Shown: piece by piece, positions 1 to 64,000 of the stretch
How the letters are laid out: each line of letters starts with the position of its first letter
Position numbering within the stretch: position 1 is the stretch's first letter
DNA from: Stylophora pistillata
Taxonomy: Eukaryota
Length of the DNA stretch: 64,000 nt
Direction: 5' to 3'
Assembly: GCF_002571385.2 (NCBI RefSeq)
Contig: NW_019217867.1
Coordinates: forward strand, 465,108 to 529,107
Notes under the pieces: model-generated
The model's input: only the letters and a program-made list of their open reading frames with translations
Databases searched by the model: none
What the model was told of the DNA's origin: nothing
Translations under genes and position numbers: made by a program

Positions 1-2029
1 AACTGGTTTTTAAAAGCAGGTTTGTACATCAATGCATATCAGTCTTTGAAAAGCCGCATCTGCAAGAGAGAAAATTTTGCATGACAAATGGCGATTAAGT
101 CGATTGGCGACCTGGAACAAAGAACAGCATGTGCGAAAATCTCTGGAGGCATTGTCTTCAGAACTGATATTACCTGCAGTCGCCTATTCAGTAATGTATT
201 CACAACATCGTGCTTGCGACGTTCTTATCATCTTCAACCGATCAACATAAAAAACATTTTGTAGTGCCTGCTAGCAAGCCCTCCAGAGGCTCCCAAAGGG
301 TTCCCAGGGCTGAGTGCAGTATGTATAATTTGAATATTGAGTAGGATAGCTTCCATGCTAAAAGTCCTACTTCATGTTTGACTTTCCATAGGACAGGATT
401 TTATAACAGTTTGACAGAGTGCGGTGAATAATAGTTGGTTCGTTGAAGAAAGCAAAAACTGATCAACTCAGTCTACAGTTTTTCACAATAACCAGATATG
501 GTTTGGTCTGGTCTTTTCGGTTCCAGCACAGAAATAATTTCCAAAAATATACATTGCTATCTTTTCTTTGGCTATGGAAAAATTGCATGCATGCATGAAT
601 CATTCTGACTTGATGTCTCGATCCGTTTTTCTTGTATCATGTAATACTAAGATCGAAACAAGAAGACTAGCGCTGAAACCAAGCTTAAAATGGTCTGTGT
701 CATCTAGCTTTCCGGCTATGACCTCGCCATCGGGAAGTTGTAGTTGAAATAAGTCACCGTTCGTTTAATTTGCAAATTTACCTTTACTGTTGAACTTTAC
801 ATTAAATGCTATCCTGATTAATCCTCTTCTTCCCCAGACATTACGTTACTTGTGAGCTTGTCTTTACTTATTTTATGTTAACCTGTCATACCGAGATCAA
901 GCAGACTGAAACCCCTTTTCGTCTTCGAAACAATTATCTATCTCACCATACTAAATGACCAAAAACTGCCAAATATTCCGCTCCTTTACATATACGTACG
1001 AAGATACGTTAACGTAAACATTTTTTCTTTCATTCATCCGCTTTCTCCTTTGAGAGTAAAGTTTCCAATTTTTTCCTTTTCAAATCGGTATCAACTCATC
1101 TTTAACGCATTAGTCAAGTACCTCCACGACTCCTTGCGCCGATTTTCAGATGATTTTTACTGTTGTGCAATTTCTTGTGACAAAAAATTACAGAGTAATC
1201 ATATTTGGACTGAATCAAAAGTGATAATGCTATATGTTTTCTCCCTCTGCTGTCCTTCTGTATTGTTTCAAACCAAAAATCAGTATATCTAAGAAACAAC
1301 TTACCTAGTATACGGCTAATGGCGGTATCCGTTTCTTGATGAAACCATTGCCATCAGTAACATTGTAGGACTCGCTGTTACTTCAATTGCTCTATTTCAA
1401 CTTGTTTTTACATTTTAATAGATTGATATAATTTAGATTGCTTCATTGTGTTTTTTCTTAAGGAAAAGCACGCATCTTAACCACATGCTGTTTAAAGTCT
1501 GATCTCGTCATGAATGCACAGAGGGGTGCCTTATCCTTTTCATTACCCAGAATAAACAACTTAGTAATTCAGGTACAGGTACCTGCAAAAACGATTACCA
1601 AAAAATATGCAGACAGGGCTAGCTGGAAATGCACCCATTTGATGGTTTGGGTTATCTTAGCTCTTAATTATCATTAGATTAACGGGTATTAAAAGAACTG
1701 CTCGGCACGGTCCTTATGGGGTCTTTGTGAATATAACCCCATTTGGAAGAACCAACAATGAGAGAAATTCCGTTACCACCATTGTTATTCTTAGCACATG
1801 AGTTCTACTAACGCTGCATGGTGCAAGTGGGAAATGAAGCCATTCTGTTTTTGTTTAAACTATTCATGATACACCGTTGTGAGTTTTTCAATGACAGTCA
1901 GCCAATTGTTTCTTTCTGGCGTGGATGACTGAAATAGTTTTCATAACAAAATGGCTCAATAATCATACCACTTAGGGCCATACATGTCTATGTGACTTAT
2001 ATCGGAACGCATCGCCCATCAGATTTTAC

Positions 2030-2566
2030 CTTCGATAATTTGAACCAGATTTCTTAATGTTGGACAAGCTATTTGAATATTGGACTAGAGCTAAAAAAAA
2101 TTAGCCATAAAATAGCTCTAGTCTGTAAAAGCCACCCATACTTCTCGTGAAAAGGGTCATTCTAATTTCCAAAAAAAGGACCAATTTATTTTCACCATGA
2201 TCTAGAAAGTAGCCGAAGACATGCCCAATTCTCTTGCAGAATGCCCATATGTTTTATTATTGGGTTTCTGCTAAGAGAGCCGGCTTTTTGCATCGGATGA
2301 CGGGACTTCAAACTGTTTCAGTCCCATTCCGACTTTAACAGATCATCTCCAGTGGCACTACACACTACTTCTGATTATTGACGCTGAAAATAACGAAACG
2401 AAAAAAGAAGAAGCAGAAAAAGTACAGGTAGTCGTATCGTATGATTAAAATGTAAACATGTCTCTAAGAAACAATTTATCTCTTCCTGGGTACTAGCCAA
2501 ATAAACTCATCCCCCTCGCGTACGTACATTACCTCTTCTTATCGATGAAGAAAACGGCTCGCTCAT
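2030..2566 (-). other. Possible first exons of a divergently transcribed spliced gene or lncRNA running off the left edge
   Basis: aaatATG at 2566 opens MSEPFSSSIRR followed by donor G|gtaatg (2533). Strong acceptors lie at ~2383 and 2091, and exon 2030-2090 is open in the matching phase (ALVQYSNSLSNIKKSGSNYR). Other exon-like pieces contain stops and no homology is recognised. Confidence 0.3.
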
Positions 2567-2599
2567 ATTTCAAGATGTAGCTCAGTTATTGCCACGAAG

Positions 2600-2855
2600 G
2601 CAGCCAGCGCATGAAAATTAGCTACCTTTATGACGTAACAATGACTAGCTCCACGTAATTGCTTGAATGTGACTTGGATTTTCATCGAGAGGAAATTTCA
2701 GTCTGTGCGCACATATGCGCCTTCTGTCCTCCCCTAACATCCGGTAAGGTTCCTTTTACACGTGATCAACGAACGCGCATTGGTGGAAATTTGATGAACT
2801 TTGACCGCGAAACTAGACACACCGCCACTATGAGGCTCGAAGATCACATGTAAAC
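2600..2855. promoter_or_regulatory. Putative (bidirectional) promoter upstream of the STARD7-like gene
   Basis: Locally CpG-rich stretch with TGACGTAA (CRE/ATF-like, ~2630), TGCGCACATATGCGC (NRF1-like, ~2706) and CACGTG (E-box, ~2759), lying between two divergent ATGs. Motif resemblance only. Confidence 0.4.
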
Positions 2856-2948
2856 ATGGCGGCTGTGTGTAGGAGATCTCACTCGTTCTTTTACCATCTT
2901 TTGGGTTCTTTACCGTGAACGATCCTCACATTTTATCTGAGAAAAGGA

Positions 2949-4288
2949 ATGGCAGCAACAGGGCCGTACATAATCTACAAGTCTTCCCAGTTCTGCGCTG
3001 CTGTTCGTTGCAATGTTGGCTTCGATCATCCACTTCGCAAGCGAATTCGTGAAGTCGAGTTCCCTTTTCCAAAAGGAGCAGACACGCTGCCTCTTCGGCT
3101 TAATCTGGAAAGTTTGAGTTCCGCAGTTAATGAAATATGCCAGCAGATGAGAGAAAGAAGAGAAAAATACTTGCTTCAGAGACAGAGCATCAAGCAACGA
3201 AGAAAAGGTTTTTGCGAAGATTTTTATGCAGAGAAGACAGAAGGAAATCTGAGTTACGAAAACCAGTTGGCAAACCGGGACATTCGCCTTCTTGGTGCTG
3301 GTGGATTTTTGTGGGATAGGGAGCGAGTTACGGATTATGAACTGTTCAGGTTAGTTACGTTTGTAATCAATAATAATTATTCTTGAGTTGAACAGATTAA
3401 CTTTCTTGTTGTAAATGTGTCTATTGAAAATGTTTCACAATCAGTCATCGAGCAGGTCTCAGTCAAGCTTCCTAGTTATGCTGTGTGCTCCAAGTCAAAT
3501 CTCTTTCAAATCCCATTTGTCATGTAAACCCGTAAATTTGCACCAGATCTTCATGTTTAGAATTTAACGTCTGATTTACATGTACACCCGAGAGTCGATC
3601 AGCGAATTGCCAGAGCTACATGTAGGTAGGAAATTAAAATGTTGAACGTTTTAAGACTTGAGTTTTTTGTCTGGTATTACATAAGTTGTTTTAATTTCCA
3701 AGGGGCGCTCATTGTGGTTACGATGATTGTTGTTGTTTGGCTGTTTGTATTTCTTTGAGATTTGGTTCGTGCTTAGCTGGTGTATGCTGGACGTTTGGAG
3801 GGCAAGGAAAATAAAAACGAGTTACCTGAGCATAGCAAACAACAACATCAGTGTGAGCGAAGGAAGGTTCTGATAAAAATAAATAAGAAACAGAAAGAGT
3901 GGATGATATATTCCCAGCCTGAATAAGCTTAAAATCCAGAACATTAGACTAGTAGAGCCATACAGAATGGTAGTCACCACTTATTATTAACTGCAGAGTC
4001 TTTTAGGTGAAGCTGTGCTCTCTATCCAGATGTCAATACTCCCCTACCTTTCCACTTTCTCTAGCCGTCAGCTAAGCTTCCCACCCTGCAACCCTTAAAG
4101 TTTACTACACTGCCTTCTTCTTCCTTTTTATCCTGCCTTATTACCCTTTGCTTTGATAATTTGTAAATTATATACATGTAACTTACCCTTTAACTCCCAT
4201 TGGTGACCAAGACTGGATTTATGCTTACAGTATCAATACAATATCAAGCAGACAAGTCATGAGAATAGCCAAAAATACCAATCAATTA

Positions 4289-4349
<61 letters not shown>

Positions 4350-4480
4350 TGTATATGAGCCAATATACCATAATCTAATACCTGTACATTGTAACATCCA
4401 GTTTCTTCTAACAAAATAAAGTCGAGAAGATTTGTCTAATGTCTTGGGGGTGTTTTTTTTTTTGTTTTTTTTTAATAAAA

Positions 4481-4517
<37 letters not shown>

Positions 4518-7500
4518 TATAGCCAACTCAGCGCTACACGCCTTGTTGGCTATCTATCATCTCATATCCAATGCACACTCATAGAATATTTATTATTCAA
4601 TCAAATAACAAATAATTATTGGTTGAACCAACCTCAAAAGAATTGTATTGCCTATGGTAAGGAGGATTACTAGTGAGATTTTAGGGGTGGAAATTGTAAT
4701 GGTTAATGTACTACAACTGTGTTGAAAGCATCTTACATGTACAGTACTTGTATTTTATACTATGTTTTAAGATATAATAAATCAACACTAGATATTATAC
4801 AAATGAGTTTTATTTTATGTTTCCAAGGTCAAAGGGGATTGTTGAAAATATGAGCGTGAGCCAAATACGTAATTTATATTAATGGGTAAACTATTTTAAC
4901 CCGTTAAATAGGAGATTTTTCATTCTGCAAATAAAAGGTANNNNNNNNNNNNNNNNNNNNNNNNNNNNNNNNNNNNNNNNNNNNNNNNNNNNNNNNNNNN
5001 NNNNNNNNNNNNNNNNNNNNNNNNNNNNNNNNNNNNNNNNNNNNNNNNNNNNNNNNNNNNNNNNNNNNNNNNNNNNNNNNNNNNNNNNNNNNNNNNNNNN
5101 NNNNNNNNNNNNNNNNNNNNNNNNNNNNNNNNNNNNNNNNNNNNNNNNNNNNNNNNNNNNNNNNNNNNNNNNNNNNNNNNNNNNNNNNNNNNNNNNNNNN
5201 NNNNNNNNNNNNNNNNNNNNNNNNNNNNNNNNNNNNNNNNNNNNNNNNNNNNNNNNNNNNNNNNNNNNNNNNNNNNNNNNNTATGGTACAAATTGATCAG
5301 GCTAAATCTCTATGGTACAAATTGATCAGGCTAAATCTCTATGGTACAAATTGATCAGGCTAAATCTCTATGGTACAAATTGATCAGGCTAAATCTCTAT
5401 GGTACAAATTGATCAGGCTAAATCTCTATGGTACAAATTGATCAGGCTAAATCTCTATGGTACAAATTGATCAGGCTAAATCTCTATGGTACAAATTGAT
5501 CAGGCTAAATCTGTATGGTACACATTGATCAGGCTAAATCTCTATGGTACAAATTGATCAGGCTAAATCTCTATGGTACAAATTGATCAGGCTAAATCTC
5601 TATGGTACATTTAGTGCATTCTGTTCATCAGTTATGAATGTACAGTGTAGGTTATAATCTTGGTGTAGAACATTCCAGTTTTTTAAGTTTGGCATTATTC
5701 TAGAACTTTGATCATGCTTGTTCCTCAGGTGTAAGAAGGAAAACTCTAGGAAAAGGAAGAGTGACAGAAGAAACAATGATAAAGAAGAATGGGAACACTT
5801 CATTAACCAACATCAGTTAGAGGTGTGGAGGAGGCCTATTAATACCACTGGGCTTTATGAATACAAAGGTAAGAGCTGTGATCGGGCATACAACTTTAAT
5901 TACCAACTACATTGTGGTGTATTCTTATTGTCTGAAACAAAGACCTTTTTTCATTGAGGAACCAGCAACATTCAACACAACTGTAGGTTCTAAGGAAGTT
6001 CTTGAAATACCTTTCCACAGTCTATACGACACTGTATATGTTTGAGGTACATTTTTTTTATAGTTGTGGTAGTTAACTTTCTAAAATAAATACTTAGGTG
6101 AGGTTGGAAATTCTAGGTGATCGTCTAAGTTTCTTATTCGTGGTTATCAAAGTTGCATTTAAATTTCAAAAACAGAAATGTATTGACTTCTGCTATATTT
6201 AATTTACATGTTTTAACTCAGTTTTCCTCACAGTTGGGTTTTACATGATTTCAGCATGCTCCTCAAAGAGTGAATGGGTTTTTAACAAAATATGTCATAT
6301 TGAAATGAAAATTATCATTTTACAATTACATGTACATTAACTTCTGCACTGTAAATATTTTTGAAACTTCTGACCTTTACATTTCTCTCTTCTCTTTGTA
6401 GTTTTTGGTACTTTCTTTGACATAAATGCAACATCCTTCTATAGAACTCAGGTAAGGAGAGGTTAATCAATTGAATAGTGTTCAACCTGTTAATTTCACA
6501 ATTACTCTTAGTGATGAGGGTAACATACTCTGATGATAAAAACTAATAGAGTGTTACTGTGTTCAATTATTAAACATTTGTCCATTTGATGATAAACCAC
6601 TCTATGACTTGATGACTTGCAAACAGTATTTGATCTCACATTGTGGTTGTAATCTTTCTCCAGAATCCTTCTTTCATTTGTCTCACACATTGGAATAGTT
6701 AGGAATTTAACCTTTCATGCGTTCAGAAATTCCCAGTGCTTGGCCGCAGTGTTCAGTTAGATACATGTACATGTAGTCAGAATCTCTTGAACAGTGTTAA
6801 TTGTGATTTATTTATTATCAGGTTGATAATGAGTACCGTTTATGCTGGGACCAGTTTGTGTTAAAACTTGATGTTGTTGACTCTGACCCTGTGACTGGAA
6901 CTGAAGTACTACACTGGGTCACAAAATTTCCTGTAAGTACAGCTGTACCTCATTTTTTATACCAAATTTTTTGGGGGGTTTTGTATTGTTTGTGTCTTTA
7001 AACTGGCTATTTACAAAATGCACTGTAGTGCAAACAATTTTTCAAGGCCCAGATGTTCAAAGGACAGATAATACTATCCTTGAGATAAGTGTTAGCAAAC
7101 ATACTATGACATCCATCAGATTGAGATTCGTCCTGAGGATAGGGTCATCCACTCTCCTCAAACAACTGGGTTCAGACCTTAATGTGATTCCTTGAAAATT
7201 AAAGTTATTGAACAAAATTCTTTTTAAACCTTTCCTTAAATGTTCCCTAACAATGTCTGTTTTGAAAAATACAATAAAAAAGATAGGTCACCAGGCTTGT
7301 TTAAGAGATACATGTATGATGTGCTAAACTTGGCCCATCTACACCTGTACTAGCATAAATATTGTGCATCATTTCATCACTTCATGGTACATTTTGCAGT
7401 TACTGTAAGCAAGGGTTTTTAACATGATGCTTGAAAAAAAAAAAGTTGATAGGTAGAAATTCAAGAGTATGGAACAATTTGAAATACATGTTTAACCCAT

Positions 7501-10500
7501 TAATGGCCGCAGCTTTTGTGGAAAACTGTGTTTTGAAGCTAGTCCAGCAGATTTCGGGTCACTGTTGGGGTTTTAAAAGCTCGAACTTACCAAAAACCAC
7601 TTGACAGCTCGTGCACTCGACGGCCTTTCGATCCAAATGCAAAATGGCGGCCTGAAAATCTCGGGCACGCGCAGAGAGCAAAATTTCGACATAGTTTTTG
7701 GGTTGAAAAGTCACGCCCCACTTACGACTTCTACTTTTCTCTCTTTCTCCTGCCCTTTTTTTCCCCTCTCCTTGCCTAAAGTTTCTCCTCACTTGCTGGA
7801 AATTGAGTAGGCTTCATTTTGGTGTAGAGATTTTTCAGAAACTACTCATTATTTTCAAAGCACATGCTCGGAAAGGTAGGTGGGTAGTGAAACACGATCT
7901 TCGTGCAGATTTTCCAGTCAAAGTGACACGGTTTTTTGGCTATTTCTCCAATCTCCTCCACTCAATTGCGCTCATTCTGGTATCGTCTGCAAGATATTTT
8001 CAACCCGTTCAAGTACATGCTCGAATTCGTGCTCCAGAGTTAAAATTGATGACGTCACAGGGCGTAGAAAGGGTGTGGGTCCCCATGGGCGCATACGGGC
8101 GCACTGGACGTTAATGGGTTAATTTGTGAAAAAAAAAACACAATTTTAAACAATATGGACTTGAAGAGTTCCTCAAGTCATTTCTTTGAAGGTTGTAATT
8201 TGCACCCTTGAGTAACAGGATTCATGCACATTTTTAGTGATATATATATTTTTTCCCTTTAATTTTTTTTTACTTCTCCAATTTCTAGGGGAAAATTTGC
8301 TCACCAAAATAATTATGCAATAAAGAATATAGGTCAGCATGTGCATTCAAAAGCTAAAGACCATAGTTCAGGATGCACAGTGCAATACTGAGGAATCACC
8401 TTAACTGTACCACTACAAATGTACATGCAGGTGTGCATGTTTAGTGACCATGAAGTTAACTTTAAAATGTCAATCTGCAGAGTGTATGAAAACTGTCCTT
8501 ATTCATAGAGCATTATCAGTAAATTATTTAAGTTATTAAAATGATTGATCCAGACAACAGAGATGATAATTTGGAATGTTGTATCCAATAGTATTATTGT
8601 TAGCTTTTTTTCTTTTGTTATTTATAGTATCCATTGAGAAATAGAGATTATGTGTTTGTAAGAAGAGGGAAGGTAAGTTGATGGAGATGGTTTTACAAAA
8701 GGGTTTTAGTCAGTTAGAACTGCCAACCTTCACCCACAGGCTATGATATGTTCTCTCCTTTTCAGCAATCATTTTAAGAGTAACCCAGAAGGTTGACAGT
8801 AACCCCAACAGCATACAATTAATCAGTCAGTTTGAAAAAAAGAAAGAATATACTCAAGGAGATCTTTGAAAAGCTTAGAAAATAGGAAGAAGGTAAATTT
8901 ATTAGTTACCGTGGTACAGTAATATTTATCCATTAAGATTTGACATACTTATGCCCACATTTCAGATTGATCATAATTCAAGGACAATGGTTCTGGTTTC
9001 AAGGTGAGCAACAGAGTAATGTTACATGTACCTTTTCTGTCAACATGATTTTGTTGTGTAGGGTAACCTTACATTTCTTTAAGAATGACCCACTATTTGT
9101 ACCACAAGTGTTGCCTACTGATCTTCTGTGAACTCCATTAACATGTACAGGTACACATACCAATGTGTTTGTTGTTACAATAATATGACCACCTGTTAAT
9201 TAAGCAATCATTTCCCTTAAATTCCCCCTGTACTTAGGTGCAAGCTGTAGTATACAAGCTGAATATAACTGTTTATTTCTGTGACATACTGAACATACCT
9301 GTTATGATATATCCAGGGCAACTTGTCACCCACTCTGCCCAGAGAGTAGTGAACATGTGCGAGTGCCAAGCTACCACTCCAGCATGGTGATTGTACCACA
9401 TAAAACATTTGATGAGGTGAGACAAGCTTTTACGAATATGTTTCAGTAGTCATACATGTACAGTAAGGGGGTGGTTCAAAATTTTTCTTCAAATTTTTTT
9501 AAAAATATGAAACTACATGAACAAGGTGATCTTGCACATAAAAAAAAGATGAAATTTCAATTGAGTTAGTAGTACTGAATACATGTAAGAGGACCAACTA
9601 CAACTGCTGTATTCTTGCCCTCTGCAAACTTTGTACTACCCACAATAGAAAAGTTGATTGTTTTCCTTCACAATTCTAGAACTTAGACCAACACGGTCAC
9701 AATCAATTTCTTTTTTAAGTTCACATTTTGCATTGTTTACTTTGTAGGATGGCTTGGACTTTGTTCTGTCTTACTTTGATGATCCTAAGACGAACTTTCC
9801 ATCTTATTGCATGAACGTTTTGACGAGCACAAGTAAGTGTGACTACAGTTACTGGAATCTGCTTTATAATATGGTTCCCCTGGGTTTTGATAATGCTGTA
9901 CCTGGTAACCCTTTTCTTGCAAGGTCCTTATGTTTCTCTAAGGCTTCCAACATGTACATGCATTGGCTTGAGTTCATCCTACCTAGGATAAGAGTGCACA
10001 TGTATACAGTCTAAGCGCAGGTCTCTGAATGTACTTGTTTTACCTCATTATAAAACTAATTTTTCAAAGAGCATGGCGAGTGAAAGAAAACAGGTCACAT
10101 CATTTTAGTAAAAGAGTTTCCCGCTGCTTTTGTGCTACCATTTTATTTAGAAGTAGGGATACTATATAAATTATTTGAAGTTTTGAGTGAAATTTTTTTC
10201 AGTGACTCGTCTAGACTAGGAACAATACCTCCTCGTTGGCTTAGCCAAGAATTGAGTTGAAAGAAATAACTTGAAAATAAGCAACCACAGAGCAAACTTT
10301 TAGAGCAGAAGTTTGTGGTACCTCTGTATATTTTGGTGATACTTTTTTGACTTGAAATTGAGACTTAGCTGGGAGAGAAGGCTGACTCGCCTGCCCATGT
10401 CATACATTCACATGAACTCGTACATTTCTCAAGTTCAAATACAGGGAAAACCTGTTTATCTTGAATGATAACAATTTATCTTTCAAGTTTGTTTAGCCGA

Positions 10501-10813
10501 AGGCCTCATTTACCTTTCAATTGAGTTATTTATTCAGCCTTATTTATCTCTATAATTTTTGTTATTCACCATCCAGTAGGTCCGTATTGGGAAAAACTGT
10601 GCCCGAGTTCTTGAGTACCGTGATATAGGAACGCGCTAAGAACCCGTCAGATTGCAGAATTCGTTACTCTGAGAAAAAAAGAGATTTCCTTATTCTACTG
10701 ATTTTGATTTATAAATTCCTTTTTTTGCAGATCTTCCAACCTTTATTGAAACACTGCATAATGCAGCTGCTGGTTTGAATCAACACCAGGAAAAAATGCT
10801 ACAAGCCAGTTGA
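2949..10813 (+). CDS. STARD7: StAR-related lipid transfer protein 7-like (START domain, phosphatidylcholine transfer), 9 exons: 2949-3349, 5729-5868, 6402-6451, 6822-6932, 8628-8672, 8966-9003, 9317-9416, 9748-9832, 10731-10813
   Basis: All introns are GT-AG with consistent phases. The spliced product reads FLWDRERVTDYELFR, EVWRRPINTTGLYEYKVFGTFFDINATSFYRTQVDNEYRLCWDQFVLKLDVVDSDPVTGTEVLHWVTKFPYPLRNRDYVFVRR, MVLVSRATCHPLCPESSEHVRVPSYHSSMVIVPHKTFDEDGLDFVLSYFDDPKTNFPSYC, LPTFIETLHNAA. This closely follows the STARD7 sequence as I recall it. The start codon is uncertain (see finding). Confidence 0.92.
4285..4590. mobile_element. Interspersed element ending in a long hairpin, inserted in an older TTAA-type MITE (approximately 4183-4706)
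   Basis: Hairpin TTGGATATGAGATGATTATAGCCAAC...GTTGGCTATCTATCATCTCATATCCAA begins after AACAATTATT. The flanks have TTACCCTTTAACTCCC (left) and ...ATGGTTAA (right), i.e. degenerate termini. Confidence 0.55.
5282..5609. repeat. Minisatellite, 29-bp unit TATGGTACAAATTGATCAGGCTAAATCTC, about 11 copies, continuing into an N gap
   Basis: Head-to-tail near-identical units with no spacers, in STARD7 intron 1. Confidence 0.97.
7496..8118. mobile_element. Non-autonomous piggyBac-like DNA element (MITE)
   Basis: TTAA|CCCATTAATGGCC ... GGACGTTAATGGG|TTAA: TTAA target duplication, CCC/GGG termini and an imperfect 13-bp TIR. The interior is GC-richer than the flanks and lacks a transposase. Confidence 0.75.
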
Positions 10814-12077
10814 AACACTATTATCGCAACTTGACGACAAAATGAACATTAGAATTATGGAAACGATGTTGCGGAAAATTTAACTTTCAGCAAAGCCAGT
10901 TAAATATTTTCGCGAATCATAAATTGATCTACCTTTCTGCACTAGCTTGAGACAAGTAGGTTTGAAACTTTGAGGATGCACTGTGTGCAGAGTTGGGACG
11001 ATTTATCAAGAGAGTTGTGAAGCTACCGTGGTTTCAAAGTATCTCACCTCGTAACGGTGTGTGGGATGAAAGCAGCCCAAAATAAAGACTATTTTGGAAA
11101 AATAAGAAAGTATTAAATAAGAAAACATTGTCCACTCAAAATGAAGTTATGTAGAAAAACGTACACTCTATTTTTGGTATAATGTTGATTAAATACAACT
11201 GCGGCACTCAAGACGCGTAGTGTTTTGTAGTGAGATTGTCCTTCGATAATTAAACATATTTTCTCGCGAAGGTACAGAGCTAGCTAAATGTGTTAAATAT
11301 TAGTGGGAAATTGTATCAGAAGTTATTTTTAAAATGAATTATGTAATCGGAATTTAGTGCAACGACGAAACCGACTGCTTCTGATAACTGCAAGCAGAGC
11401 ATGAAGACATACACATGTAATTAGCCCGACGTATATCACCTCTCGTCTAAAAAAGGAAAGAAGGGAAGAATAGAAAAACACTTAGAAGTGCGTTTGGAAT
11501 GACCGTCCGAAGTAAGTATGACAGTAGCACGAAAAACAAAATTTCCGGAAACGGGAAGCTTCTGAAGCCAGCAGGTTGCCATTGGAAGGTATAGGTTAGA
11601 AGGTGTATTTTTTTTGTATGAACAACCAAAATTTCAAATATAATGGAGAATGACGTATTTATTTCACACTTCCAGTACTTAGAGGCTTACAATTTCTACG
11701 TTTCTTCGTGATAAATATTATCCCAAGACCTTACATCCCTTAGCGAGTTAAATATCCTGGCCTCTAAGGCGCTTTGCGGGATAAGAATTCGCTCTCAAGA
11801 GTCAAGTTGCATAGACAAAAAACGCGGAAACAGAGAGTGAACTACAAAGCAACGACGTGGAAAGACTACCTCGGACCTCAAGTTACTAGGTCGGAAGATG
11901 CGTTTTTAGATAAGGATCATTTGTTGGGGTTATAGAAGCCTTATTTTTTTTTTCACGTTGAACTCTTTACTTCGGCATTGGAATGAAAATCAACGCTCTC
12001 AAGACGGAATCACACACGAGTGAACATGTATACTAAATAAATAGCACGATATGTACTCTTTTCCTTCGGGGGAACTT

Positions 12078-12229
12078 TTACACACTGGAGACTTGTTCGT
12101 CTTCGCAAGCGATCTTGTGCCGGTGCCAGTCCATCGCTTGGCAGTCTCGGCTACAGTAACCACGCCTGTGACACGCAGAGCAATGGAAATGAGCTGCAGC
12201 ACCACATGGACAAAACAGAAGCGCTGCTT
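12078..12229 (-). CDS. Terminal exon: MYND-type zinc finger, ending in ...VSSV-stop
   Basis: CPCGAAAHFHCSACHRRGYCSRDCQAMDWHRHKIAC matches the MYND C..C-x7-CxxC-x4-YCSxxCQxxDWxxHKxxC pattern (first pair spaced CxC). Acceptor ttcag at 12230-12234, phase 1. Confidence 0.9.
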
Positions 12230-15200
12230 CTGAAGATTGGAAAAGAAAAACAAATAAATTTAACCTTCTAATCAAAGATGGAAGCGAGAAACTTCGTTTC
12301 AATTCAAAATTCTCCAAAAAATGTTCAATTCAAAATGCTCCAAAAAATGTTCAATTCAAAATGCTCCAAAAAATGTTCAATTCAAAATGCTCCAAAAAAT
12401 GTTCAATTCAAAATGCTCACTGGCGCCTTTATTTTAACCTTACCTTGGGTGTTAGCAAATCTGATGATTACCGACAAGTTATACATGCTCTTGGTTGTTG
12501 CCTCGCTGGATGGTTCTACATCAGCCATCATGGCGTCTTGAAATAAGAAAACTCGTCCAAGAAGGGTTTCCAAGAATTCCTTCTTGAGTATTTCTCGAGT
12601 GTCAGCAAGGGTAGCATCGCTAGGAAACTCGACGAAGCCGATTTTCGTGAAGGGCTTTCTTCCTTCTCCTTCCGCGACTGTGTTGAGGACATTCACGGGA
12701 AGTCTGACAGTGTATGACTCCTCTGTCGTAAAAAAGGATTGACACAGTTTGAAAAAAGAACTATTACAAACATTGTACACGGGCTGAGTTGTTTGGTAGA
12801 AGTTAAAAAAAAATTCTCCGTAGACTGCGTGGAGCAATGTTTACCTTGCCCTTTAACTCGCAGAAGTGATGAAGTTGTAACTTCTGCCCATGATATCCAT
12901 ACATTATCCAGCAAACAGAAAATGAGAATCTGACTCAAACTTATCAGGTAGACGTTGTGTTATCTTGATCTCACACGAAATTCTCGTAACTACTTTACAA
13001 GGAAATGTGAAACAGCTACATGTAGAAGGGACAGTGAACAATCAGAGCTTGGGAATTGAACGGTTAACTGTCGAAAATAATTTTGGATCACATTGTCAAT
13101 CTATTGTTCTTGAGAATTTTTACACCCCGTGAGCCAACTAGAAGCGAAACGAAATGCAAAAGCAGTCGCTGAGTTGTCATATGCTTTTTCCTGCCCTTCA
13201 GACTGTTTGAATCATTGGTAATGAGTTTTCAAAGGAGTTGATATGCATAACCCTGATTATTGCTTCAGTTTTGGTATTCCAACACTCAAGCGAAAAGCGT
13301 CGTCGTCTGTTAACTCTTTGACCCTTAAAAGAGAGTGACTAACATCTACTTTCTCCTTTTAATATCACTCCTGAATCCAACATGAAAGTCATGGGAATTA
13401 AGGAAATGAACACTAACTTAAAGCTCCTGATTGTACAACAAATTCTCCTTGTCAGCACCTTATAAAATGTTTAGAGAACAGTATGGAGAATATGCATACT
13501 GATATATGGATATAAAGGGCGAAATTCTTACGCTTAGGCTAGAAACTAAGAAAATTTCAATTAAACTGAATAACCCACCTTCTACTGTGATGTCATTTCC
13601 GTCGTTACTGTTTCCCGCGTATCCAGGAGGAAGCAAAGTGACGTTCATTTTGGGTGTACTGTGACCGGAAGAGGGGCGGCTAGAATCACGAGATCTTGTT
13701 TGAGCTGCAAAGAATAAGACGGCTCTATAATATTGACGGCTCTATGTAATTGACGGCTCTGTGTTATTGACGGCTCTATGTTATTGACGGCTCTATGTTA
13801 TTGATGGCTTTGTGTTATTGACGGCTCTATGTTATTGACGGCTCTGTGTTATTGACGGCTCTATGTTATTGACGGCTCTGTGTTATTGACGTTATGTTAC
13901 TTTTGGACACCCATTTCAGCAGGCTACAACAACTTACGTGATTCTTGAGCCATCAGCCTCTTGTACAACACAGCTTTCTCAAAAATAAAATGCCTAGAGC
14001 TTTGGTCTTTTAAAGATTTCCTGGTGGGAGTACCCGAGTTAGCCGAAGATGGTGTCCCATTCCTTGTCAACTCTTCGTCTGACGAATCACTGCCAAAGGA
14101 CGAACCATTTTGAGCTTGCAGTCGTAACTTTTGCGGTGATAGTCCTCGTTTTGGTGTTTGCGGGCTTAAATTAATCGGTGATCCTTCAGTTGAGGAGTTC
14201 TCTTGCACCAAGATTTGGCTGTCACTTTTCTGTATCACCGTCTGTCTACCAAGAATCGATGAATCTCTGATGTTGGCGTCGATTGTTAGAGACGAGAGTG
14301 GAAGCCGTGGAGTGCGCCTAACAAGCGCGGGAGAAGTGTTCTCCGACCACGCTTCAAAAGACGCCTGGGACGAGGCAGAATTCACTTTGCGTACCTTCCG
14401 CTTAGAAAAGTTACCTGTTTTCGCTGAGGTGTTTCTTGAAGAGGGCCTCGACGATGGAGGTGTTTCATTGTCCGACGACTCGAAACAGTCATTGGTTAAT
14501 CCGCTGAACAGAATCATCTCGGTATCTCCCATCTTTTGAACCCTCTGCGAGGCTGAATTCGAATCGATCATGTTGATTTTCGATGCGCTTTTCCATGAAT
14601 GTTTGCCTTTTGCTCGTCGAACACGTTTCCTACAGAAGAAGAAGGCCACTCCAGTGATAACACCAAGAACGACGACCCCGCATACAGTGATTACTGCAGC
14701 TGTTGGAAATGTTGATCGGTCTTCCTCTGCATGCAACACCTTATCATTACCGTGATAATCTCGTCCGTCCACGCGCATGACCATTTGAGCTTGATACTCC
14801 GTGTTGTTCACACGCAAAATGTACCCCGACTTGATCATGTCCCATAATGCAACTAGGGTCTTGTCTATCTGGGATCTCTGGGCCGTAATGTCAAAATAAA
14901 CCAGGATGCTGCCTCGTGCGAGTGTCACATTATCAATCTTTGCACGTGAGAATCTTGAAGTTAGGTCTTTTATGATCGTTTTCACAAAGATGTCCTTGTT
15001 TCCTTCGACTTTTGAGAAATCGTTTTGGAAAACAAACATAACGTTTTTCATGACAGGTGGATCAAGACATGTTGATGATGACTCTGAAATGTTGACAGTT
15101 ATCTGAGGCGAGTGTCCACTGCTGACCACCAGGGCAGCGTTTGGCGCCAATTGAACCCTTATTGGCGCAGGGAACATTTGATAACGTGAAAACATAAACA

Positions 15201-18200
15201 GAGGTGTGACCACTGGTTCGGGCCACTGACCACCCTTCGTTACCTGAATCATGGACACGCCTAGGTCTTCCATTTCTACTTGAAACTGTTTAGCCACCAC
15301 TAAAAAGCTCTCGCCTCGATGTTCAGCCTTCACGATACCTCCAAACAACTCGTGCTCATGATTATAAGTGGCTACCAGTTCTCCTGCATTGAATGAGGTG
15401 CTTTCAAGCTGTGCATTCAAGATGTCAGATCCTCCAGCCAACTCGAAGTATAGTTGGGTGTCAGCATTTTTCTCTTTGGTTCCATCTCGAGTGCTCAACT
15501 CAGCTATTAATTCGAACTCGCAGTTTGTAGAGGCATTCTGGTGATCAGGGACGGTCATATGAAAGAGGTTTAAGAATCGCACCATATCCATATTTGCACG
15601 TGCTAACAGGTATGCATCGTTCCGTTCTAGAACTCCATTTAGATTGAAATCCATGACTTGTAGCTGTAAAGAGAAAGTAAAGGGTCCTAAGAGCGAAGAC
15701 CTTTATTAGCTCCCCTAGGGTTAGAGTAAACAGAAAGGAAAAGATATGGCGGGAGTCTTAAAATAGATTTTACGATTGAAGGTGTGGCAAGTGATGGTCT
15801 CTTCCGTCTCATGCCATATTTACGCATCGTTCCTTTCAGTTTGAAGACAGCTTGCCAGCTTGACACGAAATTATTCTTATATCGTGACATCCTGTCGGAC
15901 TTAAAAGTTCCTACAGCATTAAAACAAGATCTCAAGAACTATGACCCTCAGTTTTTTCTATGTACACCAGTGGGCAATAATAACTAAAGTCACAAACTAT
16001 CCAAAATCAAAAATGTAAGGATCAATTACATGGAATGAACGTATTTTCAATTCATGTGCTTACCATTTTAGTGGTTGTTCGCTTTAGCAACATTTGCCCA
16101 AATTCACTATTGAAGTTATTTTCTACTGCTAAGCTGTACGCCAAAGCGAAAGCAGGGTCTTTGATATCAAATACACAGTCTGCGTTGACATCTCCCAGCT
16201 GTGAGCTCTGGCATGGTGTCAGAGTAGGTGAAAAGTCACCTATGTAACCCAAGTTTTGATCCATTAACATGTTTACTGTTGCTTGAATGGTAGGTACACC
16301 GTTTACCAAGGAGTCGTAAACTAGATCAGCAACATGTGAAGTAGCATTATCAGGGTTTGTCAGATCTGCTATGTGTAACTGACCGTAAGTGTAAGAGTAT
16401 GCACGACTCCCCTTCAGGTCGACAAAATGGATTTGACTTTCGTCGAATGAAATCTTTACATCAAACGCAAGAAGTTTTGCCTTTCCTGGATTCACTCGGA
16501 CAGGGATGGTAATTTGCTGGTTAGCTTTTAAAGCTGGTATTGCGGGGCCGTACTTCTGCCCAATATCAACACCTCCCACTGGAGGGACTGTATTGCAATA
16601 AAACTGAGTTATATGTGGCTCAGCTAGACCCTGAAGCGGAGTCACTGTCACGGTTACCAAGTCATAATAATCTGACAACAACGTGACAACGCCAGTCGTG
16701 TTATCAACCAACGCTACATCTTCCTGGCTGCTTTTGAATGCAACAAGTCCCGGAAATGTAGAGAAATTCTGCACCCTAAACATGGAGCTGTCGTTCATGG
16801 CAAAGTCCACTTGTACCTGAGCTTGCGTGGCAAAAGCAGGACCAACAAGAGTTTGATTCCTAAGCCCAGTTATTTCTACAGCTACTATTTCATTGACAGT
16901 TATTACTTCAGTTGAAACTTCAAGCCTTAGCTGACTAGAAGCTCTCCCGGAGAACTTTCCAATAAGACTTATATTCCCACTGATGCTTATTCTCTCTACA
17001 AACAACACGTTCCTCGGGCTGGGACCCACCAAAACTTTAACACCCACGTCATTGCTTACGACACTGAAGGAGGCTGATATCATCTTGGTAACGTTATAGG
17101 TGGAGTTATCCGTTAAAATGAGGTTCAGAACAAGAGCAGCTGACTGGACGTTGCCATGACGATTACCTATGCGCTTTAGCGATTTCAAGGTTACGTTTGA
17201 TCTTTTTGTGGTTGGATAAGGTACAGCTGATAGTTGTAACGAAGAAAACCCAACTACGTTGATTTTTACACGAACATTGTATACGTTGTGAACACGGACA
17301 ATAAGAACGCCATGACCCAGTAATCCCTGGTGGTTTGCTTCAATCACTCTCTTGCCACTAGCCGAGACAACTGAGAACAGTCCACCTGATTCTGACTTGT
17401 CATCAAATGTCAATCTGCTGTCATCGTCAGATAGCTTTTCACGGTTACCTGTTGACAGGAAATACTCGTCAGCTATTTTGTAAACTTTTAATAAAAAAAT
17501 GATTGGTTACATTCACTCTTGTGCGTTTAGCTTGGCGCTTTAACATGAAGAAATATAATGCAGGGTTGTTTTTTTTTTTTTAAATGTTAAGTACATTCCC
17601 TCGGAATATTAAAACGATTTAAGCCGAATCAGTTCTGGGGAAATTTTTGGATAGCAATTAAATAGAGAATGTTGGTTAGTGAGTCAAGCCTTTTATCCTT
17701 GTAGATGGAAATTTTAGTTGAACAATTATGACAACTCGTATTGAAAGGTACACAGTTACAAGCAAAGTTTCTCCATCTGTGTTCTTTTTTCCGATTTAAT
17801 GTCGTCATATCTTACCGTTTTCAAACAGCAACAGCACTGATATCGGACTACTGATTGCAACGCCAACTGCAACAGCTGGGTCCCCTGGGGGACTTATCTT
17901 GTTGATCACATCTTCAATAAGCACATCCACACCTCCACTGTCATTCACATTGGTGAGTCGAACTGTCACCTTAGCAATCGTGGAGAGCCGCTGAGCTGAT
18001 GGAGCGTTGTCGCTTACACGTACAACAAGGGTGTACCTCACGACTGTCTCATAGTCCAGATCCTTGTTGACGATAATCACACCAGTTTTGGAATTGATAT
18101 CAAAATTGTTGTCTTTATTACCAGCTACAATCGAATAACTGAGTTGCCCGTCCATTCCGAAGTCTTTGTCCGTGCCATTTATGTCCCCAACAATGGAACC

Positions 18201-21200
18201 AACAGCAGTATCCTCAGGGAGTTTTACGTAGATACTTGCGGAATGTTGTAACTGTGGTGCAAACTCGTTCACGCTCACTATTTCCAAGCTAACAAGCACC
18301 TCGTTGGTTTGTGGCACCTTACCTTTGTCCAATGCCTTGACTGTAAGGGTGTAAAGAAGATCGGCCACGTGTTGCTGTGCCTCCAGATCAAGGCTTTTTC
18401 TTACTTTTATTATTCCAGTGTTAGAGTCGATTTCAAAGAAGCCAGGAGTGTTACCTGACTTGATTTTGTACACAACTTGGCCATTTGAACCTGATGCAGA
18501 GTCAAAATATTTAGTAAATATATACAATGATTTGTTTATTTTGCCGACAGATTTTAACCCTTCAACTATTTCTTAGAGAGATCAACTCCTTATGATTGTG
18601 TTGACTGCTAAAGAGTAAGATTGTAATATTCTCCTTGCCGAGAAAAAAAACAGGTCCGGAAGTGGCACGTCAACTGATTTTCACAACAGAGGAACAGTAC
18701 GTCGGAAATGCTTATTTATTTTCACAGAATGGTACTTTGCTATGACCTGGTTGCCTTAAGTAGGGAAGACATTTTATTTGAAATCTTCTGACTGAATTTC
18801 ACTTCTCCCATAGTAGTTCAATTTATGAAGTGAGAAAAACTCAGCTGACCCACGCTTTAAGGCTAGCTTAACTTGAAAATTATTCATATACCTGCGTCAG
18901 TATCACTTGCTTGCACTGTGATGACGTCACTGCCCACTTTCACAGTTTCCTTGACAGCGACGTAGTATGAACCTTTGCTGAAAACTGGTCTATTGTCATT
19001 GATATCCCTTAGACTTACATTCACAATCATGACAGACGAACGTTGATCGGCTATCTGAACAGGCCAATCAGAAGCCTTTATTTCCAGTTGGTACTTTGAT
19101 GTTGTCTCTCGATCCAAAGGAGCGTGAATGAATATTTTCCCAGAAGACTCGATCCGAAAACGCCTGTCCTCATTTCCATTTATTATCTGATATCTAATTT
19201 GCAAATATAAAATATTATTCAACAAACGTTTATACGGTGGGGTCCAGTGATCTCCCTACTTCTAAAGACCACTAATTATAAAAAGATCAAGGTATACCGC
19301 TAGGCTCCGAAACATGCGCGGTAAATCGTACTAATATCACACTGACTGAGCCCAGAATGTTTTTAGATCAAGTTTTTCAGGCCAAAGTTGATTCAGTGTT
19401 ATTCCCTTGAAGAATACTTTCAAATTCAACCCAACAAACTCAGGTTTTTTTGTTGTCCATTTACTAAAATCAAACCAGACAAATGGTAGTTCGAATGGAG
19501 GTCATCTGAAAATGACCGTCAGCCAAATTGCTACCACGTAGTATAATTCAAGGATTCAAAAATTACTCTTAACAGGAAAGAAAGATTTAATTATGTCTAC
19601 ATAAATTAAAGTGAGTTCTCAAACAACCTTGCTCCTTTCAATACAATGACAAAACTTACGTTATGAGTCCATCAAGCCCAAAGTCCTTGTCCGTGGCTGT
19701 CACTTGGCATAACAGCGTTCCAACAGCAGTATCTTCTGGAATCTGCAATGAACGGCCAGGGTGAGTGAACTCTGGAGTGAATTCATTAACCTCTTTGACT
19801 TTCAACACGTATGTAGCATTGTTAGACAACTGCGGATTCCCATAATCCTTCGCCTCGACCAAAAGTGTGAAGTTGGGGTAAGGTGCTTGAGCAGACTCCA
19901 GATCGAGGCTCTTTTGTAAAGTCAGGTCTCCAGTGTAAGCGTTTAGACTGAAATAGCCGTCCGAGTTCCCAGATGTGATGACGTAACTCACACGCCCATT
20001 TTCACCTGAGTCGAGATCGGTAGCCAGGAAACTTGTAGCCTTTTCACCTGAAATATGATGCACGGAACGATAGATAAACGGTTTGGAACCAGTGAAAGAG
20101 AAGTGTTAAAAGAGTTGTTTAACGTTTTATGCGGATATAGACAGATGTTAATTTGTGGTCACGAGAGACATGAAACATATCTGAGACCTTGTAAAAGAGA
20201 CATTTACAAATTCACCATACTTTACGTAAGCTAGAGCCTGTTGCTTCGAAAGTCCTGTTCTGTTTTCATTCAAGATCGCGATTTCAAAAGTTTTGAAAAT
20301 GAGATAATAAAACTATCAGCTAAAGAAAAAAAAAGGACTGGTTTGGGTGCCAGAACCTGCTTTCCTATCTTTTAAATTTTGAATTTAAAACATGGCCTCG
20401 GGCGTGTTAAGTTACCGAGACTTTCGAGTAACGGGCCTCTGATCACTAAACTACGAAAAAACTTGAGGAAGATCGACTAGACAATGTATCCATATTTTTA
20501 ACACCCTCAAATGCTGTTTCGACCGGCAGCAATTCGGAAAAAAATGCGAGAGAAAGGAAAAGGAAAAAAGTTACATATCTTTTCCGTGTCCTTTGCCTCA
20601 CCTGAGGAAAGCGTCTCGGGCACCTGAATCAATGTGTAATTGTTTGAAAACAGTGGATGATTATCATTAACATCCTCGACATGGACCTGTAGGTCGAAGT
20701 CAGTGTAACGCGCACCACCAGTGGGGTCACTGTCTGATGCGCGAATGATCAGCCTGTAAAGAGGTGATGTCTCGTAATCCAGAGATGAAGTCAACGTAAC
20801 AACACCAGAAGACCGATCAATTGCAAACTTTCCGTCGCTGTTACCACTGTAGATGAAATAATGAACCATTCCTGCGGAGTGATGAGAACAACCAAGCATA
20901 AATGAAAAATATCGTTCAAATCATTGCGAATAATCCAAGTAAAGTTCTCAGTAACCTTACAAAGTATGACAATGATTTTAAACGTCTTCTGCACAGATGG
21001 TTCAAGGTTCTGACAAAGTAGAAGTAGATCTCAATTAAAAGCCACATTGTCGCCGTTTATTTTTTTATTTTTCGAAGAATTAAAATGGGTCTCTACCTTT
21101 CAGGCTAAAAAAATCTTGACGGACCCATACAGGCTTCCCTTTGAAGCCTTGTGATTGCAACAATTTAATAAAAAATGAACCATTCAGAGTTTCGCTATGG

Positions 21201-24200
21201 CGAGAAATCTTTCAGCGATTTATTTTCCTCTTTTTTTCCAACGTCATAAGTGGCTTTTTACGGTCTGTGCCACAAGGAAAGCGAAGAAATTCCTAATAAA
21301 GGAATAAACAATACTGTTAAAAGCCCCAGTCAAAACAAACCCAGTCCCTTGATACTTCGTTATTACCAGTACTGTTTCTGTACTACCAGTCAGTAAAATG
21401 TTTTTATGTAGACCTTTCCATTTTACCTTGCACTCCGAAATCCTTATCGGTAGCATTCACGTCAAACAACACCAGTCCATTTCCAGGATCGTAATTTTCC
21501 TTTAAGGTAATAGAAGCTGATTGCTCGTGAGTCAGCTGAGGCGAAAACTCATTTGCAGGTGCTATGTTGATTACCACAACGGTGGAGTTACTCAGTGTAG
21601 GTGATCCCAAGTCAGTCACATGCACAGCTTAAAAGTATCAGAACAGAATTGTTTTCTCAGTAAATGAAGAATGAGTACTTCTTGCCTAAACTTTCCTATG
21701 GCACGTCCTAATTCAGATATGTTGCTAATTCAAATTGACTATGTACTAAAAAGCGCTTTTTTTCACATTTGCTCGTGTTTTTCCAAGAAAACTACAAAAC
21801 TACAAATTAAACGCTTTTTTTTACATTTGCTTATGTTTTTCCAAGCTGGTTCAGGGATGATGCAGCTGCTCTAATGAACAGTTTTTCATCACGAAAGCGA
21901 ATAAAGATATTGCTTTACCTAAGCTGTAATTCAGGGATGGTGGAGCTGATCCCTCTAAATCGAGCGATCGTTTAACAAGAATGTCTCCTGTGTCAGCTTT
22001 GATGTCAAAATAACCGTCAACGTTTCCTGATGTGATAGAAAACGTCAACTTGGCATTTGCTCCTGCGTCACGGTCCATTGCGTCCACACCAAGTACGACG
22101 TCATTTAAGTTTGCGGTTTCGTTTACTCGAGATGCATATCCATTTTTGGTAAACCACGGGGCGTTATCATTAAGGTCACCAATATGAACTACAACAAGGT
22201 TTAAGGAGTAACGAACTTTCTCCTCAACAGCTCCGTCGTAAGCCTTCACATTCAGGTTATAAACTGCATTTTTTTCGCGGTCTAATTTACGCGCAGTAGT
22301 AATAACACCAGAGGTCCTGTTAATATGGAAGCTGTTGTCGATGTTTCCCGCATGGAGGGTATAGTAGACATCACCCTGACTTCCAATGTCATTGTCTGTG
22401 GCATGGATAGCCATGACATAGGAGCCAATGACTGTTCCCTCATCAATATGAACTGTGCGGTTCCCTGGAGTGAACACTGGAGAATAGTCATTGACGTAAT
22501 GGACCTAAGAGAGAGGAAATAGATAGAAGTTGTATGATGAGACAGGTTCGCAGAAAGCTGAGAGGGTTAAGAGAAGGTAAACAGTTTGGTGGCTCGATGG
22601 ATAGGTAGGAAGGTAAGTAGGGAAGAAGGTAGTTTGGGATAGTGGGAATATATTTGATAACTAAAGGTAACTAGATACCATTGCGAACTTTAGGGAAGTG
22701 GTTTGTTTAGTATGTAAGTAAAGGGGCTGTTTTACACACAGGTATAATGAACTTGAGAGAATACCGAGGGCAGAACAACGCCTTCAATCACGATTCATTG
22801 ATAACCTAATTAAACTGGCTCACCTCAAAAGCGGCTGATAGGACAACATGTCCATAGCTCGATTCAAACTTCAATACATAACCAAGGCCGTACAAAGTTA
22901 CGAGGAGATCATTAAACACAGCTCGCTCCTCAACTACTGAAATATTAAATGTCCCATTCAAAAAAGACCCTCCAGGCTGGGGGTTGGCATATAATGACAC
23001 AGTAATCCACCATGGGGTCTTCAAAGGTGCAGCCTTTCTACCTGTCCCCAAATCTCGAACTTCCACCACTGGCTGAGTACCAAATGGTACAGATTGATTT
23101 GCACGAGCTACTTGTGAGACGATCTCCAGATAAAACTCCCTTGGTTTTACGTCAAATGAATCAGACATGGCCAACATTCCGGAGTATGCTTGTGAGTAAG
23201 GACTGACCGACACGTTGAATTTCATTCGATAATCGGTAGCCGCATCGTAAAAACTAAAGTTTGAAAACTCTATGCGCCCTGAAACTGGTATTTGGAATTT
23301 CCTTTGGCCGAGTAGCACCTGGTTTCCAGCTCCTTCTTCCATTGAAGCTAGAATCGTCCACTTTCGACGGCGCCAACCCAGATTTCCAACCAACATGTTA
23401 GTGGCAGTGTCTCGGATCTCGAGCACAGGTTGGTGGCCGCATGGGACGGTATCATTGCAGTCTCCTGAAAAAAAGACAATACAAGTAGGTTTTTAGCTTA
23501 TAGAGATTACATTTTGAATAGTTTACTTCCGAGAGTAAGTCATTTGACCATTCTCCATTAGACGGCCGCAAAACTGCAAAGATTCTTCAAAGTTGAAACT
23601 TTGTCTATTTCAGTGACACCATAGCGTAAATGCGTAAATGTAAACTTGGAAAACGTATAAAAATTTGCGTTTCATACTTTGAAAGGACGAGCCTTTCAAC
23701 CGTACTAGAAATGAATCACTAAAAGATCCTACTCTTACCTGGCTGCTGAGTAATAACCAGGTCTAAGACCCTTTCTTTCACGTTAAAAGGAGTGGTGTTA
23801 GTTGAGAACTGGTAACGTGATGATGGAACTGTGAAAGCTTTGATTATAAGAATGTAGTTATTGTCCTTATGGTCGATAGCGAGATCACGAAATGACGCAA
23901 CACCGCCAGAAAACTCTACACTGGACGATCCATTCAGGTTTCCTGGAGGTGGAATTAAACAAAATCGACAAATATTAGTCGATCGAATTGAAAACATAAG
24001 TCTCGTTCTTGCATTTAGCATTCATTCTCCTTTGATCATGATATCATTTACAGTCTAGATTAAGAAACTGTGTCTATGCCTCTTTAAGAAATGAGAATGG
24101 AAAACTATACTTATTTAACACAGGATATTTGATTTCTAAAAGATCAGTTAAATCGAGAGCAGACAACACCTTGCATGATATGGGCAGAAGGTATTGGGCA

Positions 24201-27200
24201 CTAATGTCGTTTTTCAGATCTGATTTTCGCTATTGCATAAATAGCGCTCTCTACTGCGAGGATCGTGCATTATACGTAATCTCTAATAAACATCAGAATC
24301 TCAAATTTTCTTTTAAAAATAATATTTCCATCTAGTATAATTTCAGAGCTGAGCAAAGAGTTTCCAGCACTCTGATTGGTCGAGCGGTTCCTTATATGTC
24401 GCTATATAAACCGCCCCACGCGGTTTATATAAAATGTTAAAATAAAATGTTAATAAATGTTACTAAAATGTTATGATTTTAGAAATTTCTCTGTTGTTCA
24501 GCTCTGAAATTATACTAAAACAATTATTCGCCTCAGGTTCGGTGAATATTGTCGAATAATACCCGAGACGAAGTCTCGGGGACTATTCGACAATATTCAC
24601 CGAACCTGAGGCGAATAATTGTTAATTAAAACAGTTGTTGGCCATAGTTACCTTTATAGTCGTGTGAATTAAGTAGCGAGGCCAAACAAATCCACTTCCT
24701 CCCCTTCCACCCGGTGTTCGTCACTAGTTCTCCAGTAGCAGCGTCGCGGACCTCAACCAAAGGCTGCTGGCCAAAAGGAACGGTTTCGTTGGAATCACCT
24801 GGGTGTCTTACTAGCGCAAAATATAATACTCTCTCTTTGACTTCAAAGGGTGTTGACGCAGATGTGAAGTTAGCTTCAGAAGGAAGGGATACTCTGTATT
24901 CCAGGACGTAGTCTGTGCCGTTGTGGCTAATGTTAAGGTTAGTAAAGTTTGCCCAGCCATCATAGCAGGGTACAGTCGTATTTCCACCCAACAAGGCACC
25001 AGGGTCCCCAGTGCCATTCTTGATTGACGCAGTTACATACCTGAAAATATTCAGAACAAAAGTTCATTAATCTCATGTAATTAAGGTATCTTAAGTTGTT
25101 CCCCACCCTCCAACTCGTCAGTGGTATCAGTTCAGACATATCCCAGTAATAGCCATTTTTTTCTCAGTAAAAATGCATTAATTATTACAAAAATCCCCCC
25201 CCCCCTCCTGTTCCTCACTAAATGTTAGACAAGAGAAGATACAGCTTATGTTGTAAAGAAGAGACAACGTTTTTACCGTTGAGGACTAAAGTTTTAATGA
25301 CCTGATTTCTACATACACAAGCACAGTAGTGATACACAAAGATGAATAAATAATCTATATGTATTACACAGCAAACACAAAAGACGAATGTGAAACTATT
25401 TAAATTCAGATTATGCGGATGTCATTAAGATAGCTCGCGGCATGTCATTAAGATAGTTCTTATTATCTCAATCGCACGGAGTATTCATGGTATATAACAG
25501 TTTATATTCTCTTGATGCTAGAGCACACAGCCTCAGTTTTTCAAGGGGACAGGGGGGTGCCATTAATTTTGGGGTGAAACAATATAAGGAGAAGTCTTTG
25601 AAATTAGCATAGAAAATCATTAAAAGTATTCTTTGATTATGTGTCGAAAGTGAGTTGTCTACTACAAAATGCTTTGAAATTCTTACCATTGTTCACGGTC
25701 ACTATGTCCCAGCATGGTTACGGTGCGGTTGAGTTTATCAACCATCACCAGCTTGGGTTGAATTTGAAAAGGAACAGTTTCGTTTGCACCACGAGGTTGT
25801 TGTACTATAACAAGTCGAAGAGGTATCAGGTAATCATGCGCCAGACTGGACTTGTTGCCTTCTTTCATCATTTCGACTTGATCAAACCGCCATGTTCCAT
25901 TCTTTGGTCCGGCTGATAGAGAAGGTACGAGTTAAATCATTAAACTTTTTTTTGTTATTGTTGTTGAGGTTTTTTCATCTTTTATTTATTTTTAGCTATT
26001 TATTTATTTCTTTTGTACGGAGGACCTATTGCTGTTGCAGTGCTCCAGATCTCCCTAAAAGCCCATTGAATATTACCTACCATCTTCGGGTGTCGCTCGT
26101 TTCCATCCTTCCGGCAGTTTTCGTGGAGGCTCGGGATCTGTCACCTTAATCGATAAAATGTCCAAATCAAGGGAGGAAGCCATGTGCCCTGTTTGTGCTG
26201 CCTCCACAATTTTGGAAGCTATGGACTGGAGACCAATGTACTGACCAATGGGGCTCTTCGAAGGTGAGGCTGTGGTTGTCGCGGTAACAAAAGGAGGACT
26301 AGTAAACCTGTACAGAAAAAGAAAGGGCAAAGAATTATATGATAGTTATTTGGTATTTAAATAATACTGAGGTTGGTGCGCAAGAGACTTACGTGGAATT
26401 TCCAGGGGAAAATGTTTCCTCAGGTGTGTAAGAAATGTGACGTTCTGGCGGGTCGCCTATTTCGATTGTGACTGTCATCACCTCATCATCCGAAGCTCTT
26501 CGTCGTCTCCGGTTTTTCCCGGCGGCATTTACGATCTCGACCACGCGAATGCGAGATTCGTCGATATTAAGGAGTGAAGCCAGATTCTGAATTAAATTTT
26601 TTTCGAAGAAGTCATTAAAATGGACAGGCCTGCTTCCTAGAAAATACAAACAAAAAAGTAATGGATAAATTAGAATTTTGAGATCTATACATAGTATTCC
26701 TTGAATAGTCGATAAGTACAATGCTATCGTTATCCTTACATAGATACCTCAGCCCTTCATTTATTGCGGAAAATTCGGATAATAGGATTTACACAAAAGT
26801 AATTTCAACTGTTGTGACATGATATCCACGTTCACCTACAATAACTTAGATGCTCACCGAGCTTAACTTGTACAACTGGAGCAGTTCTTATGTCCAAAGG
26901 GACATTTCCTTTGACGAACACATAAAGCAGTTGGCTTTCTCGATCGTAGTAGTTGGCCCCACTGATGCTATTTAATGTCGGCTCAAACTGGCCATCCGGG
27001 AGCTTAGGATCTTTCTTTTTGTAGCTGAAGTTTTTCTCGTCGAGTTTTGCGTTAGTTGGGAATATGAAGGCGCCTGTGCGATATACGTCCAACCGCTGAG
27101 ATGTGGTGTACCTAATAGCAACTCGAAGAGCTTGGGAGCTGTTGGCGTTTAGCAACATTAGGCGAAGGCTTTGCGGATTAGTGCCTGAGAAATATAAGAA

Positions 27201-30200
27201 ATTAATGCACCGAGAAATATAAAATGTCTTTCTTTACCGGAATTAAAAACCTGCGTTTAAAGAAAGTAGGAAGAAAATGAGAAAAATATTACAAAACATT
27301 TTATCAGACCATAGCGTGAACAAAGTGGACGATAGTGGGATAAAAATTCTCATTTGGAAATTCGAAAACAAACCAAAAAATTTCCTCCTTTAAACGAATG
27401 TGTCTTGCGAAGATCAGTCCTCGTAATTCAAGACAAAAAAAGATCACGATAAAGTGTTTTCGTTTATTGAAGGAGTTTCTTACCAGTGAAATAAATGGTA
27501 TAGCTTTGTTGTGTTGCCACGATTGAGAAAAATGTCGATATTCTCTCCATGCACGCGTATCCAAAGCAACAACCATGATCCATGGGTCCGTTAAGCAAAT
27601 CTGTGTATCCATTGGACGATAAGGCAACTGGAGACAGCCTGCGAAGCTCTGTGTCAGCGTCCAAGCTCTCGATTATGAACATGTGATAGTCTAGGTAGAC
27701 GGTAGAAATAAAAAAAGAATTTTATTTCATAATTTCGCCTTTGTTGCAATTTTCCGATGAACAAAACAATTTACGTTTTTAATTCTCACCCAGCTTGCTG
27801 CATTTGTATCCATTCCATGCAGCATTCCATGAACAAAAACTCTGCGCACGCGTTCCTCGTACAATCCCATGATGCGGTGCCACAACAGATGCGTTCAACT
27901 GCGAACCGTCTGGTGACGTAAGTAAGGCTCGAGGCATGCGGTAATCCCCTGAAATCGAATGTGTTATTCACTGTTTTTTTTGTTTCTCAAGGCAAAAATT
28001 GGTATAACCAAAAAACTACACTTTACATGATACAAGTTTTGGATTAGTTAAGTAACTGGAATTAAGTTTTCTTAATCAATTTGCCAAATTCACTTTGTTT
28101 CTAACAGTGGTAACTAACAAAAAAAAAACGCAAAACGCAAAACGCTGTATTACCCAGTCCTCTTCGCGAGTCCCCATTCCACTCGTATTCAGCCTTGGAA
28201 ATGACACTTCCGCCGGAAGTACCAGTGAGAGTTCCGTCAAGATCCTTAAGCAAAACATGCTTAGCTCCATCACAATCCATATCAATACAGTCAGATGGGT
28301 TTATCCAGGCGATATTTGATGGTGGTATATAAATTAACTTATCATAATCAACATTATGTAAGGAAATGCCGCGTATTTCGACTGGATGGAATGCATCTGG
28401 GGACTTTGGATTGGTTGTGAATACCACACTGTCATGTCCACACTTGGTTCCAAAATAGGCAAATCCAACGTCAGTTAGTCTTACAACTCCCGGTATTGCT
28501 GGATAAGCGTTAATGCCGTGCCAGGCTTTCTCAGGAGCCAGGCCGGGTCCCGATGCAAACGTTGAGAGCATGAAAGCTGTGTTACCGCCCCCTTTGTAAC
28601 GCGGCGCGCGGACTTGGTCGGTGATATGAGAGTTTCGAGGCGCTACCAAGTCACTCGCACACTGAAAGCTTGGACTGGTGCCAACTAGTAGAACTCGATC
28701 AAGATGAACAAACTTGTTAGCGGTTACGTGGGAAAGCGCAGGTGGTCTCCAAACATTTAGCAGGATTCCTGGAAATGGAAATATCAATCTAATGGAATTT
28801 TAACAAAAATGCAAATGTTACGTGAAAATAATTTACTGATTGCATCGTATCATGAGTGGTACCATGAAATAAAAAGTCAAATGCAGATTGATTCGATTTC
28901 AGGCAAATGTTTGAAAACAACTCAGTAATTTCTTTCAAATTGACCTTCCTAAATAAAACTTGCCTCAGGTCAGTTTTTATTTCATAAGTATTGACTCTTT
29001 AGCTCTACCAGAATTGCCCTAAAAAAGAAGTTTGCGAGTGACCGTCTGTTATGCAACCATGTAAAAAAAAAAAGGTTTGAGATAAGAGCAGTAATATCTA
29101 ACCTGTTAAAAAAAAAAAACTTTATGTTAACAAGTTCGTTACCGATATTATTATCCACTACGACTGTATCCTGTAAAATAACTCGAGATGTTGGGAAACC
29201 AAACACGCCAAAATCCCAGCTTTTCCAAACGACAAAATTAGCAATCTTAAGACAATCAGGCAGACCGTCAGAATAGCCAATATGTATCCCGTGGAGGGCA
29301 GTGTGGGCAGTGTTACCCTTCCAGCCTCCATCAGGGCTGTCACCATAGCAGGTCTCCCCCCGGATGTGGAACCCAATCCTTTCACTCCCCGCTGCGGCGT
29401 TGTCTCGGAGAACGATGGAAGAGGCTTTGCTGATGTCAAATGACGCGTGCCAGAGTTTATTGTTAACTTCATGTCTCCCTTTGTAAGTTGCTGCAATGCA
29501 GAAGAAATCCACGTCACATGAATAAAGAGTTCGATACAAATTGCGGTGTCTCACTAATCAAATCTAACCAGTTTTCACTTTCGAAAACTTTACCAGTCAA
29601 TTACTGGATATTCGAGAACTTTCAAGAACATTCCTAGACTTTTGTAAATACGGTTGTAGCAGCTAGATCTTTACAAGTGCAGCGAATAACTTTTCATAGT
29701 TGAGAGGCAATGGAGGTTGTGTTAAGGTGAACTTCACCGGATCGTCGAAAATGGGTATTATACAAAATCCATAGTTTGAACGTAAGAAAATAATGGTTAC
29801 TCTCGCAATATTGTATCATATTAACTCAAGTTTCGATCTTTTTTTCTCTCTATGCTTATTTAGTATAATTTCAGAGCTGAGCAAAGAGTTTCCAGCTATC
29901 TGATTGGTCGAGCGGTTTCTTATATGACGCTATATAAACCGCTTTACGCGGTTTATATAAAATGTTAAAATAAAATGTTAATAAATGTTCCTAAAATGTT
30001 ATGATTTTAGAAATTTCTCTGTTGTTCAGCTCTGAAATTATACTATAAAAATTATATCGCCTCAGGTTCGGTGAATATTGTCGAATAGCCCCCTCGACTT
30101 CGTCTCGGAGATTATTCGACGATATTCATCTCGCCTTCGGCGAATAATTATTAAATGTTAACTACTTAGCCTGTGATTCAAATTAATCTGTTTCTCGATC

Positions 30201-33200
30201 TACCTGGTGAAACGCTCAACACCGCCAAGTTACGAAGAACTTTATTATTTGTTCCCCAGACTCTCACGGATGAGCCTACTGTGTGATGAATTACGTTATC
30301 GACGACAATTAACTCGTGTGTTCCAAATACACCAATGGCGGTGTTGAAGCCATCATGGAATGAATTACCCCGGATGTAGGATGACTTCAGATTGCCAACA
30401 TCCAGGAACGCCAGACAATATCTACAATTGGAAGCAAAATGCATTTTTTGTTGTCGTATGGTAATGATATACATGTACGAGCAGCGTTTAAAGTAGATTT
30501 TTACGTTATGTCTCGCTGCACGGAAAGTATATTACGCACAACATTTCCCGTTTTTCCTACCATCTTAAAACCTTGCAGCACATTGAGGAAAAATCGGTTC
30601 TTAAAACATCACCTTTGTGTATAAGATTCGCATTCGTATCTAACAATCGCGGTTTCCATTCAGTTACCTTGGATCAAAATAGTCACTCCATCCTTCCTGA
30701 CCACAATGATGAAATTCCACATTCTCCATACGAAATCTCCTGTTAGATGAAACCATGCCATTAAACGAGCCAATCAACACGCGACTACCGAAAGACTGTT
30801 TCTCAAGAACGTGGCCAGCGTCATCAGCGCCCTTGATCACAATGTTTCTTGTCAGTAGACCCACTTCAGCGGCTAGAGAATAGTTCCAAGTACCCGTGCG
30901 GTACGATTCAGCGAGGTGTCTGTATTTAAGGGTGTTGTTCAGCTGAAGGGTCTTCCGATCAGGAAAGACGTAAACTGGAGAAGGAAAGGAAACCTTAATT
31001 ATTTACTGGAATTAAAATTCGAGGGTCATTCTATAATTGCACGAGATGTTTAAGTCTTCATTCTAGATTTTCTCGCAGATGCAAAAGAGATCACTTATTC
31101 TCCATCTTGAACTGTGGAGACGGATTGAAAATAGATCTGTTATAAAAGTTGAGATAAACTAAAGTGTCAAATTTTCATTCATAGCTCTTCCTCTTCCACT
31201 CTTTAGGAGCCCTAAACCATTATCTGAATGCGATGTAATGTGGAGATATAGGCCGAGTACTTCGGTTTATTAGGACGATAATGTTTACCGTTACGAAACG
31301 AAATGTTGTGTCGTATGATAAGAGTAACAGCACAAGAAAGGGATAAAGTCGACAAACCGGCACTTAATTTTTCCACAGAATTTCCCAATTTTTAGATCTG
31401 AAGCAATAAACACAGTTGGTTTACCTATGGTATGGATTTCTGTGTCGTAAGGTTCATAGGAGGTTGGTGCAATCACAATCTTTTCCCCTGGATTCCAGTC
31501 CACTTCCTCTTGTAAAGAAATAATGCTACTTCCTGGGTCAGCAGTTTTACTCAGTCGCGTCCAGTACACTGTTCTATTCAGACCGTGCATTTCCAGATTC
31601 CCAAAAATAGCTCGGTGAGAGGAGGGTATCAAAAATTAGTTTAAGAGTAACTTGAAGTAAGAATTTACTCCTTTGATTTATTATATATTGGCGGCAGGAT
31701 TTCATGGCATGGGAAACTAAACGAATGTAGTATGGTTGACCGAAGTTGTAGTTTTATGTCCTCCGATGTAATTGGTTAGAGTTTAATGAAGAGTGCATCA
31801 ATCATAGCTGATGGAAACCAGCGAATTACATCGGAGTATCAAGCTTCCTAAAGCGACGTGAGGTCCGTTGACGTCATCTCCTGACTGGCAGTATATAGTT
31901 GAAACGTCGAGATCCACACTGAAACTGTGAAATTGGCGAGACAAACAATGATACTCCAGATAGTGGATAGCTAGTTCATCAACACTTACCAATGGCTTTG
32001 GAGCCGATGTTAGGACCACCTTGAATTGGAATGTCTGGAGTATCCCAATTTCCGTTTAAGTTTATAAGTACATTGCCTGTCATTGGTTGATCTTCCCAGC
32101 CAATGATAAGGTTTCCTTCTTCACCAATCACAATGTACGTTGCATTTAGAACAAAGTCCATGTAAGGTTCCAGTTCAAGGGTGCCGTATATGAAGAGTTT
32201 TCTCATGTCGGGAATTTCGGTATCCGCTACCATCCACCAGTCTAAATCAGACCGAAATTAACAATGAGAAGATGTATATATTTACCTATTTCGATAATAA
32301 GGTCACTTTCAGTGAGAATCATGTCGCTTACGTTTTTGTATGATGACGTCTTCACCATCTTGTGGAAGCTGTTTGTTGTAGCCTCCGTGTCCAGGAATTG
32401 TCCCATACCAGGCTTCCGGGTCTGACCATCGCAGATATTCAAGGGGACGTTTCTCAGGGGGTGGGGGTGGAATGGGTTTGACACAGTTCTTGAAAAAGCA
32501 GCGGTAAACCTATGAAAGTAAAGCGTTGCTTTGAAGCTTTTTTATCGCAAAAGGATCCACTGCAAATAGGAAGTAAAATCTAGATTGAGATAACTAACTA
32601 TTGTTGTTACCAAAGTTATTTTCTGTTGAATTAAATTGGCGAATGCTTAAGTCGCAAAGTTGATTACAAGTTTAAAGATCCCAAGTTAGTCTAAACGAAT
32701 AACAATCTTTGAAATGCGTTTGCTTTCGTGTTTAAGGCATGATTTAATTTCCCAGGTTAGTTTCACTACACCAGTCTCATACATGTAACTTGATTGATAA
32801 AATTCGACGTACAGTTCAAGTGAAAGGATTTTGTTTTCCTAATCAGTTTTTAGCCTTGCAAAGCGCGTCTTATTTTTCTACAAGGCTATTAAATAAATTG
32901 AACCCACCCAAAACGCTTTTTCTTCTCACATCTGAGATTCAGCGCAAAGAATCTTTATCGGAGAAGTGATTAATGATTTGTTTGTTTAATTTTTAAATTG
33001 TCGCCTAAAATCTCTAAACAATGTTACGCAAAATCCTTTTTTTTTATCTTCTTTCTTTTTATCCTTCTCGGTTTTCCTTGGTTAATCCTAATCTCGTTGA
33101 TGTCCTCAACCCAAGCAGACGATTAGTTTACTTTAAGTTTCCTTCTGTTTAATGGTAATTGTCTATAACGCCAATGCGACGCGAAATATCACGACCTTTA

Positions 33201-36200
33201 CTTTTGATAAAACATTGAACATGCACCCTAACTAATATACTCACCTGCATTTTTATGTCTAAGTCGGTGAGTCCAACTTCCAGCCTTCCTTTTCCTGACA
33301 CAATATATGTTAGTCTTTTGGTTTCATTATTGTAGAACCAGTCACCATTTGACGAATTCTCTGGAGACGGTAGACCACTAGACATGTTGATATACCTGCC
33401 AGTTGTTGAAATCATATCTGGAAGCTGTTTCATGGGGTGAGTCATCCAGACGTAGTCCTGGGCACCAAATTCGTAGAATACAGCGCTAAGATTCAGAAAT
33501 AGTAAAAAATATTCAGCGAATGAAAGTATGTGAAACATTACTTGCATGGCCTAACACACAAGGACCACATCATAGTATTTTCAGTTTCATCGTTACCTGT
33601 ACGAAATGTTGGTGAGTTGAAGAGCGTTGTCAAAACTAAAATTATAGTTTTGTCCGAGAATAATAGTTGCCATCCAACCTTGATCGTGAGTGAGCCTCAT
33701 AAACCTCCAGGGGATATGGCTTGTTCCATGTTCATTTGTTAAGAGAGCGTCACGATAGAGCAAGGAACTGGGGAATGGATTGTTCCAAGCCATACGGCGG
33801 AAACGCATGGTCGAGTCACACACACTTCCGGAAATGCCACTTACACTCGCGGAAGGAGACTGGAAACAGCGCTTTGGGGGAAGATTTGGATTTGATGGAA
33901 GAATGCTTCCACCACCAGATAAACCTGTTGTTAACAGGAAATAGTAATATGTTATACCCAATGATCCACCTTGAGTTTGCTAGCCAAAAACATCAATAAG
34001 CACTCTATCAGGCAATAGAGAATGAACTTGATCATGCAAATGAGAAATTACAAAAATGCAAACATTTGACCGTTTCTCTAAAATCTCGACAAATCTCAGT
34101 GTGTCGAATTGTTTCTGCCATGGAACATCACGTGAAATAACTGAGAATATGATTCCTTCGCATCACGGGGTGTATGAAAGCATATTATGACCAATTATTG
34201 ACAACCATGATCCCTCACTGGAGACCAAAACGATAAGACGAGTAAGAACTGTTGAAATTCATGCGAGTTGCATCAAGAGAAAATATTGGGACATCAATTT
34301 CTTTTGGTTGTACCTAGTGGCATTATTGGAAAAACTCCATAAACGCTACTTTACTCTGTTAGAATTAATAGTAGGGATAGGTTTTTAAGCGATCTATTCT
34401 AGCTATTAACCTTTTCAAACAGACACTATGAATCTGCATTGCGCTCATTTCCTTACCCGTTAATGTACCATCTAGATCTTCAAATACAGCCTCGTGTTCC
34501 CATTTAAAGGCTGCCTTATTTGGTGCACCAACAAAGCCGATTTTTTCAAATCGCGTGGTAAAACCTCCTTGCCTCGCTTCACAAAATGAGCATGCACGCA
34601 GAGCAGCGCAAGAGGGCGAATCAAAATTTACAAACGTGGTTCCAGATACAGTGAGTTGCGAAGACTGTGGAGTCACGATCCCTCCCAGAGTGCATGCACC
34701 AGGACCTTCGCTTACAGCGCTGTGTCCCACCACAAGGGAGTCTTTCACTAAAGGTCCGTTGTCACCCCAAGGAGCATTCAGATTGGTAAACTCGATTCCA
34801 GCCTCAGAATTGTCTATTACTGTGAAGTTGATTGTCTGAATGGCTCCTCCACTTGTGACCTCGAAACCTTTAAGGTTATTGTACGCAAGAAACGTGAAGA
34901 ACTTGGCTGGTTCTGATATTGAAGAATCGCACCTACCTCCACGCATCGGAAAGTATTCTTTGAAGATCCACAAACCATATCTGACAGAATGAGGTTAAAG
35001 GGATACATAGATATAAATTCTACATGACAAAAAAACACTTTTCTTCATATGTTATTTCTTATCCACTAAGCAACTAACATCCTTAATTCGTCATCTCCAG
35101 AATTCTGTTTTCTAAGAATTTGAACAATTACCGAGTTTTTGCCAAAGACATGCCAATTAAAAGTGGATTGATAGGTCCTCGAACTCATGATTTGAGGACC
35201 AGGCATACGGTGCAATTTTCAGTGAGTGCTGTAAAAATAAACTATGAGAGATGATTTCAACTCTAATAATTTAAGTGCCTATGAGCGTGTTTACTTTCCA
35301 GCTTTACTTAAATAATATGGCTAACATTACCTTCCAAACGAATGAGCAGTGTTATTCTGGAATTCCCCCAGAGGTGATTTCTTTGGACAGACAGAGGTGG
35401 TGAATGAAGGGCCCCCAGGGTGTTTGGGTAAGTTGTACCAAAAGCCATGGTGACTTCCACCAGCTGCAGCATTGTGACGAACTTGAAACAAGAGAAACGC
35501 AAATTCAACCAAATGTTTGACAAGAAAATTTTCTCAATGATTCTTTTAAACTTACCAGTATTATTAGGGTTTGTCACCCAGAATGTAGCTGGCGTGACGT
35601 CAGTTATGAGAAGTGTGCTGGAGGTCTGGACAAAGACTCCTAGGTTATATTGTATCGCATTTCCAGTTTCTATTCCATCCTCTATAAAGAAAGCGTGACC
35701 CATGACATGATAAGCAACATTATGTTCGACAAGTAATCCAGTAACGCCATGAATTGTCACGGCTCGGTTGAAGGTGTGATGGATTGAACAGCCACGGACG
35801 TATGAGCCGGAGACGTTTCCACTCAGGTGGAAATGAATAGGGTAGCGACCTGGAAGATATAAAAATTTAATTACGTTTCATATGGTACTTTACATCACCT
35901 GATTAAGTCATCAAAGCAATAGCTATGAAAGCTACTCACAAATTACGTTGCCTCACCCATTCAAAGATGATTCATAAATCGGAACAAATAGGCCTTTTAT
36001 CCTTTGCTCTCAGATCACATTTACACTTAAATAGTTAATTCCTGGTGAGGGAGACCCTGCAGAACACAAAACATCAATCCACGTGTAAGGACAACCCAAC
36101 CCCTATGAAATCTGGTTGTTCTCGTGTCGGAACCTGGCCACAGATGTTAAAGACAGAGGCTCAAATCATTGCACCAAAAGAGATGAACTAAGAAGAGCGT

Positions 36201-39200
36201 TTCCAGCCGCAAGATAACCAGACTTAACTCGTTTCCCCTGTCATCAACACTCCTAAATGTTTCAAGTGATCTAACATTGTGCACGTCGGTCCTCCCAGAC
36301 ACTCTGAACTTAATTTCAGATAAGACACTTCACCCACGACTATCGAAAGTTAAACTAACTCATACCCAGTCCAAAGGCCTGTCCAGCTTTACGGACCTCC
36401 ACATAAGATATTCTACCGGTAACCAATCCCTCACTTTGCATCCTTGCGTTAATCATAATTTGTGACCCAAATTGCTCACTTCCCATTGACTTTCCATAGC
36501 GACCCTGGTAACAAGTTTGTACTGCAAAAAGGCCTGGATCAAATCCTTCGGGACATTCCGGAATGTTTTCGGTCCATTCGTCGTTTTCTGAACCTTCAAC
36601 GATGACGTTTCGAGTCAAAAGTCCTACTTCTGCGCGTGTCTCTATTGTTCTTCCGGCTATGGTTTGAACAATAGATATGTGGTTATATTTTACAGGCGGG
36701 GTGATGCCAAGAGTACGTCCGTCAGGTGACAAGCTCGTTATGTTGAATTCTTCGTTTTCACGCTGGCTGCGACTTGTGGACGCAAGAACTATTTTGTCGC
36801 CAATCTCCCATGTCACAGAGTGCTTTAGAATCAGCTGAGTGTCACCTACAGTAATTAAAAATTAGTTTAGGACGGAGTATTTGATCATAACTCACTAGTA
36901 ATTTCCAAAAAACATTATCTAGGGGCTCTGGGTCTCGGAAAAACACTGAAAGCACGTTAGGGTCTAAAGCTCATTGCACGACGAATTTTAGTAGTAGAGG
37001 AAGAAACACATACTCATGCTCGTATAACTTATTAACCCATGCATTCGTCAAAAACTTAATGGAAGCGTATAATTGAAAGTCGCAGCAACCATACTTTCAA
37101 ATAAAATTTAATGATCTGAAATTCAATTCATTCGGCTACTGCCAAACGCCGTGTTGTCTATTTTTCTAATGTTCTTTAGAGCAGTTACAGTTTGACAAGG
37201 AATTTTTAAGGGCTTTTAATTGTTGTTTGACTGAATTGCATAAAGGTACAGTTTTCCTCGGGTTTTTCTCACAAACCTGGAACAGCTGTCTTAGCTAAGT
37301 TTGTCCACGTGATGGGCACAGCTTTCCCATGCAGATCCAAAGTTCCTTCTCTCACTGCCAAGACTTTGGTTCCAAATATGGGCAACCTCTTATTGTGCAT
37401 GTGACCATGCAGTATAATCTTAGCTTTGTGTTCAAATGGTGTGTTCTCAGTTCCGACTTGCAGTTTTCCACCGTCAGTAACTAGAATCTTTTCAGAATTT
37501 AATGTTACGTCCTTCTCATCGAAAATCAGTTCTCCTCTAATCACTAAAAAAGAGAAAACAGGAGTGTCCACATCGAGAAGCATTGTCTGTCCTTTGGGAA
37601 TAACAACACCATCTCCTTTTTCTGGTGGGTTTTTGTATCCCCATGTATAAGGCGACGACCACACGTCGATGTATTGAAAATCTGCTCGGTCCTGGGTTGC
37701 TATTCCCTTGTCGTCCACCTCCACTCTTACTTGTGTTTCTATCGTTCCTTTTCGTGGTCCTGTTGTGCAGCGGATTTCGGTTTTAGAGAAGTAGGTCATT
37801 TCGCAGGGAATTCCAGCAATGAAGACTTTATTTCCGTCTTTATTTGGACTAAATCCTATAAAGAGAGAGAAAAAGGAATGAGTTTCATGGAGTTAGGTTT
37901 TCATATTGTATGTTGTGATGATGTTTGTGATGATTGATTCTTAGGGAAACTTAACCAGAGCGATTAACTGAGATATCTACATAGTGGACTCCAAGAGCAT
38001 GGAGAAAATGGAAAAAATGTCAAATCTCACAACATGGAAGAGATTTCCGAATCACCGACAAGGCTAGCATTTAATTATTGATGATTGTTTAATGTGCAAT
38101 TTACTAAAGGTATGCACACATTTTAAAAAAAAAATGCTATGAGCCATGCTAGACTTGATGATTCAAAGGAGGAATTGTCTCATCCTCTCTTTGGTGAGGT
38201 GATTTGTCTTTTATTTTTTTTAAGGGTATTATTCTGTTAGCATTGCCAAATCACCTCCTTGTAAAGCTTTTCCACTCACCATTTCCTTTTATGGTTAGCT
38301 GGGCTCCACCACCAGTCCCACCAAGTGACGGGGTCACTGAGGTAATACGTGAGGTGAGAGATTCTCGATATGCAAACAAACCTGACTTTGATGACGACAC
38401 GTCACTGTCTCCTACCACACTTACAGAGCAGTTGATATCAGGCCTGTCTGCTTGTCTTGTATATGGTGGAACCTCGCAATAAATCTCGTTCAGCGAGCTG
38501 TTAACCATCACACAAATATTGTCGCAGATTCTCACAATAGTGGATGAATCAAACCCGTGTCCTTTGATAGACACAATCCTGCCACCTCCAAGCCCGGAAT
38601 CATTTGGCCAAATACTGTCCAAGGATATTTCATAAAAAAATTTCACTGGTTTTAAAGAAGGATAGGCAGCGAGTCCTTTGCTTTTAACGTGAAGATTAAT
38701 ATTGTAGATCCCTGCCGGACTGTTACCTAGTATGCATGTCACATGCGTTTCACTGCTGGTCTCAACACTGCAAGAGACGTTTGCAACGGTCAGCTGCACG
38801 TCAGCTGTATTTGAAGAGAAGCCGGAGCCATAAATGCTGACTGTCTTTCCTCCTTTTCCACGAGCTGGTGATACTGACTTGACATATGGAGTGATAAATG
38901 TTCGGTATGCATAACGGAGACGAGGGAAAGTGATGGAGTTTGCTGTCACTATGACCTGTAGCGTAACATTGAAATACTTTGCATGTTGAATGGAAGAAGT
39001 AAGAAATATTTTTTATTTTTTCATTTCTACTTTTCAGTACTTTTTTTATCTCTCAAGGTCAAAACATATTGTGTATGTATACATTCGTTCACTTAAAAAC
39101 TGTTGAAGGATATTAGCATACCTCATAGGATCCTGGGTCGTGGGCGGAAGTCCTACAGACAACTTCTGATGACGTCACTCGCACAACACTACAATAGTTA

Positions 39201-42200
39201 GCTCCAATCCTCACATTGGTGTGGCCAGCGGTAGGATCAAATCCGCTTCCTTTGATTGACAATTCTGTACCGCCCATGATACTTCCCTCAGTCGGTGTTA
39301 TACTCGACACTACAGCAAGGCTATTAATCATATCTGAAGCTCCGGCCTCAAACATAGCAAGGCCTTGTGGTCCGTGGTGAATCTTCAAATTATGCTTCCC
39401 TGCCACAACAGGGCCAACCCGGCAAGATGCCGAGTACTGCGACAAAGACGTCACGATGCAAGGGCTATTCCCAATCTTAATTTCCAAATCTGAAGTTTTG
39501 CTTGGAAGACCAGAACCGTATATATGGATAGTATTTTCGTCTCCGACAAAAACTGAAGGGGTTACCGAATCTATTCGTGGTGTTTTAGCATCTGAGTAAG
39601 TGAAAGTGCAGCTAGAACCACAATTGCTTTCCATTCCATTGACTTTAACTACGACGGGTAGCACCTGTGAAGCTTTCCCGGCTGCTGTTTGACATTTGAG
39701 CTGGGTGTAGCTTGATGCTAAAATCTGACATGGTACTCCGCCCACTTGCACCTCAGGGACCGGAGAGAAACCATCTCCTGTGATGGTAAGAATGGAGCCT
39801 CCCATTATGGAACCTGCCTGTGGGGATACAGTATGTATTCTTGGCTGCAGAGTAAATGAAGCATTTTGTTCGTGTTGTACTTTAATGAGGGCAAATCCTC
39901 TGTTCTTCACACGTAGATAAACACTATGAGGTGAACCTAAGTAAAGAAAACGACTAAAGAGTTGTTACAAACAAAGTTTTCGGTTTGATCAAATAACATG
40001 TGAAACCATAATATCGTGTTCATTTCTCGACAAAACATATTTTCCTTGTATCATAAATGGTGTAGACCCACTATTTGAGAGTAACTCGAATTTAAGAAAA
40101 AACAAATTCCTGTTGGTGTCAGAAGCGCACATTTCGACAACCTAAGCTGAAGTCATTCCTCATCAGAATAAAGCTAAACAACTCAACTGACGAGGACTTC
40201 GATCAACGTATAACGTCCTACATTGTTCTCCAATTGGCATTCAATTCTTACTCCAAAACAACGGCCCCATCTAACCTGAACTCAACTGATTTCTAGTCGT
40301 CACCAAGCAGGTTATTTTATCCTCTGCAGAGCTTTGAACCGTACAATCACTGGAGCCAATTTTGACCTCATTCTGGCAATTAATGAGTCCAAAACCTTTG
40401 CCTTTTAAGGTAACAAGTGTCGAGCTGGTTCCGCTGTTAGGGATTATTGAAGTCACTTCTGGTGTACTACACTTCCCAAATGTGAAACCATACGAGGAGA
40501 GGTTACTTGGTAACGGGTCTGAGGAGATGCATTTTGGTATGGCATTCGTCACACCTAACTGACAATCAGAAGAACCAGCATCCGGGAACTTAGGACTCGT
40601 CGAGTTATATGGAGCCAAAATTGCTCCAACTTGCACCCTGACGTCCACGGACTTACTCTTGATTTCCTTGACAACAATTTTTCCTTTCATGACAATAGCT
40701 CCATAAGGGTCTACTGCCCCACTTGAATAAAAGTATGTTCCGGGTAACTTAAACTGCTTAGTAAAATGGCCACTTTCACTGCGGGAGCTCTTGAACCCTT
40801 TTCCATCATACAAAGCGCTAGACGCGTCACGTGTTTGTTGTACACCATAACTCAAGCCTGACAATTCGGGACTTGTCCACTGCCACTGAGAATTGAATTA
40901 GAGTCGTATCAATATCTCGAAATCAACTATACTATTATGCTTTTCAGAATTCGCTCAGCAGCACTGGCTAAGAGTTATGTTTCCTAGGGTTTCCCTGAAG
41001 AAGGTTCATGTTTTATTTTTTCTTGAATACTACAAATTAACGATTTACCCTACCCTCTTGATATATAATTAATAATAAATTTCGCTTGCAGCTGTTGTGA
41101 ATTATGTTTTATATTAATTTAGAAATTTTGATATAATTTCCGAAAAACACCCCTGGGTCAATAAATTTATCTAAGTACACACTTTTGCTGAAATGCATTC
41201 TGGTGGTTTAGGGGTGATTTGGTTTTCTCAATTTTGTAATCTCCTCTTTCGACATAAATTGCATCCTTTCAATATTTGACAACTCCGTTTGAAGCTTTAA
41301 AGTTTCTTTAAGTTGTGATGTTGTATGATCATTTAACAGGTCAGTGGAGTATCTGAACGACTTTTCAGTACCTTTATAGAGTCACCAGCGTTAATAGCAA
41401 TCGTTTGTGGATTCCATGCGTATCCAATTCCGTACTCTGCGAAACAAGTATCAATTACATGTCAACAACCAAATCACAATGTCGCTCTAAGGGATGGCGA
41501 AAAAAAGATACACAAACGGACCAGAAAGTCAAGGTTGACCGTTTTCAGTTCTCTTACATGGCATATCTCCGAAAGTGCTTAGGTAACCCTTGATAAGTTG
41601 ACAAGCGCGCACTCATCAGCTAGCTAGATCTAACGGATAAAGAGATCTCCCACTTATACAAATTGCGACCATCGTAAAGTTACTGCACGAGTTCCTGGAG
41701 GATAAACAGCAGAGTTCACTTACCAGGATGAATTCCAGTGTTGTCCACTTTGTGAGTGGTAGATGAGGCGTCAGTCTTACAGAGTATTTCTGTGTTTCTA
41801 CTCGACAAAACGTTACAAGGAACGTCGCCAATAATTACTGAAACAGCTGAAGAATTATCACTGAAGCCACGGCCAGCTACAGTTAGAAGAGTTCCTCCAA
41901 AGACTGAGCCTTGCGAAGGAGACACACCAGTGACTTCTAATACGTATTTAAACTTGGGAGGCCTGAAACCCATAGTTGCGTTAACCGCACAGCCCTTTCC
42001 GTCAACGCAAATGAGAACGTCATATGTCCCTGGAGCATTTGCGGGAGTAGTGCATTTTATAAGTAAGTCGGAATACAAAGTCACTTCGCATGGACGAGAG
42101 CCTATTTTAATGGTCCCTTTTTGGACCCCAAATCCACTTCCCTTAATTAAAATGTCTTCGCCGCCGCTGACACTACCCTCTAAGCTACTCATTGATGAAA

Positions 42201-45200
42201 TCAAAGGGGTAAATCCTGAGTCGTACCAGAAAGAATTTGACAGTGTGCCAATTTTATCACCGGTGGCGACAGTGACGCTGGCGTTACTAACGTCGTGGGG
42301 TGTCGTGACGCAAGTTATTTCTGTCAGCTTAATGCTGAGTATGTTACAAACAGAACCACTGATCGTCACGCTACTATTGCCTGGCATCAAACCAAATCCA
42401 TCACCCGTTATAACAACATATGTTCCTCCTCCGATACTTCCTCTGTTTGGTGTTATCCCGCTCACATAAACCTCATAGCTAAAGTTGATCTGTCCACTAA
42501 CATGCTTTGCAAAACCCTTATTTCCCACTTTAACGACAACATCGTGTGATCCACCAGACGACTGGCCAGCGGTACACTTAAGGGTTGTTTCACCGATACT
42601 TATTACGTGACAGAGAGCTTCACCAATAGTGACGTTGACTTCCTGTGCACTGGTAGAGAAACCACTTCCGGTTAATGTTATAAGTGTTCCTTTGGTTCCG
42701 CGTTGTGGAGATATTGTAGAGAGAGTTGGAGTAATCGAAGATGAAAATGTGAAAGAACAATTTCTATTGAAACAGCTTGACGGAATGTTGTCAAACATAA
42801 CTGTCACCTACAAATAAAACAAGCCCCATGTCAGCCATAAAATAGCATTTGGATGCTTGCTTCTCACAACGGCAGTTTATGCTGGCCGCTAAACTTTTGC
42901 CGAGTTTGATAAAATCAGTTATATACTTTGATTTAGTCTTTCAACTCCTGAGAATCAATATGATTTACTTTGCGTTGATTTGCCTTTACACTTGCAAAAA
43001 GAATTTGCTCAACGGTAGAAAAAAAATGTTACTCAAAAACTACCCTGACTTGTGTTTTGAATGTTCGTGGCAAGCTTTTTTGGCTTCTGATTTCTTTCCG
43101 TTTAGAATCACTTCTTACCTGAGGCTTTCTTTCAGCTACACGCAGCATATCACCGGGGATTGGCCTCAAAAACAATCCTCCGTCATCGAGTGTAACAGCT
43201 TTGACTGACACGTTGTTTCCTGTCAAGCCGTTTCCATCGACTCTGATAGCGGGCTGATCTCCTCCTGTGGTCGCCCATTCTATCGTCCAAGAAAATGACG
43301 AACATGTTCCAAAACCTTTGACGCTGACCTTACCGATATCAAAATTGCTTTCCAGAGTGGACTTGAGGTCTTCTGCCGATATGTTGGCAGGAATGCCTAA
43401 AGAAAGAGGATAACACAGAAGACAAACAAAGTACTTTCAACAAATATCTACCGTAGAAAAAAGAATGTCTATCGCGCATTATAAAATAACTGAGAAACTA
43501 ATAGTACCCCGTTTGGTCAAAAACGTACCGTTTATTGCACAGGTAAGTCACTCGTCACCGGCTAGTGATTTATAAAGCTTTCTCGTTTTCTCCCAACATT
43601 ACGCTCGTAAACTGATAAAAGTGTGGTCGACTGCTTAATTTAATTGTAATTTTGGTCAGAATAATGAAGTGATCGATAGACCACCATCACCAAATCAAAA
43701 GTACAAAACTGCAAAACAGTAATATGTCAAAATCGATCGTAAAAACCGACACTGAAGGTAAAAAACGTCGAATTTATTATCAACTGGTCCTAAAAACTAA
43801 TAATAGGAAAGAAAAAAGTACAGTTACCTTTCACGTTATAATTTTCCAAGAAGATGTCGAAAGTCCCTCCTATTGGAGGAGTAGCAGCTTGAAAACGTGA
43901 CACAGAAATGCTTGCGTCCTCGGTGGAGTTAGTCGGCCTGAATACCGCCTGGTCGGATGTGGCGTTACCACCGACCAATATTGCATCTGCAACCTGCAGT
44001 AGCTCAAAACCAGTTCCGCAGCATGATGGAGTCATTGACACAGACCAAACACTCGGTCCCAGACTCTGCACATCCACGGATTCTATGATGTTCCCCCCTG
44101 GTTCGGAAGCGTGGAGAAGTCTTTGTACTAAAGTAGAAAAAAAGTAAACATATTGATAAATTCTTTCTAATTATTCCTGAAAATAAAACGCCGCTAAAGT
44201 AACTGATAAACTACTCAAACCTACCCATTACCGGGTCACTCCATATGAAAACGTCGTCGAATGAAATATCTGCTTTCAAATCACGTGATACACTGATAAC
44301 TTCAACGTATATCTTATAACGCAAATCAGCCTTTACGTTTACATCATGTAAAACCCTATCATGAACATTTATACACAGCTGATGCCATTTTCCATCCGGG
44401 ATAGTAACAATGCTGTACTTCCTCCACGACTGCTGATCAGCACCAAACTTGTCTGTATATGATATCCGGAAATCGATAAAGTCCTTCATCTTTCCTATAT
44501 ACGAAAAACAGAGCTGCCGAAAAATAAGTCAAAGTTACACACTATTGACAATATCGTCAAGCTCAGCTATTGTTTTCAATTAATCTGGTTTTGTGCTGTT
44601 ATTTAATGATATTAGAAAGACATTACCCTGCTTTTTAAAAGAGCTTTAAAGACACCGATGACAGTGCGCCAAAACACACGAATAATAGTAAACCATGGTG
44701 CTGTAAGGAGTTATATGTAAACTCTCGACCTCATAGCCTGTCGAAGACTAGCCGTATGGCAGTCGAAACGTTGCGATCGATAAAATTTGATAGCCTGCCT
44801 CTGCATCGTGAGAAAAACGATTAAACGTCCATTAAACTAAAGATATTGCGATAAACCATAACATTTTCCATAATATTTTTCTTACTGACTGAGTGGCAGG
44901 GCCGGACGGGAAATTATTTGGCTCGAGGTCATGACTTAGGGACCGAGCGCAGCGAGGTCCGTGCCCCATGACCGAGAGCCAAATATTTCCGTCCGGCCCG
45001 ACCAAAGTCAATCAATAAGCATTTTATCATACGACCAAAAACCCGATAGACGGGCACACACACTCAAAAAAACTGGAAGTGCACAACTTTATTTTTTTCG
45101 AGTCAGAAAAAGAAATTCCGAATGAAAAGCGCGACTTCTCTCATTTCTGTTTTCCTTCAAGTTTTTGCAACAAAGCGACGTGAGGGCAGCAGGGCCGGAA

Positions 45201-48200
45201 GGATTTTTCCGGACCGGCCCAAGTCAAACCCGTCCGGCCCTGCACACTTCAGCTTCAACTATGGTTTTCTTTGGGACTGCGCGAGCGGGGCCGGACGGGT
45301 CACATGATGAGAGAACATTACGGGACTAAACGTCCAATCGTCCATGGTCGAAAATTACTTGTCCTCATTTGAGATATGACATTTTCTCAAATGTGTCATT
45401 GGCAAACGCCAAGCACAAATTAAATTTTTGGTTATACATAAGCCATTGTCAATGGATTAATTGTAAGATAATTCATTTTTAGCATGGTTGTCAGTCAGTG
45501 ATTCAATAGAATTCTAGGTCTACATCGCAGACGACATCAGCCGCGTGGCAGCCAAATAAGCTCTGTAACTAAATGATCTAAAGCCAGGTTTGCAAAACGG
45601 TTTTTATAGTCAGATCATACCTATTTGAACTACTGTGACGATGAATGTACCAGCTAAAGATGGTTTTAAGAAGGAGGAATCGTCCTACAGAATGCCACAA
45701 TCATGGACAATCAAGCCAAGAAGATTTTATGTGCGAACAGAGTCAACATGAACGTCCACAGGAAAAAAATAAATTGTAAATTTTCGATAACACTTTCCAT
45801 CTTATCAGTTTGATATTGTTGCGTCAGGTCACATTTTTAGTTCTTATGCCAACGTCTCGGTCTCAGTGCTGATAGCATATATTAGCATATATTAGCATAT
45901 ATTAGCATATATATATTTTATCCCCATCAACAAAGAAGAGGTAGAAAGGAAACCTTTTGTTTCCAATGCTCAAAGATCTCAGGGTTTACATTGTCGCGCC
46001 CGTGTAGGATTCGTTTTAAATCAGCCATTTTATCATTACCATTTTTTCATCCGGACCACATTCCAGAAGGGCGTTAAATAAAATTCAAGTTTATCGGTAA
46101 CAGTAGGCAGATACGTACTTGTTCATATCGAGCAACATCGTAGCCTTGTAAGATTCTTCCCCATTTGTCCTTTGTCTGGCCACCAAAGAAAATATACTTA
46201 GGGTTCTTCAAAGAAAACCGACCGCAATTTGCTGTTTGTTTCAGCACCCGTTCACCGTATTCGGGGCCCAAGGATGGAGTTTCAAAACCGTTATAATAAT
46301 AGGCGCGGTCTGGAGGTGTTTGGTAGCTACAGTGCCAGCCAATCATATCCAGGAGCTGTCGTTTGACGTCATTTTCTGTTGCATTTATGTGCATGTTTCC
46401 TGATATTCTTCCAGCCAAAGAAAGCTTCCAGAAATAGTTACCTGGGACCCCTGAGAGAAAGGGAAAGGGGCTCAATGATTAACAGTAGCATATTATTGCA
46501 GACGCATACCCAATCGCTATCTACGTGTTTCGTGACAAGAGAAGAATGGATACGAGGATGAAATGAGACGAGCGGGGAAAAGGCAAAGGAAAAGATACGG
46601 CTGTTTGTTTTTCCTTTATCATCTCCTCCTTCAAAACCTCAACCAAACGTGTATAAAAAACTTTTTTTTCGAATTTTTTGCAAATGAAAACAAAACATGA
46701 AGAAATAATTGAAAGTATAAAACAGGGCTCTTTTAGGTGCTTGCGGAAGTATTTTACAGTCGTAGGTAACAGCCTTTAATTTGTTGAACGGTGAGGTTTT
46801 CCACTTGATGCCATCGTTTTGAGACATTTTTGTTTCTTACCTTTCTGTGCTCGTGTAATATTAACCCATGTTACATTGGATCGCAACATGTTTGTGTTTT
46901 GGGGATCCTTGAAGAGAAAAGTAACTCGATAGGAAGTGGACTTGTTGTTGGCCACTAGTTCAGTTACATCAACTTCTCCCTGTTTCCTGATCCTTGTGAG
47001 ATTGTTGATTGCACACTGAAGCATTTTAGCGGTCATACTGTTCAGCGGCAGTGGAACAGTATTGTCTCCATTGTAACTTAGAAAAAATACTTCCTCATAG
47101 AGAGTGTTATTCCCTGAAACAAAAGAAATGATTATCAGGAAATGCTCATAATTATAACTTTGCAAATATGATACCTGGAATCGATTAAACACGTCTATCA
47201 AGCGTATTTTAGCTGGTTTACCTTTGGTTTGCTTACAAGATCTGATGACATTCACAATTTGCACCTCAAACAATTTCCCGTCATCCCAGCTGGTAATGTT
47301 AATCACCTGGTAAGGAGCAAAGTATAGGAGTCAGAAAAGGAAAGTTTCGTGCCCCTGCGGTGAGCTAAGTTCAGACTTGAAATCATTTTGCCTTACTTGT
47401 ATCTCAGGACGTTTCACGGAATTCAAGAGAATTTGCTGCTTCTCGTTTACTGCCGAGCCAGTTTGCGAATTCACGTGACGCGTGTTCTGCATTTTGACTC
47501 CAACCATCAGATGGGATTTGCCGCCACCCTGCACATGAACAGTTTCCAAGTAATAATACTGGCCTTTTCTCAGAGAGACCATCATCGACTTCTGCTCTGG
47601 AAAGTCAGACCAACTGGCTGACGCCTTGGGACAGGATGCAATTTTGGTCTAAAGAAAAGATACGAAACCATGGTGTTAAATCATGAAACGCTGAAATAAT
47701 TTAACCCTTTCCAAGGGCATCAGCAGATCACATCAAGGTGATCATAGGACACAAACTTTAAATTTGTCTGACTTTGAACACCAAAAAGGGGATGGAAATG
47801 ACGCATAGTTAATGATGAAACTCAATCAATTAGCCTTTGGCTTTTTTAAAACTATACAGGTATCTCTATTATAACATTCGTGAAATAAGTAGCATCATTA
47901 ATTCTGTGGCAATTAAACGACATCAAGACACTTAGTCTAGTACAACTTGCGGAAGTTATTTTTAACTGGCAACAAGACAAAAAGATCGGCCTCTAGAGAT
48001 TTCCAGAACATTCATCCTCATAGTTAAAGAGAGTGGCACCTTCTTCTATTATTTATCTATTTATTTAATTGTATCCATTTTTTTTATATTTACTCATTTA
48101 CCTTAGCCGAGGCAGATTCGTTACCACTTAGGTATAACTCGGCCAGATCATCAGCTTGTATATAAAACGTGTAGTTATTGTCTGATGGTGGTATAAAGAA

Positions 48201-51200
48201 GCCTCGCAGTCGGTCACTGAATGATGTTGAACTTGCTTCGGGTAACACTTCGGAAGCCGTATTTCTCAGTCCTCCGTTTCCTGATACAGAAAACGAGCTG
48301 GTGCGGTTGCGCAACGGTACCTCACCTAATAGGCCACGATTCCCTGTGAGGTTAGGTCAAAATGATGTTTGTAAACGCCCTCGGGTAGCTTATGAGACTG
48401 AATTAATCCTAACATATTATGTATCTTTGATTTACCACTTCATTCTGGATGCAAAAAAGACTTCATTATTACGGACAGATCCATTAAGATTTAGGCCGGT
48501 AAAATTTCTCACCTGAGTAAAATTCATCGTTATCTACCAGAGGGGCCTCACTTATTTGACATTTAATAATGTCTGTTTCTATTGATTTTATTTCACAAGG
48601 TACACCTGATAAACACAACAAAATAAAGAAGGTGAGCGGATATAAACAGAAAATCTAATCGTGTCGCATGCTGGAGAGGGAATTTCTTCTGGCTGCCGAA
48701 AGAAGATACGTCAGAGTTTGTGCATCTCCAAGAAGTTATCCTTGCTTTTTGCATTTTACTAATTTGATTAATTTAGTTTAATTTAGTCCATTTTCACTGC
48801 ATTAAGTTTTGCAGTGGGCAAGGACTAGAAAGGAACATAGGAACCACTTGTGCTAGTCCACNNNNNNNNNNNNNNNNNNNNNNNNNNNNNNNNNNNNNNN
48901 NNNNNNNNNNNNNNNNNNNNNNNNNNNNNNNNNNNNNNNNNNNNNNNNNNNNNNNNNNNNNNNNNNNNNNNNNNNNNNNNNNNNNNNNNNNNNNNNNNNN
49001 NNNNNNNNNNNNNNNNNNNNNNNNNNNNNNNNNNNNNNNNNNNNNNNNNNNNNNNNNNNNNNNNNNNNNNNNNNNNNNNNNNNNNNNNNNNNNNNNNNNN
49101 NNNNNNNNNNNNNNNNNNNNNNNNNNNNNNNNNNNNNNNNNNNNNNNNNNNNNNNNNNNNNNNNNNNNNNNNNNNNNNNNNNNNNNNNNNNNNNNNNNNN
49201 NNNNNNNNNNNNNNNNNNNNNNNNNNNNNNNNGGGCTCGAACCCTCGACCTCCCGCACAACAGTCCAGCGCTCTATCCATTGAGCTAACCGGGAGGCGGT
49301 TATTAAATTTAATCCTTTAATTCAAATTTCCGATATTATATCTGTTTCGCGAAAATTGATGAATTAGGATGGAACTGTTTTTTTTTTAGTTTAATAAACG
49401 AACGAGTGAAACACGGCATGAGTGTTGACGAAAAAGGGGCCGCAGAGGTTGAAATCTCAGCCGTAGAGACCTACTCATGCCATTAGTACGTTCTTCTTTG
49501 TTGAGAGCGTACTGAGTTAGGAGGAATCCAAGAGTGCACATCACTCACTCCCTTCCCCCGACTCTCTCTCTCGTCGCCCCCCCCCCCTTACTCTCGACCC
49601 ACAAACCCGAAATTCGTACATGGACATGGATTAAGCGTACCTGAAACTGCAACTGAAACTTTTTTTGCTCTTACATCAAAACCTTTGCCTTTTATTGTAA
49701 GAACTGTCCCACCTGCCGTGCTGCCAACAGCCGGGCTGACTTCAACAACATCTGAAAATGGAATTTCAGTAAAGTCACCGTCATAATGGTTTCACTATCA
49801 ATTTTCCGGCATTTTTTCTATATGACGTCAAAATCTTTTTCATTAGGTCATTAACGCTACCTGCATGACTTTGGAAAAGGTAAAGTTTGTCCTGAGAATC
49901 AACTGAAATGACATCTTTAGACATCCGGGATCGGCCATAACCGGAAACCAAGAAGGAAACTCTTTGTGATCCTGCAAGAATAGGCCACAACCTCAATTGA
50001 TATTTTATCTCTGTATTGATATTTTATCTCTGTATTGATTGTATTTTTACATGACCATGGCAGTGAAATTCAAATCGTTCACATTAAAGCACAGACCATT
50101 ATTATTTGGATGGAGTATGCCTTCTATTTCATTGTGTACGAAGCCCTTTTTTTTCGGTTTTCACGTTCCTGACAGTCAGTAAAAATATTTCTTACCTATC
50201 AGTGGTGAAACAGGTTTGCATTTTATATAACCCGTCTTGGTTTTTTGGTCTTCTATTTTTATTCCATATCTAACGTTGAAGAAAAAAACAAAAAAACTCT
50301 TAGACTTGCATTAAGTACTTCACAACTCAATATGATATACATTTATGCGTAATCATACATATCCTGATCTAAAACTCGGATGTGCATGTTTAACTTACAG
50401 TTGGTCTGTTTCTGGGTCTTTAGCCTCGCACAAATCCGCACCAGCAAAAATCCTACAAGAAAAATTAAAGAGGTGATAAGAAAGTTAGGATCAGATGTGC
50501 CTGACAAATACAAAATTGAATGCTCAAAGTAAACAGCATGGATACATCTAAATCATTTCGATTTACGAATGAATAATAAGAATTCCTTGTTTAAGTGCTC
50601 AACCATAAATGTTTTTAGTGAGGGGTAGGCACTCAGTCATTTTTGAAGGTGATAAAGTTATATGAAAATATTAATATTTAAATGACCCGTTTAAGTAGAA
50701 TTCATTAAGAGGAATGTTTTATATTATCTTTTATTCAATGAAGCAAAAGACGCTTGTAGCCTACAGCTTTCTATGACTTCTAAAATAACAGAAGCTAATA
50801 TAGTTGATGCAATGCACTTTACTGTGGCACAGAGTCTAATTGTTATCAACATCCTATTTTGAGCCCCTTCTGTACCTTTCAATTGAGGATAACTCTGGGT
50901 CAAAGTCCTCTGTTTCAATAACTTGATCTGTAAACATCCTTCCACGAATTTCCAACAGTGATCCTGTCGTAAAACAGTAAATTTCGAACATTGTTTGTAG
51001 TTGGAATGAAAATAAATTTATGGTAAACTGGTGGACGATTTGATTGGTATATAACAGAAATTTCGAATGCAACTTCGTAGTTATCAGATTCCTTATAGCT
51101 GTTCGCTAATACTATAAATATCATAAAAAATATCCCAATTGCTCATTTCATTAAAGAAAAACCTTGAAAATATTAAATAGCTTTATTGTTTCTAGGAACA

Positions 51201-52455
51201 AATAAAAAGAAATGGGGTTAACAGAAGCATTGCCCCAAACGGAGATTTTTTTCTGTTTTTTTTTTTTTTTTTTTACAGTGGAGAGGGGAGTCAAAGACTT
51301 CATTTCTTTCAGGGGCTACTCCTATAGAACTGAAAGATCAACAAAGCGAGGACTTAATGCTTACGGGTTAATACTGACATTTTCTACATAGCAACACTTT
51401 TCGACCGAATTAACTGGTACATAGTTAAAAAAGGGTTATGATACCGATTAGTAGCAGCATCATAAAGTTTTTCACTTCCGGCAACGCAGAGAGAAACTGT
51501 TTTGCATGTACATGTTGCTTTCGAATGATTTTAATGAATTTCTTGAAAAATGTTGATTGTTTTCATTATTGAGAAAAGTAATTACAATTTGTTCAGTCAT
51601 TATCCCTAAGTATAGTAGCTTACAGTGAAGACCATCCTGTAAATTCAGAATTAATACAAAAAAAATTCTACTCGTTCCCTCAGTTTTCGATCGATGACAT
51701 GCATCCTGACTATCTATTTTGGAGAACATTTTAGACCTTTATATGTCATTAATGTAATAACCCGCCGCTCCAGCTATTCATAAAATTACAGCAAAAGCAA
51801 CTATCATCGTAGATCAATAAAATGCATGTATTTTACGTGCATCTTCCACTTTGACTCTGACTCCGTCTTACTTTGTCTAATTACATGGATGACCCATGTA
51901 ATTAGACAAAGTAAGATGGACAGAACTGTGTTTCATTCATTCCTAAATTGAGTTTTTATCTCCTGTAAATAATTGCAGCAGCATACATTTACCTGTTTAT
52001 ATAGTTTTATAAACAATTATGGCCACACAGGTAGGGAAAAGAAATTGGAAGAAAAATTCGCCTTTACAAGTTTTGATGCTCGCCAAATAGGGGAATCCTT
52101 GTTTACAATATTTGCCTCATTAGCATAAGCAATTCAGTTTCTGATGGAGTTCAGTTCTAGATCTGAATATCGAAAGGTCAAACTACGATTAACTCGGCCA
52201 ACGAATACGAGCCTGATGCATTGAGTACTTTTTGTGCAACACGGGTTTAAAAACTCAAAATTTTACATAGAATGTATGAACTCATTAGCGCTTTTGCCAC
52301 CCAGAAATTTTGCAGTTTTTGATGGACTATTTCTCGTTGAATATTACACTCAAAGAGCTAAAAATTTCACCATGTACTAAGGTTTTCTAGCTCCTTAGCT
52401 GCCTAAAGTCAATTTGTATCTAACATGCTTCCTTCTTTACGCAAAGCCGTATGCA

Positions 52456-52487
<32 letters not shown>

Positions 52488-52827
52488 TGAATCCGCCTAT
52501 ACTGTGCTAAGGAAAACTGCTCGAATCTAGAGGAATTATGAAATGATTCTACAATTAAAGTTTGTTTCTCATTTCTCAAGCTCATTTAATTTAGCAAGGA
52601 ACTTTTTATTTTTTTAATAGGAGGATTGCTGTGGTCTTCACTCCTTTTGCGATGAGATACTTGCTACTTGCCACTATATTACTATATTAATGATATTTTG
52701 AGAACATATCCTTAATATTTTTACATATTCTCTATTTAATCTTATATTATACTCGTGTTATTCATTTATAGTGTCCACAATTAGCTTTTAGCTAAATACC
52801 TTGACACTTCAATAAAGTTTATGTATG

Positions 52828-52861
<34 letters not shown>

Positions 52862-55800
52862 TGTATGTATGTATGTATGTATGTATATACGTATGTATGT
52901 ATGTATGTGAGCTGCAAACAGTGTTTTTCGTGGACAGTTTTGGTTGGTACGTCACGGAAATGACTCATTAAAAAAAGCTCTGCATTTTCAGTAGCTCTCC
53001 AACACAGCACTACTGTTTCTATTAAGAGGAGCAGAAGAGATTTCAAGAAGCTCATAGACAAAAGTCTGGCAACACTGGTAACTCAGTCACAGTGAAAATT
53101 GAAATTTCATCAAAAATCTCTTTGCTTAAAATAGTTATGAAAGGGAAGTACGCAAATTGTAATGGAACAAATTAATTTAATTTTATACGGTAAAAAAAAA
53201 CTGAGTTTTGACTACGAAGCTTGATTGGCACGCAGTTTTAAACAAATTTTTCACAATAAAATTGGAGTCTAAAGACAATGTTGATATTTTCTCTTTTTTT
53301 TAGGTAGTATGTCGACAACGATTCGTATCTATGCGTTCCTGGCAGTTTTAGCCGTTTCCTTTGGACAATCGACGTCTTGCAATTCTGAATTGCCATCGGA
53401 TAGGGACTGGGCTAATGATTGGCACTTGCCAATGAATTTCAGGTGAGGAATTGGTGACTAGAAACTTTTGCTTCCTATTTTAGCCATTTTACGTCTGTGT
53501 TTGTTGGCAGAGTTTCCTCAAGTATGTGGATGTGAGGCTGAAGCCTCTTTTTATTTAACTTGTTTAATTTCAAACTGAACAATTTAAAGTTAATTCCTGA
53601 TATTACTTCACATATTTGTAGGCAACGCAATCACGTCGCTGTACAGTTACTGGTTGGGCTGTAAGAATGATCGCGTCTGGACCCTTAAATGTGGTGCTGT
53701 TGGCAAATTCAACAACGAGAAATGTGTTCGCTGACCGCAGATAATTGTTTGGGAATTTTTTTTACAAAGTACAACGCCAGTGGTTACCACTGGCCATAAA
53801 GCTTCCCGCTGATTCACGCGGCAAGCTAAACATAATTTTTATTTCTATGAATTTCAGGGACTGTGCTTGGCAGGCCCGCGTCTGCCATGTTCGAAAGATG
53901 GCGGCGATGAGCATTTTAATTGACAATGAAGTAACCTGACACGACGTCATGATTTATGAGACATTGGTGCTGGGATCCGGCAAAGCTGGATAATGTGACA
54001 AGTTTTCTCGAAACAGAGAAATAAAAGTGATGTAAATCAACCAATCTCTCGTCCTCTTCCCTTTCTTTAGAATAGTGATTCGCTCGATAATCATGGTTAT
54101 CCAATATAAAAAATACTCTGTTAATTTCGAACTTCGACTATCTTTATCGTAGTCTAGTGAAATACCCACTTAGGGTTGTTCAATGCGGTTGGCTTTCATT
54201 CATTAAACGAGCACATCTTCAGTTATCCTTTAAACGTGAAAAATCCTAGATCTTTGTTGTTTACTGTATATAAACCCAGTCAACGTTAACCAGGATTAAA
54301 TATCCAAGGTTGCACGCTCCTGAATGAACTTAAGGTCTCTCAGATATTGCATAGCAAGAAGTCAAGTTGAGTCAAGTCACGCCGCGAATGAGCTGTCGGC
54401 TTTGATAGACCATAGTTAGTCTAACTATGCATAGACAGAGATTATTGCATGGCTGCGAGAACACGTGAATTTTATGTTCGAGGTCAAGAACAATATATTT
54501 GTGCCACGAGGATATAAACTACATATCTTTGAGTTAACGTGTAATTTTCTTTTTATCTTATAGACAATAAATATAAATAGAAAAGCTGGCTTTCGTACAA
54601 ATACATACCCAGTGCCAAAATTATGTAAAGGTTTACATATGGCACCTTCAGTTAGTCCAAAATACACGAGAACTGGTTTGAATCATTAGATACTTTTATT
54701 TTCATCTTCTTTTCACTACGAACCTTTGAAGGCTGTTCAGCACCGTCAAACAAAACAAAACTTTAGCTTTATCTCGTCGCAACTACCGAGAAATCCATAG
54801 GAGATGCGTTTTGTTTTTGGTGTTCTTGTTCTTTTAAGCTGGTTGTTCGGAAAAAGCTGTCACTTCTTCGTCGCTTACCACAACAGATCTTGCGGCGAAA
54901 ATAAATATTCCAAAGAACAAATAAACTAAATTCATTCTGCAAAGTTTGAAAACACAGGAACGGTGACATCGGTGCTCAATATCGCCATTCTTGTTACAAG
55001 CAAAAAAGACACCACTTGGTTCCCGGGTGTAGTGGTCGGAATTCTACGAGTGTTTTTGTGCACGATAAAGCACTCAGATCCATATGATAGAAGCAAATAT
55101 ATCTACGCACAGGGCGTTTTACACAAATTCGCGGCAAACAAATATGACTTTTATCAGAAAACATTTCGTCGCTGGCTTGCAGGCAATTAATTTGGAGACT
55201 AAGTTAATTTTTTTTACTTATTCTTTCACACAGATGTTGTTTTGCCTCGAAATTAGAATATGAGAAATTTGATAGGAACCGATTGGTTTTTAAAGGTATT
55301 TTCCTTCCTACGTGTTTTGCGTGACCAACACAACCATCTCCACGTATTGTGCAGAGTTTAACATATAATCAATGGCGGATCCAGGGGGAGGGTCCAGGGG
55401 GTTCGGACCCCTCCTATCAGACCTGACGCTTACAACTTTGAGACTGAAATTCTTACATCAACAGGATCATATATCACTGTTTAACTGGCTGATTTTTTTA
55501 ATTAATGAATCCAAGTAAACGGTAAGCGGCCAAGGAATTATAACATGCAACCACGACTAGGGACTGGTGGGAGGGGGTGTGGGGGAGAAGTAATTTGCCT
55601 CAAAAGAGTCCAACAGTCCTTTCTGAACCAAAGTTTCAGGACCCCCCCAATCAAATATTCCTGGATCCGCCCCTGATAATTATCATTGTATTTGGAATGA
55701 AGAAACGAAAGAAAAATGCACAAATAGTTTTGCTCTTACCGAGCGCGGACTCATTATCAGCAGAAGTGATCGCGTAATTTTTTTTGTTTTGTTTTGTTTT

Positions 55801-58800
55801 TTGTTTAATTTTATATCCACGATAAATATGCCAACATAAAAGCTCTCGATGGACTTCCATTCCAAAACATTTTTTAACCATCAACCATCAAATGTCCTTT
55901 TCTCTAACCACCTAAACGGTCTAAACCGCCAACAGTAGTCAAATAAGCTGTTCCATTAAGATACCCCGTTGCTGCCGAAGTAGCGCGGGCAAGAGATGCC
56001 ATGTTTAGTGTGAGAAAACTGGCTGTGAGCCACAACAACGGGTTTCACTGACTGGCTAGAGATCTTGTGGTATTGGGAACCCGTCGCGCTTGTAGATGAC
56101 TGGTACAGTAAGTGGCTACCAAGATAAACCCAACGGGATACAAACTTACTCTATAAATAAACTGAAATGTGGTTCAAAAGCATGATGTGTCATTGAAACA
56201 TATTTAATATTTTGTTCGTGTTCAATCCCTCGCACGATTGCAGTCACAAATTTAAGTCGCACTTTTTCGTTAAATAACCTCTTATTTAGGTCAAATATGC
56301 GACTTTCTTTTCATCCGACATCTAGCTGTGGAAGCGAATCTTTTCTCACTCAGGAATGTCAAGCTTTCGGTTGAAGCTGTCAACTGATATGCTTTAACAG
56401 AGATGTCAAATCTGGAGGTAATTTGAAATGCCAAATCCTTAATGCTTATGCCCATGATACCAAATTAACAGCTTAAAGGTTCAATATATGACATGGTGTT
56501 ATTTTCTCTGTGATGAAAATGCGAAAATCAACTTAACTCTATTACACAGGCGACTTCCCTTTGTGCCTAAATTCTCGAACCCTTGCAAGGTTATAAGAAT
56601 GAGAGCTATATTTGAAAAGTTTTTTTTTTCTTTTTACCAATTTCCCCTGTTTCTTGGCTTGCTTAAAGTTATAGATCGTCAAGTGTCATATCTATAGTGA
56701 CAAATCAGGGATTATGCCTGAGTGCACATCATACTCCCACGTACTCAGACCTGAAATTAACTAGACGCGACGCGGATAATCTCACAGAGCACTTACCAGG
56801 TAGTCCATATTTCGGTGTTATTGAAGTAATTGTTGGTGTCTTCGTTTCAGTGTACTGAAAGAATAAAGTGTTTAACGATTGGTTAACCAAAGGTATCATT
56901 CGTTCATAGGGGCAATTGGAATTTCCAGAGAAAGTCAAAGTGTCACATGAGAAAATGCCTTTCTACTTTATTTAAGAATAATTACCTTATATCTAAAAGT
57001 AACTAACATCTTGTCTACTTCATTTTGAAATATGTCTAAAGCGTAACGTGCAGGCCAAGTTAAAGTTACAACAGTAATACCTACAGGAATATTTATTACC
57101 TTAAATAAACATTCTCCTCGGCAATACACATTTACACCTGTGTTATGCAGCCACTTCCCATCCACTAACACTCGTATGTTATAGCTATCTTCTCCTGACG
57201 GGGAGGGTCTTAAAGTGAGACAAAGTATAAAAGACATATCACTGAGAGAAACGAAAGTTTGTTCTGCTTTGAAAAGTACTGGAATCCGTTGAAATGTTTC
57301 CAAAACTCTTGATCATGAAAAGGACAAAAAAACTGAGAATTTGTGGAGTTTACTGGAAGGTATCGGGCTCGACTTCGCCGATGCAAAGTGTGCTGCAAGC
57401 GTTGTTGAAAGGGAAAGTTTAAAATTGCCAATCTACAATCATCGACAAAATGATGATAATAAAGATAGCTGACTTGTGGTCCTCATCTTCATTTAGGACG
57501 ACACCAACTATTTGTCTGTTTTTTTGTTTGTTTAAATGTTTGTTTTAATTGGTTTTTAGAGCAGAAGGGCCAAAGGTTCATTTGCCTTGATCTAAAAGTT
57601 GCGAAATAGTTCATTAAAGACCAAGGGTGAAGCAATGAAAATTATGTACTGACCTCGTTTGACAAACTATTCGATACGGGGTCGTGTAGTACGAGATAAC
57701 GTCACAAGGTACAACATGGGCGCGAGAGACTGATACAAGGGTGACGTTATTGCCCAACTCTTTCTCAAACTCGTTGAACTGATTCTGTGCAAATCCTGAA
57801 ATGATTAAGATAGGTATCTAAGAAAGGAAGAAAAGATCTACGGTAGTTAAACCTTGCTCAATATCAGAAATCCTGAACTTCTGCGGACAATTTTCCCTAA
57901 ATTCATACGGCTTTAGGTAGTTGCAATTTGTAGTGCACGGGGTATAAGAATTCGTTTGATTATAGATGCTAGCTTGTCTTTCAAGACCAGCCTCTGCGGC
58001 AGTTCGAGTCTAAAACTTGAGCTTTTACAGTAGGGAATTATGAGAGCTTTGTTTTTTGGGAGGTTTTACTGTACTACTGTTAAGTGGTTAATAAAATTAC
58101 TTTAATTAGCGGTAGCGAAAACTTCACAAAAACTTGGCCCATCTTAACATTCCAGGAACTTACATGTGCGAGATGAAAGTTTCATCGAAAGGCAGTACGT
58201 GTATATGCTATGCGACTTAGGAAATGTCACATATTTCATCTCATTAGAATCGTTGTAGATGCAAATATCAAAAACTAGGTTACAAAAATTCACAAGGGAC
58301 AAAAACGTTACAAGGTAATTATACAATAATATTTCTGCAGCCAAAAGTGTCACACGTTGATTTCTTTATTGGATCACAAGCAGCCCTAGCTCACTACCCT
58401 GTAGCGGACCAGGGGAGCTAACTGTTTTTTTTGTCGACTACAGGCCGCTGGCTACCCTCGCCGGGCTTATTTTTGTTAACCAACATACTGTGCGATCGGC
58501 GAACGGGCCCACAAATGTTTCAACTAGCCAAATTCGAAATTGGAAAGCCGATCGATCTGGAGATAAAAGTATCGCTAGTGAAAGATCTGTGGGAGGAATT
58601 GTGAATCGAGTGAATGGAAAATGGAACTGCAACATCTCTGCTTTGATTTTCTGGAGGAATCGAGACTGGTGGTAATTTTTTGGCGGAATTATTCGCTTCG
58701 GGCGACGGACGCTTCTAAAATAGGTTTCCGGCCTTGTCTTTCTTTTAGCAGTTGAACACCAACATAGCGCTAACTCGCCGAAAACGCTTCAAAATGGCCT

Positions 58801-60586
58801 GAGACGCTAGGAATCAACAAAGAAAACAACAAGGCAATAAGGTAAGCCCATTTTATTTCAAAACAAGACATTTTTTTCTCTCTTTTAAGGCAAACCGATA
58901 ACATCCCATACAAACCTTTATAAATATAAAACGTTGCGCAACACGGTAAGAGTCACGTCCGCTTTTCTAGTTGTGAGCTTGGGCTGCCTGTGATTGGATC
59001 GATTGAACCGAACCAACTCACTTCAGTTGAAGCGAAGCAACAAAATGGCTAGACTCGTAGCTTACATCAGCATACCATCAGATAACGCAAAACTGGGTGG
59101 CGGTAAGAATCAATATTTCCTCTAAGCTATGTAACCAGGGGGGCTGATTTCCCCTTCCACTTCTTTTCTATCGCACAGATTTGGATCCATGCCTTGATAC
59201 ATGACCCCCTCTCAACCGATTGATTATGTTCACAAGCGTGGAACACGGCTAGCGGGGGTGTTTTCAAAACGGTAGGGTTATTTTTATCCAAAGAACGTGA
59301 CCCTTCTTAGACAAGTAAGCCCAACATTTTGTCGGTCCTTTTTTTTAGCAAACTTCTTCAACACGTTGTTGGCTTTGCGGGAAGTAACTCGTGCCCGCTT
59401 TTTATCGGACTTAAGCGCAATTAGGAAAAAACTTAATATGCAAAATTGGCTGCATTAGCGATTTCTCCTTATAATTTGGCATGAATTTTAGAGAACTTTT
59501 GTGTCCAGTTCACTTTCTTGTTGTTCCGGCGACTATTAAAGACTCTGAAAAATTCCCGCTTGGCCTACACCTGGCTTACTCGCATAATTTAATATTGTAA
59601 CATCGGTATAGAACTTGAAATGCACAGGTGACTTAATTGGTCTCCAATAGTGAAATTCGAACACCTTCAATAACAGCTTGTCTCACCATGATGCCGCCTA
59701 AGGCCCCAAAAAGAACCCTGCTTTGATTTTGCGAGTTTCTCTAAAGTAGTGACTTCTAAAACTTGCGAACTTTTTGTGCACGAGTTAACTAATCGATGGC
59801 TTACAAAGCATCTAAAAATTTCTGTGTTCGTGAGAGGTAGTTATCTTAAAATCTCAACAAACAAAACAATTAGTTGTAAGGTCACCTATCTGTCTCATGT
59901 CCCTGACATTTAAAGTAGTTATTTTTCAATCGTTCATAGTTAGTAAGAAGTCTGAACAAAGATTTTCAAGCTGATTGTCAAAGAAGTTTTTTTCCGCGAT
60001 TACTTAGCCTTTGGTTGGATATCGCTTCGGTTAAAGAAGGTGTAGTGTGTTGTGTCTGGGTTCTGCACAGATGTCCATGAAACCGGTCAAACAGATAATG
60101 CAAACCAAGCTAGAATTTCTATTGTTATCCCTCCTTAGATCAAAGTGATAATGCGGTCGAAATATATATATCCCAGTCAAAACTGCCGAGGTTTTGATGA
60201 GAGAGGTTGGGTTTTGACTGATTGAAATTTTGCTCACTGATTAACAGCAAAGTTATTTTCTTATTGTGACATAGCAGTAATAAGCCAAATAACTACTGCA
60301 AAATCATCGGCTAACAATAGCAAATTTCAGAATAGCATACCTTCTCCATGTATCGTTAATCTTGTTGCTCCAAGCAAACTTCCAGTTGTTGGGGTAATTT
60401 GAGTTACACGGCCACCTGAAAATAAAACACAAATAAACTCCACATTACTCATTTCCTTGCAGCCAAATCATGTGAGAGGCAAAGACCGGACTTTGTCGAG
60501 AAACTGTTCTTTATACCTTGAGCTACAAATAGAGAGAAGAAAAGAACTGCCACAGACTGAAAAATTTCCTTTTTTCGGTTCTTCAT
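12078..60586 (-). CDS. Giant single-pass membrane protein (~59 exons, ~6,500 aa): fibrocystin-L (PKHD1L1)-like ectodomain fused to a cadherin / cohesin / dockerin (coherin-like) module with a cytoplasmic MYND finger
   Basis: There is a continuous series of minus-strand exons with GT-AG boundaries. I checked phases by hand for the first 15 exons and for most junctions from 22824 to the stop at 12078; middle-exon boundaries are approximate. There is one signal peptide at the start, one TM near the end, and no stop, second signal peptide or second TM in between. Confidence 0.85.
12301..12417. repeat. Minisatellite, 26-bp unit AATTCAAAATGCTCCAAAAAATGTTC, about 4.5 copies
   Basis: Direct tandem copies in the last intron of the giant gene. 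Confidence 0.95.
12935..13520. mobile_element. Two degenerate TTAA-CCC-type MITE remnants (approximately 12935-13067 and 13310-13520)
   Basis: Termini ..GAACGGTTAA and TTAACTCTTTGACCCT....TATAAAGGG, with internal similarity (AAATTCTC..AAATGT..AACAG) to each other and to 4183-4706. Confidence 0.5.
13717..13896. repeat. Minisatellite, 17-bp unit TTATTGACGGCTCT(A/G)TG, about 10 copies
   Basis: Direct tandem copies filling most of intron 13705-13937. Confidence 0.95.
14636..15060 (-). CDS. Juxtamembrane SEA-like domain (G/SILV motif at 14899-14913) and single transmembrane helix (14636-14700)
   Basis: FVFQNDFSKVEGNKDIFVKTIIKDL..IDNVTLARGSILVYFDI, then the TM AAVITVCGVVVLGVITGVAFFF followed by the CRKRVRRAKGK stop-transfer segment. 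Confidence 0.8.
15585..16195 (-). CDS. Dockerin-like domain (duplicated Ca2+-binding loop-helix), split by the phase-0 intron 15664-16063
   Basis: Loop 1 is G-DVNADCVFDIKD-PAFALAY (16157-16195) and loop 2 is M-DFNLNGVLERND-AYLLAR (15616-15651). Both have D/N/E at loop positions 1, 3, 5, 9 and 12 followed by a hydrophobic helix. Confidence 0.78.
16240..16540 (-). CDS. Cohesin-like domain (cellulosome type)
   Basis: ALKANQQITIPVRVNPGKAKLLAFDVKISFDESQIHFVDLKG..HVADLVYD resembles the cohesin consensus (G-x-x-V-T-V-P-V..I-x-x-x-D-F-x-I-x-Y/F-D..L-x-V..A-x-I-x-F). It sits directly before a dockerin-like motif. Confidence 0.72.
16590..17935 (-). CDS. About three bacterial-Ig-like (BIG-type, TMEM132-like) beta-sandwich domains
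   Basis: Beta-rich repeats such as AQVQVDFAMNDSS..LVAFKSSQEDVALVDNTTGVVTLL..VTVTV match the BIG2-type x-S-S-x-x-x-V-A-x-V-D-x-x-G-x-V-T pattern. The domain count is my estimate. Confidence 0.55.
17935..22504 (-). CDS. Seven extracellular cadherin (EC) repeats
   Basis: Repeated xE, A-x-D-x-D-x-G, LD(R/Y/L)E, A/V-x-D and xN(D/E)xxP Ca2+-binding motifs occur across exons 21919-22504, 21427-21627, 20601-20871, 19659-20047, 18892-19192 and 17816-18490 (boundaries approximate). Confidence 0.95.
20233..20440. mobile_element. Degenerate MITE with GGCCCGTT..TCGAAAGTC-type TIRs
   Basis: Left AGAGCCTGTTGCTTCGAAAGTC and right GACTTTCGAGTAACGGGCCTCT form an imperfect inverted repeat. Confidence 0.45.
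22824..25913 (-). CDS. Four tandem ~110-aa Ig-like 'QP' repeats
   Basis: Each repeat starts N-E/D/Q-T/S-V-P-F/C-x-x-Q-P-x-L/V and contains W-x-x-x-x-S, G..A/E/V-x-F-x-N/D-L/F, Y-x-L/M and F-x-V. Exons are approximately 25687-25913, 24652-25040, 23759-23943 and 22824-23464. Confidence 0.8.
24333..24623. mobile_element. Double-hairpin interspersed element, copy 1
   Basis: Inverted repeat TAGTATAATTTCAGAGCTGA...TCAGCTCTGAAATTATACTA (24333-24517) abuts a second palindrome AACAATTATTCGCCTCAGGTTCGGTGAATATTGTCGAATA...TATTCGACAATATTCACCGAACCTGAGGCGAATAATTGTT (24519-24623). Confidence 0.85.
26081..27184 (-). CDS. Fibrocystin-type C-terminal region with a SEA-like domain containing a polybasic (furin-type) site
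   Basis: NLIQNLASLLNIDESRIRVVEIVNAAGKNRRRRRASDDEVMTVTIEIG; RRRRR lies at 26497-26511. Confidence 0.8.
27790..37690 (-). CDS. Two G8 domains, each followed by parallel beta-helix (PbH1) regions
   Basis: G8-1 is WSSPYTWG..PEKGDGVVIPKGQTMLLDVDTP..GKLQVGTENTPF..GTKVLAVREGTLDLHG, followed by RAEVGLLTRN, GRYPIHFH and HAFFIEDGIETGN..PATFWVTNPNN. G8-2 is MVADTEIP..LFIYGTLE..GNLIIGWEDQP..GSKAI, followed by AEVGLLTRNIVIKG and INPSDCIDMDCDG. These are fibrocystin-family hallmarks. Confidence 0.92.
29861..30152. mobile_element. Double-hairpin interspersed element, copy 2
   Basis: Highly similar to 24333-24623 over its full length, same orientation, in a different intron. Confidence 0.85.
37690..42807 (-). 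CDS. IPT/TIG domains 4-14 with an intervening cupredoxin-like insert
   Basis: Eleven repeats of the pattern P-x-I-x-S-I/V-x-P-x-x-G..GG..L-T-I-x-G-x-G-F..V-x-I-G..C..I-x-C-x-T occur in ORFs 41716-42807, 40271-40864, 39113-39910, 38251-38949 and 37269-37799. The insert is YAWNPQTIAINAGDSIKWQW..FKLPGTYFYSSG. Confidence 0.9.
43119..48343 (-). CDS. PA14 domain and following linker region of the giant gene
   Basis: RLRGFFIPPSDNNYTFYIQADDLAELYLS and LRKGQYYYLETVHVQGGG..VGV are PA14 signatures. They are followed by TGSAVNEKQQI and CGRFSLKNP, as in PKHD1L1/PKHD1. Confidence 0.85.
44881..45310. mobile_element. Hairpin-bearing interspersed repeat
   Basis: Inverted repeat GGGCCGGACGGGAAATTATTTGGCTC...GAGCCAAATATTTCCGTCCGGCCC (about 44898-44999), with additional GGCCGGA motifs to 45310. 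GC-rich island in an intron. Confidence 0.65.
45873..45912. repeat. Short tandem repeat, 10-bp unit TAGCATATAT x4
   Basis: Directly visible. Confidence 0.85.
48513..57795 (-). CDS. Exons 3-11 of the giant gene: IPT/TIG domains 1-3 (57654-57795, 57100-57208, 56797-56854, 50876-50963, 50399-50452, 50196-50269, 49861-49971, 49641-49751, 48513-48605)
   Basis: The exons translate to GFAQNQFNEFEKELGNNVTLVS..PCDV..IVCQTR, EDSYNIRVLVDG, TPTITSITPKYGLPG, LLEIRGRMFTD, YGRS..KLYLFQSHA and VSPAVGSTAGGTVLTIKGKGFD. These are collinear with the PKHD1L1 N-terminus and phase-compatible. Confidence 0.88.
48757..49300 (-). mobile_element. tRNA-derived SINE (body mostly in the N gap)
   Basis: The reverse complement of 49232-49300 reads ACCGCCTCCCGGT-TAGCTCAATGG-ATAGAGCGCTGGACTGTTGTGCGGGAGGTCGAG-GGTTCGAGCC, i.e. 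Pol III A and B boxes without a canonical anticodon arm. An A-rich repeated tail (CTAAATTAAA) follows the gap. Confidence 0.65.
51862..51920. other. Near-perfect 59-nt hairpin (27-bp stem, 5-nt loop)
   Basis: TCCG-TCTTACTTTGTCTAATTACATGG-ATGAC-CCATGTAATTAGACAAAGTAAGA-TGGA; 23 perfect pairs plus 3 more beyond a G:T. Confidence 0.9.
52088..52500. mobile_element. MITE-like element with imperfect long TIRs
   Basis: The left end ATAGGGGAATCCTTGTTTACAATATTTGCCTCATTAGCATA resembles the reverse complement of the right end, ATAGGCGGATTC..TTGTTTACATTTTTGCTCATTTGCATA. Confidence 0.5.
52820..52908. repeat. (TATG)n microsatellite
   Basis: Directly visible, with two interruptions. Confidence 0.97.
53309..53734 (+). 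pseudogene. Nested antisense dermatopontin / hemagglutinin-amebocyte aggregation factor-like secreted protein, truncated (exons 53309-53442, 53511-53521, 53622-53734; degenerate remnant to ~53900)
   Basis: The spliced product is MSTTIRIYAFLAVLAVSFGQSTSCNSELPSDRDWANDWHLPMNFRVSSSNAITSLYSYWLGCKNDRVWTLKCGAVGKFNNEKCVR*. It has a signal peptide plus one W-x-N-D-W..N-F..I-x-S-x-x-S..D-R-x-W-x-x-x-C repeat. The TGA falls where a Trp is expected, and a further acceptor at 53857 leads to RDCAWQARVCH. Confidence 0.65.
55370..55675. mobile_element. MITE with CAxxGGCGGATCCAG terminal inverted repeats (hAT-like termini)
   Basis: CAATGGCGGATCCAGG ... CCTGGATCCGCCCCTG. Both flanks carry ATAAT, but there is no clean 8-bp TSD, so it may be two half-elements. 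Confidence 0.55.
60341..60586 (-). CDS. Exons 1-2 of the giant gene: signal peptide and start of IPT/TIG-1
   Basis: 60586-60517 encodes MKNRKKEIFQSVAVLFFSLFVAQ(G), a basic n-region plus hydrophobic core. It splices in phase 1 to 60415-60341 GRVTQITPTTGSLLGATRLTIHGE(G), which resembles the PKHD1L1 start (GSINGATRLTIRGEG). Neither exon is in the ORF track. Confidence 0.85.
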
Positions 60587-62260
60587 CTCGTGGTATAGGC
60601 TTTGTCAGCAAAATCGACTGGATGCTCTCTTGAGCAAAGCTGTGTGATTTTCCTCCGGATATCGCTTGCTTCTGCTGTTCAATTAACCGATCTAAAAACG
60701 TGATTCAAAGATTGACAAGTTGGTTGCAGCTTAGTGGGCAATTAACGCACTGTGGCGTAAAAGGTCAAATCCAATTGTGCTTTGCACTTCAATTGTCAGA
60801 GTTATCTCTGAAGGTCTTGTCCCAAATTGCTCACTCACTTATTGCGTGATACGAGTCAGAGACCATTAAGTATATCTGAAGGATGTTTACATAGCGTGTT
60901 GGGTTAAATATGATTTTGTTTACAAAGAGATCAACCCGGTCAAGACGCAGGAGTTTGTATTTTCATTGGAGCTTCCCAGGCCACTGGAGTGACTAGAGAA
61001 CAGCTGAGTTGGTAGTGATGTTATTGCGTCAAACTCATAGATATGCTCGAGACATTAAGTGCACCTAAGTACCCCATTAGATTAAGAAAACAGAAAGAAC
61101 GTGGTGTAGCATATGACAACGACATCTTGGTTTGGAGGTCTGCCTCGGCGCACGTAAAATAAACGATCCCAAAAAAGACGCGCAAATTAAGAACCATGCA
61201 AAGTGCACTTGTATGTAGAATTAGTTGGGTAAATCTTTTGAGTGTTATCTCAAATTGGTTTAAGGTCTTTGTGATTTTACATGCTCAAAGTGGAGAACAA
61301 CAGAACTGTAGTGGATATGAAGTCTGATAGCATTACAATGATGACGTCACCATCATAGAATTCGAATGTATTGGAAACAATTTTGCAAGTTCAGGGTCAT
61401 TTCTGCGGCTTTGTGAAAAAAATACTAATAAAAAAGATATTTATCACTTGTTAGTAGCCGGTTTTTTTTTTTTTAATCCACGAATGTACTTTTATCTCTT
61501 AATCACGTTTAAGCCGAGAAATAAGATTTCCAGAGAACAAGAGCCTACAAAGTTAGGCGTCTGCTAAAGATCAACTGATAAAAGGTTTATTTTTCCGCAA
61601 ATCTTATTTGAAATAAGTTTTTCGCTCTTGATCATCTGCACTCAAAATTTTTTACCTCTATTTAAGACGAGAAAGAAATTTAGGGCAGTCCCTTGTGTTT
61701 TAAAACCGTCGTTCAGTTGTAGTAATGATCATATGCATCACAACTAGGCGGGAATACATTTTGCAATCTACTGAGGAAGAACTGCTATCACTAACCCAGA
61801 TACTGCTGAGTAAGGAAAAAAAACATAACCCTTTACTCTGTAATCCTTCAAAAAGTATTTTCATGAGATAAAACAATACTTGTGAACGACCTCAAATACG
61901 TTAGGAAACGTCCTTCAAAAACTCTCTCACAGTGCACGGCAAGACTCCCTCTCTCTCACCTTTAAAAAATAATGGTAGTTTATCGCGTATCAAAAGAGGA
62001 TTCCTCAATAACAGCAAGATTCAACAAATGATGAAGCTGCACTAATATTTACAAATACCTGTGTGCTTACTAGTTCTTGGCTGGTACGACGTGACAGTAC
62101 TTTTCGTCGAATGGAATCTGCACACGAGTCAATCAGGATACTAACAACTCTACTTCTAACATTTTGAGGCACCATGCTCCGAGTGTGATAATGTCCGAAT
62201 CCAGCCTTTTGAGTATGAAATGCTGTAGGTTAGGAAATATCCACAAGCAAAAACAGCAAA

Positions 62261-62463
62261 GAAGCTACCTTTCTATAACATCAAGAAATGGTTAGATATT
62301 CTAGTCTTCTCGGATAAGGACGAATAAACGGAGGTCCAGTCTCTTGCAGGGTTAGGGGTAGGAGACGTTAATTTCCCACACACGAGATTACTGTGTGATG
62401 GAGATCCTCCCCTGGGGTGGGATGGGTGGGAAGATAGCAGGTCCACATCAGTAAATAGCTGCC
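62261..62463 (+). mobile_element. Probable SINE central-domain fragment next to the N gap
   Basis: AAATGGTTAGATATTCTAGTCTTCTCGGATAAGGACG..AAAC..AGG resembles a conserved core I associate with invertebrate tRNA-SINEs. Recalled from memory, not verified. Confidence 0.4.
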
Positions 62464-63125
62464 NNNNNNNNNNNNNNNNNNNNNNNNNNNNNNNNNNNNN
62501 NNNNNNNNNNNNNNNNNNNNNNNNNNNNNNNNNNNNNNNNNNNNNNNNNNNNNNNNNNNNNNNNNNNNNNNNNNNNNNNNNNNNNNNNNNNNNNNNNNNN
62601 NNNNNNNNNNNNNNNNNATACTATGACGCCTTTAAGTTTTATATCATGATTGTTTTTTGTTCTTGTTGTTGTTACTTTTTGTGAATATTAGTTTCCCGCC
62701 TACAATAATGATTACGGGAATGGTATGGGATAAATCAAGTGTTAACTGCTCGGTTACTAAGCTTTTCAAGATGGCGGATGGGATCTAAACATGCTCGAAA
62801 ATGTGGTTTCAAACTTTGAAGACGAGGCATTCTGTTCGTTCATTTTCCACGGAAAATAGTCAAGGGATAGTGTTAGGACTGGAATACACAGACCGGAAAA
62901 CAGAAATCCATGCCTTGAAGGTAACACAACTAAGCCGACATTTGTCAAATCGAACTATTACTAAAACTAGATCAGGTTGAAGTGTTTGCTGTTTTAAATT
63001 GTTTTAAATTGTGGATACGCTGTAGGAGAGCTCTTAGTTACACACACGGTTTCAGGGAAACCAGATAAAACACATTTTCAGAGAAACCAGTATATGCGCA
63101 GTTTTATATCCTGTCACTTCATGTT

Positions 63126-63506
63126 ATGTATCTACAGAAAGAAACACCACCTTTATTACTAGAGGAAGGAGTGAGTACGGTATTTGTTACTCATGAAAAT
63201 GGAGGGATGTCTTTGTTGGGGATATCTCATTCTGCTAAGGGAAAGTCATGCATGGAGATCAGAGCTTGGGATGTCATGAGCTCACTTGGATTTACCGCAA
63301 AGGAGATTGTGATACAAGACCTTGTGAAGAATGCATTCAATGATGGCAAATTTAAGTATGTAGACACACTGATCATGATTAACGTTACGAGAGATTTTGA
63401 GCCGATGCTGAAGGAGGGCAAAGCCCAATGCACTGCTGTAAATGGGAGAACCGAACCTATGGAAATCAGTTCTATTTATGGACTCCATCTCCCCTCCAGC
63501 ACTTAG
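63126..63506 (+). CDS. Unidentified 126-aa ORF / possible terminal exon
   Basis: Protein-like composition, a possible acceptor tctacag at ~63138 and a stop at 63506. No family recognised and no upstream exon identified. Confidence 0.3.
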   Translation: MYLQKETPPLLLEEGVSTVFVTHENGGMSLLGISHSAKGKSCMEIRAWDVMSSLGFTAKEIVIQDLVKNAFNDGKFKYVDTLIMINVTRDFEPMLKEGKAQCTAVNGRTEPMEISSIYGLHLPSST

Positions 63507-64000
63507 TCCTTTATCTCCCTTTGAGCCCCCTCACCTCCAGTTTTCTTTATGCGGCCTGCATTTACATTTACACAGTAAAATTTCCTATCTTGTCTCATCA
63601 AATTGATTGGAAGCATCTAAGTTGTTTCCAGGTAGCAGAGTAAAACTCATCTGGGAAATGCTGTTCCCATTGTTAAAATATTATAACATCAACCAGGTTG
63701 TATAATTTGTATAATTGGCACCATTGGTCTTCTTCAGTATGCCAACATTTAACTGTTTTGTGATATGTATAACATGCAGTGTATGAATGAAGGTATCTTC
63801 TATCTTTATTGATTATCTTTAGAGCTGTTTTAAATCTCCCAGAGAGCTCAGGAACACACCTCTCTCTAAAGATGGCAGCTCTGAAGGAGTATGTGTCAGT
63901 GGCTGTGTCATCAGGGTTGATATTTTTATGGAGATGTAGAAAGGTACATGTATAGTATTATCTAATAAGTTATTATGTAGCACATTGACCTTGCCAATAT

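Follow-up and report, generated by a model that had tools for sequence, protein, structure and literature searches.

A giant coral gene that joins a fibrocystin-L-type ectodomain to cadherin repeats

Fibrocystin, mutated in recessive polycystic kidney disease, and fibrocystin-L, mutated in deafness DFNB124, are huge ectodomain proteins whose molecular mechanism is poorly understood. A locus of the coral Stylophora pistillata (GCF_002571385.2 NW_019217867.1:465108-529107, a stretch of 64,000 nucleotides hereafter called the window) raised the question of whether a whole ectodomain of this type can be part of a cadherin. An initial annotation, made from the sequence alone, proposed that a fibrocystin-L ectodomain is fused in frame to a coherin-type cadherin with a MYND-finger tail, yielding a single receptor of ~6,500 aa. 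We examined whether the fusion is real, which domains it contains, and whether it is conserved.

A fusion splice supported by RNA

The sequence at the junction is as the initial annotation described. On the minus strand, ..LSAAFE is followed by gtgagc at 22824, and an acceptor ..ctcttag precedes VHYVNDYSPVF at 22504, in phase 0. Read-through of the donor would stop after five codons, ending VSQFN*. To find out if the join is used, two sets of polyA RNA contigs (runs X1 and X13) and two sets of raw RNA reads, from four studies, were aligned to 17400-23399. The main observations were as follows:

(i). Seven joints were found, all with GT..AG ends on the minus strand. All seven appear in contigs of X13, and six in X1, where the 20871/21427 joint is missing.

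(ii). The fusion joint is carried by a 1,897-nt contig in X1, a 1,171-nt contig in X13 and two raw reads of a third run, X24. In contrast, depth in the intron bin 22600-22799 is 0 in all four runs.

(iii). No cluster of molecule starts or ends was detected in 17400-23399. Polyadenylation after 22824 together with a lack of junction-spanning reads, the outcome that would have contradicted the initial annotation, was not observed.

(iv). A 4,956-nt contig of X1 continues 3,356 nt beyond 17812 towards the 3' end, which is the length expected if the next exons are spliced as modelled.

A gene model was then built with a simple chain procedure based on codon log-odds, splice weights and frame bookkeeping, which recovered the RNA-proven junctions within 17816-22504 without being given them. 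The first version placed wrong tiny exons at both ends, chose a wrong frame at 32421-32286 and missed exon 27948-27790. Runs with a strong homology bonus over-extended exons and broke RNA-proven junctions, and were discarded; a low-stringency comparison of the 5' region with the type-2 homologue gave mostly noise. The final model is a manual merge in which the two ends were corrected by eye and four places were patched with homologue evidence. It has 59 exons, all GT-AG, a CDS of 19,917 nt and 6,638 aa, somewhat larger than initially estimated. Orthologous loci from other assemblies match it exon by exon, with match borders that fall on our exon borders. Support is nevertheless uneven: no single read or contig shows the whole 20-kb mRNA, so that the chain rests on overlapping contigs, and neither the 5' end nor the last splice to the MYND exon has RNA evidence. 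Three small exons (45684-45621, 31880-31830 and 13704-13579) have weak or no support, and the second is probably wrong, because an intron-less homologue shows no extra residues there.

The window contains an assembly gap that lies in intron 49640-48606. The exons on either side encode the two halves of one TIG domain and join in phase 1. In the scaffold of a close relative, which has no N, the two gap flanks abut. The gap therefore sits inside a ~550-nt intronic insertion that this relative lacks, and no coding sequence is expected in it.

Domains of the encoded protein

Domains were sought with Pfam and by structure prediction on single exons, while the joined model was used for local BLAST against homologous loci and for a hydropathy scan. 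Pfam detected TIG in 12 stretches; when two N-terminal TIGs seen by motif and homology are added, the count is about 14, in agreement with the initial annotation. PA14, two G8 domains each followed by a CEMIP-type beta-helix, seven cadherin repeats with readable Ca2+-binding linker motifs (xNDxxPxF, LDxE, DxD), and zf-MYND (31.7 bits against a cut-off of 22.7) were also found.

The two large 3' exons and the last fibrocystin-like exon gave no Pfam family at E<=0.01. As a consequence, the cohesin, dockerin-like and SEA-like domains are not named by Pfam in the window's own exons, and the assignments in the two large 3' exons rest on predicted structure. Foldseek with the whole 460-aa model of exon 17448-16064 returned only generic Ig-array matches, and a domain-wise VIA search was needed to identify three Big_2-like Ig domains and a cohesin fold. 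The following exon, 15663-13938, is predicted to contain a beta-sandwich, a SEA-like domain, a transmembrane (TM) helix and a disordered tail. The SEA matches are only 1.5-2 Z units above the ferredoxin-like background. The dockerin-like pair is the weakest item, supported only below threshold. Indirect evidence comes from sequence relatives of the module, which carry Pfam Cadherin, Ig_TMEM132_4th-6th, Cohesin and Dockerin_1, and from a language-model look-up that also lands among Big_2/Dockerin/Cohesin proteins. 'Coherin-type' is thus a reasonable description. Hydropathy finds one TM-grade segment only, at aa ~6197, and none near the junction at aa 4609. Altogether, the initially proposed architecture is confirmed, with the reservation made for the dockerin.

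Table 1. Features of the gene model in the window. C215, contig of the same genome that carries a paralogue; L001, L005 and L022, orthologous loci of other assemblies; L023, scaffold of a close relative; orthoA, locus L009+L008+L002, orthologue of the C215 paralogue.
Positions	Strand	Feature	Evidence
12078..60586	-	Whole gene model, ATG at 60586, stop at 12080-12078	Chain model patched with homologue evidence
60517..60586	-	Exon 1: start codon and signal-peptide-like N-terminus (basic start, then a hydrophobic run)	Reading of the sequence; donor CAAG|GTATAA, phase fits exon 2; no RNA or homologue support
49641..60415	-	N-terminal TIG1-TIG3 in small exons: 60415-60341, 57795-57654, 57208-57100, 56854-56797, 50963-50876, 50452-50399, 50269-50196, 49971-49861, 49751-49641	Exon-sized matches at 50-78% identity in L022; Pfam TIG in 49591-49791
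48862..49232	.	Assembly gap (N), intronic	Left flank aligns to L023 9279-9523 and right flank to 9520-9672; the paralogue-type (type-2) locus has the same two half-TIG exons with nothing between them
47397..48605	-	Second half of TIG3 (48605-48513) and PA14 (48343-48102, 47648-47397)	Pfam PA14 E 9e-7 at 48093-48356; homologues in L022, L023 and orthoA
37278..47306	-	Unnamed domains (47306-43119), then main TIG array (42807-38280, continuing into 37855)	Pfam TIG, 4+1+3+2+1 stretches; in-frame homology to orthoA, C215 and L022
34457..37855	-	First G8 and first parallel beta-helix	Pfam G8 E 5e-38 at 37272-37892; CEMIP_beta-hel E 6e-34 at 35311-35877
29103..32509	-	Second G8 and second beta-helix	Pfam G8 E 2.4e-17 at 31991-32239; CEMIP_beta-hel E 4.8e-7 at 30205-30420; colinear with a single 1,110-aa open frame of the homologue
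22824..28788	-	C-terminal part of the fibrocystin-L-like ectodomain, with internally repeated ~110-aa units	No Pfam name; conserved exon by exon in L005 at 70-94%
22505..22823	-	Fusion intron, 319 nt, GT..AG, phase 0	Spliced out in RNA
17448..22824	-	Seven spliced joints: 22504/22824, 21627/21919, 20871/21427, 20047/20602, 19193/19660, 18490/18892, 17448/17816	RNA contigs
17816..22504	-	Seven cadherin repeats in six exons: 22504-21919, 21627-21427, 20871-20602, 20047-19660, 19193-18892, 18490-17816	Pfam Cadherin, 7 stretches in 17808-22504, E 1e-13 to 4e-35; all exon borders seen in RNA
16586..17448	-	Three predicted Big_2 / TMEM132-type Ig-like domains	AF2 model, pLDDT 88.9; LigA (Z 9.9), Sap and intimin Ig domains at Z 8-9.9
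16232..16582	-	Predicted cohesin-fold domain	VIA-align Z 10-11, rmsd 2.4-2.8 over 110 residues; nine of the first ten matches are cohesin modules
15570..16231	-	Dockerin-like pair of Ca-loop/helix repeats, split by intron 16063-15664, borders approximate	Repeat motifs in alignment, helices in both models; four PDB dockerins at E 0.13-0.9, not significant
14743..15066	-	Predicted SEA-like juxtamembrane domain	MUC16 SEA5 Z 9.7; other SEA or SEA-like domains 7.5-9.1, among them TROP-2 9.1 and TMPRSS6 SEA 8.1
14614..14700	-	Single TM helix followed by a basic stop-transfer run	Hydropathy peak; AF2 helix at residues 322-350 of the exon; aligned with TM segments of homologues
12444..14613	-	Cytoplasmic tail: disordered Ser-rich stretch, exon 13704-13579, conserved 92-aa globular exon 12722-12444	pLDDT below 50 (disordered stretch); 28 homologues of the 92-aa exon at 55-93% identity with conserved exon ends
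12078..12229	-	Last exon: MYND zinc finger and stop codon	Pfam zf-MYND E 1.6e-7 at 12081-12329; donor 12444 and acceptor 12229 phase-compatible; 74% identical in L001

Conservation of the fused arrangement

The last fibrocystin-like exon has 37 exon-sized homologues at 35-82% identity. In three loci from other assemblies (L002, L004 and L005) it is preceded by G8/beta-helix exons and followed directly by cadherin exons. The coral's own genome holds a paralogue on contig C215 that is colinear with our model from aa ~1000 to ~6200 at about 35-50% identity, and a MYND exon lies downstream of it. OrthoA is the orthologue of that paralogue, at 55-85% identity, while L004 represents a third, more distant lineage. 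The 16064/15663 join is also colinear in a homologue that has no intron there.

The most telling detail is found at the junction. In type 1 (the window and L005) the intron follows ..AFE, whereas in types 2 and 3 the donor lies seven codons earlier and the equivalent residues (..PFE or ..TFD) are encoded after the acceptor. Nevertheless, the peptide across the join is colinear and the phase is 0 in all of them. Hence, selection has acted on the joined reading frame, and the fusion predates the duplication.

A scan of the 398-Mb assembly for G8 found four matches only, two in this gene and two in the C215 paralogue. This number is a lower bound, and no unfused fibrocystin-type locus was seen. 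When the Ig/cohesin exon was searched against 1.84 billion representative proteins, 339 relatives were obtained but no full-length fused protein, the closest being exon-sized fragments. A search with the conserved 92-aa tail exon was equally unable to document the last splice, as all 28 hits are genomic exon frames. No description of a fibrocystin-cadherin fusion was found in full-text literature searches, which did not extend to the paper that defines coherins (Nichols 2012).

Possible function and comparison with known proteins

The explanation that best accounts for these observations, and in which we place high confidence, is that the locus is one transcribed gene for a giant type-I membrane protein of about 6,600 aa, with a signal-peptide-like start, a ~6,170-aa ectodomain, one TM helix and a ~415-aa tail. 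Its function can only be inferred from domain content. PA14, G8 and parallel beta-helix domains are typical of carbohydrate-binding or carbohydrate-processing surface proteins, and a head of this type might contact a glycan-rich surface, matrix or neighbouring membrane, held far from the cell on a Ca2+-stiffened cadherin/Ig stalk. Cohesin-dockerin pairs and SEA domains are force-bearing modules, and SEA domains are often self-cleaving; they would provide clasping or self-association, the pairing itself being a hypothesis, and a possible cleavage or shedding point next to the membrane. MYND fingers bind proline-rich PxLxP motifs, and the finger would recruit such partners inside the cell. Our best reading is therefore that the protein would act as an adhesion or mechanosensory receptor, possibly on cilia or microvilli, as vertebrate PKHD1L1 does on stereocilia. 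For coral biology, the gene is a candidate for cell-surface sensing or adhesion.

Other explanations were considered. That two neighbouring genes, a secreted fibrocystin-L-like protein and a separate coherin-type cadherin, merely appear fused because of read-through, chimeric RNA contigs or mis-assembly seems very unlikely. Short-read contigs can be chimeric, none spans the whole gene, and read-through past 22824 would stop after five codons; however, the joint falls exactly on GT..AG in phase 0, it is seen in runs of three studies including raw reads, and the same adjacency and a colinear junction peptide occur in independent assemblies and in a paralogue with a shifted intron. In addition, the cadherin half begins inside a cadherin linker with no ATG or signal peptide, and the upstream half has no TM. 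A different possibility, compatible with the view we favor though less likely than not, is that the fused gene gives several products, such as a cadherin-only receptor, a secreted fibrocystin-only form or an ectodomain shed by SEA-type cleavage. In X1 the contig over 17.8-20.8 kb has a word depth of 47.6 against 11.1 for the contig over the junction, about 4 times deeper, which may reflect 3' bias or an extra, shorter cadherin-only isoform. The SEA-like domain keeps a G-S-(I/V) motif at the position of the known cleavage site, and secreted forms of vertebrate PKHD1L1 have been mentioned. In X13, however, depths are even (12.1, 9.6 and 9.2), as 3' bias in X1 would predict, and no cluster of molecule starts or ends was found in 17400-23399.

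One cannot discard either that the protein is mainly a structural surface-coat or matrix-anchoring protein, with a MYND tail used only for sorting or cytoskeletal anchoring, although we find this doubtful. Vertebrate PKHD1L1 is a protein of the transient stereocilia coat, the relatives of the stalk module are adhesion-type cadherins, and most of the tail is disordered. Yet the 92-aa tail domain is strongly conserved across many assemblies and the MYND finger is kept in the paralogue, which argues for a specific intracellular partner. An unlikely speculation is that the fusion is a 'Rosetta stone': in anthozoans, fibrocystin-family genes were found only as fibrocystin-cadherin-cohesin-MYND receptors, as the only G8 matches found in this genome are in the two fused paralogues. 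The fibrocystin-L ectodomain would then work as the distal ligand-binding or coat-forming head of a cadherin-type, force-bearing link with its own intracellular signalling output, and vertebrate PKHD1L1 or PKHD1 would act with separate cadherin partners such as tip-link-type cadherins, having lost, or never gained, a stalk and tail that are still joined to the head in corals.

What appears to be new is the conserved combination of known families, an architecture that can be added to the early-metazoan cadherin repertoire alongside coherins, lefftyrins and hedglings. The head resembles vertebrate fibrocystin-L (PKHD1L1) and fibrocystin (PKHD1) in its signal-peptide-like start, three N-terminal IPT/TIG domains followed by PA14, long TIG array, and two G8 domains each followed by a parallel beta-helix. 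At 4,609 aa, the fibrocystin-like part is comparable with the 4,243 aa of human PKHD1L1. However, vertebrate PKHD1L1 ends in a 20-aa TM and an 8-residue tail, while here that place is joined in frame to about 2,000 more residues.

The stalk shares with coherin-type premetazoan and early-metazoan cadherins and with the TMEM132 module (Nichols 2012; Sanchez-Pulido and Ponting 2018, PMC6030884) cadherin repeats followed by TMEM132-type Ig domains and a predicted cohesin domain. None of the 150 best relatives of the module has any fibrocystin-like part, and many of them repeat the module 5-7 times, whereas this protein has it once. The Ig domains come before the cohesin, while in TMEM132 the cohesin comes first. 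As in the giant adhesion cadherins CDH23, PCDH15 and FAT, Ca2+-linker repeats form an extended stalk on a single-pass membrane protein, and CDH23 and PCDH15 are the best solved-structure matches of the last repeat, which is a resemblance only. There are, however, only 7 repeats, the distal end is a 4,600-aa fibrocystin-type head instead of a cadherin tip, and the tail has a MYND finger and no catenin- or PDZ-binding motif that we tested. Lastly, a SEA-like alpha/beta domain directly before the TM helix is shared with SEA-domain surface proteins (MUC16, TROP-2/EpCAM and the TMPRSS family), to which the rest of the protein is unrelated.

Sequences nested in the introns of the giant gene

A dermatopontin-like sequence was detected in antisense orientation inside the 5.8-kb intron of the giant gene. 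This sequence is 59% identical over 141 aa to an ORF that carries Pfam DERM in L023, a scaffold of a close relative, and the same nesting is seen in L023. No long open frame is listed there in the window, however, so it may be interrupted or spliced.

The intron that holds the assembly gap carries a ~550-nt insertion relative to L023. The letters next to the gap translate like a SINE or tRNA-derived repeat, which probably explains why the assembly broke there. In another intron, a short element is far more abundant in RNA runs than the flanking exons (word depth 150-730 against 10-48), and its reads run off into unrelated sequence on both sides. It looks like a dispersed, transcribed repeat.

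Features in and around the fused gene and at related loci
Feature	Location	Strand	Context
Dermatopontin-like sequence	window 53309-53722	+	inside intron 56796-50964
Intron with the assembly gap	window 48606-49640
RNA-abundant short element	window ~20250-20400		inside intron 20601-20048
Tandem repeats	window 13705-13937 and 12230-12443		two introns of the tail region
92-aa cytoplasmic exon	window 12444-12722	-	before the MYND finger
Paralogue of the whole fused gene	contig C215 of the same assembly (G000), ~347600-384600	minus	loci L016-L021
MYND exon of the paralogue	C215:347603-347752
Third lineage	L004 (ENA ERZ25067548 ctg105588), 2531-18177

The cytoplasmic tail region

Two introns of the tail region are filled with tandem repeats, which show up as the same short peptides repeated 3-5 times in all reading frames. 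The 92-aa exon is the best-conserved part of the tail, with 28 homologues at 55-93% identity, and has no Pfam name.

Related loci

A second, intron-poor paralogue of the whole fused gene, including a MYND exon, lies in the same genome. Together with the window's gene, it holds the only G8 matches found in the assembly. A third, more distant lineage (35% identity at the junction exon) is represented by locus L004, and shows the same order of G8, then junction exon, then cadherins. This locus comes from the same sample as L003, a type-2 copy, so that organism has at least two such genes as well.

What the first reader, a model, noticed from the sequence alone, without database searches (positions are those of the whole stretch)
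15585..16540. Adjacent cellulosome-type cohesin and dockerin in an animal cell-surface protein
Seen: a cohesin-like beta-sandwich (ITIPVRVNPG..LLAFDVKISFDESQIHFVDL) is followed after a short linker by two dockerin-like Ca2+ loops, DVNADCVFDIKD and DFNLNGVLERND. The second loop is only visible after splicing across a canonical intron, so this is integrated eukaryotic sequence and not contamination. Established: cohesin-dockerin is the high-affinity, mechanically strong pairing that assembles bacterial cellulosomes, and non-cellulosomal versions are reported in a few early-branching holozoans. Inference: carrying both halves could allow trans pairing or polymerisation between receptor molecules (a snap-fastener adhesion system), cis auto-inhibition, or capture of dockerin/cohesin-bearing proteins from microbes. 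The Cys in loop 1 and the upstream TPCQ Cys may form a disulfide suited to the extracellular setting.
Basis: partly seen in the sequence, partly recalled or inferred. Interest (0 to 1): 0.88.

Follow-up and report, generated by a model that had tools for sequence, protein, structure and literature searches.

The report
Cohesin-dockerin pair in coral cadherin
A coral membrane protein of the cadherin type really carries a cohesin module followed directly by a calcium-loop dockerin module, the bacterial "plug and socket" pair; the pair belongs to an old animal protein cassette whose family is already described, and its binding partner has never been tested.

Summary
On the minus strand, exon A (16064-~17449) encodes three Ig-like domains, a cohesin-fold domain (16253-16582) and the first dockerin loop-helix. 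A 400-base GT-AG intron follows (15664-16063). Exon B (13938-15663) then opens with the second dockerin loop-helix. PolyA RNA contigs from coral libraries in two studies carry exactly this splice.

The cohesin call rests on fold: the best matches in an unbiased PDB scan are cohesins (Z 11.0-8.8). The dockerin call rests on both calcium-loop motifs, on a profile of intron-less paralogs whose two halves hit the two exon ends, and on paralogs that pass Pfam cut-offs. The window's own sequence stays below the Pfam cut-offs.

The pair is the end of an Ig x3-cohesin-dockerin cassette. The cassette occurs in at least four loci of this genome, in other corals, in a sponge and in giant proteins. It is related to the published coherin cadherins and to TMEM132.

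The function is inferred, not shown. I favour calcium-dependent local self-pairing close to the membrane. The trans "snap fastener" reading looks sterically unlikely.

This scan already reported the same pair on other DNA of this genome (s1-788355, s1-788340). Verdict: a new member of a known kind, of moderate interest.

The parts
16064..17449 (-). Exon A: three Ig-like domains, the cohesin module and the first half of the dockerin. The 5' boundary may be off by 1-2 bases.
   Evidence: RNA contig pieces 16064-17449 in X1, X2 and X14. Open frame 16055-17506.
16589..17413 (-). Three tandem Ig-like (Big_2 / TMEM132-type) domains
   Evidence: AF2 model beta 13-275. VIA matches LigA 8gyr_A Z 9.8 and Sap 8s83_B Z 9.5 on 52-276. 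Remote homologs hit Pfam Ig_TMEM132_4th/5th/6th.
16253..16582 (-). Cohesin-fold module (model residues 278-387)
   Evidence: VIA wide: 2vo8_A Z 11.0, rmsd 2.5, 105 aligned; 5nrk_A 10.0; 1ohz_A 9.7; 2xdh_A 9.2. Pfam Cohesin 18.3 bits, E 0.0028. 16 of 43 orthologs hit Cohesin.
16193..16252 (-). Short linker with the conserved Cys (codon 16211-16213) that pairs by conservation with the loop-1 Cys (16175-16177)
   Evidence: C401 and C413 nearly invariant. C6 and C18 invariant in A3. Low pLDDT for residues 386-416.
16064..16192 (-). Dockerin repeat 1: Ca loop 16157-16192, helix 1 16127-16156, then the linker helices up to the exon end
   Evidence: Profile of intron-less paralogs hits 16070-16219 at positions 3-52, E 2e-10. 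Helices 418-431, 437-445 and 448-452. PDB dockerins 8ajy_B, 9gvb_B and 4dh2_B are 3 of the 5 profile hits.
15664..16063 (-). Phase-0 GT-AG intron that splits the dockerin between its two repeats
   Evidence: Joint 15663->16064 in three polyA RNA libraries; colinear in run X15. A relative's natural ORF, P0233, reads straight across residues 341|342.
15541..15663 (-). Dockerin repeat 2: Ca loop 15616-15651, helix 3 15574-15615, and the tail up to the conserved VPDH
   Evidence: The same paralog profile hits 15541-15669 at positions 52-94, E 8e-5. 89% mean identity over 33 orthologs, the best-conserved segment. N10, G11, R15 and D17 invariant.
14701..15540 (-). Membrane-proximal ectodomain, about 280 aa and unassigned: a beta-rich part, then a part that looks SEA-like by eye
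   Evidence: No Pfam hit. No Atlas hit. Conserved in orthologs and paralogs. The SEA reading was not tested here.
14632..14700 (-). Transmembrane helix
   Evidence: A 23-residue hydrophobic stretch followed by RKRVRR.
13938..14631 (-). Cytoplasmic tail, first part. It is spliced on (intron 13705-13937) to exon 13579-13704 and beyond.
   Evidence: Joint 13704->13938 in RNA contigs. The relative's ORF P0233 continues to a MYND finger, Pfam E 5.4e-6.
17805..22477 (-). Upstream exons with cadherin repeats of the same gene
   Evidence: Pfam Cadherin E 3.5e-35, 8.9e-33, 9.4e-21, 5.9e-17 and 4e-13. The RNA contig runs on about 1.6 kb beyond 17449.

Best explanation
Shown: this is a genuine but divergent cohesin-dockerin pair. 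It forms the C-terminal end of an 'Ig x3 - cohesin - dockerin' cassette in the membrane-proximal stalk of a coral cadherin-type receptor. Inferred: in calcium-rich extracellular fluid the two dockerin loops hold Ca2+ and keep the helices folded, and these helices bind the flat beta-sheet face of a cohesin of the same family. The two modules are always 1:1 and adjacent, and they sit close to the membrane under a very long ectodomain. The pairing is therefore most likely local. Either the dockerin folds back on its own cohesin, or neighbouring receptor copies or paralogs on the same membrane link laterally. Either way the result would stiffen or cluster the stalk, rather than fasten two cells together.
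For: Identity of the cohesin: its fold is ranked first among 48,161 PDB representatives (2vo8_A Z 11.0; 13 cohesin entries at Z 8.8 or more, before the first other fold at 8.7).

Identity of the dockerin:
- Both loops keep the Ca ligand positions 1, 3, 5, 9 and 12 (read directly from the sequence).
- The two halves of an independent paralog profile hit the two exon ends (E 2e-10 and 8e-5).
- Paralogs pass Pfam cut-offs: Dockerin_1 25.0 and 25.5 bits, Cohesin 31.9, 28.7 and 26.2 bits.
- Remote relatives score strongly: Cohesin 1.1e-24 and Dockerin_1 7.9e-8.
- A model of the paralog dockerin matches almost only dockerins: 11 of 12 Foldseek hits and the top 11 VIA hits.
- A language-model search places the 195-aa piece next to bacterial proteins of about 200 aa that carry both Cohesin and Dockerin_1 (score 0.96).

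The pair behaves as a unit: 155 cohesin-to-dockerin adjacencies in 147 family representatives, and no representative with a dockerin alone.

Constraint: dockerin repeat 2 is 89% and repeat 1 is 72% identical across coral orthologs, against 57-67% for neighbouring domains.

Precedent: the dockerin of R. bromii Amy4 binds the cohesin of the same protein (PMC4611034).

Expression and splicing.
Against: No binding data exist for any eukaryotic cohesin-dockerin pair, and none was obtained here. The window's own modules are below the Pfam cut-offs, and the spliced ortholog P0233 gives no Cohesin or Dockerin_1 hit at E <= 1. Loop 1 has Cys where bacterial dockerins have Gly. The spacer between the two loops is about 47 residues, against about 33 in my recollection of bacterial dockerins. 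The dockerin model is only moderate (pLDDT 67, and it is of the paralog, not of the window gene). In cellulosomal scaffoldins a dockerin usually does not bind the cohesins of its own chain (my own knowledge).
Confidence: 0.5

Rival explanations
1. The modules are true homologs but no longer pair with each other. They serve as rigid calcium-stabilised spacers, or they bind some other ligand such as matrix or glycan.
For: The sequences are divergent and below Pfam cut-offs in the window gene. TMEM132 keeps a cohesin without any detectable dockerin (PMC6030884). 26 of 147 relatives show a cohesin without a dockerin by my profiles.
Against: The strict adjacency and order in 155 cases, and the fact that the dockerin loop-helix is the most conserved segment, are hard to explain for a mere spacer.
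Confidence: 0.25
2. Trans 'snap fastener': the dockerin on one cell plugs into the cohesin on the opposed cell and gives strong cell-cell adhesion.
For: One chain carries both halves. Bacterial pairs are mechanically very strong (PMC6030884). Self-recognition is known in Amy4.
Against: The pair lies about 280 residues from the membrane. It sits beneath at least five cadherin-bearing exons and three Ig-like domains, and probably also a TIG/G8/beta-helix part. Two such membrane-proximal modules on opposed cells could hardly meet. This is an inference from geometry.
Confidence: 0.1
3. The pair captures cohesin- or dockerin-bearing proteins of bacteria that live with the coral (host-microbe recognition).
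For: By language-model features the nearest neighbours are bacterial cohesin+dockerin proteins. Corals live with dense microbial communities (general knowledge).
Against: A pattern scan of 185,579 prokaryotic genomes found no close bacterial relative. The cassette is old and is inherited inside the animal and holozoan family, including a sponge. No specific partner is known.
Confidence: 0.05
4. A generic Ig/Calx-like sandwich plus chance EF-hand-like loops, or bacterial contamination of the assembly.
For: Foldseek on the whole 453-aa model returned only generic tandem Ig arrays. A PDB sequence search found no cohesin.
Against: The per-domain structural search puts cohesins first. The loops occur only here in 64 kb. 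The profile halves abut exactly at the intron. The transcript is spliced and polyadenylated in coral libraries. The gene has cadherin exons and introns.
Confidence: 0.03

Closest known systems
[quoted passage not shown] 2012, as cited in PMC6030884 and PMC8164589)
   Same: A transmembrane protein with cadherin repeats plus a cohesin domain. The family found here includes a sponge protein (Corticium candelabrum XP_062511329.1) with Pfam Cohesin at 34.6 bits and TMEM132-type Ig domains.
   Different: The host is a coral (cnidarian). The texts I could read describe eukaryotic cohesins as known only from choanoflagellates and sponges. Here a dockerin directly follows the cohesin and is split by an intron. 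The tail ends in a MYND finger. Orthology to the named coherins could not be tested because the 2012 paper is not held.
TMEM132 family (Sanchez-Pulido and Ponting 2017, PMC6030884)
   Same: A cohesin-like domain combined with three Big-type Ig domains next to a transmembrane helix. Relatives of the window cassette hit Pfam Ig_TMEM132_2nd/4th/5th/6th and the TMEM132 cohesin-like domain PF23039.
   Different: In TMEM132 the cohesin precedes the three Ig domains and no dockerin is detectable in vertebrates. Here the order is Ig x3, cohesin, dockerin. The window exon itself gives no TMEM132 Pfam hit.
Non-cellulosomal bacterial and archaeal proteins with one cohesin and one dockerin, for example R. 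bromii Amy4 (PMC4611034) and A. fulgidus (PDB 2xdh)
   Same: One cohesin and one dockerin sit in the same chain. The Amy4 dockerin binds its own cohesin and is proposed to multimerise. 2xdh_A matches the window cohesin at Z 9.2. Bacterial proteins of about 200 aa with both domains are the nearest Atlas clusters.
   Different: Those are prokaryotic secreted or surface proteins, without cadherin, Ig x3, a transmembrane helix or introns. Sequence identity to the window cohesin is only 7-15%.
Cellulosomal type I cohesin-dockerin complex (C. thermocellum, PDB 1ohz / 2ccl)
   Same: The cohesin fold (1ohz_A Z 9.7, 103 aligned). The dockerin has two 12-residue Ca loops, each followed by a helix. The paralog model aligns to 2ccl_B over 60 of 62 residues at 25% identity.
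   Different: There is no cellulose-degrading context. The cohesin is compact, about 110 residues against about 140. Loop 1 has a conserved Cys at position 6, with a partner Cys 12 residues upstream. The spacer between the repeats is longer. The two repeats are unlike each other.

Membership tests
Cohesin (Pfam PF00963) | Sequence match at or above the gathering score (24.1 bits) | tested here: not met
   Window piece: 18.3 bits, E 0.0028, profile positions 11-55 of 139 only. Paralogs in the same genome score 31.9, 28.7 and 26.2 bits, relative P0078 scores 24.9, and remote relative P0093 scores 87.6.
Cohesin (Pfam PF00963) | Cohesin beta-sandwich fold | tested here: met
   AF2 model residues 278-387 (pLDDT blocks 81-94). 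The top structural matches are cohesins: Z 11.0, 10.0, 9.9, 9.8 and 9.7, rmsd 2.4-2.5, 102-105 aligned, spanning nearly the whole target modules.
Dockerin type I (Pfam PF00404) | Sequence match at or above the gathering score (22.9 bits) | tested here: not met
   There is no hit for the window exons or for the spliced ortholog P0233 at E <= 1. The paralog at C215 scores 25.5 bits in the genome scan and 20.3 in hmmscan. P0076 scores 25.0 and P0093 32.8.
Dockerin type I (Pfam PF00404) | Two 12-residue Ca-binding loops (acidic or amide side chains at positions 1, 3, 5, 12), each followed by a helix | tested here: met
   Loop 1 has D1 N3 D5 D9 D12 and loop 2 has D1 N3 N5 E9 D12. These positions are at least 90% conserved. 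Helices follow in the models. The halves of the paralog profile hit both exon ends.
Dockerin type I (Pfam PF00404) | Ca2+ binding and Ca2+-dependent folding | not testable with these tools
   This needs ITC, CD or NMR with and without EDTA.
Cohesin-dockerin interaction system | Specific high-affinity binding of the dockerin to a cohesin | tested here: inconclusive
   The single complex prediction returned 'no answer'. This is no evidence either way.
Coherin cadherins | Cadherin repeats, a cohesin domain and a transmembrane anchor in one protein | tested here: met
   Cadherin exons lie at 17805-22477 on the same strand and the RNA contig runs on upstream of exon A. The cohesin fold is supported. 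The transmembrane helix is at 14632-14700.
Coherin cadherins | Orthology to the named choanoflagellate and sponge coherins | not tested
   The defining paper and its sequences are not held. Only an unnamed sponge relative was found.
TMEM132 | Conserved region, then cohesin, then three Big domains, then a transmembrane helix, in that order | tested here: not met
   The order here is Ig x3, cohesin, dockerin, unassigned region, transmembrane helix. The Ig domains are related only through remote homologs.

The most novel reading that the evidence does not exclude
The Ig x3-cohesin-dockerin cassette is a working, animal-encoded cohesin-dockerin system. It would be a self-complementary, calcium-dependent connector with a pairing code among the four or more cassettes of the coral genome, building lateral receptor arrays. 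It would also be the ancestral state from which vertebrate TMEM132 kept the socket and lost the plug.
Probability: 0.3. Interest if true: 0.8.

Novelty: new member of a known kind. Interest (0 to 1): 0.52.

Why it matters
Cohesin-dockerin is among the strongest non-covalent protein pairs known, and so far it has been studied functionally only in microbes. This is an expressed, strongly conserved pair in a coral receptor, and the pair is inherited as a unit across corals, a sponge and giant multi-cassette proteins. That makes two questions directly testable. Do animals use this connector at all? What does the orphan cohesin of the human TMEM132 proteins (linked to deafness and panic disorder) once have bound? 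The result also extends cohesin-bearing cadherins from sponges and choanoflagellates to cnidarians.

Tried and rejected
- The complex prediction of the ortholog's cohesin (P0233 160-287) with its dockerin (288-382) and two Ca gave 'no answer', score 0.01. It counts neither for nor against binding.
- Foldseek on the whole four-domain model gave only generic tandem Ig and cadherin arrays. A search that reports per-domain ranges was needed.
- A PDB sequence search with the window piece found nothing relevant. Profile searches found no cohesin, only weak dockerins.
- Pfam on the full exons found nothing at E <= 1.
- A pattern scan of prokaryotic genomes for close relatives found none.
- An Atlas search of the region between the dockerin and the membrane gave no usable hit.
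- Nichols 2012 and Peer 2009 are not held.
Each exon was searched by reference, and the natural ORF P0233 of a relative and the intron-less paralog L002 stood in for the joined sequence. As a result, no model of the window gene's own complete dockerin exists.
- Contamination was rejected because of the introns and the polyA RNA.
Full report
WHAT IS THERE. The finding lies on the minus strand. A 453-aa open frame (16052-17413) and a 576-aa open frame (13924-15654) carry the quoted peptides. The cohesin-like start ITIPVRV is at 16493-16513. Loop 1 is at 16157-16192 and loop 2 at 15616-15651. The loose dockerin-loop pattern D.[ND].[DN]...[DEN]..D occurs only twice in all six frames of the 64 kb window, at exactly these two places. 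Block shuffles give 0.0 +/- 0.2.

GENE STRUCTURE AND EXPRESSION. The first frame ends ...TTTKM followed by gtaagc. The second is preceded by ...tttacag. Runs labelled coral metagenome or 'organism A' hold the stretch. Contigs of three polyA RNA libraries from two studies join 15663 to 16064, skipping 400 bases with CT..AC on the + strand (GT..AG on the coding strand). They also join 13704 to 13938. A DNA-like run is colinear. So the structure is:
- exon A: 16064 to about 17449
- intron: 15664-16063, phase 0
- exon B: 13938-15663

A natural 1101-aa ORF from a related species (P0233, Logan) is 82% identical to both exon ends. It reads straight across the junction at residues 341|342 and ends in a MYND finger. 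Every search of the window gene was done exon by exon, by reference. The genome has 398 Mb in 5513 contigs, and the window is C84:465108-529107. Contamination is excluded by the introns, the polyA RNA and the cadherin exons.

COHESIN. Pfam on the whole exon finds nothing. On the last 182 residues it gives Cohesin at 18.3 bits, E 0.0028. That is below the 24.1 cut-off and covers profile positions 11-55 of 139 only. Of 43 exon-level orthologs, 16 hit Cohesin, the best at 5.3e-5.

An AlphaFold2 model of exon A built with that alignment has mean pLDDT 78.5. It is all-beta from residue 13 to 385, and the 10-residue blocks between 280 and 380 score 81-94. Foldseek on the whole model returned only generic tandem Ig arrays. 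The unbiased VIA-align scan of 48,161 PDB representatives reports ranges, and for residues 278-387 it puts cohesins first:
- 2vo8_A: Z 11.0, rmsd 2.5, 105 aligned
- 5nrk_A: Z 10.0
- 6kgc_A: Z 9.9
- 3kcp_A: Z 9.8
- 1ohz_A: Z 9.7
- archaeal 2xdh_A: Z 9.2

In all, 13 cohesin entries score Z 8.8 or more before the first other fold, at 8.7, and pilins at 8.2. Residues 52-276 match Big_2-type Ig domains (LigA 8gyr_A Z 9.8, Sap 8s83_B Z 9.5).

DOCKERIN. Both loops keep the ligand positions: loop 1 has D1 N3 D5 D9 D12 and loop 2 has D1 N3 N5 E9 D12. These positions are at least 90% conserved in orthologs. The gene has an intron-less paralog type. In this genome it is a single open frame of 979 codons at C215 (L002). 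Related species carry P0076 and similar proteins.

I built a profile of the dockerin region from 28 such contiguous sequences, with no ortholog of the window gene among them. It hits the end of exon A (16070-16219, profile 3-52, E 2e-10) and the start of exon B (15541-15669, profile 52-94, E 8e-5). The two halves abut at the intron.

Pfam Dockerin_1 passes its cut-off of 22.9 bits in several relatives:
- P0076: 25.0 bits, profile 1-54 of 57
- the C215 locus in a whole-genome scan: 25.5 bits
- remote relatives P0093 (32.8 bits) and P0100 (25.6 bits)

Dockerin_1 does not pass in the window gene or in P0233.

Profiles of the family searched against PDB sequences return dockerins among very few hits: 8ajy_B, 9gvb_B and 4dh2_B at E about 1, then 4dh2_B at 0.12 and 4fl4_A at 0.27 over both repeats. 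A model of the paralog's 85-aa dockerin has pLDDT 66.9 and the order loop-helix, short helix, loop-helix. It matches dockerins in 11 of its 12 Foldseek hits (E 0.9-7, 20-29% identity). Dockerins also fill the top 11 VIA rows (2ccl_B Z 4.7, 60 of 62 residues). Each score is weak on its own. The weight lies in how exclusively the hits are dockerins. A language-model search of the window's 195-aa piece gives, as nearest clusters, bacterial proteins of about 200 aa that carry both Cohesin and Dockerin_1 (0.96).

THE CASSETTE AND ITS FAMILY. A profile search of 1.84 billion representatives found 643 relatives. Many are 5-8 thousand residues long and hold several copies of the whole unit. With local profiles of the three parts, 119 of the 147 new representatives among the 150 listed hits have both cohesin and dockerin. 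There are 155 direct cohesin-to-dockerin adjacencies and no representative with a dockerin alone. The commonest architecture is Ig-cohesin-dockerin: 61 times single, 9 times double, 7 times triple.

Remote members hit the Pfam families Ig_TMEM132_2nd/4th/5th/6th, the TMEM132 cohesin-like domain, Cadherin, Cohesin and Dockerin_1. One named member is from the sponge Corticium candelabrum, and another is from EukProt. In this genome the cassette occurs at four loci, colinear in each. Genome-wide Pfam scans find Dockerin_1 and Cohesin only at these paralogs.

Upstream of the window cassette lie cadherin exons (17805-22477). Further up on the same strand are a CEMIP-type beta-helix (30178-35760), a G8 domain (37269-37799) and many IPT/TIG domains (38251-42807). 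I did not test whether that holds for this window.

HOW IT MOST LIKELY WORKS. Shown: the identity of the two modules, their splicing, their expression and their conservation. Dockerin repeat 2 is the best-conserved segment of this part of the protein, at 89% mean identity over 33 orthologs. Repeat 1 is at 72%, and the cohesin, Ig and stalk domains are at 57-67%. That points to a binding surface and not a spacer. A Cys 12 residues before loop 1 and a Cys at loop position 6 are conserved together, which fits a disulfide that pins the loop.

Inferred: the Ca-loaded dockerin binds a cohesin of the same family. The modules are always 1:1 and adjacent. They lie about 280 residues from the membrane, beneath cadherin repeats and three Ig-like domains. 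I therefore favour local pairing, either an intramolecular clasp or lateral links between neighbouring copies or paralogs. Self-recognition within one chain has a bacterial precedent in R. bromii Amy4 (PMC4611034). A trans fastener between cells is sterically unlikely. Microbial capture has no support. I could not tell the clasp from the lateral link, because no coordinates or PAE were available to me.

COMPARISON AND NOVELTY. Cadherins with cohesin domains (coherins) were described in choanoflagellates and sponges. A cohesin plus three Big domains defines TMEM132, for which no dockerin is known in vertebrates (PMC6030884; PMC8164589). The papers I could search do not mention dockerins in animal cadherins or in corals. 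Two key papers are not held, so earlier description cannot be excluded. This scan had already found the same pair on other DNA of this genome (s1-788355, s1-788340). I class this as a new member of a known kind.

LIMITS.
- The dockerin fold was modelled on the paralog, not on the window gene.
- The window's modules are below the Pfam cut-offs.
- The complex prediction gave no answer.
- Taxonomy of most relatives is unknown.

Noticed in passing
window 30178-42807, minus strand: Exons upstream on the same strand encode many IPT/TIG domains (38251-42807), a G8 domain (37269-37799) and a CEMIP-type beta-helix (30178-35760). This is a fibrocystin-L-like ectodomain that may belong to the same gene as the cadherin and cohesin-dockerin part.
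   Followed up: partly
window 13421-13505: A short, highly repeated element lies in the intron downstream of exon 13579-13704. Summed contig depth runs from thousands to above 100,000 in the RNA and DNA runs, with many loose ends and a 'goes back 69' joint.
   Followed up: no
window 13579-13938: The stop at 13924 is not used. A GTAAGT donor lies right after 13938, and RNA contigs splice to exon 13579-13704. The relative's ORF continues to a MYND zinc finger (Pfam E 5.4e-6).
   Followed up: partly
L002 (G000:C215:349935-353444), 208-3144 minus: A paralog encodes the cadherin end, Ig x3, cohesin, dockerin, stalk and transmembrane helix in one 979-codon open frame, with no intron in the dockerin and a shorter spacer between the loops (36 against 47 residues). 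The dockerin intron was therefore gained or lost within corals.
   Followed up: partly
L003 and L004 (G000:C3:666343-669741 and 674592-677951): Two more cassettes lie 8 kb apart on one contig. One is followed by an fn3 domain. The other lies in a 2108-codon open frame with nine cadherin repeats after the cohesin. The second loop of L003 is close to the canonical DxNGDG form.
   Followed up: partly
proteins P0077-P0132: Giant predicted proteins of 5,000-8,000 residues hold two or three complete Ig x3-cohesin-dockerin cassettes. Their organisms are unknown; one is from EukProt.
   Followed up: partly
window 22806-29554, minus strand: Several long open frames (for example 28101-28787 and 22806-23426) lie between the cadherin exons and the beta-helix exons and have no Pfam match.
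   Followed up: no
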